Part shown: positions 1 through 58,277 of the stretch, one piece after another
Layout of the letters: every line of letters begins with the position of its first letter
Numbering within the stretch: the stretch's first letter is position 1
DNA from: a virus
Taxonomy: Duplodnaviria; Caudoviricetes
DNA: 58,277 nucleotides
Direction: 5' to 3' (one strand)
Virus record (IMG/VR): IMGVR_UViG_3300025018_000174
Span: 1 to 58,277 of that record
Made by a program: the position numbers and the translations under genes
The notes under the pieces: model-generated
What the model saw: only the letters and a program-made list of their open reading frames with translations
What the model was told of the DNA's origin: nothing
Databases searched by the model: none

Positions 1-209
1 TGGATCATCAGGTCGACTTCCAGTATCACCGGATCGGGCACTACTAAGCGAGAAAGGAACAAAACCATGACGACCAATAACTACCCTGAGCTCGAGAAGG
101 CCCGGGCATCAATCGCGGCGCTTCTCGCAGACGACGGCCGCACGCCGAAAGAGGCTGAACAAGCCCGCAAGATGGCGGTCCGTCTGATGGCCAAGCATGG
201 CTTGACGGA
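1..209. repeat. Terminal direct repeat, copy 1 (circular overlap)
   Basis: Matches 58069-58277 except one base (a83 vs c58151). Confidence 0.95.
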
Positions 210-792
210 GGAGGACATCAAAGCCTCGGCCCCGAACATGGGCAAGGCTGCCATCGAAATCGGCCGCCACGATTGGCTCTTCTACAAGGCCGTCGCCTTC
301 AACCTGGAACGTCTGACTGGCGCCCGCATCTTCACCCGGAAGCTTCAGACGTCCAACGGCAAGCGCTCCGACCGGAAGCTCGTGACCATGATGGGCTTTC
401 AGTCCGACGTCGAATGGGCCTACTGGCTTCTGAACCATCTCATCGCTGCCTCCAAGAGGTCTGCAGCCGGTTCGGTGTCGGACAGGCAGCGAAGCGACCG
501 TGTGACCGGTTTCGGGATCGCTGTCGGCCTTCGGTTGAGGGCTCTGGCTGACGAGATGGTCACGCATCAGACCGCGGCGCCGAGCGGCACGGCCCTGGTG
601 GAAGTGAAGTCTGCCCGGGTCAACGACTACCTGGTGGAAGAGGGTATCATCCTGGGCGTGTCCAAGGCCAAGAGCCGGGACGTGAAGGATGCTGCCGGCT
701 TCAGGAAAGGATTGGTCGACGGTGCGAATGTCTCCCTCGGCAGGCCCATCTCCAAGTCCGGCGGCCCGGGCGTTCTTGCGATCGGGGCCTAA
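67..792 (+). CDS. DUF2786-family phage protein
   Basis: N-terminal ALLAD...EAEQARKMAVRLMAKHGL motif; AAGGA RBS. Confidence 0.75.
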   Translation: MTTNNYPELEKARASIAALLADDGRTPKEAEQARKMAVRLMAKHGLTEEDIKASAPNMGKAAIEIGRHDWLFYKAVAFNLERLTGARIFTRKLQTSNGKRSDRKLVTMMGFQSDVEWAYWLLNHLIAASKRSAAGSVSDRQRSDRVTGFGIAVGLRLRALADEMVTHQTAAPSGTALVEVKSARVNDYLVEEGIILGVSKAKSRDVKDAAGFRKGLVDGANVSLGRPISKSGGPGVLAIGA

Positions 793-793
793 G

Positions 794-994
794 ATGCGGT
801 TCCAAGCCATCAAGCTTTGGCGCCAGGATGGTGAGCCTTTTGAGTTCACGGAGAAAAACCCACCATCCTGGCTGATCGGAGGCTTGCCTGGGTCCACGAT
901 GGATAACCGGTGGTTCTGGAATGACCGTGTGCTCACTCTTGCGGTCGGTGAAACTGTGGACACAGACTTCCATCGCATTGAGCGCGTGGAATAA
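794..994 (+). CDS. Hypothetical protein (66 aa)
   Basis: ATG immediately after the upstream stop; followed by a hairpin. Confidence 0.6.
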   Translation: MRFQAIKLWRQDGEPFEFTEKNPPSWLIGGLPGSTMDNRWFWNDRVLTLAVGETVDTDFHRIERVE

Positions 995-998
995 AGAA

Positions 999-1027
999 GG
1001 CCCCGGGGTATTTCTACCACCGGGGCC
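999..1027. terminator. Hairpin between convergent genes, probable bidirectional terminator
   Basis: ggccccgg...ccggggcc stem. Confidence 0.6.
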
Positions 1028-1067
1028 AAACCTGAGCTGGAGGTTTGCAGACTGACGGGCTCAGGGT

Positions 1068-3437
1068 TCAAGCAAGAGGATCATAGCCCTCCTCTACTCG
1101 GAGAGCGGCGATCTTCCTTATCTTTTCCGCCCTTTTGTTGTCCTTGCTTGTCTTGGCCCAGCCAGCCTGCGCTTCTTTGCTGCGCGCGGCTTTCCAGGCC
1201 TCAGGCATCTCGACAATATTGGTAGCAGGCTCGTCGGGCAGATCAGGCTCGCGCTCCGGCAGGTCGTCGGGGAACTCTGATCCTTCCACCTTCTCGATGG
1301 CCTTCTCCCACTCTTCCGCGGTCATGTCACGGTTGTAGACAAGGGCCCGTATCTTTCCAGGGCGGGCCGCATTTGCTTTGTGCTGGTTCAGCGACCAAAG
1401 GAACAGCCGTCCCTTAGAGGTGTGATGCTGACCCTGGTTCACTGCACGGACGGTGTTCTTGAGGAACTTGCGAGCCACTGTGGTCAAGTGACGGGAAGTC
1501 TTTGTGAGGTGCTGCGGCAGGGCATCAACAATGTCCTTCTCAGCCACAAACGTGCCATGGAACGGAGGCAGTTTGCTTTCCCACAGATAGAGCAGATGGC
1601 TTTCGACGTCGCCCAGAGAGGCTCGGCGCATATCCTCTTTCGAGCCTGTAGCAGGAGCCCGTCCACGACCATTGAAGTGCGACACGTCCCGCTTCAGCAG
1701 CCAGTCGAGGACGAAGCTAGCCCCGCCCTTTTCCTGCAGCCAGCTGAATAGCGCCTCATAGTAAGCGTCAGGCTTGGGCCGTGCAGGAGAGTTGACAATC
1801 AGATACCGGCGATCGTCGTCTTCCAGTGGAAGTGCGTCTTCGTAGTTGGTGAACCCAATGAAGATCATCACGTTCCGCAGGTAGTAAATGGAATGGAACT
1901 TCTCGTTGATCGGAATGCGAGGGTCCGCGATCATGGTCTTCATGGCGTTCATCGTGTCGAACCGCCCTTTGGCCATGAGCTCTTCCAGCACTACCAGACG
2001 GCAGTTGGCAGCCCAGTCGTTATACTGGCTCTGCACCTGATCGTTCGAGGGCCGGGCTGTATTGTGGGCACCGTAAATCTGTTCCATCACCTGACCGATG
2101 AAGGATTTACCCGTGCCTTGGAAACCTTTCACGACAAGAGCAAAGTTGGGCTTCAGCTTGGGGTGCTGAACACACCATGCCATAAAGTCAAGGGTCAGGT
2201 CATGCTCTTTGCGGTCGGGGATCAGGAAGTCCATGTGGTCAAGGAACATCGAGACGTCACCGGCCACCGGTTTCACGTCTGACGGCCTCCACAGGTTGTA
2301 GTCCTCGCCCACAAACTCCGGTTCCTCGGGCTCGTAGCAGAAGCTATGGAACTTCCGCATTGAGCGCTTGGCGGAGAAGATTTCTTGGGACAACTGGCCC
2401 TTGCCACCTTCGACCATATAGTTGAACATGGAGTTGAAGGACTTCTCATCCAACTTCAGTTGGTCGCGGCGCCTGACGAACCACTTGGGCCCGGCAACCC
2501 AGACCCACTGATCCATGATGCCGGCATAGCGTTCTTCCTGCTCGCCCTGAATAGGCGCCGGGCCTGCTTCACCCTCATCGTCCGCTTTGTCAGGGTCTCC
2601 AAAGTCATGCTCGGGCGTATCGCCACCCGGGGGAACAACGGAGGCATAGTCAAAGGCGTTCTCGACGATCTTGGCCATCTCTTCGTCTGACCACGGCGGA
2701 ATGCATCGCGGGTTGTAGTGCTCAAGCATGAGCTTGCAGGCCTTCTCGGGCGAGAGGCCTTTCTCACGGAGCACACAGGCAAGATAGAAGGTTGTCGTAT
2801 TGCCCTTCTGACCCTCGATGGCCGGCTTGGCATCAAACTTCAGATGGCTGACAGCCCATTCAATATACTGCGGTTGGTCCTGTTCAACCACCGCCTCATT
2901 GGAATGCTCCCGGGTATCCCGTCGACCTGTCGCATGCGCCACCCATTCAGGCAGCGGAGCGATCGGGACTTGGCTACCCTCAATCCAGTCGTATTCGCCT
3001 ACAGAAGTGGCAGAACCAGGCGCCAGCACATATCCGCCTGCACCGCCAGCAGAGCGAGTGTCAATTCCTGGTCCGACTTGCTCGACTGTCGTGCGAGCCA
3101 GTCCCTTAAAATACAAATGGAAACCGCCAGAAGGAGTGCGAGCCCGCAACGTTTGAGGCAAAGCTCCATGGTCAAGCTCCAGTTGGTCAAGAGAGGCCTG
3201 CCCGTTCTTACCCTTCTTCATATCCAGGTCGATAACGCAGAGCCCTGAAGGCCCGCACGCAACCCCGATATTATCATCCGGCCAGGCTTTCCACCAATTG
3301 CGGATTGTCTTTTCATCAGTGGTGGCTTCTGTGCCCCACTTTACCCTCGGTTTGTCAGTGGTGCCCTTGCGGATCGGAAATACGAACCAACCCTTTTTGG
3401 CATAGGACAAAGCGAGAGTGCCCTTGGATTGCTCCAT
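1068..3437 (-). CDS. Bifunctional primase/polymerase (Prim-Pol) fused to a DUF5906/SF3-type helicase
   Basis: GWFVFP, NIGVACG, VIDLD and RTPSGGFHLYF motifs; Walker A GFQGTGKS; start placed at the ATG with an AGGAGG RBS (ORF open to 3473). Confidence 0.9.
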   Translation of the reverse strand: MEQSKGTLALSYAKKGWFVFPIRKGTTDKPRVKWGTEATTDEKTIRNWWKAWPDDNIGVACGPSGLCVIDLDMKKGKNGQASLDQLELDHGALPQTLRARTPSGGFHLYFKGLARTTVEQVGPGIDTRSAGGAGGYVLAPGSATSVGEYDWIEGSQVPIAPLPEWVAHATGRRDTREHSNEAVVEQDQPQYIEWAVSHLKFDAKPAIEGQKGNTTTFYLACVLREKGLSPEKACKLMLEHYNPRCIPPWSDEEMAKIVENAFDYASVVPPGGDTPEHDFGDPDKADDEGEAGPAPIQGEQEERYAGIMDQWVWVAGPKWFVRRRDQLKLDEKSFNSMFNYMVEGGKGQLSQEIFSAKRSMRKFHSFCYEPEEPEFVGEDYNLWRPSDVKPVAGDVSMFLDHMDFLIPDRKEHDLTLDFMAWCVQHPKLKPNFALVVKGFQGTGKSFIGQVMEQIYGAHNTARPSNDQVQSQYNDWAANCRLVVLEELMAKGRFDTMNAMKTMIADPRIPINEKFHSIYYLRNVMIFIGFTNYEDALPLEDDDRRYLIVNSPARPKPDAYYEALFSWLQEKGGASFVLDWLLKRDVSHFNGRGRAPATGSKEDMRRASLGDVESHLLYLWESKLPPFHGTFVAEKDIVDALPQHLTKTSRHLTTVARKFLKNTVRAVNQGQHHTSKGRLFLWSLNQHKANAARPGKIRALVYNRDMTAEEWEKAIEKVEGSEFPDDLPEREPDLPDEPATNIVEMPEAWKAARSKEAQAGWAKTSKDNKRAEKIRKIAALRVEEGYDPLA

Positions 3438-3597
3438 AGGCCGCCCTCCTGAGTTCAGTCTGCCTTTCGACATTATCGCTAAGGCATTGCCCAGGATACC
3501 ATTTATGCTCCAGCTGTATCTTAAGCCGGCGCTGTCTTACCACATATCCCGCGTGCGCGCGTGTAAGACTTTGCTGGCTACCAATTCCTAGAGTGTA

Positions 3598-3628
3598 GGT
3601 TTCTCATTGAACCAAGTGGCGATATGCT
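3598..3628 (+). promoter_or_regulatory. Sigma70-like promoter
   Basis: GG-TTTCTC-N17-TATGCT. Confidence 0.55.
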
Positions 3629-3666
3629 GTAAATGTTCAAGCGCAACTGAGAGGAGCATCTCCCAC

Positions 3667-4176
3667 ATGAACACCATCGAACAGAACCTCGAACGACTGG
3701 CGACGGCGTCCGAGCGTCAAGCGGTGGCACTGGAAGCGATCCTGGAAATCCTGGGTCGTCCCATGCCGCTTTTTGAAGTCACCGGGGGTGAACCCGTGGT
3801 GACCGTCGTCAACACCGTCGAGGCCCAGGATGAAGACACCACCGCCGCTGATCCCGAGCCCGAAGCTGCTGAAGAACCCGCGGCCGAAGAGCAAGCCGCT
3901 GAAGAAGCGCAGGAAGCCGGCGAAGCCGAAGGAGACCCCCTCGGAGACGATCCCCTCGGCGACGGTAACGGCGATGCTGAAGAGCTCGTGGCCCCGAAAG
4001 ACCTGACGACCGACGTCCTGCGCGGCAAGGCCCGCGAGCTGATGGACAAGGAAGGCAAGGCCGCGGTTTTCGAGGTCCTCGCCGAGGTCGGGAAGGGCTA
4101 CAAGGCGGTCGGTGAGGTCCCGAAGGAGGAACTGGCCGAGGCGTGGCTCAAGATGGCGAAACGCCTTCAGGGCTGA
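3667..4176 (+). CDS. Acidic phage protein of the type found upstream of DUF2800/DUF2815 replication modules
   Basis: GAGGAG RBS; acidic linker with GDPLGDDPLG; helical C-terminal domain. Confidence 0.7.
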   Translation: MNTIEQNLERLATASERQAVALEAILEILGRPMPLFEVTGGEPVVTVVNTVEAQDEDTTAADPEPEAAEEPAAEEQAAEEAQEAGEAEGDPLGDDPLGDGNGDAEELVAPKDLTTDVLRGKARELMDKEGKAAVFEVLAEVGKGYKAVGEVPKEELAEAWLKMAKRLQG

Positions 4177-4466
4177 CGCTTCGCGAGGTCAAGGAGCTAC
4201 GGGATAAAGCCCACAAGTCCTTTGACCGTATCTGGAAGCGGGGGCATATGTCGCGAAAGCAGGCCTACAAGTGGCTTGCCAAGTCTTTGCAGATGCCCCC
4301 GCACTCCACCCACATGTCAAAGATGTGGAGCGCCGAAATACTTGAACGGGTTATAGCGGTCAGCGACCAATACATTGGACGCACTGCCCTGGAAGAGGAC
4401 TTTGACGGCGAGCCACCCATCATAGGAGATCGTCATGTCCAACGGGCTAGTGTCCGTAAGTCTTGA
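4143..4466 (+). CDS. DUF3268-like protein (C-terminal part only)
   Basis: LR..AH..FD.IW...MSR..AY.WLA..L.....H motif; start uncertain. Confidence 0.6.
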   Translation: MAQDGETPSGLTLREVKELRDKAHKSFDRIWKRGHMSRKQAYKWLAKSLQMPPHSTHMSKMWSAEILERVIAVSDQYIGRTALEEDFDGEPPIIGDRHVQRASVRKS

Positions 4467-4683
4467 AGTCCATCCGGACGAAGCAGTGGAGCAACTCATC
4501 CACCACCTGAAGATCGCGGCCACCCTCTTTGAGGCAGCGCCCACGGCCGAGCAGGTAAAAGAGGAAGCCCGGCGTATTCTGAGCCGCGAGACCGGCGAAG
4601 GCGATATTGGTGGCGTTCTCAACGCCATGCACGCTTTTGTGGACGCTCTTGACGCCTGGTATGAGAAGGACCGGAAACGGTAA
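4435..4683 (+). CDS. Hypothetical protein
   Basis: AGGAG RBS; operon packing. Confidence 0.7.
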   Translation: MSNGLVSVSLEVHPDEAVEQLIHHLKIAATLFEAAPTAEQVKEEARRILSRETGEGDIGGVLNAMHAFVDALDAWYEKDRKR

Positions 4684-4696
4684 CGGTATCCCGATC

Positions 4697-4993
4697 ATGA
4701 CTGATACCCCGGCTTTTCCTTATGATGTGTCCACGGGCATGACCGGCCTCTTCAAGGTCGTGGCGGTGTCTGTCGGCGTCTACCACGTCAAGCAAGTCCA
4801 GAGTGATGGCCAGTGGGTTACCCTGGCCATCAGCCATCACTTCGAGGCCGCAGAAGCCATTGGCGTGATGGAAGAAGCCCAACGCTATTATCACCGGGAG
4901 CTGATGAAGCTGAGGGCCGTGTCTGCTGGCAACCTGAATGCAGGTGTGCCCAACCATCACGATCACAGCCAGCGAGGATTTGAACCGAAATGA
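4697..4993 (+). CDS. Hypothetical protein
   Basis: Operon packing; ATGA overlap with the next gene. Confidence 0.6.
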   Translation: MTDTPAFPYDVSTGMTGLFKVVAVSVGVYHVKQVQSDGQWVTLAISHHFEAAEAIGVMEEAQRYYHRELMKLRAVSAGNLNAGVPNHHDHSQRGFEPK

Positions 4994-5565
4994 TGGACAT
5001 CATGATCGACCTGGAGACCTGCGGCACCCGACCGGGCTGTGTGGTTCTCAGCATTGGCGCCGTCGGGTTTTCCCGGCAAGGCGCCATCCATGGCATGTTC
5101 TACGAAGAAATTAAGATCGTGGACAGCATGGAGCGCTTTACCCTCCACCAGGAGAAAGGCACCATGGAGTGGTGGAGCCGCCAGTCCGAGGCCGCCCGGG
5201 CCATCTTCACTGAGGAACGCCAGCTCAAGGCCAAAGTGCTGGAAGAAGTCGTCGACCAGTTCCGCTTCTGGTATGGCGACATGGAACGCAAGGCCGGGCC
5301 GATAAAAGGTGTCTGGGCTCAAGGGCAAGACTTCGACTTCCCGATCTGGGCCTACGCCACGCGTGAGACTGGGCGTGAAGTTCCGTGGGCTGAACAGTTC
5401 TGGCTGGCCCGCGACTGTCGCACCGTAACCTATGTGCTGGACTTCAATCGTGACAAAGTCCAGAACCACGGCACCCAACACAAAGCCCTCGACGATGCCA
5501 TCTATCAGACCAAGTGTCTGGTGGCGGCACTGGGCGAGCTTCACATGCTGAGGAACCCGCTATGA
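4990..5565 (+). CDS. DEDDh 3'-5' exonuclease (Rv2179c/DUF5051-like)
   Basis: IMIDLET, WAQGQDFDFPI, RDCRT and HKALDDA motifs. Confidence 0.85.
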   Translation: MMDIMIDLETCGTRPGCVVLSIGAVGFSRQGAIHGMFYEEIKIVDSMERFTLHQEKGTMEWWSRQSEAARAIFTEERQLKAKVLEEVVDQFRFWYGDMERKAGPIKGVWAQGQDFDFPIWAYATRETGREVPWAEQFWLARDCRTVTYVLDFNRDKVQNHGTQHKALDDAIYQTKCLVAALGELHMLRNPL

Positions 5566-5870
5566 CCGCGCCCCAATTCAATGGCCTGACGCCCGCCGAG
5601 CATGAACGCCTTGCCATGCTTGCTGAAGAAGCCGCCGAGGTCGTTCAGATCGTCGGCAAAATCCTGCGGCACGGCTATGAGAGCAAGCACCCGGACAACA
5701 TGAACGGGCCCACCAACCGGCATATGCTGGAAAACGAAATCGCGGACTTCTACGCCATTGCCGGCGTCATGGAAGACCTCAAGGACGTGACGGTCGAGGG
5801 CGAGGCAGTGCGGCAAGCCATCAAGAAGAAACGCCGCTACACCCACCATCAAGAAGGCGAGGGCTGGTAA
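5562..5870 (+). CDS. MazG-like NTP pyrophosphohydrolase
   Basis: LAEEAAEVVQ...K...LENEIAD (EE..E / E..D pattern). Confidence 0.7.
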   Translation: MTAPQFNGLTPAEHERLAMLAEEAAEVVQIVGKILRHGYESKHPDNMNGPTNRHMLENEIADFYAIAGVMEDLKDVTVEGEAVRQAIKKKRRYTHHQEGEGW

Positions 5871-6739
5871 TGAAACCCATGCTTGCCTACACCGTCGACA
5901 CCCCGAGGGGCTTGCAGTTTCCGCTGCTGGCCTCTCCGAAGCTCGATGGCATTCGGTGTGTCTGCACCGTCAACGATGGCCCGGTTTCGCGGTCGCTGAA
6001 GCCTATCCCGAACCGGTTCATCCATGGCCAGCTGTTCTTCTACCCGCCCTTCGACGGCGAGCTGATGGTCGGCGATCCCACGGACCCGTCGGCCTTCAAC
6101 AGGTCCACGTCCGGCATCATGTCTCACGACGGAGAGCCGGACTTCACCTACTGGGTGTTCGACTTCTGGAAGCTGGAACAGCTCTACTTCGAAGAACGCC
6201 TGCGGAAAGCCGAGGAGCAGATCAAGGCTGAGGCGTGCTGGCGCGCACGGCTGGTGCCTCACAAGATGATCGAGCACCCTGACGACCTGCTTGCCTACGA
6301 GGCCGAGCATGTTGCCCTTGGCTATGAAGGCGTCATGGTGCGAGACCCCCGAGGGCATTACAAGCATGGGCGATCGACAGCCCGTGAAGGTCTGCTCGGC
6401 AAGGTCAAGCGGTTCGAAGATACCGAAGGCACCATCGTTGGCTTTGAAGAGCTGATGCACAACGACAATGAGCAGACTACCAACAACCTTGGCTATGCTG
6501 AGCGGTCGAATGTCTCTGCCAACATGCGTCCCGGGAATACCCTCGGGGCTCTTCGTGTCAAGCACCCTGCCTACGAGGAAGACTTTGGCATTGGCACGGG
6601 GTTTGACGCGGCTCAGCGGGACTACCTCTGGGCCAACCGTGACACCCTTCTTGGTGCCCTGGTGAAGTTCAAGCACCAGCCGAGTGGCGCAAAGGACAAG
6701 CCCCGTTTCCCCGTGTATCTCGGCATTAGGAGGGATTGA
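5870..6739 (+). CDS. ATP-dependent DNA ligase
   Basis: KLDGIR, FDGEL, EGVMVR, KVK, GTGF and PRFP motifs. Confidence 0.92.
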   Translation: MKPMLAYTVDTPRGLQFPLLASPKLDGIRCVCTVNDGPVSRSLKPIPNRFIHGQLFFYPPFDGELMVGDPTDPSAFNRSTSGIMSHDGEPDFTYWVFDFWKLEQLYFEERLRKAEEQIKAEACWRARLVPHKMIEHPDDLLAYEAEHVALGYEGVMVRDPRGHYKHGRSTAREGLLGKVKRFEDTEGTIVGFEELMHNDNEQTTNNLGYAERSNVSANMRPGNTLGALRVKHPAYEEDFGIGTGFDAAQRDYLWANRDTLLGALVKFKHQPSGAKDKPRFPVYLGIRRD

Positions 6740-7029
6740 TGGAAAAGCGCGAAATGCCGGCTTACCGGGAACCGTCGCCCCTGTTGCAGCCTGAAGGGCA
6801 CAACAGGAAAACCCGGCTCATGCAAAAGGCCAAGAGCCGGCAATCGCAGCGGAAGCTTGACAAGCTCATCAAGCGGGCCCTTGCGGCCTATCAAGCCATG
6901 ACGCCTGAACAGCGCCAACAGATGCTTGAGGAGCAGCGGAAGTCGTTCGTTCGAGGGATGACAACGCCTTGTGAACATGGTATTCTGGACTTCGAAACCT
7001 GCCCGAAGTGCAGAGGATGGGAGAGCTAG
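6736..7029 (+). CDS. Hypothetical protein with C-terminal CxH...CxxC
   Basis: Overlapping start with AGGAGG RBS. Confidence 0.6.
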   Translation: MMEKREMPAYREPSPLLQPEGHNRKTRLMQKAKSRQSQRKLDKLIKRALAAYQAMTPEQRQQMLEEQRKSFVRGMTTPCEHGILDFETCPKCRGWES

Positions 7030-7030
7030 A

Positions 7031-7324
7031 ATGGCTTGGGTTATCGGAGAAGAATACAAGGCTCATGCGCCGCTCAAGGGACCGATCCGGTGCCTCGGCT
7101 CGTTTCAGGCTCAGGAAGACCTGAAGCAGGCGGATCACTTCCGCATCGGGCGTCTTGAATTCCTGGTGGAAGACAAGGTGCAAGCTGGGCAAACTGTCGT
7201 GATCTATGATCGGGCAGGGGCCAAGCTCTTGGCGCTGCATTCGCGGCTTGCCAACGAGTATTATGGGGAGCTGTCCGAGAAGGCGAAGAAAGCTCTGGCA
7301 GCAGAAATGTCGGAAACGACGTAA
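7031..7324 (+). CDS. Hypothetical protein
   Basis: GGAG RBS; operon packing. Confidence 0.6.
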   Translation: MAWVIGEEYKAHAPLKGPIRCLGSFQAQEDLKQADHFRIGRLEFLVEDKVQAGQTVVIYDRAGAKLLALHSRLANEYYGELSEKAKKALAAEMSETT

Positions 7325-7337
7325 CAAGGAGAAGACT

Positions 7338-8702
7338 ATGGCTCAACACGCCAAGCTTTCGGCCTCAGGGTCGAAGCGTTGGATGTCGTGCCCCGGCTCT
7401 GTAGCAGCAGAAGCTCGGGTTCCCGGCAAACGCAAATCCTCCATCTTTGCGATGGAGGGCACGGCTGCTCACCTTCTGTGTGAGATGTATTCCTCAAAGG
7501 GCATTCACCCGCGGGACTACCACGGCTATGTGATCGACATCATCAAGGGCGACGCCTACTTCCGCGAGGACTTGGCAAATGCCACCAGCCCGATCGTGGA
7601 TCATGATGGCGACGTTATCACGGACTTGAAGGTGGATGCTTCCTTCACCGTTGACCATGATATGATCGACGCCGTGGAATACTATGTCGCCGCCGTCGAA
7701 GCCGCCAGGGCGCGGCTTGATCCGCTTGGGCGCGAGGAGTTCTCCGAGCAATGGATCGACATGACGTGGCTCCATCCGCTGCTCGGCGGGACCGGTGACT
7801 ATATCGGCGTGGAAGCTTTCGGCTGGGCTGAATTGGTCGACTACAAGCACGGGCGTGGCGTGGCAGTGGAAGTCTATGACAATTCCCAGCTGAAGATTTA
7901 CGGCACCGGGCTTCTCCACATGTTCCCTGATTGCGAAGGGGTGCGCATGACAATCGTGCAGCCCCGGAAGGAACACGAAGACGGGCCCATCCGCACAATC
8001 AAGTATACCCGCGCGGAGCTCGAGGAATTCGCCGTGGAGCTGAAGGCCGCGGCTGAGGAAACGCAGCGTTCCAATGCTGAATTCCGTGCCGGTGAGTGGT
8101 GCCAGTTCTGCTCGGCCAAGGTCTACACGGACACCAACGGCACTCTGCAGGAATGTCCGGCTATCATGGAGAAAATCCAGGAAGAAGCCGGCATGGACTT
8201 TGATGACCTTCCGCCGGAAGGCGCTCTGCCGGTGCCGACCAAAATCCGCGACTTGGCGCGGCTTGCTGAATGGGCGCCACTGCTTGACGGCTTCGTGAAG
8301 GCTGTGGACACGGCAATCCAGGAAGAGCTGATGGCGGGACGTCCGGTGGCGGGCTTCAAGCTGGTGCGCAAGCGTGCCAACAGGAAGTTCATGAAGGAAG
8401 TCAAGGAGGTTGATGAGCTGACTGGCGTTGAAGAAACCCGGCTGGTGGTCCTTGAAGACGACGAAGTCGTGAAGGAGATGAAGAAGGCCGGCATCAACAA
8501 GACCGACTGCTTCCAGCCGGCAAAGCTCAAGTCTCCTGCTCAGATGGAGAAGCTTGGAGCCGCGGCGAAAAAGCATGTGAGCACCATCTCGCGGAAACCT
8601 GAGGGCGGCCTGACAGTTGCCCGGGAAAGCGATCCGCGTGAGGCTGTTGACCTGAGCACCGTGGCCGCATCGGACTTCGACGATCTGCCGGGGGACGAGT
8701 GA
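7338..8702 (+). CDS. DUF2800 Cas4-like PD-(D/E)xK exonuclease
   Basis: HAKLSASGSKRWMSCPGS, EGTAAH, GTGD, DYKHG, QLKIY and CQFC..C motifs. Confidence 0.9.
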   Translation: MAQHAKLSASGSKRWMSCPGSVAAEARVPGKRKSSIFAMEGTAAHLLCEMYSSKGIHPRDYHGYVIDIIKGDAYFREDLANATSPIVDHDGDVITDLKVDASFTVDHDMIDAVEYYVAAVEAARARLDPLGREEFSEQWIDMTWLHPLLGGTGDYIGVEAFGWAELVDYKHGRGVAVEVYDNSQLKIYGTGLLHMFPDCEGVRMTIVQPRKEHEDGPIRTIKYTRAELEEFAVELKAAAEETQRSNAEFRAGEWCQFCSAKVYTDTNGTLQECPAIMEKIQEEAGMDFDDLPPEGALPVPTKIRDLARLAEWAPLLDGFVKAVDTAIQEELMAGRPVAGFKLVRKRANRKFMKEVKEVDELTGVEETRLVVLEDDEVVKEMKKAGINKTDCFQPAKLKSPAQMEKLGAAAKKHVSTISRKPEGGLTVARESDPREAVDLSTVAASDFDDLPGDE

Positions 8703-8705
8703 AAC

Positions 8706-8900
8706 ATGGTTTCGGCGAGCAACATCTCGGCGCTTGCTGTTCAGATTACCCAAGCAGCGGAAAAGGTGGCTCCGGACACCGATCCGCTGACCATGCGTTC
8801 AGCCTGTCTGGTGGCCGCGGATGCGTTCCTCCAGCAAGCTGCGCAAGAGCAGATCGTGAACAGCGTCTATCGTAAACCATCATCGGGAGACCGGAAGTAA
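8706..8900 (+). CDS. Hypothetical protein
   Basis: Operon packing. Confidence 0.55.
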   Translation: MVSASNISALAVQITQAAEKVAPDTDPLTMRSACLVAADAFLQQAAQEQIVNSVYRKPSSGDRK

Positions 8901-8903
8901 TAC

Positions 8904-8937
8904 GCCGGTTTCCCATACAGTTCGGTCGGGGTAACCT
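8904..8937 (+). promoter_or_regulatory. Sigma70-like promoter (near-twin of 11957-11990)
   Basis: GCCGG-TTTCCC-N17-TAACCT. Confidence 0.6.
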
Positions 8938-9111
8938 GATTGAAGTCTGCAGCACAAGCAAGACCTGTGAGGTTCGTCCAGCAGGTTAATCTTAGAAAGA
9001 CTGGGTTTCATAAGCCTCCGGGCGGAACCTGAGAGCACGAGGACTGACTAAGGCTCTCACCAACATAACAGCCATCCCGATGTGGGATACAAGTGTCAAG
9101 GAGACAATTCG

Positions 9112-9696
9112 ATGGCTGAACGTCTTAAGGTGGTGACACCGCCCTTCCGTGTTTCGTTCCCCGCGGTTTTCGAACCGTCGTCCTATCAGGGTGGGGACCC
9201 GAAATACTCCGTCGTGGGGCTCTTCTACCCCGACAAGTTCACGGACGCCGACAAGAAGGCCTGGGCTTCGATGCAGGCCATCGCCGACGCGGCTTCCAAG
9301 GACAAGTTCAAGAAGGCCGTCAAGGACCTTCCGGCGAACTTCAAGAAGCCCATCCGCAGTGGCGCGGAAAAAGAACATCTCGAGGGCTACAATGTCCCTG
9401 GCTGCATGTTCGCCACCTTCTCGTCCAAGCAGCGTCCCGGCATCGTCGATCGCAACAAGCAGCCCATCCTGACCGAGGAAGACTTCTATCCCGGCTGCTG
9501 GGCGCGTGCCACGATCACGGCCTACCCCTACGACAACGTGGGCAAGGGCGTGGCGTTCGGTCTGCACAACCTGCAGAAGCTCGGCGACGACGAGAACTTC
9601 ACCGGTCGCGTGGCCGCGGAAGAAGACTTCGACGATGATGCGGATACGGTCTGGTCCGGTTCCGACATCGCCCCGAAGGACGATCCGACGGCGTGA
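9112..9696 (+). CDS. DUF2815 single-stranded DNA-binding protein (gp2.5-like)
   Basis: RVSFPAVFEP, KYS, FYPGCWAR and GVAFGLHNLQK motifs; acidic tail; AAGGAG RBS. Confidence 0.88.
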   Translation: MAERLKVVTPPFRVSFPAVFEPSSYQGGDPKYSVVGLFYPDKFTDADKKAWASMQAIADAASKDKFKKAVKDLPANFKKPIRSGAEKEHLEGYNVPGCMFATFSSKQRPGIVDRNKQPILTEEDFYPGCWARATITAYPYDNVGKGVAFGLHNLQKLGDDENFTGRVAAEEDFDDDADTVWSGSDIAPKDDPTA

Positions 9697-10523
9697 CACC
9701 TCTGGGCAGCCCGCCTGCCCCCTCGCCCCTGCCCAGGGGAACGGCCCAGCAGGACTTCGCCTTCCTGCTGGGCCAACTTGTATCCGCGCCTCAAGCCCTA
9801 GTTAGCTATCTGGAGCACGTTGGCGCGGGTAAGTCTCTGCGGCAAGTTGCTAGGGAAATGAAAGTCTATCCTTCCACGGTCTTGCGGCAGGTTAGACGGA
9901 TGGAAAACTTGCGGGACCATCCATACGCGGACTTCCTCCTGGAAAACTGGGTGGCAGCCTGGGCCAATAACACGACAGAGGGGCTCGACCTGGGAGCAAG
10001 CTGGGTATTGAAGTCCATTCTGATCCAAGCAGCGCCAGCGGGGTATATTATGAAGCTTGGAAATGGGAAAGCAGAGCACGTGATCAACTTGCCAGTGCCT
10101 CCGTGGTTCAAGCCTCGCGAAACTAACCGCGAAGCCGAAATGGCCATCACTCGTGCATGGCAACAGGCTTCGGTCGGCCAGCATTCCTATGAAGATCGGT
10201 TCGGAAAGCACCATCGGGCTGCCGGGGCCAAATTCCGCTTCCTTGATGAGTTCAGGGGCATTGCTCTGGAAATGCGGGCTGGCTTCGTGGCTATGCTGGA
10301 AAATCCGGCTCAGCCTCCGGAGACCAATGAATACACGGCCCGGTTCCAGACCCTGCGCAGCTTCTTGGGTGACGAGGCCTACATGGCCCTGTTCTACTTC
10401 CTCTATGAGGACTATGGAATGGAGCAACTCGAGAAGAAAATGGGATGGTCGTCGCGTTCGGCCAAAGTCGTGATGCGGATGCTTCTGCCGTTGGCCCACA
10501 AGTTCTTGATGGTTCGAACGTAG
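9693..10523 (+). CDS. gafA: GafA-like (HTH + DUF6456) transcriptional activator
   Basis: YLEH..G.SLRQVAR....PSTVLRQVRR.E..RD.P at the N-terminus and GMEQLEKKMGWSSRSAKVV at the C-terminus, as recalled for RcGTA GafA. Confidence 0.72.
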   Translation: MTPLGSPPAPSPLPRGTAQQDFAFLLGQLVSAPQALVSYLEHVGAGKSLRQVAREMKVYPSTVLRQVRRMENLRDHPYADFLLENWVAAWANNTTEGLDLGASWVLKSILIQAAPAGYIMKLGNGKAEHVINLPVPPWFKPRETNREAEMAITRAWQQASVGQHSYEDRFGKHHRAAGAKFRFLDEFRGIALEMRAGFVAMLENPAQPPETNEYTARFQTLRSFLGDEAYMALFYFLYEDYGMEQLEKKMGWSSRSAKVVMRMLLPLAHKFLMVRT

Positions 10524-10532
10524 CTCTTCTAG

Positions 10533-10563
10533 GGTTTTAGTTCTCTGCTCTTCGGTTCATATT
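10533..10563 (+). promoter_or_regulatory. Sigma70-like promoter
   Basis: GG-TTTTAG-N17-CATATT. Confidence 0.4.
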
Positions 10564-10614
10564 GAAAGAGTGAAGAGCATGACGCTCCACAGAACATGTC
10601 CAAGGAGAAATGAG

Positions 10615-11280
10615 ATGAAACTGCAAGGCACCATGTCGAAGCTGATGGAACAAGTCTTTAAGCCGATCGACACCGTGGTCTGGGACCTGTCGACCAACAA
10701 GACCGGCATCAAGGCCGCCGATGGTATCTACACCCTCGGCGAGGATGGCACGATCGAGATGAACCCGTTCGACGGTTTCTCGATGGAGCTTCCGGCGTTC
10801 AGCCAGCTGGTTCCGATCGAACAGGTCAAGAATGGTGATGTGATCGTGTCGGGCGGCAAGGCCACCGGCTGGGTTCTCGAAGCGACGAGCCAACGCACGG
10901 CGACGGATGGCGAAGGCCATGAAACCGAAGTGCCGCTGGGCAAGAAATCCATCACCGCGATCAGCCTGCAAGGCCACGTAACCCGGTTCCGGCCGAAGAA
11001 CGTGTCGATGCTGGGCATCAAGAATGGCATCACCGTCGTCCGCTCGCCGTTGTCCTTCGGCGGGGGCGAAGGGGGCCTGGCTTCCGGGACCGACGGCCTT
11101 TCGGCTCTGCTGCCGCTGATGCTTCTCGGCGGTTCCGGCACCGGCGGCGGTCAGACGGACATGAAGTCCATCATGATGCTGTCCATGCTCGGCAACGGCA
11201 GCCTTCTGGGCGGTGCGCAGATGAACCCGCTCGTCATGATGGCACTGATGGGCGACGGCGGCCCTTTCACGAACCGGTAA
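10615..11280 (+). CDS. Hypothetical protein with Gly/Met-rich C-terminus
   Basis: AAGGAG RBS; GC-rich third codon positions; downstream hairpin. Confidence 0.75.
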   Translation: MKLQGTMSKLMEQVFKPIDTVVWDLSTNKTGIKAADGIYTLGEDGTIEMNPFDGFSMELPAFSQLVPIEQVKNGDVIVSGGKATGWVLEATSQRTATDGEGHETEVPLGKKSITAISLQGHVTRFRPKNVSMLGIKNGITVVRSPLSFGGGEGGLASGTDGLSALLPLMLLGGSGTGGGQTDMKSIMMLSMLGNGSLLGGAQMNPLVMMALMGDGGPFTNR

Positions 11281-11372
11281 CGACCTCGACTGGACGGCGG
11301 GTTACTCAGCCCGCCGCTCTGTCGCTGCCGTATGGAAATGAGAAGGCCCGACGTCATGTCGAGAACTATGGC

Positions 11373-11954
11373 ATGGGCGTTGAAGGCTTGGCAAATCTCG
11401 ACTATGCCAAGCTGGAAAAGCGGGTCATGGCTCAGCTGTCCGAACAAGACTGGCTGGAGCATATCATGCGGGGTCACTGCGCCCTGACTGACATGCCCTT
11501 CACCGCTCTTGGCCAGCTGACCCCGCGTGGCGCTGACGGGCCGACCTATCATGAGCTTGGTGAGTTCCTGACGGGTAATGGCACTGTGTCTCTGTTCCGC
11601 GATGCCCCGCTGAAGATCGTGGGCAACAGCTACCGTGGAGCCGAGGCACAATCTGCCCTGCGGAACAAGAACGCCAACAACCGGGTCCTGGTAATCCGCG
11701 AGCCTGCCAATCCGCATGACAAGAATGCCTTGGCTGTGTTGGTCGCTCGCGGTCGTGCCGGTCTGGGGTGTGCCAGCTCGAAGTATGACTGGGTTCATGT
11801 CGGGTATATCCCGCGTGACGTGGCTGCTCAGCTTGCCCCGAAATGGCCGCACATGCATGGCGTTCCGGTCATTGCCGAAGGCACTCTGGCCTCGGCTCCG
11901 GCCCATGAGCGCGATCCCAAGATCAAGCTCACAGGTTGGCGCTTGTATCACTGA
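11373..11954 (+). CDS. HIRAN-domain protein
   Basis: IVGNSYR, REPANPHDKNALAV and VGYIPR motifs. Confidence 0.8.
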   Translation: MGVEGLANLDYAKLEKRVMAQLSEQDWLEHIMRGHCALTDMPFTALGQLTPRGADGPTYHELGEFLTGNGTVSLFRDAPLKIVGNSYRGAEAQSALRNKNANNRVLVIREPANPHDKNALAVLVARGRAGLGCASSKYDWVHVGYIPRDVAAQLAPKWPHMHGVPVIAEGTLASAPAHERDPKIKLTGWRLYH

Positions 11955-11956
11955 AA

Positions 11957-11990
11957 GCCGGTTTACCCCGGGCGTTGCTCGGGGTAAGCT
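11957..11990 (+). promoter_or_regulatory. Sigma70-like promoter
   Basis: GCCGG-TTTACC-N17-TAAGCT. Confidence 0.65.
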
Positions 11991-11996
11991 TAACAA

Positions 11997-12111
11997 GTGA
12001 ACTTAGACGGTCAGCCCCTCCGCCCGCCATTAGCTGGGTCCTAATTGTTGGGGAAAGCAGCAGCGAGGTGACGCTGCCCTGGGCCTTAGGTGGCTGGCCT
12101 TCTAAGTTCAC
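11997..12111 (+). ncRNA. Candidate structured RNA or polymerase leader domain
   Basis: Starts at the predicted +1; gtgaacttaga pairs with tctaagttcac, then ggtcagcc/ggctggcc; internal hairpins. Confidence 0.45.
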
Positions 12112-12227
12112 GTGCCGTTATGACCTAGCTGGGTTGGCTATGATGGTTGTGGCGCATTGCGCGTGAGCTCGGCCGGGGCGCTTTGGACATGGGGCGCTCC
12201 GGCCACCTTATTACAGCGAGAGGGCAC

Positions 12228-14510
12228 ATGATTACTGGCGACTTCGAAACACGGTCGGCCTGTCCGATCAAGGCAGGTGCTTGGGCGTATTCCGAACACC
12301 CGTCCACGCAAATCCTGTGCTTCTGCTGGTCATATGACGATGATCCGCTCGAGGAAGTCCATGTCTGGCACCGAGCGCATCCGGCCTTTGGCATTGAGCA
12401 AAGCCCGTTCCCGCAAGAGCTTGCTGATCGTGTGGCTGCTGGTGAAATCTTCGAAGCCCACAACTCCTTCTTTGAATTCTGCATTTGGAACCATGTATTC
12501 CGCAAAGAGTGCCCCGGCCTTCCGGAGCTCAAGCTGGAAAACATGCGGTGCACTGCCGCCAAAGCTGCGTCCTTCTCACTGCCTCGTGCCCTCGAGAACG
12601 TGGTGAAAGTGCTGAAGCTGGCAGAGCAGAAAGACATGGAAGGTTCTGCGGCCATGATGCGGCTTACCAAGCCTCGCAAGCTTCGGGTCGCGGAGCGCAA
12701 GCGCCTTATCGCTGAAGGGATCAATCCTGATACCTACTGGGACTTCCCCGAGAGCGAGGAAGACATTCGGCGGAACTGGTCTTACTGCCAGCAAGACGTG
12801 CGAGCTGAAGAAGGGCTGTCCAAAGTCCTGCGTGATCTTGGCCCTGAAGAACTTGCCTACTGGCAGATGGATCAGCGGATGAATGCCCGCGGCATCTACT
12901 GTGACATGTCCGCGGTTCTCATCGCCGTGAACATGGCCACCGAAGAGCGGGATCGGCTGAACGGCATTCTCAAGGATATGACTGGCGGGTATGTGCCAAA
13001 AGGCTCCAGCCGGAAGAAGCTCGTCGAATGGGTAAACAGCCAAGGCGTGCCGCTCGAGAATACTCGCAAAGAGACACTCGACGCGCTCCTGGGGGGAGGC
13101 GGTGACGACGAGGAAGCCGACGATAGTGATGACGATACCGGTGGCACCGAGGACGCGGCAGAAGACGCAACGACCATCAATATCGAGCTTCCACCACATG
13201 TCCGTCAAGTCTTGGCCATTGCCAGGGACGTGAACCGTTCTTCCCTTGCCAAGTATCAGCAGATGATCCTCCAAGTCTCGTCGGGCAACCGCCTGCGGGA
13301 CATGATGCTTTATTGCGGAGCAAGTCGCACAGGTCGCTGGTCCGGCAAAGGCGTTCAGCCCCACAACTTCATTCGCGGCTTCTCCAAGGAAATGGAGGAA
13401 GCTTGGCAAGACATCATGATGGACGACCCCGAGGCCCTGCGCCTGCTTTGGGGCTCGGTTATGGAAGTCCTGTCCAAAGCTACTCGAGGCGCCATGACTG
13501 CCTCGCCCGGCAAAGACCTGATGGTCGCTGACTTTGCGGCCATTGAGGCTCGGGTGCTGATGTGGCTGGCAGAAGACGAAGAAGCTCTGGGCGTCTTCTA
13601 CCGGGGCGAAGACATCTACCTTGAGATGGCCACCGCTATCTTTGGGTATCCCTGCAACAAGAAAGAACACCCCTTTGAGCGCCAAGTGGGCAAGCAGGCC
13701 GTTCTCGGCCTAGGCTACCAGATGGGCGCTGAGAAGTTCATGGATACCTGTCACAAGTATCCCGAGCTGGCTCACCTGCGTCTTGACTTCCTCGAAAAGG
13801 TTGTGAAGATTTACCGCAAGGACAAGTTCCCCAATATCGTGTCCTTCTGGGATGAGCTGAACCAAGCCGTCATTCAGGCGGTGGAAGCCTATGACCCGGC
13901 AACCATGTCTCGTGGCCCGGAAATCAAGTGCCGGCGCGTGTCGTGTTTTATGTGGGGCCAGTTCCTACATATCCGGTTGCCCTCAGGGCGCCTGCTCAGC
14001 TACTTCCGGCCTCAGATCAAGACGCGGGTGTCGTGGCGCTTCCCGGCAATCCGCAACAGTGACGGCGAAAAGTCTTGGGCCTTGGCTACCGTTGACCCGG
14101 GCGTGTCCGAAGCAGTGGCCCGATCGGCCGCGGCTCGCGTGGCCAAACTGGCAGACAAGACCATGGTGCCAAATGGCCGACCGGCGGTTCATGAGAACAA
14201 GGTCATGTCCTTCTGGCTGGAAGACAGCAAGACAAGGCAGTGGACCCGCAAAGCCACCTATGGTGGCGAGCTGGTGGAAAACATCACTCAGGCTACTGCC
14301 CGCGATCTTATGGCGGCGGCAATGTATAGGGTCGATCAGCACCCCGACTATGATATTCTGCTTTCCGTGCACGACGAACTCATCGCAGAATGTGATGCGG
14401 GCACTGGTGACGTGAAGGAATTTGAAGCGCTGATGGCAGAGACGCCCGATTGGGCCGAAGGCTGTCCGGTCGCGGCAGAAGGGTGGAAAGGCAAGCGGTA
14501 TCGTAAGTGA
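12228..14510 (+). CDS. polA: Family A DNA polymerase
   Basis: DFET exo I, EAHN..FE, RTGRWS, motif A ADFAAIEARV, motif B RQVGKQAVLGLGY, motif C VHDEL. Confidence 0.95.
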   Translation: MITGDFETRSACPIKAGAWAYSEHPSTQILCFCWSYDDDPLEEVHVWHRAHPAFGIEQSPFPQELADRVAAGEIFEAHNSFFEFCIWNHVFRKECPGLPELKLENMRCTAAKAASFSLPRALENVVKVLKLAEQKDMEGSAAMMRLTKPRKLRVAERKRLIAEGINPDTYWDFPESEEDIRRNWSYCQQDVRAEEGLSKVLRDLGPEELAYWQMDQRMNARGIYCDMSAVLIAVNMATEERDRLNGILKDMTGGYVPKGSSRKKLVEWVNSQGVPLENTRKETLDALLGGGGDDEEADDSDDDTGGTEDAAEDATTINIELPPHVRQVLAIARDVNRSSLAKYQQMILQVSSGNRLRDMMLYCGASRTGRWSGKGVQPHNFIRGFSKEMEEAWQDIMMDDPEALRLLWGSVMEVLSKATRGAMTASPGKDLMVADFAAIEARVLMWLAEDEEALGVFYRGEDIYLEMATAIFGYPCNKKEHPFERQVGKQAVLGLGYQMGAEKFMDTCHKYPELAHLRLDFLEKVVKIYRKDKFPNIVSFWDELNQAVIQAVEAYDPATMSRGPEIKCRRVSCFMWGQFLHIRLPSGRLLSYFRPQIKTRVSWRFPAIRNSDGEKSWALATVDPGVSEAVARSAAARVAKLADKTMVPNGRPAVHENKVMSFWLEDSKTRQWTRKATYGGELVENITQATARDLMAAAMYRVDQHPDYDILLSVHDELIAECDAGTGDVKEFEALMAETPDWAEGCPVAAEGWKGKRYRK

Positions 14511-16003
14511 CGGATAACTGGCCAACAGTCGATCCTACCAAGCCTCGTTGGCAGCACCAGCTAAACGAGCTGAACAAGCATGCCGAGGACAAAGCCCGGG
14601 CATTGCTGTGGGGCATGCGCACCGGCAAGAGCCGGGTGGTTGTGGACAGTGCTTGCGCCCTGCGGGATGGCTTGCGCATTCGCGGAGTTCTAGTATTGGC
14701 GCCAAACGGCGTGCACATGAACTGGGTCCGCAAACAGATTGGCTTCCACACCTGGCCCTTCATGTCTACGTCTGCCATGGCCTGGAGTTCCATGCAGGCC
14801 CGGACTGATCCAGATTGGTCGTCGCGACTGGCTCAGCTTTTCAACTCCAATTCTGATCTGAAATGGTTCACCGTGAATTCGGAGAGCCTTATCATGCCCT
14901 CAGTCCAGCAAGCCATTCGGGACTTCATAAGCTCCTGCCACGGCGAAGTGCTGGCTGTGGCAGATGAAAGCGTGGATTTTCGTTCTGCTGGCTCTAAGCG
15001 TTCAAGCTTGGCGTTCTCGCTGTTCAAGCTTATGCCCTACAAGCGCATCCTTGACGGCACGGCTCTCATGAATAGCCCCTTGCATGCCTATTCCCAGTTT
15101 AGCCTTCTTGAGCCGGGAGCACTTGGCTTTGATAACTACGGGGACTTCAAAAAGCGGTATGCCGTTTTCAAGCAAGTAAAAAACTGGAAAACCAACAAGT
15201 ATTACCAAGCCCTCGATCGGTATACCAATCTTGAGGAGCTGCGTGAACGGATTGCAGAATGGTCTTCGGTGGTGCTCCGCGAGGACTGTGACGACATGCC
15301 GGACCTGCTGCCCATCACTGTTGATGTGGAAATGTCGGAGGCGCAACGCGAAGCCTATGTCAAGCTGGTGGAGCAATATCTGCTTGAGCTGGAAGACGGT
15401 GAAATCGTCGATGCCGCCGAGGGTGGAAAACGGTCTATCAAGCTCCATCAGATTGTATCCGGGTTCATCATAGACGACTATGGTGACGTCGTGAGCATTG
15501 AGGATAACCCGCCTTTGCTTCAAGAGCTCCTGCGTCAAGCCGAGGGCACTCTGCCTGGGAAGTTCATTGTATGGTGCCGGTTCCGTGAGGACATTCGACG
15601 GGTGTCCAAAGCACTTCGTGAAGCTGGGCACAAGATCGTGGAATACCACGGAGGCGTGCCTCAGGGTGAGCGGGCAGATATTGTCGACCAATTCAACAAA
15701 GACCCGGAGACAGTTGGCCTAGTGGGTCAGCCACAAGCCGGTGGGCGAGGACTTGAACTGCCGTGTGATGCCATCATCTGGTATTCTTCTACCTATGATG
15801 CCATCATTCGCAATCAGGCAAATGAGCGGGGCACAGTTATGGGTGGGCGGTCAGTCTCGATCATTACACTGGCTACCCCTGGCACCGTTCATGACGACAT
15901 AGTTGCCAGCGCCGAAGGCAAGGTTCGGGTTGGTGACTGGATTAGTGGCACTGGCCTTCGCGACCTGCTTTTGCGAGGCCTCAAACTGAGAGAAGGGAGG
16001 TGA
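14507..16003 (+). CDS. SNF2-like superfamily 2 helicase
   Basis: MRTGKS, VADES, LDGT, GGRGL and QANER motifs. Confidence 0.88.
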   Translation: MTDNWPTVDPTKPRWQHQLNELNKHAEDKARALLWGMRTGKSRVVVDSACALRDGLRIRGVLVLAPNGVHMNWVRKQIGFHTWPFMSTSAMAWSSMQARTDPDWSSRLAQLFNSNSDLKWFTVNSESLIMPSVQQAIRDFISSCHGEVLAVADESVDFRSAGSKRSSLAFSLFKLMPYKRILDGTALMNSPLHAYSQFSLLEPGALGFDNYGDFKKRYAVFKQVKNWKTNKYYQALDRYTNLEELRERIAEWSSVVLREDCDDMPDLLPITVDVEMSEAQREAYVKLVEQYLLELEDGEIVDAAEGGKRSIKLHQIVSGFIIDDYGDVVSIEDNPPLLQELLRQAEGTLPGKFIVWCRFREDIRRVSKALREAGHKIVEYHGGVPQGERADIVDQFNKDPETVGLVGQPQAGGRGLELPCDAIIWYSSTYDAIIRNQANERGTVMGGRSVSIITLATPGTVHDDIVASAEGKVRVGDWISGTGLRDLLLRGLKLREGR

Positions 16004-16116
16004 TGTAATTGAAGGAACCGGTCACCGGGGATTTTCCACCCCATCTGACTGATCGGCTTGTTCCCCAGTCGGCAAGCCAGCAGTTGAAAGACTGGTTGAA
16101 CCGGAGCAGTTAAGCT

Positions 16117-16147
16117 GGCTTACAAGTCTATGACACTGCTCTATGTT
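16117..16147 (+). promoter_or_regulatory. Sigma70-like promoter
   Basis: GG-CTTACA-N17-TATGTT. Confidence 0.5.
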
Positions 16148-16200
16148 CAAATCATCGAAGCGACGCAATGATGTGTCACCAAACCTGAGGAGCAACTGCA

Positions 16201-16671
16201 ATGAAATCCCTTCTGACCCTGTCCCTGCTGGGTTACCTGCCAATGATCGCCTTCGCCCCCGCCGACGCTGCTGGTTCGGGCGCCGCGGCCGCCAAGCCCG
16301 CGACCCCCGCGGCTTCGACCCAGGCCAAGCCGGCCGACGCGAAGCCCGCCGATGCCAAGGCCGACGCGAAGCCCGCCAAGGACGACAAGCCGAAAGAGCC
16401 CAAGCGCGGCATCGGCACCGTGGCCATGGAAGCGATCAAGAAGGGCGCCACCAACCAGGAAGCCCTGGCGGCCGTCCGGAAGGAATTCCCGGATGCCGAG
16501 ACCACGATGGCGTCGATCAACTGGTATCGCAACAAGCTCCGCACCGACGGCGTGAACGGCTTCGACGGCAAGCCGGTGCCCTCGGCGCGCGAACAGGCGA
16601 AGGCCGAAAAGGCCAAGGCCGAAGCGATCGCCAAGGACGGCAAGGCGCCGGCGTCCGACCCGACCGCCTGA
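16201..16671 (+). CDS. Ala/Lys/Pro-rich protein with a putative HTH domain (FPDAxTT family)
   Basis: GAGGAG RBS; AKPADA repeats; own promoter and terminator. Confidence 0.8.
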   Translation: MKSLLTLSLLGYLPMIAFAPADAAGSGAAAAKPATPAASTQAKPADAKPADAKADAKPAKDDKPKEPKRGIGTVAMEAIKKGATNQEALAAVRKEFPDAETTMASINWYRNKLRTDGVNGFDGKPVPSAREQAKAEKAKAEAIAKDGKAPASDPTA

Positions 16672-16696
16672 TCCTTCAGACGGTGCTGGTGCAAGG

Positions 16697-16726
16697 AAGC
16701 CCTGGAGCAAAAGCTCCAGGGCTTTT
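16697..16726 (+). terminator. Rho-independent terminator
   Basis: aagccctggagc-aaaa-gctccagggctt followed by tt. Confidence 0.85.
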
Positions 16727-16734
16727 CCTTTAAT

Positions 16735-16765
16735 GGTTTCATCTCTGTCGTTTACGTGCTATTCT
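16735..16765 (+). promoter_or_regulatory. Sigma70-like promoter with extended -10
   Basis: GG-TTTCAT-N17-TATTCT with TG at -15/-14. Confidence 0.55.
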
Positions 16766-16797
16766 GTAATAGAAGAGACGAACACCCGGAGCTTACC

Positions 16798-17826
16798 ATG
16801 TCCATGATCGAAATCAACGGCATCTCCTTCCAGCGTGCCTACTATATGCCCGTCAGCAAAGGCCGGGCCCAAGACTCCGTCGGGCGCTACGAAGTGACGG
16901 ACCCGCCGAGTTGCGGATGGTCGTCGGTCTTTATCATCCGCCCCGATGAGACCGGCAGCAAGAAGCCGTCCAAGCGCTTGACGCTGTTCTGCCCCTACAC
17001 CATGACGGCCTACCAAATCTCGCCTTTGGCCCGCGAAATCACTCAAGTGCAGCCTGAAGAGCTTACCCCCAAGCTCATCAAGAAGCTTGGGGAAATCATC
17101 CATCGCAACTGGGCCGACTACGTGAAGTTTGGGTTCCAACGCGACTATGACGTGGCTGCGCTGGTGCTCAACCGCCTTGGCCTTACGGTTCCCACCCACA
17201 TCTCTCCGGCGGCTGAGCAGCTGGAATATGACGAGGACAATGTTCCCAATCGCCATGGCAAACCTGTGGGCGAAAAGCTCTATCGGCCGGTGATGAAGTC
17301 TTCCCGCCGTGGTGAAGTGGCTCTCTTCTTCATGGAAGAAGGTCAGAAGTCCATTCGCGAAGCAATGGCCAAGTTTGACATGAGCCGGTCGGGGGTTTTG
17401 ACCCACCTCCATGGCCTCAACAAGGATCATGGCCTTGGATACGTGCTGACCGGAGACGTGGCGACCATCATGCTTCCGCCTGGGTGCACCGATCCTTTCA
17501 TCGATGAGGCTCAAGCTGCGGAAGTCGTGGCAACCACCAAGTCGGGCAAGCCGTGTCTCCCCGAAGTGACCGATCTGCCGGCGAAAGGTAAGCGGCGTGA
17601 GGTAGCTCTCATGCTTCTCGCCGAAAGGCCTCTGGCGGAAGTTGCGGAGGCTCTGGATTGCTCGGTGTCCTCTGTCCGCTCGCATCTTCACGACCTTCAC
17701 ACCAAGCATGGATTTGGCTATGAGCTCTCTCCCGACAAGTCTCGCGGCAAGCTCTTGGTTCCGACTGGCTGGGGCACTGCTCCGGCGGAAGTCGATCCGC
17801 TTGAAGACCTCGACCCACTCGCCTAA
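16798..17826 (+). CDS. Protein with two tandem winged-HTH-like repeats
   Basis: Internal duplication R.EVAL...V..HLH.L...HG.GY.L. Confidence 0.7.
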   Translation: MSMIEINGISFQRAYYMPVSKGRAQDSVGRYEVTDPPSCGWSSVFIIRPDETGSKKPSKRLTLFCPYTMTAYQISPLAREITQVQPEELTPKLIKKLGEIIHRNWADYVKFGFQRDYDVAALVLNRLGLTVPTHISPAAEQLEYDEDNVPNRHGKPVGEKLYRPVMKSSRRGEVALFFMEEGQKSIREAMAKFDMSRSGVLTHLHGLNKDHGLGYVLTGDVATIMLPPGCTDPFIDEAQAAEVVATTKSGKPCLPEVTDLPAKGKRREVALMLLAERPLAEVAEALDCSVSSVRSHLHDLHTKHGFGYELSPDKSRGKLLVPTGWGTAPAEVDPLEDLDPLA

Positions 17827-17839
17827 GGAGCGCCCAACC

Positions 17840-18337
17840 ATGTCCGAACTTCAAACATTCTCTGTGTGGGTTGCCGCCAAGCAAGCTCACTTCATCTCGG
17901 TCTACGAGCCCATCAAACCGATGAACGTGGATGGCCCGGCCAAAGCCGGTCTGTCCTTTGAGGCTGACTGCATTCCACCAACTGTCTATGCTGAAGTGCC
18001 CGGCCTTCTGGACGTGCCACAGCGGCAACTCCGCACATATGGCCAAGAGCCTGAAGGCCCTATGACCCTTCGCGCCAATGCCTCTGCACTGGTTCAAGTT
18101 CAGCCTATGCTGCGGGATGGCTCGCGTCGAGAAGCTCTGGATCGGCTCATCTGGGAACGGCAAGCTCTGGCAGCGCTGAACACCCGTCCGGACTTTCTGT
18201 TCTACGATCGGAACCTGATCCTTGACCTGAGCTGCTACCAGTATGATACGCCTTACAAGAAGGGCTGGGCTTTGGCTCTGAGAGGCGTGACGGTCGACCT
18301 GACGGAAGAATGCCCGGCTCTGCGCAGCTTTTACTAG
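17840..18337 (+). CDS. Hypothetical protein, possible diverged DUF2815/SSB paralogue
   Basis: AAGGAG RBS; motifs resemble 9112-9696. Confidence 0.6.
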   Translation: MSELQTFSVWVAAKQAHFISVYEPIKPMNVDGPAKAGLSFEADCIPPTVYAEVPGLLDVPQRQLRTYGQEPEGPMTLRANASALVQVQPMLRDGSRREALDRLIWERQALAALNTRPDFLFYDRNLILDLSCYQYDTPYKKGWALALRGVTVDLTEECPALRSFY

Positions 18338-18347
18338 GCGAAAGCTA

Positions 18348-18378
18348 GGTTACACTGGCTGAGACAGCGTGATAAGCT
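18348..18378 (+). promoter_or_regulatory. Sigma70-like promoter of the nucleotide-metabolism operon
   Basis: GG-TTACAC-N17-TAAGCT. Confidence 0.55.
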
Positions 18379-18407
18379 GAATGCAGCGAAAGCATAGAGA
18401 GGACTTC

Positions 18408-19547
18408 ATGACGAACAATGCTGCTGAAATCACGGGCGCTCAGCTTGATGCCGCCCTTCATTGTGCCATGACAGGGTCGTTCCCGGCGGGATACCTTGCC
18501 GCGGTGCACCGCTTCAACGAAGACCTGATCGGCTTGCCCATTCCGGAGCAGCCGACGCGTCTGCAGGAAGCTCGCAAGGAATGGGCGGCCACGGCTCTGT
18601 CCGAGGAAATCCATGAATTCATCACGGCGGAAAACCTTGCCGACGAGGCGGATGCATTGGTCGACTTGACCTACTTCGCCCTTGGCCGTCTCGTGGAAAT
18701 GGGCATCGTGCCCGGCCCGGCCTTCGAAGAAGTCCATGCTCGCAACATGGCCAAACGCCGTGGCACGCTGTCCAAGCGGCCGAACAGCTTGGGTTATGAT
18801 GCCGTGAAGCCCGAAGGCTGGACGGCCCCTGACATTGAGAAGTTCCTGGCCATCACGACCATCGATGTGCAGAAGCTCTTCGAGCAGCAGAAGGCGAACG
18901 CTCTGGCCTTGGCTGAAGAAGCGACCGCCGAGGCGCTGTCGGGCCTCGGCGTTCGGCCGAAGGTGCTCATTCTCGGACATGCTCGGCACGGCAAAGACAC
19001 GGTGGCTGAAATCCTTCGGGACCACTATGGCCTGTCCTTCGTGTCGAGCAGCCAGTTCTGCGCCGAGCGCGTCGTGTGGCCGATGGTCATGGATCACGAG
19101 AAAGCCTATGGCCATCATGTGGCCGCTGGTGAACCGGGCATGTCGGTTGACAAGCTCATGGAAGAGCTTGTGATGATGCAGCCGCTCTATGCCAACGCGG
19201 ACGACTGCTTCAAGGACCGTGGCAACTTCCGCCATGTCTGGTATTCCCTGATTGCCGCGTATTGCTGGCCCGACAAGGCTCGGCTGGCCCGCGAGATTTT
19301 CAAGGAAAACGACATCTATGTGGGCATCCGCAACTCGCGGGAATTCCACGCTGTCTACAATGCCGGCCTTGCCGACGTGGTGGTCTGGGTCGACGCCTCT
19401 GAACGGAAGGAACCGGAGAGCCCGGCCTCCTGCACGGTTGAGCCTTGGATGGCTCAGTTCGTGATCGACAACAACGGCACGCTGGAAGAGCTGGCCACCA
19501 ACGTCCACTCGCTCATGGCCGCTCTCGGCTTTGACCGCAAATCCTGA
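18408..19547 (+). CDS. Fusion of a MazG/PRA-PH-like NTP pyrophosphatase and a dNMP-kinase-like P-loop domain
   Basis: LSEEIHEF..DALVDLTYF..VHARNMAK..KPEGW, then LGHARHGKDT...IDNNGT. Confidence 0.8.
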   Translation: MTNNAAEITGAQLDAALHCAMTGSFPAGYLAAVHRFNEDLIGLPIPEQPTRLQEARKEWAATALSEEIHEFITAENLADEADALVDLTYFALGRLVEMGIVPGPAFEEVHARNMAKRRGTLSKRPNSLGYDAVKPEGWTAPDIEKFLAITTIDVQKLFEQQKANALALAEEATAEALSGLGVRPKVLILGHARHGKDTVAEILRDHYGLSFVSSSQFCAERVVWPMVMDHEKAYGHHVAAGEPGMSVDKLMEELVMMQPLYANADDCFKDRGNFRHVWYSLIAAYCWPDKARLAREIFKENDIYVGIRNSREFHAVYNAGLADVVVWVDASERKEPESPASCTVEPWMAQFVIDNNGTLEELATNVHSLMAALGFDRKS

Positions 19548-19556
19548 GGATTATCT

Positions 19557-20438
19557 ATGACCAGCTTCATGGCTTCTGTTCTCCAGCCGACGTTCAAGTT
19601 CCCGGACGTCTATGCTGACCTGCTCGAAACCCTCTGGACCGGCGACCCTGAACACGTCGTCACCGAGGTCAACAAGCGCACTGGCTCTGAAATCCGGGCG
19701 CTGAAGGGCGCAACGTCCTTCAAGCTTGACCTGTCCGACGACCGTGTGCCGGTGCCGGGCTATCGCAAGCTCCATCTGAAGACCGCCGCGGCCGAAGTGG
19801 CATGGTTTTTCCAGGGCTCCAAAGACGTCTCGTGGCTCCGCAAGTATGCACCCATCTGGGACAAGTTTGTGGAAGACGACGGTGTGACCATTGACGCTGC
19901 CTATGGCTATCGCTGGCGGCATCAGTTCGGCCGCGACCAAATGAAGCAGGCCATCACGGCGCTTCAAGTGAACCCGAGTGACCGGCGCATCTACATCTCC
20001 AACTGGGACCCGGGCTACGATGGCCTTGGGGCTTTCGGGCAGAAGAACGTTCCTTGCCCGGTCGGCTTCACTCTGTCGATCCTCGACGGCGCTCTGCACT
20101 CGACGCTTCTCATCCGGTCCTCCGATGTGTTCGTCGGGCTTCCGTATGACGTCGCCGGGCATGCGATCCTGATGGACACCGTGGCTGCTTCTCTGCCGGA
20201 CGTGGCACGGCTCGGCACCATGACCGTCACGCTGGCCCATCCGCACCTTTACGAAGCCCACTACGACATGACCAAGGAGCTTCTGCAGCAGGAGCCCGTC
20301 TATGACGCGCCCCATCTGCAGAATTGCCCGATCGACGAGCTGCTGGAAGACCCGGATGCCTTCGTCCAGGCCTACGGCGATGCTATGATCGGGCTGCCGG
20401 TGCCGGACTTCAATCCTCGGCCGGAGGTCATCCAGTGA
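19557..20438 (+). CDS. Thymidylate-synthase-fold enzyme, predicted dCMP methyl/hydroxymethyltransferase
   Basis: AYGYRWR, DRR, PC167, RSSDVFVGLPYD198 (Asp at the E. coli Asn177 position), HLY. Confidence 0.85.
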   Translation: MTSFMASVLQPTFKFPDVYADLLETLWTGDPEHVVTEVNKRTGSEIRALKGATSFKLDLSDDRVPVPGYRKLHLKTAAAEVAWFFQGSKDVSWLRKYAPIWDKFVEDDGVTIDAAYGYRWRHQFGRDQMKQAITALQVNPSDRRIYISNWDPGYDGLGAFGQKNVPCPVGFTLSILDGALHSTLLIRSSDVFVGLPYDVAGHAILMDTVAASLPDVARLGTMTVTLAHPHLYEAHYDMTKELLQQEPVYDAPHLQNCPIDELLEDPDAFVQAYGDAMIGLPVPDFNPRPEVIQ

Positions 20439-20935
20439 CAGACGATCTGACCAATTGGGACCTGCGGTTTCTCGGCCTTGCCGATCAAGCCCGCAGCTGG
20501 ACCAAGGGGCTCGGAGCAGGCGTTGACCGTGGGGTCGGCGCCTGCGTCGTCTCCCCGGATATGAGGCAACTGTCTCTTGGGTTCTCGGGCTTCCCAAGAG
20601 GCATTGACGACACACCGGAGCGCCTGGCAAGCAAGGAATACCGGGACTACCACACTGTGCACGCAGAGTTGAACGCCATTCTCAACGCCTCGTGTTCATT
20701 GGTCGGCTGGACCATGTATGCCACCACTTGTCCGTGTGCCCAGTGCAGCTCGGCAATCATCCAAGCTGGTATCTCGCGGGTGGTCTCGCCCTCGCCGGAC
20801 GCCACTTCGTCCTGGCATCGCAGTCAGCTGGAAGGTCGTGACAGCCTTCGTGAAGCTGGGGTGCTGGTGGTAACGTCCACACAGTTGCCGTTCCCCAAAA
20901 TCTGGGGCACCTACGGGAAAGGAAACAACGGATGA
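20435..20935 (+). CDS. dCMP deaminase family protein
   Basis: VGACVV, GFPRG, HAELNA and PCAQC motifs; GTGA overlap start. Confidence 0.9.
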   Translation: MTDDLTNWDLRFLGLADQARSWTKGLGAGVDRGVGACVVSPDMRQLSLGFSGFPRGIDDTPERLASKEYRDYHTVHAELNAILNASCSLVGWTMYATTCPCAQCSSAIIQAGISRVVSPSPDATSSWHRSQLEGRDSLREAGVLVVTSTQLPFPKIWGTYGKGNNG

Positions 20936-21129
20936 GCCCTGAAGCTCGTGTAGCCTTCATTCACGCCCAGTGTGTATCAGCGCTGGCTCGTATTGAGGGC
21001 ATGAAAGCTGAAAACCAGCATCGGCTTTCGCTTGGGCATTCCATTGCCTACGACGCCGCGGCATTCTTTGCCGTGGAAAACGAATACATGATCGGGCACA
21101 ACGCGGTCATCGAATACTTGAGGGGCTGA
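20932..21129 (+). CDS. Hypothetical protein
   Basis: ATGA overlap; operon packing. Confidence 0.65.
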   Translation: MSPEARVAFIHAQCVSALARIEGMKAENQHRLSLGHSIAYDAAAFFAVENEYMIGHNAVIEYLRG

Positions 21130-21130
21130 C

Positions 21131-21655
21131 ATGAAACTTCTGATGGCAGTGAGCCGGAATGGCTATGTGGCAAAAGGCCCAGTTGACGACATGACCTGGA
21201 CCGGCCCGGACGACAAAGCGGTGTTCAAGCTGCTGACAAGCACAGGCGACATTCTTGCCGCTTCCGCTCAGACGGTCGAGCAGATGCCTTCTACCCTGGA
21301 AGGCCGCGGTCAACTGTATGCCCTTTCGCGTGACCCGCGCAAGGGCGTGCAACTTGAAGACTTGGCGCCTATGGCTCCGAACGCATGGCTGCTTGGTGGT
21401 CCTACCATTGCCATGTATGCTCTGCGGAATGGCTTTGTTGACCGGGTATTCCTTTCCATTGTGCCGGCTCAAATCGACGTCGACCAACACCCGGATGCAA
21501 TCGAAGATCAGGTCCGGCCGTATTTGGAGGCCCGTGGCTATCGCCCCGGCAAGTCAGTCTGGTGGAACCGGTCCTTGCGGGTCACGGTTGGCCAAGTCAT
21601 GGTTGAGTGCTGGACACGTGACAGCGCTCTGAATGAAGAGGCAGTGCGGCGATGA
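21131..21655 (+). CDS. Dihydrofolate reductase-like protein
   Basis: MAVSRNG, DMTW...D...FK.LT, LSR and LLGG motifs. Confidence 0.75.
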   Translation: MKLLMAVSRNGYVAKGPVDDMTWTGPDDKAVFKLLTSTGDILAASAQTVEQMPSTLEGRGQLYALSRDPRKGVQLEDLAPMAPNAWLLGGPTIAMYALRNGFVDRVFLSIVPAQIDVDQHPDAIEDQVRPYLEARGYRPGKSVWWNRSLRVTVGQVMVECWTRDSALNEEAVRR

Positions 21656-22101
21656 GCAAGATCAGTGAAAGCACTCTCTGGAACAGCGGCCTGTATCCCT
21701 CGCTTCGTAAGATGCGGGGGCTTCATGTTGGGCGGATCGAGAATGCCGTCAGCTCAGGGCTTCCGGACGTGGAAGGCTGTTATCAGGGCCACCAGTTTTG
21801 GTGGGAGCTGAAGACTGGCACACGCCCTGTCAACGCCTCGTCCAAGACCGTAGGCTGGAAAATCCGGCCAGCGCAGAAAGTCTGGCACCCGAAACGCTGG
21901 AAAGCTGGTGGTCTCAACTTCTTTCTGTTCCAGCTGGAGAGCAGGCATGACAAGCGCCTGTTTCTCATCCCTGGGTTTCATTCTCTGCGGCTTGCCGAAG
22001 GGGCCACGGAGCAACAACTTGAAGAGATGGCGTGCCTTGTTGGCCGTCCGTCTCCGGAGGCACTGGTGGAGTTCTCCATCAGCTATGAAAGGGAGAGCTG
22101 A
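21652..22101 (+). CDS. PD-(D/E)xK endonuclease (Holliday-junction resolvase/VRR-NUC-like)
   Basis: E..RIEN....GLPD......WELK...RPAQ..W...GG motif. Confidence 0.75.
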   Translation: MSKISESTLWNSGLYPSLRKMRGLHVGRIENAVSSGLPDVEGCYQGHQFWWELKTGTRPVNASSKTVGWKIRPAQKVWHPKRWKAGGLNFFLFQLESRHDKRLFLIPGFHSLRLAEGATEQQLEEMACLVGRPSPEALVEFSISYERES

Positions 22102-22430
22102 TGGACCTGAGGATCAATATTGCTGGTTCGTCATTCCGTGATGGCGCCAAGGAAGCGATCAGCAGCCTCAAGCATGGGCAAACGCTTAGGCTTGAACGCG
22201 AGCCGAAAAACCCCTATGACAAGAATGCCGTAGCCATCTACTTGGATGGCTACGTGGAAGGGCGGCGCAAGCCTCGGACAATCCAGCTTGGCTACGTGCC
22301 GCAGAAGTGGTCCGGCACGGTCTCGGCGGCTATGGACAGCAATCGCTATCACGTCTGGGCATCCAAAGTTGGAATGCTTTGGGGCGAGGTTCTGATTAAG
22401 TGGGTTGACATGTCTCTCGATCCGCTGTAA
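22101..22430 (+). CDS. HIRAN-domain protein (second copy)
   Basis: IAGSSFR, REPKNPYDKNAVAI and LGYVP motifs. Confidence 0.85.
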   Translation: MDLRINIAGSSFRDGAKEAISSLKHGQTLRLEREPKNPYDKNAVAIYLDGYVEGRRKPRTIQLGYVPQKWSGTVSAAMDSNRYHVWASKVGMLWGEVLIKWVDMSLDPL

Positions 22431-22433
22431 TCT
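22403..22433 (+). promoter_or_regulatory. Sigma70 promoter
   Basis: GG-TTGACA-N17-TAATCT. Confidence 0.7.
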
Positions 22434-22455
22434 GATTATAGAAAGGAGACAAACC

Positions 22456-22899
22456 ATGTCCATGTATGTTTGCCGTCGCACCCCTTCCGAGACCGACCCG
22501 AATGGCTCCAGCACCGTGCTCGAGCTCACCCCGCAAGTGCTCGATGATATGTGCAGCACCTTCCCCGTTGTCCATTCCGAGGACGAGCTGCTCCGCAACT
22601 TGCAACAAGGCGTTGAGCTTCGTTCACCCATAACCGGCTTTGTCTGGTTCCGTGTGGCCAAGCCTCTGACCTACACGCCCAAGCCGACCGTGTGCCAGAT
22701 CACCAACACGCCGCTCAAAGACGTGATGTATGACGGCAAAACCCGGCAAGGCCCCTGGGCGTGCATGTCTGAAGAAGGCTGGCAGCGTCTCGGCTGCGGG
22801 CGCATTGGCGTCGGCTATGCCCAAAAATACCGCCGCAATGAAGACGGCGACTTCTACCTGTCGGAAGGCATGCAAACGCCTCCCCGGCCTCTGCGCTAG
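22456..22899 (+). CDS. Hypothetical phage protein
   Basis: AAGGAG RBS; YDGKT..GPWA.M...G.G.AQKY motif. Confidence 0.75.
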   Translation: MSMYVCRRTPSETDPNGSSTVLELTPQVLDDMCSTFPVVHSEDELLRNLQQGVELRSPITGFVWFRVAKPLTYTPKPTVCQITNTPLKDVMYDGKTRQGPWACMSEEGWQRLGCGRIGVGYAQKYRRNEDGDFYLSEGMQTPPRPLR

Positions 22900-22908
22900 G
22901 AGGCCGTC

Positions 22909-23289
22909 ATGACCCGCATCAACTGTGTGCCGCCCGAAGAACTGACGCGTGAGCATTTGGTCGCCGAGTATCGTGAGCTTCCTCGCGTCTTCGGCATGAC
23001 CCTTGGCATGATCAAGCGTGGGGTTAATCACCCCACGCTTGCTGCCATTCCGCCGACGTATCGCATGGGCACTGGCCATATGGCTTTCTTCACCAACAAG
23101 CTCGGCTATTTGGTGAAGCGTCAAAAAGCCCTGGTAGCTGAAATGCAGCGCCGGGGCTATACACCCAACTTCACCGACCCGGAAAGCCTGCTTAATGGCA
23201 TTCCGGAAATTTGGCACGGCGACTGGGAACCGGACGCTGAAGCTCTGCGCATCAGCCGTGCCCGTATTGCAGAAAGGCTTGCGGGATGA
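22909..23289 (+). CDS. denV: Pyrimidine-dimer DNA glycosylase (T4 endonuclease V family)
   Basis: MTRIN, HLVAEYRELPRVF, Y.MGTGH..FF..KL.YL..R and EM..RG motifs. Confidence 0.9.
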   Translation: MTRINCVPPEELTREHLVAEYRELPRVFGMTLGMIKRGVNHPTLAAIPPTYRMGTGHMAFFTNKLGYLVKRQKALVAEMQRRGYTPNFTDPESLLNGIPEIWHGDWEPDAEALRISRARIAERLAG

Positions 23290-23618
23290 ACAAGAGGGAT
23301 GAGGCAATACGAGCCCGCGGAGTAACCTTCCAAGCCCTTTGTGGCATTGTGAAGCTGTATGAGCGGGCAACTCTGGCTGAAGTGGCAGCCAAGTATAAAA
23401 GCATTGCCCCTTCTCACGAGCTTCCGTTCTGGGACCTTACCGACCATCAGATCAGAGCCTATCTTGCCAAGGCTGTGCAGGATGGCCTGATGCACTACGA
23501 GCAGGTCCGTGTGCTGGGCGAGCGCTACCAGAAAGGTCGGCGCTATGGAACCGGCTATTACATTTGGGGACCGAAACCTAAAGACGAAGGTTTCAAACCT
23601 AAGTGGATCGTGAGATAA
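23286..23618 (+). CDS. Hypothetical protein
   Basis: ATGA overlap. Confidence 0.6.
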   Translation: MNKRDEAIRARGVTFQALCGIVKLYERATLAEVAAKYKSIAPSHELPFWDLTDHQIRAYLAKAVQDGLMHYEQVRVLGERYQKGRRYGTGYYIWGPKPKDEGFKPKWIVR

Positions 23619-23652
23619 TGAAAGTATGAAGAGACAACCTGAGAAGACAACC

Positions 23653-24087
23653 ATGTCCAGAGACAAATCCCACAACAAGCGCTTCACCTCGACGGACCCC
23701 AAAGTCATCGAGCTGGCCCACGACCTTCGCCGGTTTGGCGACGACTTCCGTCTTCGCATGTCAGCGCTGGAGCGGAAATACCGCGAGGAGCATGACCGCG
23801 TGGTGAAGGAAGCCCAAGCGGAGCATGACCGCGTGGTGAAGGAAGCCCAAGCGGAGCAGGAAGCCAAGTTCAAGGCCATTGCCGAGGTCATGAACCTTGG
23901 TGCGGACTATCACGGCGGCCCGGACTGGACGCTGGACATCGGCAACCTCCTCGATGGCGAGGTGACGCTGAAGTATGAAGCGGACACCTGCGACTGCCCG
24001 GTCTGCCAACTTCGCCACAAGCTGAAGACCGGAATGGTGGCCGAAGATGCCGTCGATCAGGTCCTCGGCACCCGTCAGGTGCACTGA
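23653..24087 (+). CDS. Hypothetical coiled-coil protein with CDCPVC
   Basis: Follows a promoter-like element at 23589-23619. Confidence 0.65.
   Translation: MSRDKSHNKRFTSTDPKVIELAHDLRRFGDDFRLRMSALERKYREEHDRVVKEAQAEHDRVVKEAQAEQEAKFKAIAEVMNLGADYHGGPDWTLDIGNLLDGEVTLKYEADTCDCPVCQLRHKLKTGMVAEDAVDQVLGTRQVH
23787..23858 (+). repeat. 33-bp in-frame tandem repeat (two copies plus a partial)
   Basis: ggagcatgaccgcgtggtgaaggaagcccaagc x2, encoding EHDRVVKEAQA. Confidence 0.9.
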
Positions 24088-24090
24088 ACC

Positions 24091-24360
24091 ATGCACGCGT
24101 GGCTCCGCTTCACTGCCGAGCCTCTTGACAACGAGGCTCTGGGCGATCTGATTGAGGATCGCCCTGACGATCTGATCCTGCTCGACGGACAACCGTTTGA
24201 TGCCAGTGATCTGTGCACCTGCGACGGCTGTAACCTGTTCTTCCGCACGCGAAACGACCTTGATGAAGACGGGCTCTGCGAAGATTGCGCCCGGGAAGCT
24301 GACGAGGAAGCCGAGCACATCAGGATTGAGCGCGCCATCTACCGTCGCTCTGTGCTTTAG
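24091..24360 (+). CDS. Hypothetical acidic Zn-finger-like protein
   Basis: CDGC...CEDC. Confidence 0.55.
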   Translation: MHAWLRFTAEPLDNEALGDLIEDRPDDLILLDGQPFDASDLCTCDGCNLFFRTRNDLDEDGLCEDCAREADEEAEHIRIERAIYRRSVL

Positions 24361-24440
24361 AAGGCACGGCATTTAGCATCGCCGGTTTCCCATAACCGGC
24401 GATGCGTTATGCTATAAGCTCTATTCCTCATGAGGTCAAC

Positions 24441-26687
24441 ATGCAACACCCGCCCATCGCAGTCCAAATCTGGGACAAGAAGTATCGCTTCCGCGACAAA
24501 TTCACCGGGGACATCTATGATGAAACCCTGCAGGACACCTGGCTCCGCATCGCTCGGGCGCTGGCTGTCAACGAAGGCTCCAAGCAGCAGGCTGTGGAAC
24601 AGATGTTCTTCAATGCTCTGGAGGACTTCAAGTATCTTCCAGCTGGCCGCATCACTGCTGGCGCCGGGACTTCCCGCCAAGTCACCCTTTTCAACTGCTA
24701 TGTGATGGGCACTGTTCCGGACAGCATCGATGGCATTTATGCCATGATCCGGGAAGCTGCTCTGACCATGCAGCAAGGCGGCGGCATCGGCTATGACTTC
24801 TCCACGATCCGCCCGAAAGGCGCTCAGGTCAAAGGCGTGGCGGCTGATGCCTCGGGTCCGCTGTCCTTCATGGACTGCTGGGACGTGATGTGCAAGACCA
24901 TCATGTCTGCTGGTGAACGCCGCGGGGCCATGATGGCTACCATGCGCTGCGACCATCCTGACATCGAGGACTTCATCACGGCAAAACGGGACAGTGCTCG
25001 GCTCCGCATGTTCAACCTTTCCGTGCTGGTGACTGATCCGTTTATGGACGCCGTGAAGAATGACCACTTCTGGGACCTTGTCTTCGGCGGCCGGGTCTAC
25101 AAGTCTGTCCGGGCTCGCGACCTCTGGGAGAAGATCATCCGCACCACCTACGATGTGGCTGAGCCGGGTGTGATCTTCATCGATCGCATCAACAAAGCCA
25201 ACAACCTGAACTATTGCGAGACCATCGCCTCGACGAACCCCTGTGGCGAACAGCCGCTTCCGCCGTATGGCGCCTGTCTGCTGGGCTCTGTCAATCTGGC
25301 TCGGCTGGTTCTTGATCCGTTCACAGACAAGGCTCGGCTGGACTTGGACACCTTGCGTGAGCTGGTGAAAGCCGCCGTGCGGATGATGGACAATGTGGTG
25401 GACGTTTCGGTCTTTCCGCTGGAAGCTCAGATGGAGGAAGCCCAAGCCAAGCGTCGCATCGGCCTTGGGGTGACTGGCCTTGCTGACGCGCTGGTCATGA
25501 TGCGTCTCCGCTACGGCTCGCCGGAAGCTGTTCGGCAGACGGAAGAATGGATGCGCGAGATTGCCCTGGGTGCCTATATGACGTCCTCGGCCTTGGCGGA
25601 AGAAAAGGGATCATTCCCTCTCTTCGACGCGGACAAGTTCTTCAGCTCTGGCACCTTTGCTTCCAAGCTGCCGAAAGCCGTCCAAGACCGTATCCGCAAG
25701 TATGGCCTTCGGAACTCCCATCTGACCTCCGTGGCACCGACTGGCACCATCAGCCTGTATGCCGGAAACGTCTCGTCGGGCATCGAGCCGATCTTTGCCT
25801 ATGCCTACACCCGGAAGGTCCTGAACGGAGACGGCAGCCGGACCGAGGAGGAAGTGGTCGACTACGCCGTCGCTCTCTACAAGGAACTCTTCCCTGATGA
25901 AGAACTTCCGGCCTACTTTGTCACGGCACAAGAGCTGGCGCCCGCCGATCATATCCGCATGCAGGCGGCCGCACAGAAGTGGGTCGACAGCTCCATCTCC
26001 AAGACCATCAACTGCCCTGAAGACATTTCCTTTGAAGACTTCAAGGACGTGTATCAGATGGCCTGGGATCAAGGCTGCAAGGGCTGCACGACTTACCGCC
26101 CCAATGCCGTGACCGGGTCGGTGCTGGAAGTCAAGAAGGAAGAACCTGCTCCGGCCGCGCCGACCAATACCATCGGTGACCTCGAACCTCGCCCGCGGGC
26201 TTTGGAGGGCGCAACCTACAAGCTGAAATGGCCGAATGAGCCTCATGCCTTCTATGTCACTTTCACGGACATGGAAGATGCTGCTGGCGTGCGCCGGCCT
26301 TTCGAGATGTTCATCAACTCCAAGAACGTGGACCACTTTGCCTGGACAGTGGCTCTCACCCGCATGATTTCTGCGGTATTCCGGCGCTCGCAAGACTCCA
26401 GCTTTGTGGCCAAGGAACTTCGCGAAGTCTTCGATCCGAAGGGCGGGGCCTTCATGCAGGGGCGCTATGTGCCCTCGTTGCTGGCGGCCCTTGGTGACGT
26501 GGTGGCGGAGCATATGACTTCGATTGGCTATGGGGATTTCCGGCCGGAAGAAGCACAGGCTCGCCATGACGAGGAAGTGCACAAGCCTGTGTCCATGGCC
26601 TCGTGCAAGACCTGTGGGTCCTTCAATATCTCGGTTGAAGGCGGCTGTGCCACGTGCAAGGACTGCGGTTCCAGCAAGTGCGGCTGA
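24441..26687 (+). CDS. nrdJ: Class II (adenosylcobalamin-dependent) ribonucleotide reductase
   Basis: LFNCYV, GGGIG, RRGAMM, TNPCGEQ, APTGTIS and KGCTTYR motifs; TSCPD-like domain; C-terminal CxxC..CxxC; no NrdB gene seen. Confidence 0.92.
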   Translation: MQHPPIAVQIWDKKYRFRDKFTGDIYDETLQDTWLRIARALAVNEGSKQQAVEQMFFNALEDFKYLPAGRITAGAGTSRQVTLFNCYVMGTVPDSIDGIYAMIREAALTMQQGGGIGYDFSTIRPKGAQVKGVAADASGPLSFMDCWDVMCKTIMSAGERRGAMMATMRCDHPDIEDFITAKRDSARLRMFNLSVLVTDPFMDAVKNDHFWDLVFGGRVYKSVRARDLWEKIIRTTYDVAEPGVIFIDRINKANNLNYCETIASTNPCGEQPLPPYGACLLGSVNLARLVLDPFTDKARLDLDTLRELVKAAVRMMDNVVDVSVFPLEAQMEEAQAKRRIGLGVTGLADALVMMRLRYGSPEAVRQTEEWMREIALGAYMTSSALAEEKGSFPLFDADKFFSSGTFASKLPKAVQDRIRKYGLRNSHLTSVAPTGTISLYAGNVSSGIEPIFAYAYTRKVLNGDGSRTEEEVVDYAVALYKELFPDEELPAYFVTAQELAPADHIRMQAAAQKWVDSSISKTINCPEDISFEDFKDVYQMAWDQGCKGCTTYRPNAVTGSVLEVKKEEPAPAAPTNTIGDLEPRPRALEGATYKLKWPNEPHAFYVTFTDMEDAAGVRRPFEMFINSKNVDHFAWTVALTRMISAVFRRSQDSSFVAKELREVFDPKGGAFMQGRYVPSLLAALGDVVAEHMTSIGYGDFRPEEAQARHDEEVHKPVSMASCKTCGSFNISVEGGCATCKDCGSSKCG

Positions 26688-26704
26688 CCGCCTGACGCTT
26701 AAAG

Positions 26705-26744
26705 CACTCGGCCGAGAGACTTTCAACAGTCCCCCGGCCGAGTG
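26705..26744. terminator. Bidirectional terminator at the convergence of the two arms
   Basis: cactcggccg...cggccgagtg stem. Confidence 0.7.
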
Positions 26745-26818
26745 TGTAGCTCCTGAGCATTCTCGGTGCCAGAAGCGTATATGGTTCAGTGCCTCGACTG
26801 TTCCGAATAGCCTGTCGG

Positions 26819-27154
26819 TCAGTAGAGAACCGAGATTTGGATGCCATCCGACGTCACTTTGGCCTCGATGGGTTCCACGGAGTTCTCCGGATCAGCCACC
26901 GCCCCGATACCACGGAAGCCATTGACTTGGGTGGACTTCAGCGGCCAGATGCCGCGAGCTAACCAGCGCTTCTGCAGCCCGCCTTCTTCATCAAGGTATT
27001 CCACCTCAATGAAATGGTCCTGACCACACGACACCATCATCTGGTCAGCCACAAAGCCGAACGGCACACCCGCTGTGGGCAAAAAGTTATGGCCTAGGAA
27101 AATCTTTTCATCGATTTTCCCGGACCGCATGAGAGTAAGGCTGGACGCGCCCAT
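26819..27154 (-). CDS. Hypothetical protein
   Basis: GAGG RBS; last gene of the late arm. Confidence 0.65.
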   Translation of the reverse strand: MGASSLTLMRSGKIDEKIFLGHNFLPTAGVPFGFVADQMMVSCGQDHFIEVEYLDEEGGLQKRWLARGIWPLKSTQVNGFRGIGAVADPENSVEPIEAKVTSDGIQISVLY

Positions 27155-27175
27155 AGTCGTTTCCTCGTGATTGGG

Positions 27176-27514
27176 TTACGGGCCGCCGCGGCTGTGCATC
27201 CAGGCATCGAAGCCCAGCACAATCAACCCGATCAGCCCCGAAGCAAGCAGGGACACCACGGCAAACACGCCTTTGACGGCACTTCCCTCCCTCGTCTGCC
27301 GCCATTTGCGAAGGTGGGACAGGTCGGCTTGAAACTCCTTGTCAGTCAGCAGAACCCGCATTTCGCGAAGGGCTTGAAAGTCGTGCTGCATTTCAAGGGG
27401 CCTGGAATGATCGACGCCCATTTTTAGGAGCATCTCATTCACAACGTTGGCAGCGACCTGCTCTGCCAACGTTTGCATCTGAGAACGGGAAAGTTCGATC
27501 TGCGGGTCAGACAT
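27176..27514 (-). CDS. Membrane protein with a C-terminal TM helix (DUF6127-like, lysis-region associated)
   Basis: LGVD...EMQ.DF..LR pattern plus a hydrophobic C-terminal helix. Confidence 0.6.
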   Translation of the reverse strand: MSDPQIELSRSQMQTLAEQVAANVVNEMLLKMGVDHSRPLEMQHDFQALREMRVLLTDKEFQADLSHLRKWRQTREGSAVKGVFAVVSLLASGLIGLIVLGFDAWMHSRGGP

Positions 27515-27540
27515 GGGTCGCGCCTATGCTGGTTTAGTCC

Positions 27541-27571
27541 AATATAGCCCATACACAACCAGAAGTAGACC
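27541..27571 (-). promoter_or_regulatory. Sigma70-like promoter
   Basis: GG-TCTACT-N17-TATATT. Confidence 0.45.
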
Positions 27572-27580
27572 AACAAAGTC

Positions 27581-27607
27581 GGCCCCGCGGCTGATTGCCA
27601 CGGGGCC
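27581..27607 (-). terminator. Terminator after the holin gene
   Basis: ggccccgtggc...gccgcggggcc followed by gactttgtt. Confidence 0.6.
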
Positions 27608-27625
27608 TATAGGCCGTATCTGGTG

Positions 27626-27829
27626 CTACTTGGTGCCCCAGATTTTGAACACCCCGCCCGAGATGCCGACGGCAGTCAGGAGAGCAGTGGCCGCGCCCTC
27701 GACGCTGATCGTGATGTGGATCAGGCCGTTGACGAATTCATAGCTGAACCAGCCGAGAGCCACGGCGGGCACCGAGCCCAGCAGGGTCGAGATGATGTAG
27801 ACGAGAAGGCGGATATAGACGTTGGACAT
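27626..27829 (-). CDS. Putative holin
   Basis: 67 aa with two hydrophobic segments; directly after the endolysin; AAGGAG RBS. Confidence 0.65.
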   Translation of the reverse strand: MSNVYIRLLVYIISTLLGSVPAVALGWFSYEFVNGLIHITISVEGAATALLTAVGISGGVFKIWGTK

Positions 27830-27853
27830 CAGATTGCTCCTTGATGGTTATGC

Positions 27854-28693
27854 TCAGCCGAGCCGAGCCGCTTGGACGTGCATCCAGTCATAGTTGCGCG
27901 CCCTTCCAAGGCTGAGCCAACCTTCGGCTTCCCAGCACCGGAAGAAGTTCTCGCATTCCTTGCGAGCGAGGTAGGCACGGTCCCGGCCCCATTTGAGCTG
28001 GTTCCGTGCCGGGTCGAAGTCAATGGCAATGCCCCAGGCGTGCGTCGACAGGCTGGACCCGCCGCGCATCTGCCGATAGTTGAAGCAGCCGCCATAGAGG
28101 TCAAACCCATGTCCCGAAATGTCTTCAGGGGAATATGCCGAGGCAATACGGCCCAGCACCCGTTCGATCGACGTGGCCACCTTCTCATGGCAGCGGAACG
28201 TCTGGATGGTCGACGCCGTGTCCCAGGCAATCTTCATGGTGAACGGAAGTTTTACTACGCCAGCCGTGCATTGCGGACCACCGGCAACGCCAAAGGCTTT
28301 GGAGGCTTGAGACTGCAGAGGCCAGACAACCCCTTGGGTCAGCAGGTCAAGCTCCGGTTCAGCCTCGGGTGCCGGGCGCCATGCATCAGGCCGCTTGTCG
28401 TGTGCCTTCTCATAGTCGAAAAGACCCAGAGCGTATTCGGTTGACGGGCCGACAAGGCCGTCAATGGTTCCCACGTCAGTGTATCCCGCGTAAAGCAAGA
28501 TCAGCTGAAGGGCTGCCACACCTTTGCGCCAGGTCGACCAATTCCAGGCCGACGCAGGGAGCTCATTCTTGCGGCGATCCAGCAGGCTGTGGATGGCTGC
28601 CGAAGACTTGGGGCCCAAGTCTCCGTCAATGTCTCCCTTGTAGTATCCAGCGGCTGCCAAGAGCCGCTGAATGTCACGTGCTGAGATGGTCAT
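27854..28693 (-). CDS. Endolysin: peptidoglycan-binding domain plus M15 metallopeptidase
   Basis: IDGDLGPKS and IDGLVGPST repeats; R...STHAWGIAID...DWMH. Confidence 0.88.
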   Translation of the reverse strand: MTISARDIQRLLAAAGYYKGDIDGDLGPKSSAAIHSLLDRRKNELPASAWNWSTWRKGVAALQLILLYAGYTDVGTIDGLVGPSTEYALGLFDYEKAHDKRPDAWRPAPEAEPELDLLTQGVVWPLQSQASKAFGVAGGPQCTAGVVKLPFTMKIAWDTASTIQTFRCHEKVATSIERVLGRIASAYSPEDISGHGFDLYGGCFNYRQMRGGSSLSTHAWGIAIDFDPARNQLKWGRDRAYLARKECENFFRCWEAEGWLSLGRARNYDWMHVQAARLG

Positions 28694-28704
28694 GCATTTG
28701 CTCC

Positions 28705-29193
28705 CTAGAAGTCAGTTTCAATATAGACACCGGCACAATCAAACGCAACTGCGGCGGCCGTGGCGTCATTGTTCATATAGTTGCGGGGGCTAAGAAATGT
28801 CGTAGCCGCTGGAAGGTCCGTGGTCAGGGACAGCACGTCCAAGGCCCCGATCGCAGCAGACAGGGTTTGCCAGGCAGCGCCAGTCCAGATGACTGCCATG
28901 TCCTCATCGACAACCCAGGCCATCCAGCCTTCATCAGGGGCAAAGAATTTCCAGGCGCCGCTCTGGTATGCCGCCACGTTCAGGTCTTTGGTAGCCCACG
29001 CACCAGTAGCCCCTGACCCTACGATATAGCACGCCCCATCAACCGGCGAGCCGGGAGGAGCTGTTAGGTCGCGGTCCAAAACATTGAGCTGGACAAGAAT
29101 GTCCAGCTTGTTGATTGCTTCATTGTGGGTCACGTGCTTCTGCGACTGTGAGGCAGTCAGCAGGGGCAACCCTAGTTTTGTGGAGTTGGGCAT
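28705..29193 (-). CDS. DUF2793 tail protein
   Basis: LPLL...QSQKHVTHNEA..LD, PP.SP.DG..YIV and W.F..P..GW motifs. Confidence 0.85.
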   Translation of the reverse strand: MPNSTKLGLPLLTASQSQKHVTHNEAINKLDILVQLNVLDRDLTAPPGSPVDGACYIVGSGATGAWATKDLNVAAYQSGAWKFFAPDEGWMAWVVDEDMAVIWTGAAWQTLSAAIGALDVLSLTTDLPAATTFLSPRNYMNNDATAAAVAFDCAGVYIETDF

Positions 29194-29199
29194 GATGCC

Positions 29200-32100
29200 T
29201 CACCTGTAAACGATTTCTTCCCCCGGGTAACCCCGACCGACCTGAGCGCTGATTTGATAGACACGGAACTTCAGAGAGGAAGATTGGAGGGCCCCAAAGT
29301 CCGCAGTTTGCATCGCCGCGGTGTAAGTATACGCCGGGGAAGTCAGGCTTGTAACCTCACGAACCACTGTTGTCCCTGCCAGTATTTCAAGGTCATAAAG
29401 TTCGCTCTCTTCATTCAACGGCACTTCGGGCACGTCCCAGCTATCGCCATTCAGGCGAGTGCGGCGCATCCAAGTCAGATTGATGTCATTGGTGCCAGTA
29501 TCCCAAGCCCCGGCAAAGTTTACCGGAGAGTAGGGCTTCAGAGCCACGCTTTCAAAGACAAAGTCCCCTTCCGTGTAAACGGTATCATCGTCCACGGACT
29601 TGGCAGCGTTGCCCCACCGAAGTGTGATGTCGGAGCCACGATCGCCAATCGAGATGGGCAGATACGACGCCACATTGGGATCAATAGCCATTTCATCGGT
29701 CAGCAGAACCACATTGGACCCAGCCGGAATGGGGTTGCGCATGGCATGCTCCGTGCCAAGCTGGCCACGGAGAAGTTGAGAGCAGGTATAGTTCTTCGGA
29801 GACGTGAGCGTCGCCGTCACGAACTGAAGGATTTCCCACGAGCCATCTTGGTTCTGCACGGCCATAGCATTGGCGCCGTTGAGAACCTGATCTTCTGTCT
29901 TGTTCGCCAGCGTGCCAGTATACATTTCCACGTATACCGAATTGCCGGTATCCCAGACACCAGTCGGGCCACTGTAAAGGTCCTGAGTGAGCCGACCAAG
30001 GAACGACCGGCTTCCAACCGAGCGCACCAAGTCCCAACCGCCAGAGCCATCTTCCCGATACACGGCAACAGCACCCGGCCACGGGTCCATCCAGACTGCG
30101 ACCCGAGGAGCCCACGGGCTGGGCTCGGTTCCCGTCAGTAACGGAATATCCATCGGCACCATGATGGCATAGCCCGGCGCCCACGGAATTTGCGGGATAT
30201 ACTCCTGGACCGGGTAAGAGGGCAGGCGGAACAGGGAACTGTCAAAGTTGACAAATTCCGCTTGGCGGAACTCTGCGGTGTTGATCTGCTGGAACCGGCC
30301 TGTGGCAGTCCGGGACCCAACCGAATAGACAAAGCCATCACCGGGGTCAAAGCGGAACATGGAGGGCGGCAGGTTTACCGTCCCTTGCTCGCGAGCCGTC
30401 CAGGCTTGGTGGATGATACTGTCGGCAAGGCCCCGCACATAGTGCGCTTCCAAGACAATGGGCAATTGAAGGCTGGCAACGTTCAAGCTGCTCCCAAAGG
30501 AGCGTTTGCCGTCAAGGCTCGCCACCGCATAGTCATTGTCACCATCCACATAGTCAATCTTGACCGCCGACGGCAACTCGGTGTCCTGGGTGCGAGTAAC
30601 CGAGAACCCGGTTTTGTCCGAGGTGGTGCTGACGTAATCGTCAGAAGACAGGGCCGTCACCGAAGTCGAGGAACGGAGGGCAAACTTGAGCTTCCCTTCG
30701 CTTTCAAAGGCATCAAACATAAAGGCACCCATGAGCGAGGAAATCATATCCCTCACTGCCATGATGCTTTCAATGTTGAAGCCCTTAACCAGGGCTTGCG
30801 ATCCGTTGAGAAGCGTGGTGTCCACGTCCGTGACGCCAACAGAGGCGCACAGTTCCTCGATCAGACGCGGCAGAGACACAGCGTCCAAGCGGCCAGTCAG
30901 CCAATGGCCATACCTCCACAATGCGTTGTCCGACCAAACATCGGAACGCAGAGGGTAGTCAGGGTAGGGCCGAGCATCCCAGCACCAGATGAGGATGTTT
31001 TCCAGCGAAATCATCTCGTCGCCGTAGACAGCACTGGTCGGCGAGTTATCCCGCCAATACTGCAGAGAGGCCTCGATGAAGACCCGCTGGATATACTCGT
31101 CCTGCTCTCCCGTAGAGTAATACGGGAAGAAGCTCTCCGACGACTTGGGATCGTAGAAGACGTTGGGCTGGTTCGGGCCCTTGTCAATGGCCGGGCAACC
31201 AAGTTCCGTGAACCAGATAGGCTTGGACTGCGGCACCCACGAAGTGTTGGAGCCGCTTTCCACCCCTGCCGGACGGTTCCTGTGGTTGTTCAGCCACCAG
31301 TTGCGAATGTCCTTCTGCCGGAACACCCACGGCTTGCTGTAAGCCACATCAACAATTGGGGTTCGGACTTGGTTGTCCCGATCCGATTGGCTGGCGTAAT
31401 ACCAGTCATAGAATTCCCCGCCTTCGATGTTGGCCTTCAGGTATTCGTGGTTGTGGGGTGACACGATATTGTTGGTCGGGTCATAGTCAAGGTGATTGAC
31501 CCCGTCCCGCCAGTCTGCAAGGGGCATATAGTTGTCAATACCAATGAAGTCAATGCTTGCATGGGACCACAGCGGGTCCAAGTTGAAGTAGACGTCATTG
31601 GTGCCGTCGTTCGGACGGTAGGAATGGTATTCGGACCAGTCAGCAGTATACCCAACCTTGGTTCCGGAGCCGACAATGGCTTTCACGTCCGTGGCAAGGG
31701 TCTGAAGACGTGTCACTGCAGGAAAGGCTGAGGCCGACGACCGAATGGACGTCATACCTACCATTTCCGAGCCAATGACAAAGCCATCCACACCCCCTGC
31801 GGCAGCGCACAGGTTGGCATAGTGCAGGATCATACGCCGAAGGCCCCAGGTGCCGTTGAAGAAGTTGGTGACCTGGGTGGAAGCGGTAGCAGTCTTGTCC
31901 ACTGTTCCGGTATAGCCTGCCGCCGGGCTGCAGGTAATCCGACCGCGCCAGGGGAAGACAGGCTGGCCAACCGTGGCGGCGTTGTTGCTATAGGGGTTCG
32001 GCAGCGTGTTTCCGGGCGGAATGTCCATGAAGATGAACGGGTAGAACACAACCCGATAACCCTTGTTCTTCAGCCAGATAATGGCTTCTGTCACCACGCT

Positions 32101-33204
32101 GTCCGAAGGCGTTCCGCCATAAAGCGGCCGGCCCTCAGTATCAAGCGAGACTTGGGGCACATCGTCACGATAGAGGCCATCGACCATCCACTCGCTCGGA
32201 GTGACGACGGCGCCCCGGTTGTTAAATTCCACTTTCGGCTTGATGGTGCAGTTGCCAATCCGCAGATCGTCACCAAACCAGCCCACCACAAGAGCCACGG
32301 TCTCCATGTTGTCCTGGAACAATCCAAGCTGTTCCATTGACCGCACAAAGTCGGGCTTCTGTTCCATGTTGTGGACGTTCATGGACTTGGCAGGCGAAGT
32401 GCTGGTCGGGCCAAACAGCGGCAAGCCAAGCTTGTCAGCCACACCAGCTGAAGCAGCGCCGGACTGCTGGACATACTCCTGGGAGCCATAGATGAATTCC
32501 CCCGAGCCCGGGATCAAGCAGACCCCGCGCATGATTTGGGAGATGTCATCAGGGTCCGTGGTCACCAGCGGGCGAATGATTTCCGCCGTGATTTGGGGAA
32601 TGCGGTTGCCGTAGTCCGTCAGCACCAGGTCTTCCAGCACCAAATAAGTGATGCCCCGGAAAGCCGGGGTCTTGTTGGCGCCTTCGATCGACTGGATCAG
32701 AGTATCGGGGGTCTGGCTTTCCGTGCCACGGTAGAACCGCCAGTTCATGGACCCAATGTCCACTTCCTTGCCGTCCATCCAGACACGACCCAGCTGAGTT
32801 TTGCGGTTGCCCTCGCCAAAGGCAATGGCCAGCGACACCGAGTAGGTATAGGTTGTGGTGGTGACCTTCTGCCCGCCACCGCCTTTACCACCAACGCGCT
32901 CGGTCTCCTTGGTGACCGTCTCCTTGAAGCGGGTGCACCAGATCACTTGGCCATTGACACGCATGCGCCCATAAAGACGGCCTACAGGGGCTCCCTCGGA
33001 GGAACCCATGAAGGCAGTCTCTTGAAGGCGAGGGCCTTCAACACGTTGAGCAGGCGAAAGTGCCGAGATAAGGGCTCGGTCAATGTAGCCCCCGACAAAG
33101 CTACCAACCATGCCTCCGATAGCTGCACCAGAGAACCCAAGGATAGCACCCCCAAATCCGCCGCCAATTGCCGTGCCAACGGCGCCAAGAATGAGGGTTG
33201 CCAT
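29200..33204 (-). CDS. GTA-like baseplate multidomain 'megatron' protein (GTA TIM-barrel plus phage-tail domain)
   Basis: MATLILGA..., EGPRL, GVCLIPGSGEF, YGGTPSD, YTADWSEY and WDARPYP motifs. Confidence 0.9.
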   Translation of the reverse strand: MATLILGAVGTAIGGGFGGAILGFSGAAIGGMVGSFVGGYIDRALISALSPAQRVEGPRLQETAFMGSSEGAPVGRLYGRMRVNGQVIWCTRFKETVTKETERVGGKGGGGQKVTTTTYTYSVSLAIAFGEGNRKTQLGRVWMDGKEVDIGSMNWRFYRGTESQTPDTLIQSIEGANKTPAFRGITYLVLEDLVLTDYGNRIPQITAEIIRPLVTTDPDDISQIMRGVCLIPGSGEFIYGSQEYVQQSGAASAGVADKLGLPLFGPTSTSPAKSMNVHNMEQKPDFVRSMEQLGLFQDNMETVALVVGWFGDDLRIGNCTIKPKVEFNNRGAVVTPSEWMVDGLYRDDVPQVSLDTEGRPLYGGTPSDSVVTEAIIWLKNKGYRVVFYPFIFMDIPPGNTLPNPYSNNAATVGQPVFPWRGRITCSPAAGYTGTVDKTATASTQVTNFFNGTWGLRRMILHYANLCAAAGGVDGFVIGSEMVGMTSIRSSASAFPAVTRLQTLATDVKAIVGSGTKVGYTADWSEYHSYRPNDGTNDVYFNLDPLWSHASIDFIGIDNYMPLADWRDGVNHLDYDPTNNIVSPHNHEYLKANIEGGEFYDWYYASQSDRDNQVRTPIVDVAYSKPWVFRQKDIRNWWLNNHRNRPAGVESGSNTSWVPQSKPIWFTELGCPAIDKGPNQPNVFYDPKSSESFFPYYSTGEQDEYIQRVFIEASLQYWRDNSPTSAVYGDEMISLENILIWCWDARPYPDYPLRSDVWSDNALWRYGHWLTGRLDAVSLPRLIEELCASVGVTDVDTTLLNGSQALVKGFNIESIMAVRDMISSLMGAFMFDAFESEGKLKFALRSSTSVTALSSDDYVSTTSDKTGFSVTRTQDTELPSAVKIDYVDGDNDYAVASLDGKRSFGSSLNVASLQLPIVLEAHYVRGLADSIIHQAWTAREQGTVNLPPSMFRFDPGDGFVYSVGSRTATGRFQQINTAEFRQAEFVNFDSSLFRLPSYPVQEYIPQIPWAPGYAIMVPMDIPLLTGTEPSPWAPRVAVWMDPWPGAVAVYREDGSGGWDLVRSVGSRSFLGRLTQDLYSGPTGVWDTGNSVYVEMYTGTLANKTEDQVLNGANAMAVQNQDGSWEILQFVTATLTSPKNYTCSQLLRGQLGTEHAMRNPIPAGSNVVLLTDEMAIDPNVASYLPISIGDRGSDITLRWGNAAKSVDDDTVYTEGDFVFESVALKPYSPVNFAGAWDTGTNDINLTWMRRTRLNGDSWDVPEVPLNEESELYDLEILAGTTVVREVTSLTSPAYTYTAAMQTADFGALQSSSLKFRVYQISAQVGRGYPGEEIVYR

Positions 33205-33207
33205 ACT

Positions 33208-33642
33208 CTAGCCTCCTTTGTCAGGGAACCGGAAGGCCGCAACGACCTTTGGCTCCCACATTGCCCCCAGCTCAACTTCGTAGACCTTACGCCCACTGTG
33301 CGCGTGCACCATAGTCTTTTCAGTCGTCATGATGCCGCAGTGCTGGGCTACGGCATTCGGGTGAACCCTGAAAGCAAGAACCACACCTGGGCCCCGAGCA
33401 CTTGCTTCCACTTCATGCAGATAAGCCCTTGCCGTGTCCAGCAAGAGCTCCTCATCCTTATTGCGGCCGGACCATCGAGCCGAATAGACAGGCACCGGAG
33501 GCAGGGGCAAATTGTTGAGCTCAGCCCATACTCCCCTCACCAGCCCAATGCAATCACATCCAGCACCTTTGACTGCCGCCATGTTATGATACGGCGTGCC
33601 AATCCAGGAGCGAGCCAGTTTTGCGACTTCCTCATCGATCAT
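33208..33642 (-). CDS. NlpC/P60 tail peptidase (RcGTA g14-like)
   Basis: ARSWIGTPY, GCDCIGLVRGVW, HCGI and HA motifs. Confidence 0.9.
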   Translation of the reverse strand: MIDEEVAKLARSWIGTPYHNMAAVKGAGCDCIGLVRGVWAELNNLPLPPVPVYSARWSGRNKDEELLLDTARAYLHEVEASARGPGVVLAFRVHPNAVAQHCGIMTTEKTMVHAHSGRKVYEVELGAMWEPKVVAAFRFPDKGG

Positions 33643-34547
33643 GTTGCATCATCGTTGGTAAAGAGGGAACCGCCGTTCAAGTTGGCTTCGCCGGAGGTCG
33701 GGTAGAACAGAAGCATGTCCTGGCCAGGGATGAGGTTGAAGCCACGGAAGTTTGTGATGTTGGCAAACTTCTCTTGGCAAGTCTCCGCGTCCTGCTTGCA
33801 CCCTGCGGTGATCGTGAAGGCTTCGCCGATCGACACGTCAAAGGGCATGGGTTGCCACAGCTCAATGGTGACGGTCCCAAACGCGGAGTTGTGCTGCTTC
33901 ACTTCCATGCGCTGGTTATCATTTGCCCCAGTGGTGAAGGTCAGCACTCCGGCAGTGAACCAGTCGTCTGTGAAGGCGCCAAGGCCCGAAACGGTGAACA
34001 CACGGCTGCTTGCCACTGAGGCCACAGTGCCCGAGCCCGAATAGGCCGGGTCAGAAAGGTTGACCTTGCAGCGGGAGTCTCCGACAACGGCGTCACAGTA
34101 GCGCTGATACTTGCGCCCGGTCTTCTGTTGAAGGGCGTTTGCCAAGCCCCGAAGCTCTGCCGAGAACGCCAAGCCATTGCGCTTGACTTCCCCGATGGTG
34201 CCACGGTTCACAAGGTGCCGCTGAGTGACATCTGACCAGTTCACCCAGTAGAGCTCGATCACGGCCCCGTCATACACGCCTCGGGCCAGATCGTCCTCGT
34301 TGATGGTGGCATCGCTGAGGGCCCCTTCAACTTCAAGGTTGTCCACCGCCAAGCCAAGGCTCTGTGCCACTTGAGTGGCCGTAAAGCCAGCATAGGCAAT
34401 ATAGGTCACGCTGTCAAACGTGAGAGGGTTGTCATGGTCCGTGAAGCCCTGAACCACACCATCCGTACGAGTGAGCTTCCAGCAATAGCACATCTTGGTG
34501 GCACGGCTCTCAAGGTGAGCCTGCAGATTGGGGTCAAGCTGTTTCAT
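33639..34547 (-). CDS. DUF2163 baseplate hub (RcGTA g13-like)
   Basis: CW..TR.DG...GFTDHD, CDAVVGD.RC, GC....C..KF.N..NFRGF motifs. Confidence 0.9.
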   Translation of the reverse strand: MKQLDPNLQAHLESRATKMCYCWKLTRTDGVVQGFTDHDNPLTFDSVTYIAYAGFTATQVAQSLGLAVDNLEVEGALSDATINEDDLARGVYDGAVIELYWVNWSDVTQRHLVNRGTIGEVKRNGLAFSAELRGLANALQQKTGRKYQRYCDAVVGDSRCKVNLSDPAYSGSGTVASVASSRVFTVSGLGAFTDDWFTAGVLTFTTGANDNQRMEVKQHNSAFGTVTIELWQPMPFDVSIGEAFTITAGCKQDAETCQEKFANITNFRGFNLIPGQDMLLFYPTSGEANLNGGSLFTNDDAT

Positions 34548-35194
34548 GCCAAGCTCCCCAGGGTCGTCTTCACTTCAATGATGTCGATTTGCGGAACCGA
34601 GCCAGCGTTGAATTGCTCCACGCTAATGGTCAGCTCATCTTGGTTGAACCGCACGGGCACATCGAATTCAAAGCCAGCTTTGATGACATGCCCGTTTGCC
34701 GGGGCGGTGTTGAAGTTGATGATGCCGGTCGTGGTGTCCAGCACATACGACCCGCCGCTCACCAGAGCTCCGTTCACTTCGACCAATACAGTGCCACTCA
34801 CCGGCTTGGTGATGTTGCGGGTATAGGTGAACCCGCCGGAGCTGTAGACCTTCTTCAGCTGGAACTTGCGCTGAGTGCCATTGCCCGTGCCAATGATTTG
34901 GTCGGTGCGAGCCACGGCCGTTCCGGGCGGACAGGACTTGTAGTCCAGCCAGTCTTTCCACCGAAAGCCATATAGGCTCCCCAGGCGAGCTTCCCAGAAC
35001 TCAGCCACCGCATAGACGTCGTTGATGTTCCGCAGCCCAAGGCCTGCGTCGTAAGAACGACGGGAGTCACCCCAAACGGAGTTGCGTTCCTCATAACCCG
35101 AACGCAGGGTGACAATATCTGTCCTCCGGCGCGGACCGCCGGAGGAACCTTTGCTGATGCTGTCGGGGAACCGAACCTCGTGAAAGTCTGCCAT
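34544..35194 (-). CDS. DUF2460 distal tail protein (RcGTA g12-like)
   Basis: FHEVRFP, GGP.RRT, GFRWKDW.DYKS and AGFEFDVPVRF motifs. Confidence 0.92.
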   Translation of the reverse strand: MADFHEVRFPDSISKGSSGGPRRRTDIVTLRSGYEERNSVWGDSRRSYDAGLGLRNINDVYAVAEFWEARLGSLYGFRWKDWLDYKSCPPGTAVARTDQIIGTGNGTQRKFQLKKVYSSGGFTYTRNITKPVSGTVLVEVNGALVSGGSYVLDTTTGIINFNTAPANGHVIKAGFEFDVPVRFNQDELTISVEQFNAGSVPQIDIIEVKTTLGSLA

Positions 35195-38100
35195 TACATA
35201 TTCCTTTGCCCTCGACCCAGCGCCCGCTGCATCCGGGCAGCAATCTGGGCTTCAGATTGGCGGAACCCTTGGACGTCCGGCGTGGTGATATAGAAGTTGT
35301 TGGTCATTTGACCACTGCCACCGTCTTTGCCCGCCGGGGTAACAGTTACGCGCTCACCACGCGAGGCCTTGAAGGCCACCACGTTCTGATCCACGCCACC
35401 ACGTCCCCCGACAACAAAGTCAGCACCTTCATTATGTGCCGGAAGTCCGGCTCCACCGACACCCATAAATCCGCCGAGAAGACCCTGGAACCAATTCTGC
35501 AAGGGCCCAAGCAAGAAGGTCTGCATCCCGATCTTTGCCATATCCGCAATGATCGAGACCGCCAGCTCACTGAAGCTGAACTTGCCAGTCCGCACAAAGC
35601 TGTCCAACGACGAGCTGAGGTTGGAGAACACGGCGTTGCTGACGTCTTGGATCAACTCCAGCTTGGTTTCCATCTCAATTAGCGCTTCAGCACGCTGGCG
35701 GATCAGGGCAATATCTTGTTGGGACAAGATGATGCCTTCACGATGGGCTTCCGCCGTGGCATCTGCCACAATCTGCTCAGCTTGAGCCGCCTGAGTGTTT
35801 AGCGTGAGTTGCTGGTATTGAGTTTCCAGTTCCGAGTTGATGCTGCGGATCACTCGGAGGTATTCCTCCGACTGGCCTGCCCGATCATAGGCATTCATCA
35901 GGCTGCCGCCAGGGGCATTGTTGTCGTTGGACACCAATACGTTTTCGCCCCGCGAAGCCCAGAAGGCCACCAGGTTTTGATCCACGCCGCCCGTGCCACC
36001 AACGGTAAACGACCCGCCGGAGTTGAGCTCCATCAGACCGAGGCCACCCGTGTTGCTCCGAGTGACCGGGCCCGTGTTTCCATACGACGCCGTAATAACC
36101 TGAGGCGTAACACTCGGCACATTGATGTTCCCCGAGCCGTCCTGGATGATCTGCATAGCCGCGGCACCCCGGACAAGCTGATCGGCCAGATTGCGCGCAC
36201 CGTCCACTGCCGGATTGAAACTGATCCCACGAAGCTCAGCACCCATCTCGCCGGTAAAAGTGGCGCTTTCGCTCATCGGAGCCACAAGATTGCGGGACTG
36301 TTCGACCAATGATTGCAAGCTGGTGGCGTTGGCCCCGAGGGCTTCACGAAGCAGCCGCTCTTGCTCGCGGGCATCCGAGAGCTTGGTCAGCAGGTCCGCC
36401 AGGTCAGAGAAGAGCTGATCGTCACCCAGAATGCCGCCGCCCGTAACAATGGCACCAGCCGTCTGGGTTTCTTTCATTGCCGCAGCCAGCTCTTCAAGAG
36501 CTTGCTTCTGATCCGCAAAGCTGTCCGCGTTGTTCACACGATTGACGATTTCCTCATAGCCACCAATGGCGGTCGCCAGTTCAACAATTTGCTCCCGAGC
36601 CTGCGAGAACCAGAGGCCAGCTTGCTCGCCGGGGTTGGCGCGCAGTTGCCCCATGGCAAAGTTGAGGTCATTGACCACGCTGTCCACTTCCTGGCCAGCG
36701 CCACGGACCCGGTTCAAGGCTGCCACAAAGGCGTCAATGTCTCCGGTGCCATTGTTGATGGCTTCCAGCATACGATAGAGGTTCTCAATCTCCTCGTTGC
36801 CATAGAACGGGTTTGCCCCTGAGAAGTAGAGGGTGTCCAGCGACTTCTTCATCTTGCTGATGTTGAAGATGCCATCACCGTCCAAGAAGCCTTCGGTGTT
36901 GGCAATCTCGGTTTGCAGGTTCCGCAGAGCGTCTTGCAGCTGGGCACGGCTTTGCTGAAGCAAGCGTTCAGTGGTAAGGTTTACCACCCCACCAAGCTCT
37001 TCCTGCTCTTTCTTGGCAGTGGCCACGTGCTGTGCATACTGCTCCAGAGCATCAAGGCTGTCCGTCATGGCCCCATCAAGAGCTTTGACCCGATCGGCCG
37101 CAGTCTCGGCGTTCTGGTAGAGGTAAAGCAGGCCACCAATGGCCAGAGCAACCGCACCAACCACCGGGCCGCCGAAGAAGCCCATAGCCAGCTTCAAGCC
37201 ATTGAAAGCTCCAGCCAGAAGCCCGACATTGGTTGCCGCGGTAGCGATATTGGCAATCTTGGACAAAGCAAAGCCAATGACCCAGGCTTCGCCAAGGGCA
37301 AGCACCAAGTCAGCCAAGGGTTCAATGTTGTCGGCCACAAGGATGATAGCATTGGCAATTGCCTCCGTAATGCCCTTGGCAGTTTCAGAGGTGCCGATAT
37401 ACTCCAGAATGTTGTTGCGGAAGATGGTGATGGCCTGAGTGATGGTCGGCGTGGTCTTCGAGAACATCTCTTCAGCTTTGGCCTGGCCTTCAATGACCGC
37501 CCGGAAGAAGTCCTGCGACGAAACCTTCCCGTCGATAACCAAACGGCGCAGACGCGCTACTGAACCACCCGCCTCATCAATGCCTTGAGCAGCCAGGAGG
37601 GCCAGAGGATACGCACCTTCGAGGATCGAGTTGAATTCTTCCGCCCGCACAACGTCGGTGCCAATAGCTTGCGAGAGCTGGATCAGCGCACCTCGAGCGG
37701 TATTGGCAGAACTACCTTGGATGGCAAGAGCCATACCAACGGTTTCCACAAAGTTGAGAATGTCCTCCTGGCTGGCCCCGAGTTCAGTCGAGGCCATAGA
37801 GGCTTTCTGATAGATGTCCACAAGCCCTTCAACCGGCGAACGCGTCCGCCGGGCAATCTCGTGGAGCGAAGCCATAGCCGAGGCAGCTTCAGCGGAGTTG
37901 TCGCTCACCAGCATAACCCGGTTGGCCATGGTGGTTGCGGCGTCCGACCATTCTGCCAAGGTCTGGATGGTCGCGTTGCCAAAATAGGCAGTAGTGAGGA
38001 CACCCAGCGCCCGATTGAGGAGCAGAACCTGACGCTGGGTGCCCCTGGCCGCATCACCCGCCCGCGGGAGCTGCTCAGCCAGTTGTTGAGCTCCGCCGGC

Positions 38101-38838
38101 GGCGTCTTGTGCGACCCGACCAAAGAAACTCGTCTCGTCTGCCAGCGGGCGCATCTGGTAGGGTCCTTGACCCATGAAACTGCCGCCGGGAAGGTTCGGG
38201 CCATAGAGGCTGGACGTCGGTCCGGCTTGACGGAGCTGGATTTGCCCCATCTTGGCCAGCACTTCAGACAGCTCACGATTGGCCCGTTCGAACTGGTAGT
38301 TGGCACTCCACGGGGTTTGATCCCGCATGTTGGCCTGAACGGTGTTGAGGTTCGTGATGGCACGACCCAGCTCAGTGTTGGCCTCAAGGATCGGGCCACG
38401 CGGCCAAGCGGAAACAGGTCCACGGACAAGCATCCGGGACCGAACCTGCTCCAGACCTTCATTGAAGCGCGCCAGCTCAGCGTTGGCGTCACGAATGCCG
38501 ATGCGCGGGAACCAAGGCGACGAAGGGCCAGAAGCCATGGAGGACCGGACTTCACCGATCTTGGCCAGCACTTGGCTCAGCTCGCGTTGGGCTTGCTGCG
38601 ATTGGGCAACCGGCGCCCACGGGGTCGAAGGACCCACACGCATGGCGTCACGGATATTGTTGATCTGGTTCACCAGATTGCCAAGTTGGGCAGTCGGCCG
38701 CAGGTCAGTCAGGGATGAGCGAAGCTGGTCCGTGGCCGAACCGGCACGGGACGAGGCACCTGCCAGGTCCTCCAGGTTACGCTTGACGGTCCGAGACCCA
38801 CGCTCGGAGACGACAATATCAATCCGTTCCGTAGTCAT
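35194..38838 (-). CDS. Tape measure protein
   Basis: 1214 aa, helical; QLSQA....RAEEFNSILE tape-measure motif; synteny. Confidence 0.92.
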   Translation of the reverse strand: MTTERIDIVVSERGSRTVKRNLEDLAGASSRAGSATDQLRSSLTDLRPTAQLGNLVNQINNIRDAMRVGPSTPWAPVAQSQQAQRELSQVLAKIGEVRSSMASGPSSPWFPRIGIRDANAELARFNEGLEQVRSRMLVRGPVSAWPRGPILEANTELGRAITNLNTVQANMRDQTPWSANYQFERANRELSEVLAKMGQIQLRQAGPTSSLYGPNLPGGSFMGQGPYQMRPLADETSFFGRVAQDAAGGAQQLAEQLPRAGDAARGTQRQVLLLNRALGVLTTAYFGNATIQTLAEWSDAATTMANRVMLVSDNSAEAASAMASLHEIARRTRSPVEGLVDIYQKASMASTELGASQEDILNFVETVGMALAIQGSSANTARGALIQLSQAIGTDVVRAEEFNSILEGAYPLALLAAQGIDEAGGSVARLRRLVIDGKVSSQDFFRAVIEGQAKAEEMFSKTTPTITQAITIFRNNILEYIGTSETAKGITEAIANAIILVADNIEPLADLVLALGEAWVIGFALSKIANIATAATNVGLLAGAFNGLKLAMGFFGGPVVGAVALAIGGLLYLYQNAETAADRVKALDGAMTDSLDALEQYAQHVATAKKEQEELGGVVNLTTERLLQQSRAQLQDALRNLQTEIANTEGFLDGDGIFNISKMKKSLDTLYFSGANPFYGNEEIENLYRMLEAINNGTGDIDAFVAALNRVRGAGQEVDSVVNDLNFAMGQLRANPGEQAGLWFSQAREQIVELATAIGGYEEIVNRVNNADSFADQKQALEELAAAMKETQTAGAIVTGGGILGDDQLFSDLADLLTKLSDAREQERLLREALGANATSLQSLVEQSRNLVAPMSESATFTGEMGAELRGISFNPAVDGARNLADQLVRGAAAMQIIQDGSGNINVPSVTPQVITASYGNTGPVTRSNTGGLGLMELNSGGSFTVGGTGGVDQNLVAFWASRGENVLVSNDNNAPGGSLMNAYDRAGQSEEYLRVIRSINSELETQYQQLTLNTQAAQAEQIVADATAEAHREGIILSQQDIALIRQRAEALIEMETKLELIQDVSNAVFSNLSSSLDSFVRTGKFSFSELAVSIIADMAKIGMQTFLLGPLQNWFQGLLGGFMGVGGAGLPAHNEGADFVVGGRGGVDQNVVAFKASRGERVTVTPAGKDGGSGQMTNNFYITTPDVQGFRQSEAQIAARMQRALGRGQRNM

Positions 38839-39278
38839 GGCCGATCATTCCCAAAGATTTTGATGCGCCGGACTTCATGCCGAGCTACCGCGAGGGCTCG
38901 CTTCACCAGGCCAGGAGGGGCTTGGCGCGAGTGACCTTTGTCCAGCTCATCAATGTAGTCAAGAGGGTTGGAAACGTAGAGGTCAGCACCAGTCGGGGCA
39001 GCATCCACAGCGGAGTAGGCCGCGGCAATGGCTGCCGCGGCGTTCTGACCTTCACCAATGCCAAGCTTAGAGCCTGGAGCATAGGCTCCTCGCGGAGTTG
39101 CTCCGGGCATTGTTCCCACTTGCCAGTTCGACCGGGCTGTGCCGACGTCCACAGGGGTTCCGAGGATCAGCTCCCGCGCCAGGGCTTTGGTGGCCTTACG
39201 TTGGGTAGCTTGGGGATGGCGACCAACCTGGGCCGCATAGACCGTCAGGGTCCTGCCCAAGCTGTGAAAGTCCGCCAT
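38835..39278 (-). CDS. HK97 gp10-like tail completion protein
   Basis: TPVDVG.ARSNW, NPLDYI..L..GHS.QAP.G motifs. Confidence 0.8.
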   Translation of the reverse strand: MADFHSLGRTLTVYAAQVGRHPQATQRKATKALARELILGTPVDVGTARSNWQVGTMPGATPRGAYAPGSKLGIGEGQNAAAAIAAAYSAVDAAPTGADLYVSNPLDYIDELDKGHSRQAPPGLVKRALAVARHEVRRIKIFGNDRP

Positions 39279-39611
39279 CTAGTTCCCTTTCTCCGTTTTC
39301 TTCCTCGTGTATTCCAGCAACGCGTTGTCCAAGTTGCGAACGTGGTAGAACAGGTCGTCAGCCAGTTCGCCATCTATCTCCTCATCCCGACAGTAGGCAC
39401 GAATGGCCGTCCCAGGGATGGGCCCTTCAGTTCGCTCTGAGGAAAGCTCCTGAAAGGCCTGATAGAACATTCCTAGTCCCAACGGGATTTCGGGGGCGTT
39501 CTGGATCGGCTCGGGCAAGGGGTTCCTTGCCCTCAAAGCCAGCTTGATGATCTGCTCCTCCATGGGTCCCTGCTCCAAGAAGTAGAGCAGGACGTCCTTC
39601 AGGCGTTTCCC
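39279..39611 (-). CDS. Tail assembly chaperone, -1 frameshift extension (gpGT-like)
   Basis: Open -1 frame continuing from the slippery heptamer. Confidence 0.7.
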   Translation of the reverse strand, partial: GKRLKDVLLYFLEQGPMEEQIIKLALRARNPLPEPIQNAPEIPLGLGMFYQAFQELSSERTEGPIPGTAIRAYCRDEEIDGELADDLFYHVRNLDNALLEYTRKKTEKGN

Positions 39612-40078
39612 TCTTCTTCCCGACGCGTCTGCAGGAACAGGGACTCCTTGCGAGCCATCGCGTTCAGGTCATTGTAGAGGTTCTGCACTTCGGGGTGCTG
39701 GAAGACGCGCAGCACGTTTTCGGCGTTGAAGGGCAGCACGTCGCCGGTGTCCGGGTCCTCGATGCCCTGGGACCAGGTTTCCGCACCGGTCTTTTCATCG
39801 ACCTCGCGAAGTTCCCAGTTCAGCACCACGGCCTTGGCCAGCGCTTCCTTCATGATCTTCTCGGACACCGCGTCCGGCAGGGTTTCGAGCTGGATGGCCC
39901 GGCGATACGGCTTCGTCAGGCTCTCAAGCAGGCGATTGTAGGCCTTGTTGGACCCACCGGCGCGGGCGATGGTCACCCGGAATTCGCCATAGTCGATCAC
40001 CTTGCCTTCGACTTCCGCCGCGGTATCGGAACGGAAGGAGCCATACGAGCTCTTCCGGGTCTTGCTGGGTTTCGTCAT
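39599..40078 (-). CDS. Tail assembly chaperone (gpG-like)
   Basis: IARAGGSNK motif; lies between tail tube and tape measure; GAGGAG RBS. Confidence 0.8.
   Translation of the reverse strand: MTKPSKTRKSSYGSFRSDTAAEVEGKVIDYGEFRVTIARAGGSNKAYNRLLESLTKPYRRAIQLETLPDAVSEKIMKEALAKAVVLNWELREVDEKTGAETWSQGIEDPDTGDVLPFNAENVLRVFQHPEVQNLYNDLNAMARKESLFLQTRREEEGNA
39605..39611 (-). other. Programmed -1 ribosomal frameshift heptamer G GGA AAC
   Basis: XXXYYYZ just before the chaperone stop codon. Confidence 0.75.
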
Positions 40079-40141
40079 GCTTGTTGCTCCTCAAGCAGTG
40101 TGATGGGCCGCTTTAACCCGCGGCCCTAGGGCTTTCCTGCT

Positions 40142-41656
40142 TTACGCCGCAGCGACGTTGGGCAGGTAATCGAAGAAGGACATCAGGATGGTGTGCCCCA
40201 GGTTGGAGTTCACATCACCGGCATCCGCAGCCTCGAGAGACAGAGGCAGGGTAATCGGGGTGTTCAGCTCCACGTTCAGGCGCCCATCACCGAGGCTGAC
40301 CAGCGGAACGTCGATGGCGAACCCCGAGTTGTCCTTGACGGCAACGATGTCAAAGGTCACATCGGAGTTGTTCCGCAGAGCATCGATGGCCGTCACGTCC
40401 TGAAAGTAGGCCGTCACGTTCCCGCCGACTTCGAACGTCCCCGCAGTCATTTCGAAGGCGCCGAGGGTGCCGATTGCCTTCGCGGCCGAAAGGTTGTTGT
40501 TGATCGTGAGCCGGATTTCCGTCGTATAGCCAAAGAGCGCCACCGGAGCGACGGCGGTTTGGCTGACAAGAGCCATCTTGATGCGAGCGAAGTGGGACGA
40601 GGTGTTGAAGGCCTTGCCCGAGACCAGAGCGGGACGCGTGCCGGCTTTCACACCGGTGACACCCGTGCGGGTTTCGTAGTTGATGGCCATGAACCCCATG
40701 TCCATGTTCACCTTGTCCGCGGTGTCGATCACCATGGTCAACTCGTTGGGCACGGCGCCGACCAAGTATTCCGACTGGATTTGGGTGGGTTGCGCATCGT
40801 CGGGCGCACCCAGGGTCCGTTCCAGCTGGTAGGACGTGCGGACAATGTTCGAGCCATCCAAGTTCTTCAGCACCCGACCGAAGAAGACCTGAATGGTCTT
40901 GCCCGAGCCAGTGTCGGTCACCAGGGTTTGCTCGGCCTTGTCGAGGGTGACCGCCGTGGCCGTCACGCTCCGCACCCGGGCAAAGCCCAGGTTGGCCGCG
41001 TTGGCAAACTGAGTGATGGTCGCGTCGCCACCGATGTGGATGAATTCACCCGGCACCAGGCCGAGCTGGGTCAGGTTCTTGGCAGTGGCGCCCAGAGTGG
41101 CCAGAGTGCCGGAAGCCGTGATCGTGGCGTCAGCCGAAGCAAACTGGTGGCCCACACGCACGATCGAAGCACCAGCCGGCGGCGAGGCTTCAGCGGTCAG
41201 ACCCGCGCAGACCACGGTGGTGCCGGTGACGGACGTCACGACCTTCAGACCGTTGTTGCCAGCAATCCCGAAGCCGGAAGCCCAGATCAGATCGTTCGCC
41301 AGGATGCCCGTCGAGGAAGCCACCGTGTAGTGGGTGCCAGACGTGACCGCCGACGGGAACAGCTTGGCCTTCTCCGAGAAGGGCGCAAACATGAAGCCCG
41401 GCATCAAGTCCTGGATGTTGGTCTGGGTCATGTCGATGTTGAACCCGCCGGCCGCATCCAGATCGGTCAGCACGCCTTTGAACCGCGAGCGCTTGGTGTT
41501 GATCGGAGCCCGCGCCACCTTGGTGAAGCTGCCGCCGAAGTCATTGTAGGAGTTCGGGTCCAGCGGCACCCAGGTGGTGCCGGCGGTCCCCAGAGCGGTT
41601 TCGACGCAGTAACGGAGCCCCGTCACATTGCTGTCGATCTTCTTGACCTGAGCCAT
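40142..41656 (-). CDS. Major tail tube protein
   Basis: Synteny; Thr/Ala/Gly-rich; INNNL and G.VTAYF motifs. Confidence 0.8.
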   Translation of the reverse strand: MAQVKKIDSNVTGLRYCVETALGTAGTTWVPLDPNSYNDFGGSFTKVARAPINTKRSRFKGVLTDLDAAGGFNIDMTQTNIQDLMPGFMFAPFSEKAKLFPSAVTSGTHYTVASSTGILANDLIWASGFGIAGNNGLKVVTSVTGTTVVCAGLTAEASPPAGASIVRVGHQFASADATITASGTLATLGATAKNLTQLGLVPGEFIHIGGDATITQFANAANLGFARVRSVTATAVTLDKAEQTLVTDTGSGKTIQVFFGRVLKNLDGSNIVRTSYQLERTLGAPDDAQPTQIQSEYLVGAVPNELTMVIDTADKVNMDMGFMAINYETRTGVTGVKAGTRPALVSGKAFNTSSHFARIKMALVSQTAVAPVALFGYTTEIRLTINNNLSAAKAIGTLGAFEMTAGTFEVGGNVTAYFQDVTAIDALRNNSDVTFDIVAVKDNSGFAIDVPLVSLGDGRLNVELNTPITLPLSLEAADAGDVNSNLGHTILMSFFDYLPNVAAA

Positions 41657-41667
41657 GAGAGGCCTCC

Positions 41668-42093
41668 TTATTTGAGTTGGTCGTATTCAAAGTCCGCGGT
41701 GACAGTCGTCTTCTGGAAGGCCCCGGACTTGCCGTTCTCAGAAGCTCGCACCGCCCTGAATATGACCCCACCGCTGGTGGTTTCGCCTTCAAGGGCGTTC
41801 GTGACGATTATAGCCAGTTGATCGGCCGACGTAAACCCGTCACCTTCAGGGGTGTGGATTTCGACCTCCAAGTAGCCGTAACGACGGAACGTGCGAGCGC
41901 CCCGCCCACCAAGCGTAGCTTGGTCGCCTGCAATATGAACAACGGACACAAAAGCCCAGGCCTTCTTGGTTTTCGGCGGGTTCTTGGAGTCGTCGTCCGC
42001 ATAGATGATGTCAAAGTTGGCATCATGGGTTTTCAGAGCCGTGGTGACAGCTCCGATCATTTCATCACGTGCCTGAGTGCGGGTAAGGGACAT
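41668..42093 (-). CDS. Tail terminator-like protein
   Basis: Synteny; TLGG...FRR.G...VEI.TP...G motif. Confidence 0.7.
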   Translation of the reverse strand: MSLTRTQARDEMIGAVTTALKTHDANFDIIYADDDSKNPPKTKKAWAFVSVVHIAGDQATLGGRGARTFRRYGYLEVEIHTPEGDGFTSADQLAIIVTNALEGETTSGGVIFRAVRASENGKSGAFQKTTVTADFEYDQLK

Positions 42094-42094
42094 G

Positions 42095-42484
42095 TTACCT
42101 CCTCACCAGCACTTGATAGAGCACTCGAGTGGCCCCGGGCTGGATGATTTCCACATCATCAATGCTCCAGACGTGCCCCGCGTTGTCATCGATGGACGTG
42201 GCTTGCGTCAGGTCCACCGTGGCAAACTGGCTGTCACCCTGCAGATCGTTTTCCGCGATCAAGAAGCGGGAATTGCCGCGCCGGAAGTTGACGTCCGGGG
42301 CTTCCTCTTCAGTGTAGGGATATTGAACGGCTTTCACGCTGGCCGTTGCTGTGCCGGTTGAGCCACGCCAGGGCTTGGCCCCGTCCCTCAAAGGCGTCGG
42401 GGACCGCATGGTGATAGTCACCAGGGCCCCGTGCTTGTCGATCAGCTTGGCCGCAAGGACCTGCATCCGTTCTGCAAGTGCCAT
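42095..42484 (-). CDS. Head closure/stopper-like protein
   Basis: Synteny and size. Confidence 0.6.
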   Translation of the reverse strand: MALAERMQVLAAKLIDKHGALVTITMRSPTPLRDGAKPWRGSTGTATASVKAVQYPYTEEEAPDVNFRRGNSRFLIAENDLQGDSQFATVDLTQATSIDDNAGHVWSIDDVEIIQPGATRVLYQVLVRR

Positions 42485-42485
42485 A

Positions 42486-43064
42486 TCATGCCCTCATGAC
42501 CGTGCCACGGGCACGAAGGAACGGGCTGACAAGCAGATCAGCGTCGGGATACTGGACGAACTTGTTCGCGTCGACCAATGCAGAGCCCGATCCGACCTTG
42601 GAGGCGTTGGCCCCGGAGGTTGCAAAGTAGACCTCTTCCGTGAGCGGACCGACCTTCTCGAGCTTGCGCTGGACAGGACCCGTGCCAACCAGGGACCCGT
42701 CAGCCACCGGATAAACCACCGGAGGGATCAGCGGATTGGAGCGCGAGGCCAGGGCATACTCCGCGCAGGCACGGGCGATGGAGGTCGGCAAGCCAGTGAT
42801 GGCTTCACCCGTCTCGTCATAAAGGCCCGTGCGCGGGAATGCAAGAGCTTGGGCGGACGAAGCACGCGAGCCCTTGTAGCGGGTCCCGAAGCGCTTCTCC
42901 ATGTAGCGGGTGGCTTGCACCAGCGCCGCTTCTTTTTCCGAGTTGGAGGCCGAGGCCCAAAGGGCAGGCATCGTGACTTCGGTCCAGTAGGCATCAGCTC
43001 CCGCCACCGAAATGAAGGAGTTTGCGTTTGCCAGTCCGGTTCCGTCTTCCACGATGATTGCCAT
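42486..43064 (-). CDS. Head-tail adaptor (DnaT-like family)
   Basis: IVEDGTG.ANANS...ADAY, QALAFPR and EKVGPL motifs. Confidence 0.8.
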   Translation of the reverse strand: MAIIVEDGTGLANANSFISVAGADAYWTEVTMPALWASASNSEKEAALVQATRYMEKRFGTRYKGSRASSAQALAFPRTGLYDETGEAITGLPTSIARACAEYALASRSNPLIPPVVYPVADGSLVGTGPVQRKLEKVGPLTEEVYFATSGANASKVGSGSALVDANKFVQYPDADLLVSPFLRARGTVMRA

Positions 43065-43807
43065 AACGGCCTCTTATGCTTGGCGAGCAATCCGCCGTTT
43101 GCGGGTGTGGAAGAGCGCGGCTTGGAGCCGCGCCCTCATGGCCTTGCGGGCAAAACCGGCTGCCCGTCTCATTGGGCGATACCACGCGGGCGCCGACGAG
43201 CGGTCAGGGACATATCCAGCGGCGACTTGGTGAGGACAGCAGAGGCCCCACGGGCTTCAGCCCGCTTTTCCAGTTCGCGGCGCTGATACGCCTGGATGGC
43301 TTCGACGGCCGACATGGGCGGGAATTCCTGCTGGCGCGAGCCCTTGTAGCGGGTCCCGAAGCGCTTCTCCATGTAGCGGGTGGCTTGCACCAGCGCCGCT
43401 TCTTTTTCCGAGTTGGAGGCCGAGGCCCAAAGGGCAGGCGTCGTGACTTCGGTCCAGTAGGCATCAGCTCCCGCCACCGAAATGAAGGAGTTTGCGTTTG
43501 CCAGTCCGGTTCCGTCTTCCATGATGATTGCCATAACGGCCTCTTATGCTTGGCGAGCAATCCGCCGTTTGTGGGTGTGGAAGAGCGCGGCTTGGAGCCG
43601 CGCCCTCATGGCCTTGCGGGCAAAACCGGCTGCCCGTCTCATTGGGCGATACCACGCGGGCGCCGACGAGCGGTCAGGGACATATCCAGCGGCGACTTGG
43701 TGAGGACAGCAGAGGCCCCACGGGCTTCAGCCCGCTTTTCCAGTTCGCGGCGCTGATACGCCTGGATGGCTTCGGCGGCCGACATGGGCGGGAATTCCTG
43801 CTGGCGC
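42865..43807. repeat. 470-bp tandem duplication (42865-43337 and 43335-43807)
   Basis: Four mismatches seen, all transitions; 3-bp cgc junction overlap. Confidence 0.95.
43169..43534 (-). CDS. Chimeric ORF made by the duplication (adaptor N-terminus plus C-terminus of the upstream protein)
   Basis: MAIIMEDGTG...YKGSR joined in frame to QQEFPPMS...GIAQ. Confidence 0.6.
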   Translation of the reverse strand: MAIIMEDGTGLANANSFISVAGADAYWTEVTTPALWASASNSEKEAALVQATRYMEKRFGTRYKGSRQQEFPPMSAVEAIQAYQRRELEKRAEARGASAVLTKSPLDMSLTARRRPRGIAQ

Positions 43808-44304
43808 ATGTCACGCAGGCGGGTCACACGCTCTTCCAGGCCTTCACGGTAGGCACGAGCCTTGGCCATGTTGGCATCGAAGTCGATGATCTCGTTTTCC
43901 AGCTGTTCGATCTTGGCGTCCAGCGCAGCCTTGCGCTCGTCCGGATCGGTCTCGGCGGCTTCGAAGTCATTGCCTTCATCGGTCACCGACGCATTGCCTT
44001 TGGGCGGCTGCACCGAGCCGGGGGACAGCGGATCGACCGAGGCAGCACCGTCACCGAGCGGATCGTCTTCATCGTCCGTGGGGCCAGCGGTCTCTTCGTC
44101 GCGGGCCTCGTCGACCACAGACTGAGCCACCCCGCGGGTGAACTCCGGCGCGGCGTTGGTGATGTCTTTGCGGGACACAGCCGAGCCCACCATGGCTTCG
44201 ACGGCGTCGAGGCGGGGCAGACCGTCGGTGGTCCAGTGTTCATCATTGGCCGGGTCCAGCTTTGCCAGAGCCGCCTTGATGTCGTCAGCGGAAACTTTTG
44301 CCAT
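43639..44304 (-). CDS. Hypothetical head-region protein, acidic/coiled-coil
   Basis: LDPANDEHWT.DGLP motif; GAGGAG RBS. Confidence 0.8.
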   Translation of the reverse strand: MAKVSADDIKAALAKLDPANDEHWTTDGLPRLDAVEAMVGSAVSRKDITNAAPEFTRGVAQSVVDEARDEETAGPTDDEDDPLGDGAASVDPLSPGSVQPPKGNASVTDEGNDFEAAETDPDERKAALDAKIEQLENEIIDFDANMAKARAYREGLEERVTRLRDMRQQEFPPMSAAEAIQAYQRRELEKRAEARGASAVLTKSPLDMSLTARRRPRGIAQ

Positions 44305-44358
44305 TTCTTTGCTCCTCAGAACGGGGGTTAAGGGCCGCGGTTAAGCGGCCCTTCCAGA

Positions 44359-44880
44359 TCAGTCGTCGCCCAGCATCACGTAGGCGATGTCCAGCGTGCC
44401 CTCGACAGTGAGGGTCACGGAGGTTGCATCGGTGATGTTGGCCGCATCCATCAGAACGTTGAGGTTCATGTTCAGGGTGCGAGCCGTGTTGTCCAGCACC
44501 ACTTGCGTGGCGCCCGAACCGCGGGCAAACGGCGTGACCCGCGCAACTGCCGGGCCCAGCGCCGTCGAGGCCACCAGGTTCACTTCAGTGCCCGACAGCG
44601 TGCCATCAGCGTCAACCGTGGAGCCAATGGCATAGTCGCCATTGAAGGCCGCAATGGCGTTCGTGGCGTTGGCGCCCAGAGCCGAGAAGCGCAGGTTGGA
44701 CACAGCGCCCAAGAACAGGACGTTGCCTTCGGGGAAGGCTTGCAGCGCCACGTTCCCGAAGCCGACGCCAGCAGCAGCGGCAGTGACGGTGACCGCGGTA
44801 TTGACCCGCACGGTCTGGTTGATGATCGGCTTCTTCAGGGCACGGCCCCGAGAGAGCGATCGCGGAAGTCCTTTCGGCAT
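44359..44880 (-). CDS. Putative capsid decoration or virion protein
   Basis: Directly downstream of the major capsid gene; Ala/Thr/Val-rich; GGAGG RBS. Confidence 0.65.
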   Translation of the reverse strand: MPKGLPRSLSRGRALKKPIINQTVRVNTAVTVTAAAAGVGFGNVALQAFPEGNVLFLGAVSNLRFSALGANATNAIAAFNGDYAIGSTVDADGTLSGTEVNLVASTALGPAVARVTPFARGSGATQVVLDNTARTLNMNLNVLMDAANITDATSVTLTVEGTLDIAYVMLGDD

Positions 44881-44944
44881 GGCTGTATCCTCCTTCAGGA
44901 AGCCAGTTGAGAGTAAGGGCCGCGGTTAAGCGGCCCCACCAGGA

Positions 44945-45994
44945 TCAGTTCTCGCGGGTGATGAGACGCGCAATCTTGATCTGCTTCCGTTCGGAGAACC
45001 GGCGCTGCCACGAGGCGGCATGGGCCAGGTTGTTGGTCGTGGACGCCACCGTCGGGCCGCCGTTGGGCGGGGTGCCGGCGTAGGCGTGGCCGACCGGATG
45101 CAGGACCCACTCGACGCGGTCGTAGAGGGTTTCCATGCCGCCGCCGTTGCCCTTGTCCGGATCGCGCTTGGTTTCCGTCGGGACGTCGGGCGAACCCACG
45201 CCGTAACGGACAGCACCGGCGCCCAGCAGCCAGGTGTGGTAGATGCCGGCCGAGGTCTGGGCGGCACCGACACCCGCGGGGTTCGGCATGCTGTCATCCA
45301 CGATCACGCGACGGCCCAGGAAGAACGGGATTTCCGTCTTGCCGTCGGCATCGGGGATGAAGTCGATCAGGTTGTTCTTCTGGGCGCGGGCATAGACGAT
45401 GGAGTGCATCATCACCGCGGTGACGGTTTCCGCGCTGTCGCCCAGGGTCACAGCCGTGTCGATGAACGCCTCGGCGGAGAAGTCGGTCACACCGGCCGAG
45501 TAGCTGGCGCCCGAGATGTCGTTCGACAGGTCGTTCTGCACGTGTTCCGAGGCCGACGGGGCGGCGGCGTTGTCGGCGAAGACACCCTGCATGGTGGCGA
45601 TGAAGTTCGCCTGCAGACGGCGGGTCCAGTAGTAGCCCACGCGGTTGGCGATGGCTTCCATCGGCTTCGCGCCGGCGAGAGCCGAGGCCAGGTCCATGGC
45701 GCTCCAGGACTGGTTGCGCGACAGACGAACGGAGATTTCCGTCGCGGTCCCGATTTTCTTCGGGGTCGAGCTGGTGCCATCATCGTCGGACGACGCGTTC
45801 TCTTCGTCGTTGTCCAGGTCTTTCCAGCTCGGCGTGTTGAAGGTCAAACCGCCGCCGGCCAGCATGGTGTCAAGCGCGGGATCGCGGGCCACAACGCCGG
45901 ACTGGATCAGCGCCGACTTCTGTTCCGTGATCTGCTGCTTGTAGGGGGTGAAGATTTGCGGAACAACGACGTCCGCGATTTTGGTGACGGCCAT
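44945..45994 (-). CDS. Major capsid protein
   Basis: TKIADVVVP.IF, SALIQSG, MHS.VY and LGRRVIVDD motifs; AGGAGG RBS; synteny. Confidence 0.9.
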   Translation of the reverse strand: MAVTKIADVVVPQIFTPYKQQITEQKSALIQSGVVARDPALDTMLAGGGLTFNTPSWKDLDNDEENASSDDDGTSSTPKKIGTATEISVRLSRNQSWSAMDLASALAGAKPMEAIANRVGYYWTRRLQANFIATMQGVFADNAAAPSASEHVQNDLSNDISGASYSAGVTDFSAEAFIDTAVTLGDSAETVTAVMMHSIVYARAQKNNLIDFIPDADGKTEIPFFLGRRVIVDDSMPNPAGVGAAQTSAGIYHTWLLGAGAVRYGVGSPDVPTETKRDPDKGNGGGMETLYDRVEWVLHPVGHAYAGTPPNGGPTVASTTNNLAHAASWQRRFSERKQIKIARLITREN

Positions 45995-46152
45995 GGGGTA
46001 AGCCTCCTGTGAATAGCATGGCTCTAAACGGGAAAGCCCTCGAGAGGACCTGCACCAGAGCCAAGCCCCATGGCTAGCCCGGGTAAGGGCGCCTTAGCAC
46101 CCAGACCCCGATGGCGCGAACCCATGCCCGCGCCACCAGTTGTCTATAATGG

Positions 46153-46186
46153 ACTATGACACGTGATGGCCTAGTCCGTAAGCCAG
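46153..46186 (-). promoter_or_regulatory. Candidate late promoter of the capsid gene
   Basis: CTGG-CTTACG-N18-CATAGT; same layout as the element upstream of terS. Confidence 0.45.
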
Positions 46187-46189
46187 TGT

Positions 46190-47020
46190 TTACGACGCCG
46201 GCGACATGGCCCCGACATGGACGCCAGCGGCTTTGGCCATACGATCGGCCTTGCCCGGGTCCGTGCGGACGAGTTGGGCCTGGGCTTCGATGCTCCAGTT
46301 GTCCTTCGTCCACGGGTTGGAAGTCGTGCCACCGTCCTTCGAACCGCCGCCAGCGCCACCGCCCTGGGACGCCGGCCACCAGTGCGGGCGCTTCTCCTTC
46401 ATGTCCGACAGCCAGACGTCGGGCGTGACACCCGCCGGCACGTTCCGCAGGCCCTGACGGGTCACAACGGCGCCGTCCTCGGCAACCTCGAAGATGTTGG
46501 CCCCGATGTCCAGAATGTCATCCAGCGCCGAGGTCACGACCTTGCCTTCCGTGGCATGCCGGCGGAGCTCGCTCTCAACGGTGCCCCGCGTGATCGTGCC
46601 CTTCAGCGTGCCGTTCTCGGTTTCCAGCTCGGTGTTGCGGGTCTTCAGGCGATCGCGTTCCCGCTCGACCGGAGCCAGGCGACGCTGGACACGCTGTTCG
46701 ACCAGTTCTTCGACCTTCTTGTCATCGATCTTGCCGCCCTCGCCGCTTTCCACGCGAAGCTTCAGCTCCTCGTATTCATCCAGCTTTTCCACCAGGGCGT
46801 CGGCGTCGAGGTCGGGACCGCCGAGCTTGGCCAGCACGTCCTTGACCTTCTTGTGGTCTTCACGCTCCTTGCGGAGGCTTTCGGTCAGACGGGAAATGTC
46901 TTCCGAGGTCTTCATGCCTTCGACACCGGTCAGATGCCACTTGCCATCCTTCTCGGTGTAGAGGGCTTCATACCCGTTCGGAATGTCTTCCTGCGTCCCA
47001 TACACAAGCTTCAGTTTCAT
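46190..47020 (-). CDS. Capsid scaffolding protein
   Basis: LY.EKDG, L.KER coiled coil, S.GGGA.G...NPW; position before the capsid gene. Confidence 0.8.
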   Translation of the reverse strand: MKLKLVYGTQEDIPNGYEALYTEKDGKWHLTGVEGMKTSEDISRLTESLRKEREDHKKVKDVLAKLGGPDLDADALVEKLDEYEELKLRVESGEGGKIDDKKVEELVEQRVQRRLAPVERERDRLKTRNTELETENGTLKGTITRGTVESELRRHATEGKVVTSALDDILDIGANIFEVAEDGAVVTRQGLRNVPAGVTPDVWLSDMKEKRPHWWPASQGGGAGGGSKDGGTTSNPWTKDNWSIEAQAQLVRTDPGKADRMAKAAGVHVGAMSPAS

Positions 47021-47072
47021 GGTCTTCTCCTCTTAAAGGCGATCATACGCCCCGGCCACCATTGGCCTAGTT

Positions 47073-48089
47073 TCACTGATACGGGATTGCCATACCAGCA
47101 TTCTCGAACACGCGCCCCTCACGAGCAGCGAGCCCTTGAATTGACGTGCCCCGCCACCGACGTTCGGTGAAGCGGGTTACTTCCTTGTTTCCATCACGGA
47201 AAGCTGCCCCATCTTTCTTGCCAAGCACTTCGTCCTGGAAGACGGAGTCCTGACGACGGAGCCATTTGGGGTAGCCCGGAACAGTAAGGGCCGAGCCGCC
47301 GTCGACCAATGGAACACGGATCGATCGGCAATTGAAGTGCAGAGGCGGGCGCGGGCCTTCTGTTTTGCGGAACACTCGGCCATTCAGCCCTCGACAAGTG
47401 TCAGTGGTGCGGCTGTCCAAGACCGCCACATACTTTTCCCACTTGACCTCGGCGTTCTCCATCATGGTGCGCATGCGGGCCAAGTCAGCAAAGGACGTCA
47501 GGGCCGAGCGCACCAAGCTGTCAAGCTCGTTCCTAGCTGCCTGAAACGCGCCATCGGTGCCTCCGAAAGCAGCATGGCCCAGAAGCCGCAGGCGCATAGC
47601 CTCGGCACTCTCGCCGAGACCTGCACCGACCCGCATATTTTGCACCACCCGGTTGAGGTCATTGGCCTCCAGGCGTGAACGCCAGTCATCCAGGGTGTTG
47701 CCCATGACAGTGGTCGAGGAGGCCAGAGAGCTCAACGAGGGAGGAAGCGTCAAGGTGCGGATGGGCTGAGCCGCGGCCGCAAGGAATTGAGGCTCGTAGT
47801 CGAGCAGGAGTTCCAGCTGAGACTGGGTAGTCTCAAAGGCACGACGGAACCCAAGGTTGCGAACCGTTGCGATGGCTTGGATATGCTGGTCGATGATCCG
47901 GCGTCCCAAGAAGTCGTCCGGGCGGATGGTTCCACCACGAGCCAGAATGGCAGCGGCTAGTGCCGCTGCCAATGCTCCGACCTCTTCTTCAGTCTGATCC
48001 AGCTCCTTTTGTGCTTCTGCTTGGACAAAGACTGCCACTTGCAGGAGCCGAACTTGGTGCTGGATCAGCCAATCAAGGAACTTGTCCAT
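47073..48089 (-). CDS. Minor head protein (SPP1 gp7/Mu gpF family)
   Basis: AVLDSRTT..C..L.G and PPLHFNCRS motifs. Confidence 0.88.
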   Translation of the reverse strand: MDKFLDWLIQHQVRLLQVAVFVQAEAQKELDQTEEEVGALAAALAAAILARGGTIRPDDFLGRRIIDQHIQAIATVRNLGFRRAFETTQSQLELLLDYEPQFLAAAAQPIRTLTLPPSLSSLASSTTVMGNTLDDWRSRLEANDLNRVVQNMRVGAGLGESAEAMRLRLLGHAAFGGTDGAFQAARNELDSLVRSALTSFADLARMRTMMENAEVKWEKYVAVLDSRTTDTCRGLNGRVFRKTEGPRPPLHFNCRSIRVPLVDGGSALTVPGYPKWLRRQDSVFQDEVLGKKDGAAFRDGNKEVTRFTERRWRGTSIQGLAAREGRVFENAGMAIPYQ

Positions 48090-48092
48090 AGA

Positions 48093-49631
48093 TCAGTTGT
48101 CCGTTTTGCCGGTGCTGCCCGGGGTCTGTTGTTGGGTCTTCTGCCGCGGGTCCATGTTTTGGCCTTGGTCCTGCGGCTTCTCTTTGGTGGGGTCGAGCAT
48201 GGTGCCGAGGGTGAGGGGCTTTTCGCCGTCGATTTCGTCCATCTCGTCTTCGAAGGTCTTTTGGGTGAGGTCCTTCTTGCGGAAGACATTGTGGATGGAC
48301 TTGAGCGACAGCGGCGCACCCATGGCCTTGGCCTGCATGAACTCCAGAACGTCCTGGCCCGTGAAGCTGTCGTCGGTGAAGTCCAGGTTGGGTTCGACAA
48401 GAACCTTCTTGGGGTCTTCACCAATGAACTCGGCAATGTGGCGAAGGGCTTGCTGAAGCCCAGCCGCGCCGGTCTTGGCCAGTGTGGTCAGGTTGGTGGT
48501 CCGAGCAGCCACACGGATACGCAGGGCATCACCAGACTGCCGGGCAGTGTCACCGAAGTCCAGCAGGCGTGCACCACGCTCGGCTGCCTGTTCCTTGTCG
48601 TTCTCCAGAGCTTGCCGTTGCTCAGCAAGCCCGTCGGCCTTGACGCCAATATACTTGGCATCGCCGCCCATGGCCAGCTCAAGCTTGGCCCCGGCGCCCA
48701 CGCGCAGGCTTTCATCGTCACCGTCGATGGCCGCCCCGATCACGACGAGGGTCTCTTGCCCTTGCATGAACAGGGTTTGCCGATAGTCAGCCTCGCCACG
48801 GTAGATGGCCAGAGCAAGGTTGCTGAGGCCAATCAGCACGGGCGCTTCCGGCGAGGACTCAAGGTCCCCGCCGTTGATGAAGGTGAATGGAATGTAGGGC
48901 AGTTCACGGCCGGCGATCGAAGGACGGACGGCCTGACCACCAGCGAGCGGGCCATCTTTGCCACGGATGGCAATCGAAACAAAGCCTGCACCAGTGATCG
49001 CGGTGGAACCAAGCAGGGTCACCTTGTCACTCGTGGGCGCCAGCAGCACGCGATACTTGTCCTGCTTCACCCAGTTGAAGTCGCCGGAGATTTCATTCTC
49101 GCTCTCGTCCAGCACAAGCATCTGCAGCGCTTGGTGGGTAACCTCGCGCTTGCCCATGTCCCAGTTGATGATGGTCTTGGCCTCGTAGGTGGCAATATAG
49201 GGCAGAGCCCCGGGGCCTTGGCCGGAAGGCACGTCGACCAACAGGCCGAACCTGGAGTCCCGCAGCTGATGGAAGTTGATGGTCCGCAGCAGGGCCTCAA
49301 GCGAGTGGCCCTCCGCGGTGATCTTGTCGCGGAGGGGCTCCATGCGGGCGGGCAGGGTGATGGTCGGTGGCTTCCGGTGCATCACGTTCACCATCATGGT
49401 GATCGCGTCCTTCACAAAGTCATGGAACACCGCCCGCTTGAGATAGGCTTCATAGGCCTTGTATCCCGGAGCATTGGCGTTTTCCATGCCATCTGCCACC
49501 ATGCCGGACGTGGCAGGGAGGTAGAGCGTTCGCCCTTCCTTGACTTTGCGTTGCCCGTCGAAGGTGTCGGCCATCTGGGTCCAGTCTTCCAGATACTCGG
49601 CATACTCGGGGTGCTTGGCGTCGACGCCCAT
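48093..49631 (-). CDS. Portal protein (DUF4055-like)
   Basis: HPEY...W, YLP, Y..Y..RA, IINW and IPF motifs; follows terL. Confidence 0.88.
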   Translation of the reverse strand: MGVDAKHPEYAEYLEDWTQMADTFDGQRKVKEGRTLYLPATSGMVADGMENANAPGYKAYEAYLKRAVFHDFVKDAITMMVNVMHRKPPTITLPARMEPLRDKITAEGHSLEALLRTINFHQLRDSRFGLLVDVPSGQGPGALPYIATYEAKTIINWDMGKREVTHQALQMLVLDESENEISGDFNWVKQDKYRVLLAPTSDKVTLLGSTAITGAGFVSIAIRGKDGPLAGGQAVRPSIAGRELPYIPFTFINGGDLESSPEAPVLIGLSNLALAIYRGEADYRQTLFMQGQETLVVIGAAIDGDDESLRVGAGAKLELAMGGDAKYIGVKADGLAEQRQALENDKEQAAERGARLLDFGDTARQSGDALRIRVAARTTNLTTLAKTGAAGLQQALRHIAEFIGEDPKKVLVEPNLDFTDDSFTGQDVLEFMQAKAMGAPLSLKSIHNVFRKKDLTQKTFEDEMDEIDGEKPLTLGTMLDPTKEKPQDQGQNMDPRQKTQQQTPGSTGKTDN

Positions 49632-49641
49632 TTTGGTCTCC

Positions 49642-51285
49642 TTAGTAAAGGCCGGTAGTGCGGCCGCCAGTCACTTCGCGTTTCCGAGCCCGAACCCGAT
49701 ACCGGCATTCGTCCCCGATGTGGTCTTCCGACTTGCTGTCCACGTCGTCCATGTCGTCCTCGTCCCGTGGCAAGCCCGGAATGGTCCGGACAAACTGGTC
49801 GCAAGTGCTGAACACAAACAACGCCGGCTGCTCGCGAATGCCCTCCTTTGGCGGGACGGCATTCCTCATCAATTTCCTCAGCTGTTCCCAGCCTTGCTTC
49901 CGAGAGCCGGGAGACTTGTCTGCCGGAACCCAGTTAATCCCGGAATAGAGCAACCCACCAATCCGCACCGGCTGGGCCATATCAGTGGCCTTGCTTTTGG
50001 CGGACGGGTCTTGTTTGTTCCGTCCCAGTTCGTCGTCAAAGATGGCAGTATCCGCAGGGCCCGTTCGAACGCGGCACCAACGCCTGTTCTCCGAGTTGCG
50101 GTAACCCCACTCAAGCTCACGTTCGACTATACCACGAGAGATTTCGGTTGCAAGCAGCCGTGAACCCTCGTTTGGTTTTCCCGTCCAGCCATACCACTCT
50201 GCGATCCGGAACAAGTCGCCACGAACAGTGGACCGCCGATGGCCAAAGGCGTCCACGTAATCCGTGCCATCGCTCTCAGCCCACCAGCCGACGCTGAACG
50301 GAGCAGAAGAGCCCCAGTCAAAGCTTCGGTCAATCTTCCACGAAGTCGGGATTTTGAAGGGCTCAAGGAGAATATGATCCTTGCCTGCATACCAGACATC
50401 ATCGAACATGCCGCCAGCAACGATGTCCCAAGACCCGTCCATCCATGCTGCCAGTTCTGCAGGGTTCCGAGCAGCGGTGCGGATATTCTTCTTGTAGTCA
50501 GGGTCAGCGCGCAGCAGGACTTTGTTCTCGTCCAGATAGCCGTGGATAGCCACCCGGGGGAGCTCGAGCTCGCCTGAGCTGTCTCGGCTGTCCTTGATAA
50601 GCTTCCCGATAATCTGGCCCTTCCGAACGGGCAGCTGATAGCGCATCTTCACCCAGTTATGCCCGACGCCATAAGGGTTGGTCGTCGAGCGGACACGCCG
50701 GGGCATCCCCACCTTCGTCGAACGAAGGCAGGAGAACATGGACTTGAAGCACTTGTCGTCAGCCCAGGTCGTCAATTCTTCCCAGCCAATCCACGGGTAG
50801 GCGTGGCCGTGATACTTCCAGTAGTCCGACGGCTTGGAGAACTGGCGGAAGTAGAGCTTCTCACCGGTGGGCCACTGCCAGAAAGACTTGGTCTCGTTAT
50901 ACTCCGCACGGGGCCAGATACGAGGGATCCATTTCTTGGATTTCTCGATGATGTCCTGCAAGTCGGGATAGGCTTTCCGGAAGATGATGCCCTTCCATTC
51001 AACGCCCCATCCTTTGCCGACCTCCTGACAGAAGTCCATGATGAGAGCGTCAGTCTTGCCGGGGCCTCGCGTCCCTTCGTAGAGCGCTTCGACCACTGGA
51101 CAACTCAGGAAGGCCTCTTGGCTTCCGGGCTGAGGGGCCCAGACACACTCCTCGGCCCGCCCGTTGTTCTTCACAACGTAAGGGCGGAACCCTTCCGCAG
51201 TGTCCCGCCACTCGACCCGAGCCGCTCCAGCCTGTGCGCTTGCCGCAGTGAAGTTAACTGCCATTGCTGGTAGCTCCTTCATCAT
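49642..51285 (-). CDS. terL: Terminase large subunit
   Basis: W.PQPGSQ, GTRGPGKT, WEEL, TTNP.G.GH.WVK, FDWG and EDH..DE.RY motifs; start may be 51264. Confidence 0.92.
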   Translation of the reverse strand: MMKELPAMAVNFTAASAQAGAARVEWRDTAEGFRPYVVKNNGRAEECVWAPQPGSQEAFLSCPVVEALYEGTRGPGKTDALIMDFCQEVGKGWGVEWKGIIFRKAYPDLQDIIEKSKKWIPRIWPRAEYNETKSFWQWPTGEKLYFRQFSKPSDYWKYHGHAYPWIGWEELTTWADDKCFKSMFSCLRSTKVGMPRRVRSTTNPYGVGHNWVKMRYQLPVRKGQIIGKLIKDSRDSSGELELPRVAIHGYLDENKVLLRADPDYKKNIRTAARNPAELAAWMDGSWDIVAGGMFDDVWYAGKDHILLEPFKIPTSWKIDRSFDWGSSAPFSVGWWAESDGTDYVDAFGHRRSTVRGDLFRIAEWYGWTGKPNEGSRLLATEISRGIVERELEWGYRNSENRRWCRVRTGPADTAIFDDELGRNKQDPSAKSKATDMAQPVRIGGLLYSGINWVPADKSPGSRKQGWEQLRKLMRNAVPPKEGIREQPALFVFSTCDQFVRTIPGLPRDEDDMDDVDSKSEDHIGDECRYRVRARKREVTGGRTTGLY

Positions 51286-51745
51286 ACCATTCGGCCGCTT
51301 TCATGGCATTCGTGAGCCCGCGGTCAAGCAGAAGGTTCACGCCATAGTCGACGGCGACAGGTCGGCCCTCGTAAATGCCCCAGTTGCTGATCTTCATGTC
51401 CGTGAAAAAGCTCGGAACCTTCTCGGGCAGCTCCTCGCGACGCGCCGGACGGGCATATTGCTGAACAAGCACGATGCCGTTGGGCGAGATTGCCACGCAG
51501 GGAGCAAACCAGGGTTCCCATTTGGTGCCCTGGACGCTCTGCCAGACTTTCCACTCCATCACGTTCTGGAAAAAAGTGCCCTCGGTCTCAAACTTGAAGA
51601 CCTGATGGCTGTTCAGGTCATTCCGCACCACTGTCCGAGCCGCGCCGGAGCCAAGGTGCTGGCCCATGACGAGCATGAACAGGTCCTTGGCCACCGTGGT
51701 CTTCAGATAGGAGTTGATCCGGTCGTCAACTTGAGGGTCACGCAT
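51254..51745 (-). CDS. Small protein-kinase-like protein
   Basis: LGSGAAR, VFK, N..E, DMKISN and DYG in kinase order. Confidence 0.6.
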   Translation of the reverse strand: MRDPQVDDRINSYLKTTVAKDLFMLVMGQHLGSGAARTVVRNDLNSHQVFKFETEGTFFQNVMEWKVWQSVQGTKWEPWFAPCVAISPNGIVLVQQYARPARREELPEKVPSFFTDMKISNWGIYEGRPVAVDYGVNLLLDRGLTNAMKAAEWYDEGATSNGS

Positions 51746-51941
51746 TGACCACAATCCTCTTCTTGATCCAGCCGGTCTTCGGACTGTGGACATAAATGAT
51801 GTTAGCCCATTTGTGGGCCAAGCGAAGGGCTTGGCGGTAGGTCAGGCCAACGCGAGCGGCTTTATTGGCCCCGCTGCGCCTCACAGCCCAGCCCGGATGG
51901 CGATGATAGCCGCTCCGCCATGTGAGGTGATAGTTGCTCAT
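51738..51941 (-). CDS. DUF2188-like small basic protein
   Basis: GWAVRRSGA..A......A...A.....VH...G.I pattern; ATGA overlap. Confidence 0.55.
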   Translation of the reverse strand: MSNYHLTWRSGYHRHPGWAVRRSGANKAARVGLTYRQALRLAHKWANIIYVHSPKTGWIKKRIVVNA

Positions 51942-52819
51942 GCCAGTGGGTCCAGCTCGTCATACTGATCCGGAGTTGCCGGCCCGTGGTTTTCCGGGTT
52001 CAGCGGGCTATCCTTCCAGGCGATGCCGGCCCCACGCAGCGTATGCGGCTTGGGATTGCTGCGGAGCAGGGCATCGGCAAGCTCTGCTTCCTCCTCGGGC
52101 GTCTGGCGCAAGGCCTTCTGCATCTGGGCACGCTCGAGCTTCTGCCGGACACTCGTGGTCGGAGCAGTCTTCTCGGGTTCAACCGCCGTGGCGGTGCCGT
52201 CGATGGTCTTGCCGTCCTCATTGTTTGCGAACCGAGCCGACCAATCATCTGCAGTCATGACGGCGCCGGTGATGGCCAGAACGCCACCACTGACTTCCGC
52301 TTCAATCTTGACGTTCTCCCGGAACTTGTCGGGGCGACGGGCCTTCAGCAGGAGCTCAAGCATCCGGTCACTGTAGCGGCGGATCGTGAGCGGGATGGGC
52401 TGAAGGTTGGCGTCCAGTTCCAGTTCGCCAGTTTTCGGGTCCCGCACAAAGGCCTGAATGCCCTTGTGGATGACCGGCTCTTCATATCCCCGCACACCAC
52501 GACGATCCGCCTCGTCTTCCAGCCGGTCAGCACTCAGCTCAATGGCTGCTTCCCAGGCTTCATGGAACTCGGCGACCAAAGGATTGCCATCGTCGTCTTC
52601 CCCGCCCATGTCGATGGTGTATCCCGGATACCCATCCTCGGACCGGCGCTTCCAGTAATACGCCAGCCAGGGTGTGATCCCCGTGCCAGTCCGACGCGCT
52701 GCCTCTGTGATATTCCCGCAGTCCGCCAGTTCCGCGACAAACTGCTCCAGGACTTCTTTGGAGCGCTTCTGGTTGTGAGGCGGTTTGCCTGCGTTGCTTG
52801 ACGGGCGGTGCATGGCCAT
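51938..52819 (-). CDS. terS: Terminase small subunit
   Basis: N-terminal HTH; LEDEADRR...G and YSD.ML..LLKA.RP.KF motifs. Confidence 0.85.
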   Translation of the reverse strand: MAMHRPSSNAGKPPHNQKRSKEVLEQFVAELADCGNITEAARRTGTGITPWLAYYWKRRSEDGYPGYTIDMGGEDDDGNPLVAEFHEAWEAAIELSADRLEDEADRRGVRGYEEPVIHKGIQAFVRDPKTGELELDANLQPIPLTIRRYSDRMLELLLKARRPDKFRENVKIEAEVSGGVLAITGAVMTADDWSARFANNEDGKTIDGTATAVEPEKTAPTTSVRQKLERAQMQKALRQTPEEEAELADALLRSNPKPHTLRGAGIAWKDSPLNPENHGPATPDQYDELDPLA

Positions 52820-52857
52820 GGGCGTAAATCCTGCAAAGCTGTATGGGAGTTAGAGCA

Positions 52858-52891
52858 ATGATGCCCTAAGACTGTGAGCGCTGTAAGCCAG
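52858..52891 (-). promoter_or_regulatory. Candidate late promoter of terS
   Basis: CTGG-CTTACA-N18-CATCAT. Confidence 0.45.
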
Positions 52892-53210
52892 CTTTTCGAT
52901 TTTCCAATTTTTCTATAATTTTTCTGCAGAGTGGATGGAAGGTGAGGGCTCCAGATACTAGGCCGGGGCCCCGCCACTGGTGGGTCCCAGTAACGGAACT
53001 TTGGACCTCTCATTGTTGTGCATGTGGAGCGCAGGCAGGGCATGCGACATATTTGTCGCGTGCCATACCCCTACCCGACAAAATAGATCGGGAATATGAC
53101 GAAATATTTCAAGCCTCGTAACGAAATGTCATTGTACATTCCCAATCAAACGTCCTATATTGAATTCATGAGACGAACGACAGGACGTCAAGACAAAAGG
53201 ACAGACGATC

Positions 53211-53417
53211 ATGACGAAGAACGAATATGAGAAATCCCTCTTGGGGATTTACGACCTCACGTCTGAAGGGATTGACATCTCCATAAGGGAATGTCTTGAA
53301 TTGGAATTGGAGAATATCTCTTTCTCCATGTCCCTCTATCTCGAAGAGGGGAATATCGCGGAGCTGCGTCATTGGGCCCAACGCCTCGCGGACTATAAAG
53401 CCTATATCATGGGCTAA
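53211..53417 (+). CDS. Hypothetical early protein
   Basis: AAGGA RBS after an AT-rich promoter-like stretch (TTGTAC-N18-TATATT). Confidence 0.6.
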   Translation: MTKNEYEKSLLGIYDLTSEGIDISIRECLELELENISFSMSLYLEEGNIAELRHWAQRLADYKAYIMG

Positions 53418-53483
53418 TATCTCGTAGGCCCTTATCTTTCAAATCCATGTCCAAAGCCCCTTGGGGCAACAAAGGAGCCAACC

Positions 53484-53756
53484 ATGTCCACTACCACCAT
53501 AAGCGCCTGTGTCCTCTCCCTCCTCATGAAGGGCAACATGCCTTACAAGGAGATTGCCATCGAGGTCCGCAAGGCCTTTCCCGATGCGCAGACCACCCAC
53601 AAGTCTGTGGCCTCTTTGGCCCGTGACTTCCGCAAGGCGGGCAAGTTGCCCCGTGTCACTTCCACTGAACCCACTGTGGAAGAGCCCATCGATGATGGCC
53701 AACTGTCCATGCTGCCCATCCTTGAGGCTGCGGAATTCCAACCCTCCCTCATCTGA
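53484..53756 (+). CDS. Putative HTH protein (FPDAxTT family)
   Basis: AAGGAG RBS; similar to 16201 and 54682. Confidence 0.75.
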   Translation: MSTTTISACVLSLLMKGNMPYKEIAIEVRKAFPDAQTTHKSVASLARDFRKAGKLPRVTSTEPTVEEPIDDGQLSMLPILEAAEFQPSLI

Positions 53757-53776
53757 TCCTTCCTTCCTTGCAGACT

Positions 53777-53800
53777 GGCACCCCGAAAGGGGTGCCCTTT
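53777..53800 (+). terminator. Rho-independent terminator
   Basis: ggcacccc-gaaa-ggggtgcc followed by cttt. Confidence 0.75.
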
Positions 53801-53860
53801 CAAGGCAGACTGTGATAGCCTGTCTTGACAGGGCACCGTTGCCCTTTGAGGAGAACAATC

Positions 53861-54055
53861 ATGTCCGTCTTTATCCTTACCATCGAGGACCAAGCGAATT
53901 TCCAGCAACTGGAGCACAAATCCGTCTGGGCCACCTACCATCGCGCCTTGGCCAAAGCCAAAGAAGAAGTTGCCCGTCTTATCGAGCGGGACAAACATCA
54001 TGGGCTGGGTGACACTTTTTCGGTGGACATCCAAGAATATGAGGTGCAAGAATGA
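53861..54055 (+). CDS. Hypothetical early protein
   Basis: GAGGAG RBS. Confidence 0.65.
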   Translation: MSVFILTIEDQANFQQLEHKSVWATYHRALAKAKEEVARLIERDKHHGLGDTFSVDIQEYEVQE

Positions 54056-54348
54056 CCCTCTTCCCTCGCATGGCGGAGCATCACTCGGGCTTCGACCAAT
54101 CCACTCTGCCCACCATTCCACCTGACTGGGTGGACACCTCGTGGGTGAATGACTGCTGCCCGTCTTTCGAGGTTCCGGGCAAGCCCGTTCGGGTCTGGAT
54201 TGACTACCCTGATCCGAATGACCGCGAGTTCCCCACGGATGGCCGTTTCATGGTCACCGCGATGGACGGCGATCAACTGAGCGACCTCACCCTTGTTGAC
54301 CCGACCGATGACTGGTCGGCCATTCTGGAGTATCTGACCCATGTCTGA
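54052..54348 (+). CDS. Hypothetical early protein
   Basis: ATGA overlap; W.DTSW.ND.CPSF motif. Confidence 0.7.
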   Translation: MTLFPRMAEHHSGFDQSTLPTIPPDWVDTSWVNDCCPSFEVPGKPVRVWIDYPDPNDREFPTDGRFMVTAMDGDQLSDLTLVDPTDDWSAILEYLTHV

Positions 54349-54556
54349 CCGTGTTCTTTTCACCCTGACCAAGAAGCTGGCCAATGGCAACGTGGCTACC
54401 ATCCCGTTGACCGAACGCCAGTCCAACCTGATCAGCACCCTTCTTGACTTCCACGACGGGGAGTTTGCTGACGAGGACCTCGCCGAAGCACCCTACTCGG
54501 TTGAAACCCTCGACGAGATACTGATGCTCCGCGATCACCTCGCGAAGATGCCCTGA
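54341..54556 (+). CDS. Hypothetical early protein
   Basis: GGAG RBS; overlap with the upstream gene. Confidence 0.6.
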   Translation: MSDRVLFTLTKKLANGNVATIPLTERQSNLISTLLDFHDGEFADEDLAEAPYSVETLDEILMLRDHLAKMP

Positions 54557-54681
54557 AGAAAACTTGACTAGCCCGTCGTTTTTGTGTTTACATGGGCCAG
54601 TCGATCAGCGTAACATCTATTCATGCCGACGACGAACCTACTGTCCGTCACATGGCACCAACCCTGAAAGGAAACTACACC

Positions 54682-55086
54682 ATGTCCAACCTGAGCAAAA
54701 TGACCGTCAAAGACCTCGTGGCCCTGCACAACCAGCAGCCCGGTGCCGAACAGCTGACCAGCTGGAAAGGCAAGAAAGACCTGCTGATCGAGAAGGTCAA
54801 GGAAGCCATCAAGAAGGGCCGTGGCACCGTCACGATCAAGTCGGTGTCGGTTGACCTGCTGATGGCCACCGACTTCACCGACAACGACGGCCGGGCCGTG
54901 GGCTTCTCCTACGATCACATCCTCGAGAAAGTGCTCGAGCAGTTCCCCGACGCCAACACCACGGTCAAGTGCCTCCGCTGGTATGCGACCCACCTGAACA
55001 AGGACACCAATGTCAAGATGCCCATCCGCCCGCGCAAGAAGATCGAACGGCCTGCCGCCGAAGCGGAGGCTGATCCGACGGCCTGA
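54682..55086 (+). CDS. Putative DNA-binding protein (FPDAxTT family)
   Basis: AAGGA RBS; ends DPTA; followed by a hairpin at 55094-55118. Confidence 0.8.
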   Translation: MSNLSKMTVKDLVALHNQQPGAEQLTSWKGKKDLLIEKVKEAIKKGRGTVTIKSVSVDLLMATDFTDNDGRAVGFSYDHILEKVLEQFPDANTTVKCLRWYATHLNKDTNVKMPIRPRKKIERPAAEAEADPTA

Positions 55087-55179
55087 CCACACTGGACTGG
55101 CGGCAAGTCCGCCGGTCCAACCCTCCGAGTAGCCCCGGGCTATTTCGATGGTTGGATCAAACAAGGAGATACCCCCACC

Positions 55180-55365
55180 ATGAAAACGATTGCCATCTGG
55201 GTTCTGTTCTGGGCACCTTGCCCGACGGACATGTGCGTGGAGACGCAGGCGAACGCCCTCTGGGCCTTCGAGAACCCGAGCCACTGTGAGGAAGTGGCGG
55301 AACTGATGTCCCTCAGCAACCCCGACGCCCAGCTGTGGTGCGAAACCAATGGAGCAGCCGAATGA
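55180..55365 (+). CDS. Hypothetical small Cys-rich protein
   Basis: AAGGAG RBS. Confidence 0.55.
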   Translation: MKTIAIWVLFWAPCPTDMCVETQANALWAFENPSHCEEVAELMSLSNPDAQLWCETNGAAE

Positions 55366-55694
55366 CCCTCTCCGAGCTCATCGACCAACTGACCGCGATC
55401 CAGGAAGCCCACGAGGGCCAGGACCTTCAGGTCCGGATTGCCTGCCAACCGAGCTGGCCTCTGCGGTCTTCCATCGCCAACGTGCGCACCTGCAATGGTG
55501 ACGACGCACCGGACGAGGAAGAACTGGAGATGGCCCGCGAACTGGTGACCGCCGGGGATGAAGAGGCTGACGGCTTTGCTGCCGCACAGGCGATGCTGGA
55601 AGATCACCCGCCGGTTGTCTGGATCGCTGCCAGTCATGCGGCACCCTACGACGAAAGCCCCTACGCACCGAAGACCGCTTGGGAGGAAGAATGA
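55362..55694 (+). CDS. Hypothetical acidic protein
   Basis: ATGA overlap; VRIA.QP.WPL motif. Confidence 0.7.
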   Translation: MTLSELIDQLTAIQEAHEGQDLQVRIACQPSWPLRSSIANVRTCNGDDAPDEEELEMARELVTAGDEEADGFAAAQAMLEDHPPVVWIAASHAAPYDESPYAPKTAWEEE

Positions 55695-55695
55695 C

Positions 55696-55851
55696 ATGGG
55701 CGACCGCTGGAAGATGAAGGCGCACGATGGCACGGACCCGGACCAGCCCATCAGCTTTTGGGAGGGCTGGCCACTGACACTGGTTGTGCTGGTGTTGACT
55801 GGCTGGCACTACAGCTGGTTGCTGGAATGGGCTTGGCGCTGGTTCCAGTGA
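55696..55851 (+). CDS. Small membrane protein
   Basis: GGAGG RBS; Trp-rich hydrophobic C-terminus. Confidence 0.5.
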   Translation: MGDRWKMKAHDGTDPDQPISFWEGWPLTLVVLVLTGWHYSWLLEWAWRWFQ

Positions 55852-56016
55852 AGCCGAAACGCCGGCGCCAGTGCTGGAAATAAAGGGCTGGGAGCGCTCT
55901 AACTTAGAGGGAATTGCACCCAGCCACAATAGCTACCACACCCTCAAGAATAGCGTTCGCGAAGTCTATTCTTCAGCGTATGATAGATGCATGTCCAACC
56001 AAAGGAGTGACAGACA

Positions 56017-56424
56017 ATGCCCCATCAATTCGCCTACCTCTACATGTATGGCACCGCCGGTCTTCTGGACGCGGTGAATGACGACGGAGCCTATTCGTCC
56101 ATTGACGAGCTCATCTGGCCCAACGTCGCTGCAGTGTCCCTCGACTTCTCCACCGACGTCTTCGAGGCTGTGCTGGACCTGGCCCTGCAGGAAGTCAATG
56201 ACGAGGACGACACCACGGGCTTTGACGACGAAGAGATGGTGGCCCGCTACCATCGCGGCAATGTCCACCAAGAGCTCACCTCCGAAGCCTGGGGCGTGGA
56301 ACAGAACAACGCCATCGCGCAGGTCTGGACCTACACCTTCCATGAAGGCACCGCCGAGCACCACAATCCCCATCCGCTGTTCGTCATCGGCGTCCAAAAG
56401 CGGTATCTGAGCGGTCCGAAGTGA
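56017..56424 (+). CDS. Hypothetical acidic protein
   Basis: AAGGAG RBS. Confidence 0.7.
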   Translation: MPHQFAYLYMYGTAGLLDAVNDDGAYSSIDELIWPNVAAVSLDFSTDVFEAVLDLALQEVNDEDDTTGFDDEEMVARYHRGNVHQELTSEAWGVEQNNAIAQVWTYTFHEGTAEHHNPHPLFVIGVQKRYLSGPK

Positions 56425-56512
56425 CCTAGAATACACATGAGCCCGAGCGATCGCCGAGAGCGCACAGACGCAACCGGATCGCCCGGGGGATTGTGGAAAC
56501 AAAAGGTCGAGC

Positions 56513-56665
56513 ATGCGCATTGCACTTCTGACTGTCGTGGGGCTCTTTATCCTCATCATCGCCTCTAACGGGTTACGCCTGACCTTCTTTCCGGCGCAAA
56601 CCTGTCGTGAGACACCCATCGTGGGTTACTCCACGCCTGTGTCTCCGCTGATCCTTCGCGACTGA
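56513..56665 (+). CDS. Small membrane-anchored protein (50 aa, below the ORF-track cutoff)
   Basis: MRIALLTVVGLFILIIASNG...; AAGG upstream. Confidence 0.4.
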   Translation: MRIALLTVVGLFILIIASNGLRLTFFPAQTCRETPIVGYSTPVSPLILRD

Positions 56666-56746
56666 AGGGATCAGCGACCAAAGAATTCCTGGCCCCGGGC
56701 TTATCCAGGGCCAGACAGCAACTCGCTAGGAGGCACTTCGAAAAAC

Positions 56747-57040
56747 CGAGCAAAATCAAAGCCTTACGGGTCGTTTTGACCTTGTGTCGACTTTCGACTT
56801 TGCCAGCACGAACACAAAGTCGAGCGAAAAATCGAGCAAAATCAAAGCCTTGTGGCTCGTTTTGACTTTGACTTTGTGTTTTTGTTATTTCATATACATA
56901 TACACATGCACGCACGCACACCCATGCACGCTCGCATCATGAAGCTTCGACCGTGCAAAGTCAAAGTCAAAATCGAGCTAAGGGCATGTTTTTGCTGCAT
57001 TATTTTTGACTTCGAACAAAAAGCTAACAAAGTCGAGCTG
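56747..57040. other. Putative replication origin
   Basis: Two IHF-consensus sites, many AAAGTC/GACTTT units, and a 17-bp inverted repeat around an AT-rich and alternating purine-pyrimidine tract. Confidence 0.6.
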
Positions 57041-57276
57041 CTGTAAGGTGAGACTTTGGCCCCATGAAGAGCCTACCACCCACGACCGCGACCAGCTATA
57101 GAAGGCGGTCCGCCTGATCGGGCGCGGTCGCGTTACCGGGAAGACAGGAGCAACCAGTCCAGCCCAACATCACCGCCTCCGAGCCTCTACCCAATCCACC
57201 TACCCCGGCATTAAAAGCCAGGTGCATTTGGTCGGCGCTCGAGCTTCCCAGTAGAGACAACACTCACAACTAGACT

Positions 57277-57307
57277 GGTATACTCCAACGTCATGACACG
57301 ATATTCT
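57277..57307 (+). promoter_or_regulatory. Sigma70-like promoter
   Basis: GG-TATACT-N17-TATTCT. Confidence 0.5.
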
Positions 57308-57355
57308 ATTCATACTAACACAGACAACCGCAATCAAGCGAAAGGCCACAGCACC

Positions 57356-57619
57356 ATGAAACTCCGCTCGCACAACGACATCTCCCTGACCAGCGAGGAA
57401 CTCAAGGCCATCCGGGACGTCCTGCAGAACGAAACTGCCTGGGACCGAGATGATACCTCCGCAAACGGCGGCGTCTATATTGGCGTCAACGTCCCCGGCT
57501 ACAACGGTGTCCACAACCAGACGACGTGGAACCACCTAAACGTGGCCATGATGAAGATCGACGTGGAACTGGAGCGTCGCCTCCAGGCCATCGAAGACCA
57601 CAAGCAGCGGAACCGGTGA
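57356..57619 (+). CDS. Hypothetical protein
   Basis: AAGG RBS; follows the promoter. Confidence 0.65.
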   Translation: MKLRSHNDISLTSEELKAIRDVLQNETAWDRDDTSANGGVYIGVNVPGYNGVHNQTTWNHLNVAMMKIDVELERRLQAIEDHKQRNR

Positions 57620-57864
57620 GCCAGATGCCCGTCGAAACCATCAAGACCGTCCACGGCGGCAACTCGCATCTCCGTCTGTTCACCTTCATGCGCATGCAGC
57701 GCGGTTGGTGGGGCCAATCTCACGTCGCCGACGTGAAGGTCAAGGCGAAGTCCCTGAAAGAGGCCTGGCGGATCATCCGCGCCCGCAAGGACTTCGGCAA
57801 GCGCCTGCGGAACGGCGATCACTACGGGTATGATTTCTACAAGGAAGAGGAGCTTTCCAAATGA
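57616..57864 (+). CDS. Hypothetical basic protein
   Basis: GTGA and ATGA overlaps on both sides. Confidence 0.6.
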   Translation: MSQMPVETIKTVHGGNSHLRLFTFMRMQRGWWGQSHVADVKVKAKSLKEAWRIIRARKDFGKRLRNGDHYGYDFYKEEELSK

Positions 57865-58115
57865 CCGGCAACACCATCGCCACGCCCACCATCGATCAAT
57901 TGGTCGAAGCGGTTCATCCCTGGGTGGAGCACGACGTGACCCGCGATCAGATCAAGTCCGTGATCTGGGGCATCTACCGGGGCCTTTCGCTGGACGAGCT
58001 GACCGCTTACCTCAACGCGGAAGCTGCGGCCGAGCTCCGGTCCATGGAAGAAGCAGCCCAGTCGGAAGTGGATCATCAGGTCGACTTCCAGTATCACCGG
58101 ATCGGGCACTACTAA
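57861..58115 (+). CDS. Hypothetical protein
   Basis: GAGGAG RBS; precedes the DUF2786 gene across the junction. Confidence 0.65.
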   Translation: MTGNTIATPTIDQLVEAVHPWVEHDVTRDQIKSVIWGIYRGLSLDELTAYLNAEAAAELRSMEEAAQSEVDHQVDFQYHRIGHY

Positions 58116-58277
58116 GCGAGAAAGGAACAAAACCATGACGACCAATAACTCCCCTGAGCTCGAGAAGGCCCGGGCATCAATCGCGGCGCTTCTCGCAGAC
58201 GACGGCCGCACGCCGAAAGAGGCTGAACAAGCCCGCAAGATGGCGGTCCGTCTGATGGCCAAGCATGGCTTGACGGA
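58069..58277. repeat. Terminal direct repeat, copy 2 (contains the 5' end of the DUF2786 gene again)
   Basis: Matches 1-209. Confidence 0.95.

What the first reader, a model, noticed from the sequence alone, without database searches (positions are those of the whole stretch)
1068..55086. Shared C-terminal D-P-(L/T)-A tag on seven proteins from different modules: a possible phage addressing or degradation system
Seen: primase-helicase ends GYDPLA*, SSB KDDPTA*, the 16201 protein ASDPTA*, the tandem-HTH protein VDPLEDLDPLA*, TerS ELDPLA*, the 54682 protein EADPTA*, and HIRAN-2 SLDPL*. The codons differ (gatcctcttgct, gatccgacggcg, gacccgaccgcc, gacccactcgcc, gacccactggca), so the conservation is at peptide level and is not a DNA repeat. 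Internal acidic-linker copies occur in 3667 (GDPLGDDPLG) and 43639 (DDPLG, VDPL). All seven are known or predicted DNA-handling proteins. Inference: this is a short linear motif analogous to the SSB-Ct DDDIPF docking tail or to a ClpXP/Lon C-terminal degron, used to recruit replication, regulatory and packaging proteins to one hub or to time their turnover. I know of no description of it.
Basis: partly seen in the sequence, partly recalled or inferred. Interest (0 to 1): 0.85.

Follow-up and report, generated by a model that had tools for sequence, protein, structure and literature searches.

The report
Shared C-terminal docking tip on phage proteins
Seven otherwise unrelated DNA-handling proteins of this marine roseophage end in the same four-residue peptide that normally tips the phage's single-strand-DNA-binding protein, which most likely lets them all plug into one still unidentified partner, an enlarged version of a trick known from phages T7 and T4.

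Summary
In my 78-gene call, D-P-(L/T)-A occurs six times, always as the last four residues and never internally (expectation 0.0036). A seventh protein ends D-P-L. The window is a nearly complete relative of Roseobacter phage RDJL3.

All 47 of 47 orthologues in seven genomes keep D-P within the last four residues. Their codons vary synonymously and the upstream linkers vary.

The tag is the family-typical tip of the T7-gp2.5/Enc34-type SSB: 91 of 120 homologues end DP[LMTIF]x0-2. In the RDJL clade it also sits on the primase-helicase, a tandem-HTH protein, a HIRAN protein, the small terminase and two paralogous small proteins.

The best reading is a short docking peptide for a shared partner. 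It resembles the T7 gp2.5/gp4 tails and the T4 gp43/gp55/gp33 clamp-binding ends.

The partner is not identified. A phylogeny-controlled covariation test was not significant, and only a test without that control supported covariation. A degron is less likely but not excluded.

I found nothing on this tag in print. Unchecked notes of this scan describe analogous tail sets in other phages. I class it as a new variant of a known kind.

The parts
1068..3437 (-). Primase-helicase (Prim-Pol domain plus D5/DUF5906-type NTPase). The tag DPLA is at 1071-1082 and the stop at 1068-1070.
   Evidence: Pfam PF09250 E 3e-43 and PF19263 E 3e-18; PHROG 1156. 7 of 7 orthologues end DPLA, while the 16 residues upstream are 31% identical on average.
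9112..9696 (+). T7 gp2.5 / Enc34 (DUF2815)-type SSB. The tag DPTA is at 9682-9693.
   Evidence: Pfam PF10991 E 1.4e-43; PHROG 112. 6 of 7 orthologues end DPTA and 1 ends DPLG. 91 of 120 homologues end DP[LMTIF]x0-2. In the AF2 model, residues 161-194 have pLDDT of about 50-58.
16201..16671 (+). Small protein of unknown function, a paralogue of 54592. The tag DPTA is at 16657-16668.
   Evidence: PHROG 38698 and related families, no Pfam hit. BLASTP against 54592 gives E 4e-7. 6 of 7 orthologues end DPTA and 1 ends DPMA. Atlas fold neighbours include winged-helix-like families, which is a lead only.
16798..17826 (+). Tandem helix-turn-helix protein. The terminal tag DPLA is at 17812-17823, and there is an extra DPLE at 17794-17805.
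   Evidence: Pfam HTH_28, HTH_5, HTH_23 and Sigma70_r4_2, all weak. PHROG 11422 E 7e-77. 7 of 7 orthologues end LDPLA at 57-64% overall identity.
22101..22430 (+). HIRAN-domain protein (the second of two). The tag DPL is at 22419-22427.
   Evidence: Pfam PF08797 E 2.2e-16. Among 7 orthologues, 5 end DPL, 1 DPF and 1 DPLA. The other HIRAN protein, 11373-11954, has no tag.
51938..52819 (-). Small terminase subunit. The tag DPLA is at 51941-51952.
   Evidence: PHROG 4044 E 4.8e-30. The RDJL3 orthologue is annotated as putative terminase small subunit. 34 of 41 database homologues end DPL[AR]; the 7 most distant do not.
54592..55086 (+). Small protein of unknown function, a paralogue of 16201. The tag DPTA is at 55072-55083.
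   Evidence: PHROG 16873, 21513 and others shared with 16201. Orthologues end DPTA, DPLL, DPLA (three times) and DPLT, while the upstream 16 residues are only 14% identical.
3934..3960 (+). Two internal DPLG copies in the acidic linker of the clade-specific protein 3667-4176.
   Evidence: The protein has homologues only in the six RDJL-clade relatives, out of 18 records compared.
44026..44064 (-). Internal DPLG and DPL copies in the acidic linker of head-module protein 43639-44304.
   Evidence: In relative G012 the homologue carries the tag at its very end (EADPLA).

Best explanation
D-P-(L/T)-A-COOH is a short linear docking peptide. It is the ancestral, family-typical C-terminal tip of the phage's T7-type (gp2.5/Enc34/DUF2815) SSB.

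In the RDJL-like roseophage clade the same tip is held at the end of variable, probably flexible linkers on six further proteins: the primase-helicase, a tandem-HTH protein, a HIRAN protein, the small terminase and two paralogous small proteins.

Shown here: the tip is under strong peptide-level purifying selection on every carrier, and it is shared with the SSB family at large.

Inferred: all carriers use it to bind, or to compete for, the same pocket on one partner. This would couple fork proteins, a regulator, a fork-repair factor and packaging initiation to one site.

The partner is not identified. By analogy with T7 I rank the phage family-A DNA polymerase (12228-14510) first, at roughly one chance in four. 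Next come the SSB's own DNA-binding groove, the SNF2-type helicase (14507-16003), the large terminase, or a conserved host protein.
For: (1) Enrichment: 6 of 6 DP[LT]A tetrapeptides in the proteome are C-terminal, against an expectation of 0.0036.

(2) Retention: 47 of 47 orthologues in seven genomes keep DP in the last four residues, and 37 of 47 are exactly DP[LT]A. The seven genomes are the window, five IMG/VR relatives and the cultured phage RDJL3. Mean pairwise identity of DPx is 0.89-1.00, against 0.14-0.64 for the 16 residues upstream. Codons vary synonymously.

(3) Identity with the SSB tip: 91 of 120 SSB homologues (52-99% identical) end DP[LMTIF]x0-2. Of these, 74 end DP[LMT][AG]. 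Five end in xPF like bacterial SSB.

(4) Small terminase: 34 of 41 homologues end DPL[AR].

(5) The same families carry the SSB's tip in other lineages, with other tip sequences:
- SSB VDPLA with primase-helicase FDPLA (L044, L074).
- SSB DFDL with primase-helicase EFDL (L081).
- SSB DFGV with nuclease DFGV (L079).
- G010 (44% G+C): SSB DDPLA, a 186-aa protein DDPLA, the 16201-like protein VDPTA and the small terminase IDPLS.
- G015: four proteins ending [FYP]LD.
Overall, 15 ORFs matched their own SSB tip against 3.6 expected from cross-locus comparison (P 6e-6).

(6) The same tip occurs in phages of 44% to 67% G+C. This favours a phage-encoded partner or a very conserved one.

(7) Precedent in print. 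T7 helicase C-tails and the gp2.5 tail bind basic patches of the polymerase (PMC8472574, PMC12339929, passages read). Enc34-type SSBs have an unstructured acidic C-terminal segment (PMC5686142, passages read). The C-termini of T4 gp43, gp55 and gp33 are highly similar, interchangeable and joined by divergent linkers (PMC2988020, passages read).
Against: No partner was identified.

The phylogeny-controlled test gave no support. It asked whether another ORF near the SSB gene has a DP-type tail when the SSB does. Over independent pairs the trait went the same way in 1.5 and the other way in 1.7, median p = 1. The raw rates were 26 of 613 ORFs in DP-SSB loci against 13 of 1109 in non-DP-SSB loci.

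Thirteen loci carry a DP-type tail on another protein while their SSB has a different tip. The code may therefore be degenerate, or there may be more than one reader.

The covariation count is not corrected for relatedness.

The tails are not uniformly acidic. In the last 24 residues, the primase-helicase has 5 D/E against 6 K/R, 16201 has 4 against 5, and 54592 has 4 against 6. A purely electrostatic T7-like mode does not fit all carriers.

16201 and 54592 are paralogues, so their tags may be one inheritance.
Confidence: 0.6

Rival explanations
1. The tip is a C-terminal degron. A host AAA+ protease (ClpXP, ClpAP or Lon) recognises it and times the turnover of the seven proteins.
For: The tag is strictly C-terminal: 6 of 6 occurrences. 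It ends in small non-polar residues (-LA, -TA), loosely like the ssrA end. That comparison is from my own knowledge and was not tested.
Against: The last residue is the least conserved part. Orthologues end in A, G, L or T, or lack it altogether (HIRAN ends DPL in 5 of 7), while D-P is invariant.

The same protein families in sister lineages carry tips ending in Asp, such as FLD, LLD and PLD. From my own knowledge, ClpX substrates do not tolerate a C-terminal Asp.

An abundant structural replication protein such as SSB is an odd target for constitutive degradation.

Internal DPLG copies sit in linkers.
Confidence: 0.1
2. There is no shared hub. Each tail acts within its own protein as a DNA mimic that folds back on that protein's DNA-binding surface (auto-inhibition, as described for T7 gp2.5). 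The common tip would reflect common descent or convergence.
For: At least five of the seven carriers are predicted DNA-binding or DNA-processing proteins. In Enc34 crystals the SSB C-terminus lies in the concave sheet of a neighbouring molecule, and removing it changes DNA selectivity (PMC5686142, passages read).
Against: Unrelated folds would not need the same four residues. What is conserved is the tip, not the charge of the linker. Three of the seven tails are not net acidic.
Confidence: 0.1
3. The tips mimic an SSB tip in order to reach several different readers: a network of SSB-interacting proteins, phage or host, rather than one hub.
For: DP-type tails coexist with other SSB tip types in 13 loci. 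The DUF2800 nuclease carries a second conserved tail type with a D-F core, in the window and in most loci. 5 of 120 SSB homologues end in xPF like bacterial SSB. The L or T at the third position is conserved family by family.
Against: Nothing direct. It differs from the best explanation only in the number of readers.
Confidence: 0.18
4. The pattern is chance, or a nucleotide-level signal such as translational coupling or a terminator.
For: One of the seven stops (small terminase, GCATGA) overlaps the next start codon.
Against: P is about 3e-18. There is synonymous codon variation at every tag position. Both TGA and TAA stops are used, and only 1 of 7 genes shows a start-stop overlap.
Confidence: 0.01

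Closest known systems
Phage T7 acidic C-terminal tails of gp2.5 (SSB) and gp4 (primase-helicase), which dock on gp5 DNA polymerase
   Same: The SSB belongs to the same structural type (PF10991/PHROG 112; PMC5686142). The SSB and the primase-helicase end alike, and the tail is flexible (pLDDT about 50). Tails shared between two replisome proteins and read by one partner are in print (PMC8472574, PMC12339929, passages read).
   Different: - There are seven carriers rather than two, including the small terminase, an HTH protein and a HIRAN protein.
- The conserved element is a defined tip, D-P-(L/T)-A, not an acidic run ending in Phe.
- Three of the tails are not net acidic.
- The polymerase is only distantly related to solved family-A enzymes. 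The best PDB matches cover about 100 residues, so T7's basic patches cannot be mapped onto it.
- The partner is unknown.
Phage T4 clamp-binding C-terminal epitopes of gp43 (polymerase), gp55 and gp33 (late transcription factors), read by the gp45 sliding clamp
   Same: Replication proteins and regulators share a short C-terminal epitope. It is joined to the body by divergent linkers of varying length and is interchangeable (PMC2988020, passages read). The toolbelt logic is the same.
   Different: - No clamp was recognised among the 30 of 78 proteins I scanned.
- The polymerase itself does not carry the tag. It ends W-x-G-x-R-Y-R-K.
- The SSB and the small terminase are carriers here.
Bacterial SSB C-terminal tip (SSB-Ct; the sequence ...DDDIPF is recalled from my own knowledge)
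   Same: It is an acidic stretch followed by a short hydrophobic tip at the free C-terminus of an SSB, used for docking. 5 of 120 homologues of this phage SSB end in xPF.
   Different: The topology is reversed. In bacteria one tail is read by many partners; here many proteins carry one tail. The SSB fold family and the tip sequence are also different.
ssrA-type C-terminal degrons read by ClpXP (recalled from my own knowledge)
   Same: A strictly C-terminal short peptide ending in small non-polar residues.
   Different: The invariant residues are D-P, not the last two. The final residue is variable or missing. Sister lineages end in Asp.

Membership tests
T7-type shared replisome tails (gp2.5/gp4 to gp5) | The SSB is of the gp2.5 structural type | tested here: met
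   PF10991 E 1.4e-43 and PHROG 112 'Gp2.5-like' E 5e-49.
T7-type shared replisome tails (gp2.5/gp4 to gp5) | The SSB and the primase-helicase end in the same tip | tested here: met
   DDPTA and YDPLA in the window. Both are kept in 7 of 7 genomes, with one SSB variant ending DPLG.
T7-type shared replisome tails (gp2.5/gp4 to gp5) | The tail is strongly acidic and ends in an aromatic residue (Phe) | tested here: not met
   The tip ends in Ala. Only the SSB, HTH and small terminase tails are net acidic; the primase-helicase has 5 D/E against 6 K/R in its last 24 residues.
T7-type shared replisome tails (gp2.5/gp4 to gp5) | The tails bind the phage DNA polymerase | not testable with these tools
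   This needs binding assays or a solved complex.
   No clamp family was found among the 30 of 78 proteins scanned with Pfam or PHROGs. The 221-aa protein of unknown family between the SSB and polymerase genes has homologues in only 2 of the 6 clade relatives.
T4-type clamp-binding C-terminal epitopes | The DNA polymerase carries the epitope | tested here: not met
   The polymerase ends ...GKRYRK. R-[YL]-R-K-type ends recur in the polymerases of most related loci listed.
Bacterial SSB-Ct hub | A bacterial-type OB-fold SSB with a D-D-D-I-P-F tip | tested here: not met
   The SSB family is PF10991, not bacterial SSB. The tip is DDPTA. Only 5 of 120 homologues end in xPF.
ssrA-like C-terminal degron | The last two or three residues and the free carboxylate are the conserved determinant | tested here: not met
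   D-P is invariant in 47 of 47 orthologues. The last residue is A, G, L or T, or is absent.
ssrA-like C-terminal degron | Protease-dependent instability of tagged proteins | not testable with these tools
   This needs stability assays in the host.

The most novel reading that the evidence does not exclude
The RDJL-like roseophages, and with other tip sequences many phages that share the DUF2815-SSB / family-A polymerase module, use a genome-wide C-terminal address code. One still unrecognised phage-encoded reader, a 'toolbelt' with no detectable clamp homology, would be visited in turn by the SSB, the primase-helicase, a fork-remodelling HIRAN protein, a transcription or origin regulator, and the small terminase. 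This would physically couple replication, regulation, repair and the start of DNA packaging.
Probability: 0.35. Interest if true: 0.8.

Novelty: new variant of a known kind. Interest (0 to 1): 0.6.

Why it matters
Short docking tails are how T7 and T4 organise their replication machines, but in those phages they link only two or three proteins. Here one four-residue tip marks seven proteins across the replication, regulation, repair and packaging modules. It is retained in a cultured phage-host pair (RDJL3 on Roseobacter denitrificans OCh 114).

If one reader exists, the tip is a ready-made affinity handle to find it. It would also help assign roles to proteins of unknown function, namely 16201, 54592 and the HTH protein. 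And it would allow a test of whether packaging initiation is physically coupled to the replisome.

The tip also explains a conserved feature of a very large SSB family: 91 of 120 homologues carry it.

Tried and rejected
(1) Complex prediction. I submitted the polymerase (alignment A2, 14 rows) with SSB residues 150-194 (alignment A3, 28 rows). The result was 'no answer', score 0.00 in both runs, and the controls were not run. It says nothing either way.

(2) AF2 model of the full SSB, to see whether the tip docks onto its own body. The tail blocks have pLDDT 49-58 and no ordered tip was seen. This is uninformative.

(3) Mapping T7's basic patches onto the polymerase. The PDB profile search matches only about 100 residues of Pol I-type enzymes, and no T7 gp5 chain was among the 60 rows shown (of 71 matches). 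I abandoned this.

(4) Looking for a clade-specific reader by presence or absence across 18 related records. The proteins found in all or nearly all records are the primase-helicase, DUF2800 nuclease, SSB, polymerase, SNF2 helicase and the small PHROG-2165 protein. That does not discriminate.

(5) Phylogeny-controlled covariation of DP-type tails. Not significant.

(6) Rfam scan of the window at gathering thresholds. No match, and so no DUF2815-associated RNA upstream of the SSB gene.

(7) Megablast of window 1-25000 against the phage collection. It found only short matches of 73-76% identity. Relatives had to be reached through proteins instead.

(8) Literature. No paper held 'DPLA' together with 'C-terminus' and 'phage'. 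A six-term search on short linear motifs, SSB, terminase and primase returned nothing relevant among the 12 papers listed of 31. Supplementary files were not consulted.

Full report
WHAT THE WINDOW IS

The window is a whole IMG/VR virus record of 58,277 bp, estimated 96% complete, with about 59% G+C. I used a simple codon-usage gene call trained on its long ORFs. It gives 78 genes.

Protein-level searches place it beside the cultured siphophage Roseobacter phage RDJL3 (OK283305.1). Five IMG/VR records (G001-G005) share gene order with it and are 55-87% identical in protein sequence.

More distant relatives carry the same replication module. They include Pseudomonas phage PaMx28 and phages of Xanthomonas, Stenotrophomonas and Achromobacter.

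The replication module holds:
- a Prim-Pol/D5-type primase-helicase;
- a PD-(D/E)XK DUF2800 nuclease;
- a gp2.5/Enc34-type SSB;
- a family-A polymerase;
- an SNF2-type helicase;
- a ligase, two HIRAN proteins and nucleotide-metabolism genes.

THE OBSERVATION

In 17,784 residues, DP[LT]A occurs six times. All six are the last four residues of a protein and none is internal.

Composition predicts 0.0036 such termini per proteome. In 20,000 random draws, one such terminus appeared 55 times and two never appeared. A seventh protein, HIRAN-2, ends DPL. The five relatives show the same enrichment: 4 to 6 C-terminal tags each, against 0 to 4 internal copies.

Family assignments support five of the seven carriers as DNA-transaction proteins. 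The proteins at 16201 and 54592 have no Pfam family. They are paralogues of each other, so they may count as one acquisition.

DO ORTHOLOGUES KEEP IT?

Yes. I compared the window, G001-G005 and RDJL3. All 47 of 47 orthologues of the seven families have D-P within the last four residues, and 37 are exactly DP[LT]A.

The variants are DPLG, DPMA, DPLL, DPLT, DPF and, for HIRAN-2, DPL. Mean pairwise identity of D-P-x is 0.89-1.00. For the 16 residues upstream it is 0.14-0.64.

Asp is coded GAT 25 times and GAC 22 times, and Pro uses all four codons. This is peptide-level purifying selection on the tip, with a free-running linker.

WHAT THE TAG IS

The key result is that the tag is not peculiar to this phage. 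It is the usual tip of this SSB family. Among the 120 best database homologues of the SSB (52-99% identity), the endings are:
- DP[LMTIF]x0-2 in 91, of which 74 are DP[LMT][AG] and 46 are DP[LT]A;
- D[FLIM][LM]x0-2 in 12;
- xPF, like bacterial SSB, in 5;
- other endings in 12.

Among 72 further viral loci reached with an SSB profile, tips range over DDP(L/M/T)A, DDFL(D/S), DDLLG, D(L/M)FG and others. So the SSB tip evolves between lineages. The RDJL clade has the DPxA form on its SSB and on six other proteins.

For the small terminase, 34 of 41 database homologues end DPL[AR]. These 34 include every hit with E ≤ 1e-35. The seven more distant ones do not carry it.

IS THE SHARING SPECIFIC TO EACH GENOME?

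In other lineages the same protein families carry their own SSB's tip:
- L044 and L074: SSB ...DPLA with primase-helicase ...FDPLA.
- L081: SSB ...DFDL with primase-helicase ...EFDL.
- L056: SSB ...SDLE with an 829-residue protein ...SDLE.
- L079: SSB ...DFGV with nuclease ...DFGV.
- G010 (44% G+C): SSB, a 186-residue protein, the 16201-like protein and the small terminase end DDPLA, DDPLA, VDPTA and IDPLS.
- G015: four proteins end [F/Y/P]LD.
- G017: several proteins end DD(L/M)x.

I counted ORFs whose last four residues match their own SSB's tip in at least three positions. This used 66 non-redundant loci and 1,406 ORFs. It gave 15 matches against 3.6 expected from cross-locus comparisons (P about 6e-6). 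This test is not corrected for relatedness.

A stricter test gave no signal. It used independent pairs on an SSB-core tree, with tails scored only as DP-type or not. The trait went the same way in 1.5 pairs and the other way in 1.7, median p = 1.

Thirteen loci have a DP-type tail on some protein while their SSB has another tip. So within-genome sharing is well supported. A clean 'all switch in step' pattern is not demonstrated here. The code may be degenerate, or there may be more than one reader.

MECHANISM

The anatomy is that of a docking short linear motif: a strictly terminal, invariant D-P core on variable linkers attached to unrelated folds.

Two phage precedents are in print:
- In T7, the acidic C-tails of the helicase-primase and of gp2.5 contact basic patches of the polymerase (PMC8472574 and PMC12339929, passages read). 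Removing the terminal Phe of gp2.5 abolishes polymerase binding (preprint 10.64898/2026.02.22.705581, passage read).
[quoted passage not shown] They are interchangeable and hang on divergent linkers (PMC2988020, passages read).

Enc34-type SSBs have an unstructured acidic C-terminal segment that, in crystals, lies in a neighbour's concave sheet (PMC5686142, passages read).

I therefore read the tag as a shared handle for one partner. It would bring the SSB, the primase-helicase, a HIRAN fork-remodelling factor, an HTH regulator and the small terminase to the same place, or make them compete for it.

Which protein reads it is inference only. The same tip occurs in phages of 44-67% G+C. That argues for a phage-encoded reader or a very conserved one. 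The polymerase is the first candidate by analogy with T7.

DIFFERENCES FROM T7

- The conserved element is a defined tip that ends in Ala, not an acidic run that ends in Phe.
- Three of the seven tails are not net acidic.
- The third residue is conserved family by family: T in the SSB and 16201, L in most others. This hints at tuned affinities.
- The polymerase itself ends in a conserved basic ...R-Y-R-K and is not tagged, unlike T4 gp43.
- No clamp was recognised among the 30 of 78 proteins I scanned.

RIVALS

A degron cannot be excluded, but it fits poorly. The last residue is the least conserved position, HIRAN-2 lacks it, and sister lineages use tips that end in Asp.

Intramolecular DNA mimicry does not explain an identical tip on unrelated folds.

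A multi-reader network is a real alternative. It is supported by the coexistence of tip types and by a second conserved tail type, with a D-F core, on the DUF2800 nuclease.

NOVELTY

I found no paper describing this tip or a multi-protein tail set in these phages (supplementary files not seen).

Unchecked notes of this same scan describe analogous shared tails in other phage groups: Chi-like phages, N4-like phages and an '...LLG' set. None concerns this DNA or look-alike DNA. The phenomenon therefore looks general and under-described.

This case is a new variant of a known kind. It stands out for its defined non-aromatic tip, for seven carriers that include the small terminase, and for the availability of a cultured host-phage pair.

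Noticed in passing
window 43000-43299 and 43470-43769: A 300-nt direct repeat at 99% identity, spaced 470 nt apart. It gives the two adjacent head-module ORFs 43169-43534 and 43639-44304 the same last 50 or so residues. The RDJL3 counterparts do not share an end. This is either a recent tandem duplication or an assembly artefact.
   Followed up: partly
window 12228-14510 and polymerase ORFs of related loci: The family-A polymerase ends W-x-G-x-R-Y-R-K. R-[YL]-R-K-type ends recur in the polymerases of most related loci, whatever the SSB tip type. This conserved basic C-terminus is unexplained.
   Followed up: no
window 7338-8702: The DUF2800 PD-(D/E)XK nuclease has its own acidic tail with a D-F core (...SDFDDLPGDE). 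Similar D-F tails recur on its homologues in most loci. In L082 and L103 the nuclease instead ends DPLA or DPLS while the SSB ends DLFG. This could be a second tail class or a sign of a degenerate code.
   Followed up: partly
locus L037 7017-9353 (RDJL3, OK283305.1): The RDJL3 orthologue of the primase-helicase is 62.6% identical and ends DADPLA. The public record annotates it as 'integrase'. The window protein has Prim-Pol and DUF5906/D5-type domains, so that annotation looks wrong.
   Followed up: partly
window 18408-21655: A nucleotide-metabolism block: a MazG/PRA-PH-like protein, a thymidylate-synthase homologue, a dCMP deaminase and a weak RibD_C/DHFR-like hit. Relatives found through the HTH protein include Xanthomonas phage Xp12. 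From memory, Xp12 has fully 5-methylcytosine-substituted DNA, so DNA modification may be worth checking.
   Followed up: no
window 16201-16400: The 16201 protein begins with a hydrophobic stretch followed by A/K/P/D-rich low-complexity repeats before its conserved domain. The true start codon, and whether the N-terminus is a signal-like or a histone-like segment, are open.
   Followed up: no
window 8901-9111: The 211-nt gap upstream of the SSB gene gave no Rfam match at gathering thresholds. A preprint mentions ncRNAs associated with DUF2815 SSB genes (10.64898/2026.10.21.760695, passage read).
   Followed up: partly
window 21652-22101: A 149-residue protein (PHROG 2165, labelled 'DNA helicase', no Pfam hit) has homologues in 17 of the 18 related records compared. 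It abuts the tagged HIRAN gene. Its function is unknown, and it is an untagged, near-universal member of the module.
   Followed up: no

Follow-up and report, generated by a model that had tools for sequence, protein, structure and literature searches.

The window, that is, the whole stretch of DNA analysed, is the 58,277-nt IMG/VR record IMGVR_UViG_3300025018_000174 (Caudoviricetes). Its + strand carries a cassette encoding a MazG-kinase fusion protein, a thymidylate synthase (TS) homologue, a deaminase, a 65-aa ORF, a dihydrofolate reductase (DHFR) and a conserved 149-aa protein (Table 1). The record is linear and an estimated 96% complete, so a gene absent from it may still exist in the phage. 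This is an uncultured siphophage, kin of RDJL and the Rhodobacter phages, and its GTA-like tail genes are of the type usual in siphophages of Alphaproteobacteria. ATG 18408, the coordinate given in an earlier note on this DNA, is the most likely start of the fusion gene, judging by the RBS-like GAGAGGA upstream and the 379-aa length of a 94% identical homologue (P0001); the Atlas record of the protein begins at residue 10 of the 388-aa numbering. The most likely start of the deaminase is GTG 20435, which overlaps the TS stop (GTGA) and is preceded by GGAGG, while the start of the 149-aa gene overlaps the DHFR stop.

Table 1. Genes, domains and key TS codons of the cassette, in positions of the window.
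Feature	Position	Strand	Description
MazG-kinase fusion gene	18408..19547	+	379 aa from ATG 18408; longer ORF from ATG 18381 = 388 aa
MazG-like pyrophosphohydrolase domain	18459..18902	+	residues ~27-174 (388-aa numbering)
P-loop kinase domain	18948..19544	+	residues ~190-388; GHARHGKD P-loop, C-terminal DNNGTLEEL motif
TS-superfamily enzyme, predicted dCMP C5-methyltransferase (5mdCMP synthase)	19557..20438	+	293 aa
TS codon Asn164	20046..20048		
TS codon Cys167	20055..20057		TGC; ThyA Cys146
TS codon Pro168	20058..20060		CCG; ThyA His147
TS codon Asp190	20124..20126		
TS codon Asp198	20148..20150		GAC; E. coli ThyA Asn177
dCMP-deaminase-family zinc deaminase, candidate 5mC-selective	20435..20935	+	166 aa
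Small ORF	20932..21129	+	65 aa; between deaminase and DHFR, translationally coupled
Divergent dihydrofolate reductase	21131..21655	+	174 aa
Conserved 149-aa protein	21652..22101	+	directly 3' of DHFR; past 18408-21655, co-conserved with cassette

The TS homologue matches PF00303 (E 6.5e-42) and includes LLIRSSDVFVGLPYDVAGH. The note had pointed to two substitutions, Asp198 for ThyA Asn177 and PCP for PCH at the catalytic cysteine, and both are borne out by the codons and by alignments. Against solved TS structures, phmmer places the query 'vpCPvgf' on 'ppCHaff' and 'glpyDvag' on 'gvpfNias', and in MAFFT alignments with E. coli ThyA, Asp198 aligns to N177 and Pro168 to H147. Asp at E. coli position 177 and Pro at 147 occur together in 120/120 database homologues (P0121-P0240; 47-96% identical) and in the TS homologues of Xp12, PaMx74 and RDJL3; these states are therefore neither a one-off nor an error. 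Asn occupies position 177 in all five of E. coli ThyA and the T5 thy, SIOphi, pertopsoe and Chuck TS homologues. Positions 177 and 147 are the top two residues separating TS homologues of cytosine-modified from those of unmodified contigs, according to a published comparison (PMC8670742). The N-to-D mutagenesis cited there shifts TS preference from dUMP to dCMP, in agreement with the note's statement that Asn selects dUMP and Asp selects dCMP.

These residues bear directly on whether the locus is an ordinary thymidylate operon, in which a dCMP deaminase supplies dUMP, TS converts it to dTMP and DHFR recycles the folate. Relatives are indeed annotated 'thymidylate synthase' and 'dCMP deaminase', the canonical pathway is described in the AXL1 and R5C papers, and Pfam family membership is identical. 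We nevertheless consider this extremely unlikely: the ThyA residues Asn177, His147 and Leu143 have each given way to another, the first two throughout the homologue set, the Asn-to-Asp exchange is of the kind known to redirect preference to dCMP, and the orthologue from Xp12 yielded 5mdC when assayed in vivo in E. coli, as reported in a 2024 preprint (bioRxiv 10.1101/2024.12.05.627091). In the same assay, two of seven Asp-type TS homologues gave no 5mdC.

Searches of the record returned the TS homologue as the single match to PF00303, with neither ThyX nor a second TS found. A six-frame search found no C5 DNA methylase, and one for Tet_JBP gave no match in six frames, its control being silent as well. 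None of the 68 ORFs scanned with Pfam matched a glycosyltransferase or methylase, consistent with the note's failure to recognise any glycosyltransferase or other hypermodification gene. The presence of a DHFR without any other TS fits a reductive methylation.

The TS homologue is 47% (tblastn) to 51% (MAFFT) identical to the Xp12 enzyme. The phylogeny with ThyA, T4 gp42 and Xp12 that the note had suggested as a check was run; it places the window TS, those of Xp12, PaMx74 and RDJL3 and 40 sampled homologues in one clade of 44 with moderate SH-like support (0.758), within which the smallest clade holding both the window and Xp12 enzymes has a support of 0.913. T4 gp42 joins the tree next to the 44-member clade, on a long branch, and shares the Asp at N177; moreover, the polar Asn at position -3 from the catalytic Cys may not fully exclude water. 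The enzyme might thus be a dCMP hydroxymethylase like gp42, with 5hmC in the phage DNA. The published marks of such enzymes are Asp/Glu at -3, a Ser two residues before a conserved Tyr and, for T4 dCH, no C-terminal tail (PMC6400193). Our alignment shows no acidic residue at -3 in the window TS: Asn is found there and in Xp12, Asp in T4 gp42, pertopsoe and Chuck, and Leu in the E. coli, T5 and SIOphi enzymes. The window enzyme also has Ala in place of T4 Ser94 and retains a C-terminal tail (...NPRPEVIQ), and it shares only 21% identity with gp42, compared with 51% with the Xp12 enzyme. A hydroxymethylase would further leave the encoded DHFR without any reductive TS, and the Pfam scan returned no glucosyl- or other transferase; we regard this explanation as very unlikely.

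A published rule ties a bulky hydrophobic residue at -3 to methyl products (PMC13326640); the window TS has Asn instead, so that only half of this rule holds for it. The superfamily has recently yielded unexpected chemistry in the 5hodCMP synthases, for which D169N is diagnostic (PMC13326640), and the window TS departs from ThyA at positions 83 (Phe), 143 (Asn), 147 (Pro) and 168 (Ser). This unusual set could suggest a different C5 product, such as 5-hydroxy-dCMP or something undescribed. We give this almost no weight: the alignment shows no D169N, D169 being retained as Asp190, the Xp12 enzyme, reported to make 5mdC (bioRxiv 10.1101/2024.12.05.627091), has an identical set of residues, and no transferase genes were found that could use a hydroxyl handle. 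Placement in the Xp12 clade, the missing hydroxymethylase and 5-hydroxylase marks and the DHFR without another TS thus support, at the level of sequence, the note's proposal that dCMP would be converted to 5-methyl-dCMP.

The note's MazG-like pyrophosphatase fused to a dNMP kinase stands as a fusion of an N-terminal, all-alpha MazG-like domain with a P-loop domain. The protein matches Pfam PRA-PH (E 1.2e-13), phrog_38514 covers its entire length (E 1.9e-113), its AF2 model has a pLDDT of 86.7, and more than 400 homologues exist, mostly of ~364 aa. Residues 27-174 match phrog_18404 'hydrolase' (E 6e-44), are 46% identical over 145 aa to the Xp12 'hydrolase', and contain E76, E79, D91 and D95, which are invariant in 35/35 sequences. 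Profile comparison with the PDB returned the NTP pyrophosphohydrolase 3nl9 (E 1.1e-11) and DR2231 (E 4e-10), which we take to be a dUTPase; DR2231 was also matched by Foldseek (E 1.8e-4, target TM 0.59-0.71). It is the nearest solved MazG relative, and its crystal structures contain dUMP and a dUTP analogue (PDB entry titles). A dCTPase function of the domain can only be inferred.

The C-terminal P-loop domain is most likely, though not proven to be, a dNMP kinase. It matches phrog_139 dNMP kinase (E 5.1e-10) over residues 169-217 only, and Pfam DNMK falls below the cut-off in the window protein (E 0.0098) while matching 7 of 35 fusion homologues (best E 2.3e-5). The best kinase match by Foldseek is T4 dNMP kinase 1DEK (E 1.4e-3), with a TM of just 0.36, and dephospho-CoA kinases and Cmk come next; hhalign gives a probability of only 24% against T4 gp1, and ESM Atlas a score of 0.97 to clusters named 'Deoxynucleotide monophosphate kinase family protein'. 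All 14 loci with a MazG-kinase fusion have an Asp169/Asp177 TS within 5 kb and a ~149-aa gene, and 12/14 have a deaminase and 12/14 a DHFR.

The neighbouring dCMP deaminase and DHFR named in the note are likewise recovered. The deaminase matches PF00383 (E 2.3e-16) and phrog_174 (E 1.9e-37), is 37% identical to that of Xp12, and has as its best PDB match the PBCV-1 dCMP/dCTP deaminase 7FH4 (E 7.2e-15), with HAE and PCxxC aligned. The DHFR matches phrog_13578 DHFR (E 7.9e-40), with Pfam DHFR_1 (E 0.0068) and RibD_C (E 5.8e-4) both under the cut-off; nine of its ten PDB matches are DHFRs (best 6cxm, E 1.2e-4), and it is 37% identical to the Xp12 DHFR. The 65-aa ORF has no Pfam match and resembles phrog_14827 of unknown function (E 1.7e-4). 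The 149-aa protein matches phrog_2165 (E 7.8e-27) and nothing in Pfam or PDB sequences; Xp12, PaMx74 and RDJL3 each annotate a gene like it in size and position.

The deaminase raises the question of whether 5mdCMP serves solely as a step on another path to thymidine nucleotide, with ordinary or partly substituted cytosine in the packaged DNA. Its gene is translationally coupled to that of the TS homologue, the preprint assigns such deaminases a role in making dTTP, and a phage with no dUMP-type TS or ThyX must obtain dT in some other way unless it relies on its host; a dCTP-excluding role of any enzyme here is, moreover, putative. Against this, cultured Xp12 and PaMx74, with the same cassette, have DNA in which C is entirely replaced by 5mC, according to the preprint (bioRxiv 10.1101/2024.12.05.627091), AXL1 DNA is published as resistant to enzymes with G/C in their sites, the operons of all relatives include the MazG domain, and the fused kinase makes sense only if 5mdCMP goes on to the triphosphate. 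A thymidine route alone is thus unlikely.

We propose that the cassette is probably an Xp12/PaMx74-type route to 5-methylcytosine DNA built at the nucleotide level; all the computational tests made here are in line with the pathway outlined in the note. The MazG-like domain would release the monophosphate from dCTP and perhaps from dUTP. The TS homologue would then reductively methylate dCMP with methylene-THF to 5-methyl-dCMP and dihydrofolate, a step suggested by its Asp177 and Pro147 and by its relationship to the Xp12 enzyme, for which an assay exists. The fused P-loop kinase may phosphorylate 5mdCMP, and host NDP kinase would deliver 5mdCTP to the phage PolA. Part of the 5-methyl-dC nucleotide pool would be turned by the deaminase into thymidine nucleotide, replacing the missing dUMP-specific TS, and the DHFR would recycle dihydrofolate. 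The note had the deaminase making dTMP from 5mdCMP; the thymidine route is kept, but deamination probably occurs at the triphosphate level. mSCD-B5, the single deaminase from such a context to have been characterised, reportedly needs triphosphates (bioRxiv 10.1101/2024.12.05.627091), so that dTTP may be formed from 5mdCTP instead of dTMP from 5mdCMP. Selectivity for 5mC is described there as sporadic across the family and cannot be assumed for the window enzyme. In virion DNA we would expect C to be largely or wholly 5mC, bearing no further decoration.

The 5mC cassette type is already in print, and the TS and deaminase logic was proposed in the preprint (bioRxiv 10.1101/2024.12.05.627091); what is modestly new is the fusion of MazG and kinase, beside an Asp-type TS in all 14 fused loci. 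The same logic is seen in T4 (gp56 dCTPase/dUTPase, gp42 dCMP hydroxymethylase, gp1 dNMP kinase, Cd, Frd): dCTP is depleted, a TS homologue with Asp at N177 modifies dCMP, and a dedicated dNMP kinase, a deaminase and a DHFR are encoded. T4 gp1 and the window kinase domain both have a ...GKD P-loop and a C-terminal ..N(D/N)G(S/T)LEEL. Unlike T4, the window has the pyrophosphatase and kinase in one protein, no glucosyltransferases and no separate Td, and its predicted product is methyl rather than hydroxymethyl, as the tail and the lack of Asp at -3 suggest. The pyrophosphatases presumably belong to different families, MazG in the window and gp56 in T4.

By its published description, mSCD-B5 resembles the window deaminase, a dCMP_cyt_deam_1 member adjoining an Asp177 TS homologue. 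Such adjacency was the criterion of the IMG/VR deaminase screen, PRA-PH ranks in the top five domains by frequency of co-localisation with these deaminases, and PBCV-1 7FH4 is the closest solved structure of mSCD-B5 too (all from bioRxiv 10.1101/2024.12.05.627091).

The closest overall synteny is with RDJL3 (OK283305), together with RDJL and the RcSimone-Hastad/RcRudolph Rhodobacter phages. RDJL3 shares the order PolA, helicase, two hypothetical genes, a 364-aa 'Cof hydrolase', TS, deaminase and DHFR, continuing through a ~150-aa gene, HIRAN, an endonuclease V-like gene and RNR. Its MazG-kinase fusion is 58% identical to that of the window over the full length; its TS has the same diagnostic residues yet is only 42-47% identical, and an 88-aa ORF absent from the window separates its TS and deaminase genes. 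In the records and papers examined, the RDJL and Rhodobacter phages are annotated with the canonical thymidylate pathway, and our literature search found no statement of modified DNA in them.

The cassette of Xp12 (MT664984) is annotated as 'hydrolase (HAD superfamily)', thymidylate synthase, dCMP deaminase and DHFR. Xp12 and its relatives, the Pamexvirus/Bosavirus phages PaMx74, PaMx28, AXL1 and DLP4, show scant DNA similarity to the window but the same gene order and orientation downstream of PolA and helicase; the order MazG, TS, deaminase, DHFR and ~149-aa protein is common to Xp12, PaMx74, RDJL3 and the window. Xp12-type TS homologues share Asp177, Pro147, Asn at -3 and a ...PEVI(E/Q) tail with the window enzyme, whereas the 65-aa ORF sets the window cassette apart. 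The MazG proteins of Xp12 and PaMx74 are 245-257 aa long, their C-terminal part has no Pfam match, and no homologue of the window kinase domain was found in either genome; the window thus shares the fusion with RDJL-like phages, whereas Xp12 and PaMx74 appear to lack it. The set of genes by which Xp12 substitutes 5-methylcytosine for cytosine in its DNA is thus found here in an uncultured phage.

The TS homologue of the window is a PF00303 protein (Pfam, E 6.5e-42) that reads ...KNVPCPVGF...IRSSDVFVGLPYDVAGH..., and the residue observation made in the earlier note is confirmed to the base. That note had placed Asp198 where ThyA has Asn, and a PCP motif at the catalytic cysteine. The codon at 20148-20150 is GAC and its Asp198 aligns on Asn177 of E. 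coli ThyA (Ec numbering) and of solved TS structures; TGC at 20055-20057 and CCG at 20058-20060 encode Cys167 and Pro168, the latter aligned on Ec His147. The catalytic set (Ec E58, W80, Y94, C146, R166, D169, H207 and Y209) is kept in the window protein and in all 120 listed homologues (of 729 database matches), every one of which also has Asp at Ec 177 and Pro at Ec 147. Because the pair is present in 120/120 listed homologues and in the enzymes of the phages Xp12, PaMx74 and RDJL3, it is a family trait and not noise. The five dUMP-type references (E. coli ThyA, T5, SIOphi, pertopsoe and Chuck) all have Asn at Ec 177.

Published criteria allow the chemistry of this enzyme to be narrowed. Positions 177 and 147 best separate the TS homologues of cytosine-modified from those of unmodified contigs (eLife, PMC8670742), and Asp at 177 is the criterion for dCMP rather than dUMP as substrate (bioRxiv 10.1101/2024.12.05.627091; PMC8670742; PMC13326640). 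The signature of a canonical thymidylate synthase is absent: Asn177, His147 and Leu143 of ThyA are replaced by Asp, Pro and Asn. Hydroxymethylation of dCMP is tied to an Asp or Glu at position -3 from the catalytic Cys (Leu143 in ThyA), to a Ser-x-Tyr arrangement and to an absent C-terminal tail (IUCrJ, PMC6400193; NAR, PMC13326640); the acidic residue activates the substrate water. The -3 residue is Asp in T4 gp42 (Asp145), pertopsoe and Chuck, and Leu in E. coli, T5 and SIOphi; it is Asn164 in the window, and Asn also in Xp12, PaMx74, RDJL3 and 119 of the 120 listed homologues, the remaining one having Ser. In an L-INS-i alignment the pre-Cys loop was displaced, with Ala or Gly falling under Ec 143; this residue was therefore counted back from the Cys itself, in line with its published definition. 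With Ala at the position of T4 Ser94 (the column of Ec 92) and a tail, ...NPRPEVIQ, that aligns with the ThyA C-terminus, the window protein departs from a T4-type hydroxymethylase on each of these points. The mark of a 5-hydroxy-dCMP synthase of the RB69/DLP3 type, D169N (NAR, PMC13326640), is likewise absent, since the window protein retains Asp (Asp190) at the position of Ec D169.

By contrast with these candidates, the Xp12 enzyme has a residue pattern that the window protein matches in full: Ec 143, 147, 83, 168 and 176 are Asn, Pro, Phe, Ser and Tyr alike in the window, Xp12, PaMx74 and RDJL3. A tblastn comparison that covers 99% of the length gives 47% identity to the Xp12 enzyme; the value is 51% in a MAFFT alignment in which identity to ThyA is 30% and to gp42 21%. 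The phylogeny with ThyA, T4 gp42 and the Xp12 enzyme that the earlier note had proposed as a check places the window protein with Xp12, apart from the dTMP synthases and hydroxymethylases. In this FastTree analysis of 50 sequences (10 references and every third of the 120 homologues, the other 80 being omitted), the window, Xp12, PaMx74, RDJL3 and 40 homologues form a single clade of 44 with a support of 0.758; the smallest clade containing the window and Xp12 has a support of 0.913, and T4 gp42 is the neighbour branch to the 44-member clade, on a long branch. The 2024 preprint (10.1101/2024.12.05.627091) reports that the Xp12 TS homologue expressed with T4 gp1 in an E. coli assay yields 5mdC, as do five of seven metagenomic Asp-type homologues, and that C is wholly replaced by 5mC in Xp12 and PaMx74 DNA. 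Taken together, the residue pattern, the tree and the Xp12 results lead us to read the window enzyme as a predicted dCMP C5-methyltransferase. A 5-methyl-dCMP product, the release of dihydrofolate and 5mC virion DNA would follow only by analogy, with the Xp12 enzyme and with the DNA of Xp12 and PaMx74.

The remainder of the record is consistent with this reading. A six-frame search returned the Asp-type enzyme as the single PF00303 match and no ThyX, so the phage appears to carry no dUMP-type TS of its own, which fits the published idea of a deaminase that leads to a thymidine nucleotide. No C5 DNA methylase was found in the record, and no Tet_JBP protein, the latter a weak negative because the control was also silent everywhere. 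The 68 ORFs scanned with Pfam (8 small or doubtful ORFs of the 73-ORF list lay outside the scope of the scan) contain no glycosyltransferase, methyltransferase or dioxygenase, in keeping with the earlier note, in which no hypermodification gene was recognised. These absences support plain 5mC over a hypermodified base as the predicted modification.

The cassette is packed as one operon. The TS gene begins after a gap of 9 nt and overlaps the deaminase gene at GTGA; the deaminase gene in turn overlaps a 65-aa ORF, which is separated by 1 nt from the DHFR gene, and the latter overlaps the gene for a 149-aa protein. A 20.3-kb contig from sequencing run X11 spans the whole cassette with 76 differences from the window, and has 251 additional letters precisely at the junction of the TS stop with the deaminase (window 20438/20439); RDJL3 has an 88-aa ORF at this site.

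The first protein of the operon, encoded at 18408-19547 with ATG 18408 as its most likely start, combines two domains. Its N-terminal domain gives a PRA-PH/MazG match of 51.7 bits against a Pfam cut-off of 21.3, with profile matches to 3nl9 and DR2231 and a Foldseek match to DR2231. Residues E76, E79, D91 and D95, which we take to be the metal ligands, are invariant in 35/35 sequences. The prediction of a MazG-type domain is solid, and the MazG-like pyrophosphatase that the earlier note had described as a neighbour of the TS gene stands on these matches and on the four invariant acidic residues. From context only, we infer that dCTP would be its substrate, in an exclusion step.

The kinase half of that claim stands in part. 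Over the last ~200 residues the structure model shows, with high confidence (pLDDT mostly >90), a P-loop domain that has an NMP-kinase fold and a Walker A motif in which G199, H203, G204, K205 and D206 are invariant. The best kinase match in Foldseek is T4 dNMP kinase 1DEK (E 1.4e-3, with a TM of only 0.36); dephospho-CoA kinases and the cytidylate kinase Cmk come next. At the level of family profiles the evidence is mixed: phrog_139, the dNMP kinase family of PHROG, aligns over the P-loop only (E 5.1e-10), and Pfam DNMK (PF21448) falls below its cut-off (15.9 bits vs 27.1, P-loop region only), DNMK being found in 7/35 homologues at E<=0.01 (best 2.3e-5). An hhalign comparison of the fusion alignment with T4 gp1 is too weak to prove that the domain belongs to that family (probability 24%, 21 columns). 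When the kinase half was compared with the PDB by phmmer, the sole match was to the P-loop of adenylate kinase 8 (E 0.038). The ESM Atlas places the domain, at 0.97, near viral clusters named 'deoxynucleotide monophosphate kinase family', which serves as a lead only. Given this mixture we call the domain dNMP-kinase-like, a label that is probably right and that we hold with fair rather than high confidence.

The cassette proteins have numerous database homologues: the fusion protein has more than 400, and the TS more than 700. A single-protein search of IMG/VR with the TS returned 1 locus only, and the protein database and a profile of the fusion protein were used instead; the profile search kept 80 loci of 528 confirmed. 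The fused form occurs in 14 of the 80, and in all 14 an Asp169/Asp177 TS lies within 5 kb, accompanied by a deaminase in 12, a DHFR in 12 and the 149-aa gene in 14. The other 66 kept loci (L029-L094) have stand-alone homologues of the kinase domain, ~165-175 aa in length and 42-50% identical; no TS is present in the fetched flank of 65 of these, many of them short contigs, and one has an Asp-type TS and a deaminase. Going by these counts, with Asp-type TS beside 14/14 fused proteins and no TS beside 65/66 stand-alone ones, the kinase domain belongs to a widespread viral family, and its fusion to MazG is specific to the Asp-type TS cassette. Among cultured phages, the Rhodobacter phages RcSimone-Hastad and RcRudolph (MW677525, OP009285) have a PF00303 orthologue, 49% identical, that is labelled 'ThyX-like thymidylate synthase', which looks like a mislabel. 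In Xp12 the ORF just 5' of the MazG protein (locus L003, 3756-4238), annotated as hypothetical, matches the HhH-GPD base-excision glycosylases (E 5.1e-7).

The dCMP-deaminase-family neighbour named in the earlier note is borne out. The 166-aa protein belongs to PF00383 (E 2.3e-16), is 37% identical to the Xp12 deaminase and has as its nearest solved relative the PBCV-1 dCMP/dCTP deaminase 7FH4, on which its HAE and PCxxC zinc motifs align. Its gene lies beside an Asp177 TS homologue with its start overlapping the TS stop, the context that serves as the criterion for mSCDs; according to the preprint (10.1101/2024.12.05.627091), 7FH4 is also the closest structure to the 5mC-selective deaminase mSCD-B5, and 5mC selectivity is sporadic within the dCMP_cyt_deam_1 family. 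The putative DHFR is divergent, scoring 16.6 bits with Pfam DHFR_1, below the cut-off of 25; it matches phrog_13578 at E 7.9e-40, nine of its ten PDB matches are DHFRs (best E 1.2e-4), and its identity to the Xp12 DHFR is 37%. The DHFR of AXL1 shares ~91% identity with its Xp12 counterpart and, according to the AXL1 paper, increases trimethoprim MICs. Directly 3' of the DHFR gene, its start overlapping the DHFR stop, is the gene for the 149-aa protein; genes of like size and position are annotated in Xp12, PaMx74 and RDJL3, and one is present in each of the 14 fused loci. The protein has a match of E 7.8e-27 to phrog_2165, which carries the label 'DNA helicase'; neither the PDB (sequence search, E<=10) nor Pfam (E<=0.1) yields a match. 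By eye, its stretch ...LPDVEG...WWELK... resembles a PD-(D/E)XK nuclease motif, and on this likeness it may be a pathway-linked nuclease.

The window, of 58,277 bases, is the whole IMG/VR virus record, which is of linear class and 96% complete as estimated by CheckV. The plus strand of the left half holds a replication and nucleotide-metabolism module, and the minus strand of the middle a siphovirus structural module whose GTA-like tail genes point to an alphaproteobacterial host. At 23626-24087 (plus) and 23761-24372 (minus) two ORFs overlap on opposite strands with coding-like GC3 in both, and the plus-strand member, the one scanned, is without a match in Pfam and PHROG. Deposited phages show little similarity at the DNA level: the best match, Roseobacter phage RDJL3, is 68.5% identical over 54% of the cassette, and no deposited phage covers more than 6% of the first 25 kb by megablast. 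The 21 listed runs that bear the phage, stored as contigs, include aquifer, groundwater, wastewater and freshwater metagenomes and record occurrence only; this holds equally for contigs in RNA-labelled libraries (X16), which are no sign of transcription. The tail genes point to an alphaproteobacterial host; the runs, however, are of groundwater, freshwater and wastewater and not marine origin.

Coordinates and content of features in the window
Feature	Coordinates	Strand	Content or module
TS homologue	19557-20438	+	cassette
Deaminase	20435-20935	+	cassette
149-aa protein	21652-22101	+	
Replication module		+	primase-polymerase, exonuclease, ligase, PD-(D/E)XK/DUF2800 nuclease, Enc34-type SSB, PolA, helicase, two HIRAN proteins, pyrimidine-dimer glycosylase, 761-aa ribonucleotide reductase
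HIRAN-domain protein	11373-11954	+	replication module
HIRAN-domain protein, separate	22101-22430	+	replication module
T4 endonuclease V-like pyrimidine-dimer glycosylase	22909-23289	+	replication module
Overlapping ORF	23626-24087	+	
Overlapping ORF	23761-24372	-	
Tail module	29200-35194	-	GTA_TIM (E 1.3e-141), DUF2460, phiJL001 Gp84_N/BR0599, NlpC/P60, DUF2793

The logic of such a pathway is already present in the 2021 eLife paper (PMC8670742) and the 2024 preprint (10.1101/2024.12.05.627091), in which an Asp177 TS homologue makes 5mdCMP, an adjacent deaminase leads on to a thymidine nucleotide and a PRA-PH protein is often nearby; the window cassette therefore joins an already described kind of pathway. 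Their accessible text contains neither a function for the MazG protein nor the MazG-kinase fusion of the RDJL-like lineage. Searches limited to an open-access collection yielded nothing relevant on an Xp12 dCTPase or on phage MazG with 5mC and dCTP, nor any paper that describes RDJL phage DNA as modified, a point on which the supplementary figures of the preprint could bear. We tentatively propose, at slightly short of an even chance, that a whole lineage of largely uncultured siphophages with GTA-like tails, including the RDJL roseophages, RcSimone-Hastad and RcRudolph, packages DNA in which C is replaced by 5mC, using the fused MazG-dNMP kinase. This protein would convert dCTP to dCMP and 5mdCMP to 5mdCDP, the steps that flank the methylase, and their fusion could channel cytosine nucleotides through methylation.

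If this is true, the phage and many metagenomic relatives would have restriction-resistant, fully 5mC DNA, and viromes containing them would behave differently in restriction digests, in bisulfite or enzymatic methyl-sequencing and in nanopore basecalling. Xp12-type chemistry would then reach beyond Xanthomonas and Pseudomonas phages to alphaproteobacterial-looking phages of groundwater, freshwater and wastewater. The fused protein is both a candidate dCTP-excluding pyrophosphatase and a candidate 5mdCMP-activating kinase, and deaminases from the context of an Asp177 TS have value as 5mC sequencing tools, as the preprint (10.1101/2024.12.05.627091) sets out. The AXL1 and R5C papers present the cassette genes as a canonical thymidylate route, and since the genes of cultured relatives are labelled as ordinary thymidylate synthesis, re-annotation of their records is warranted.

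A comparison with the cultured phages highlights what is shared and what sets the window apart. In Xp12 and PaMx74 the genes are arranged as in the window: MazG protein, TS, deaminase, DHFR, ~148-aa gene. A two-in-one MazG-dNMP kinase has not been described for Xp12, and a search for the kinase domain in its genome and in that of PaMx74 gave no homologue at E<=0.01; their MazG proteins, of 245-257 aa, have a PRA-PH match only and share just the first ~145 residues with the window fusion protein, whereas RDJL3 (OK283305) has the full MazG-kinase fusion, 58% identical to that of the window.
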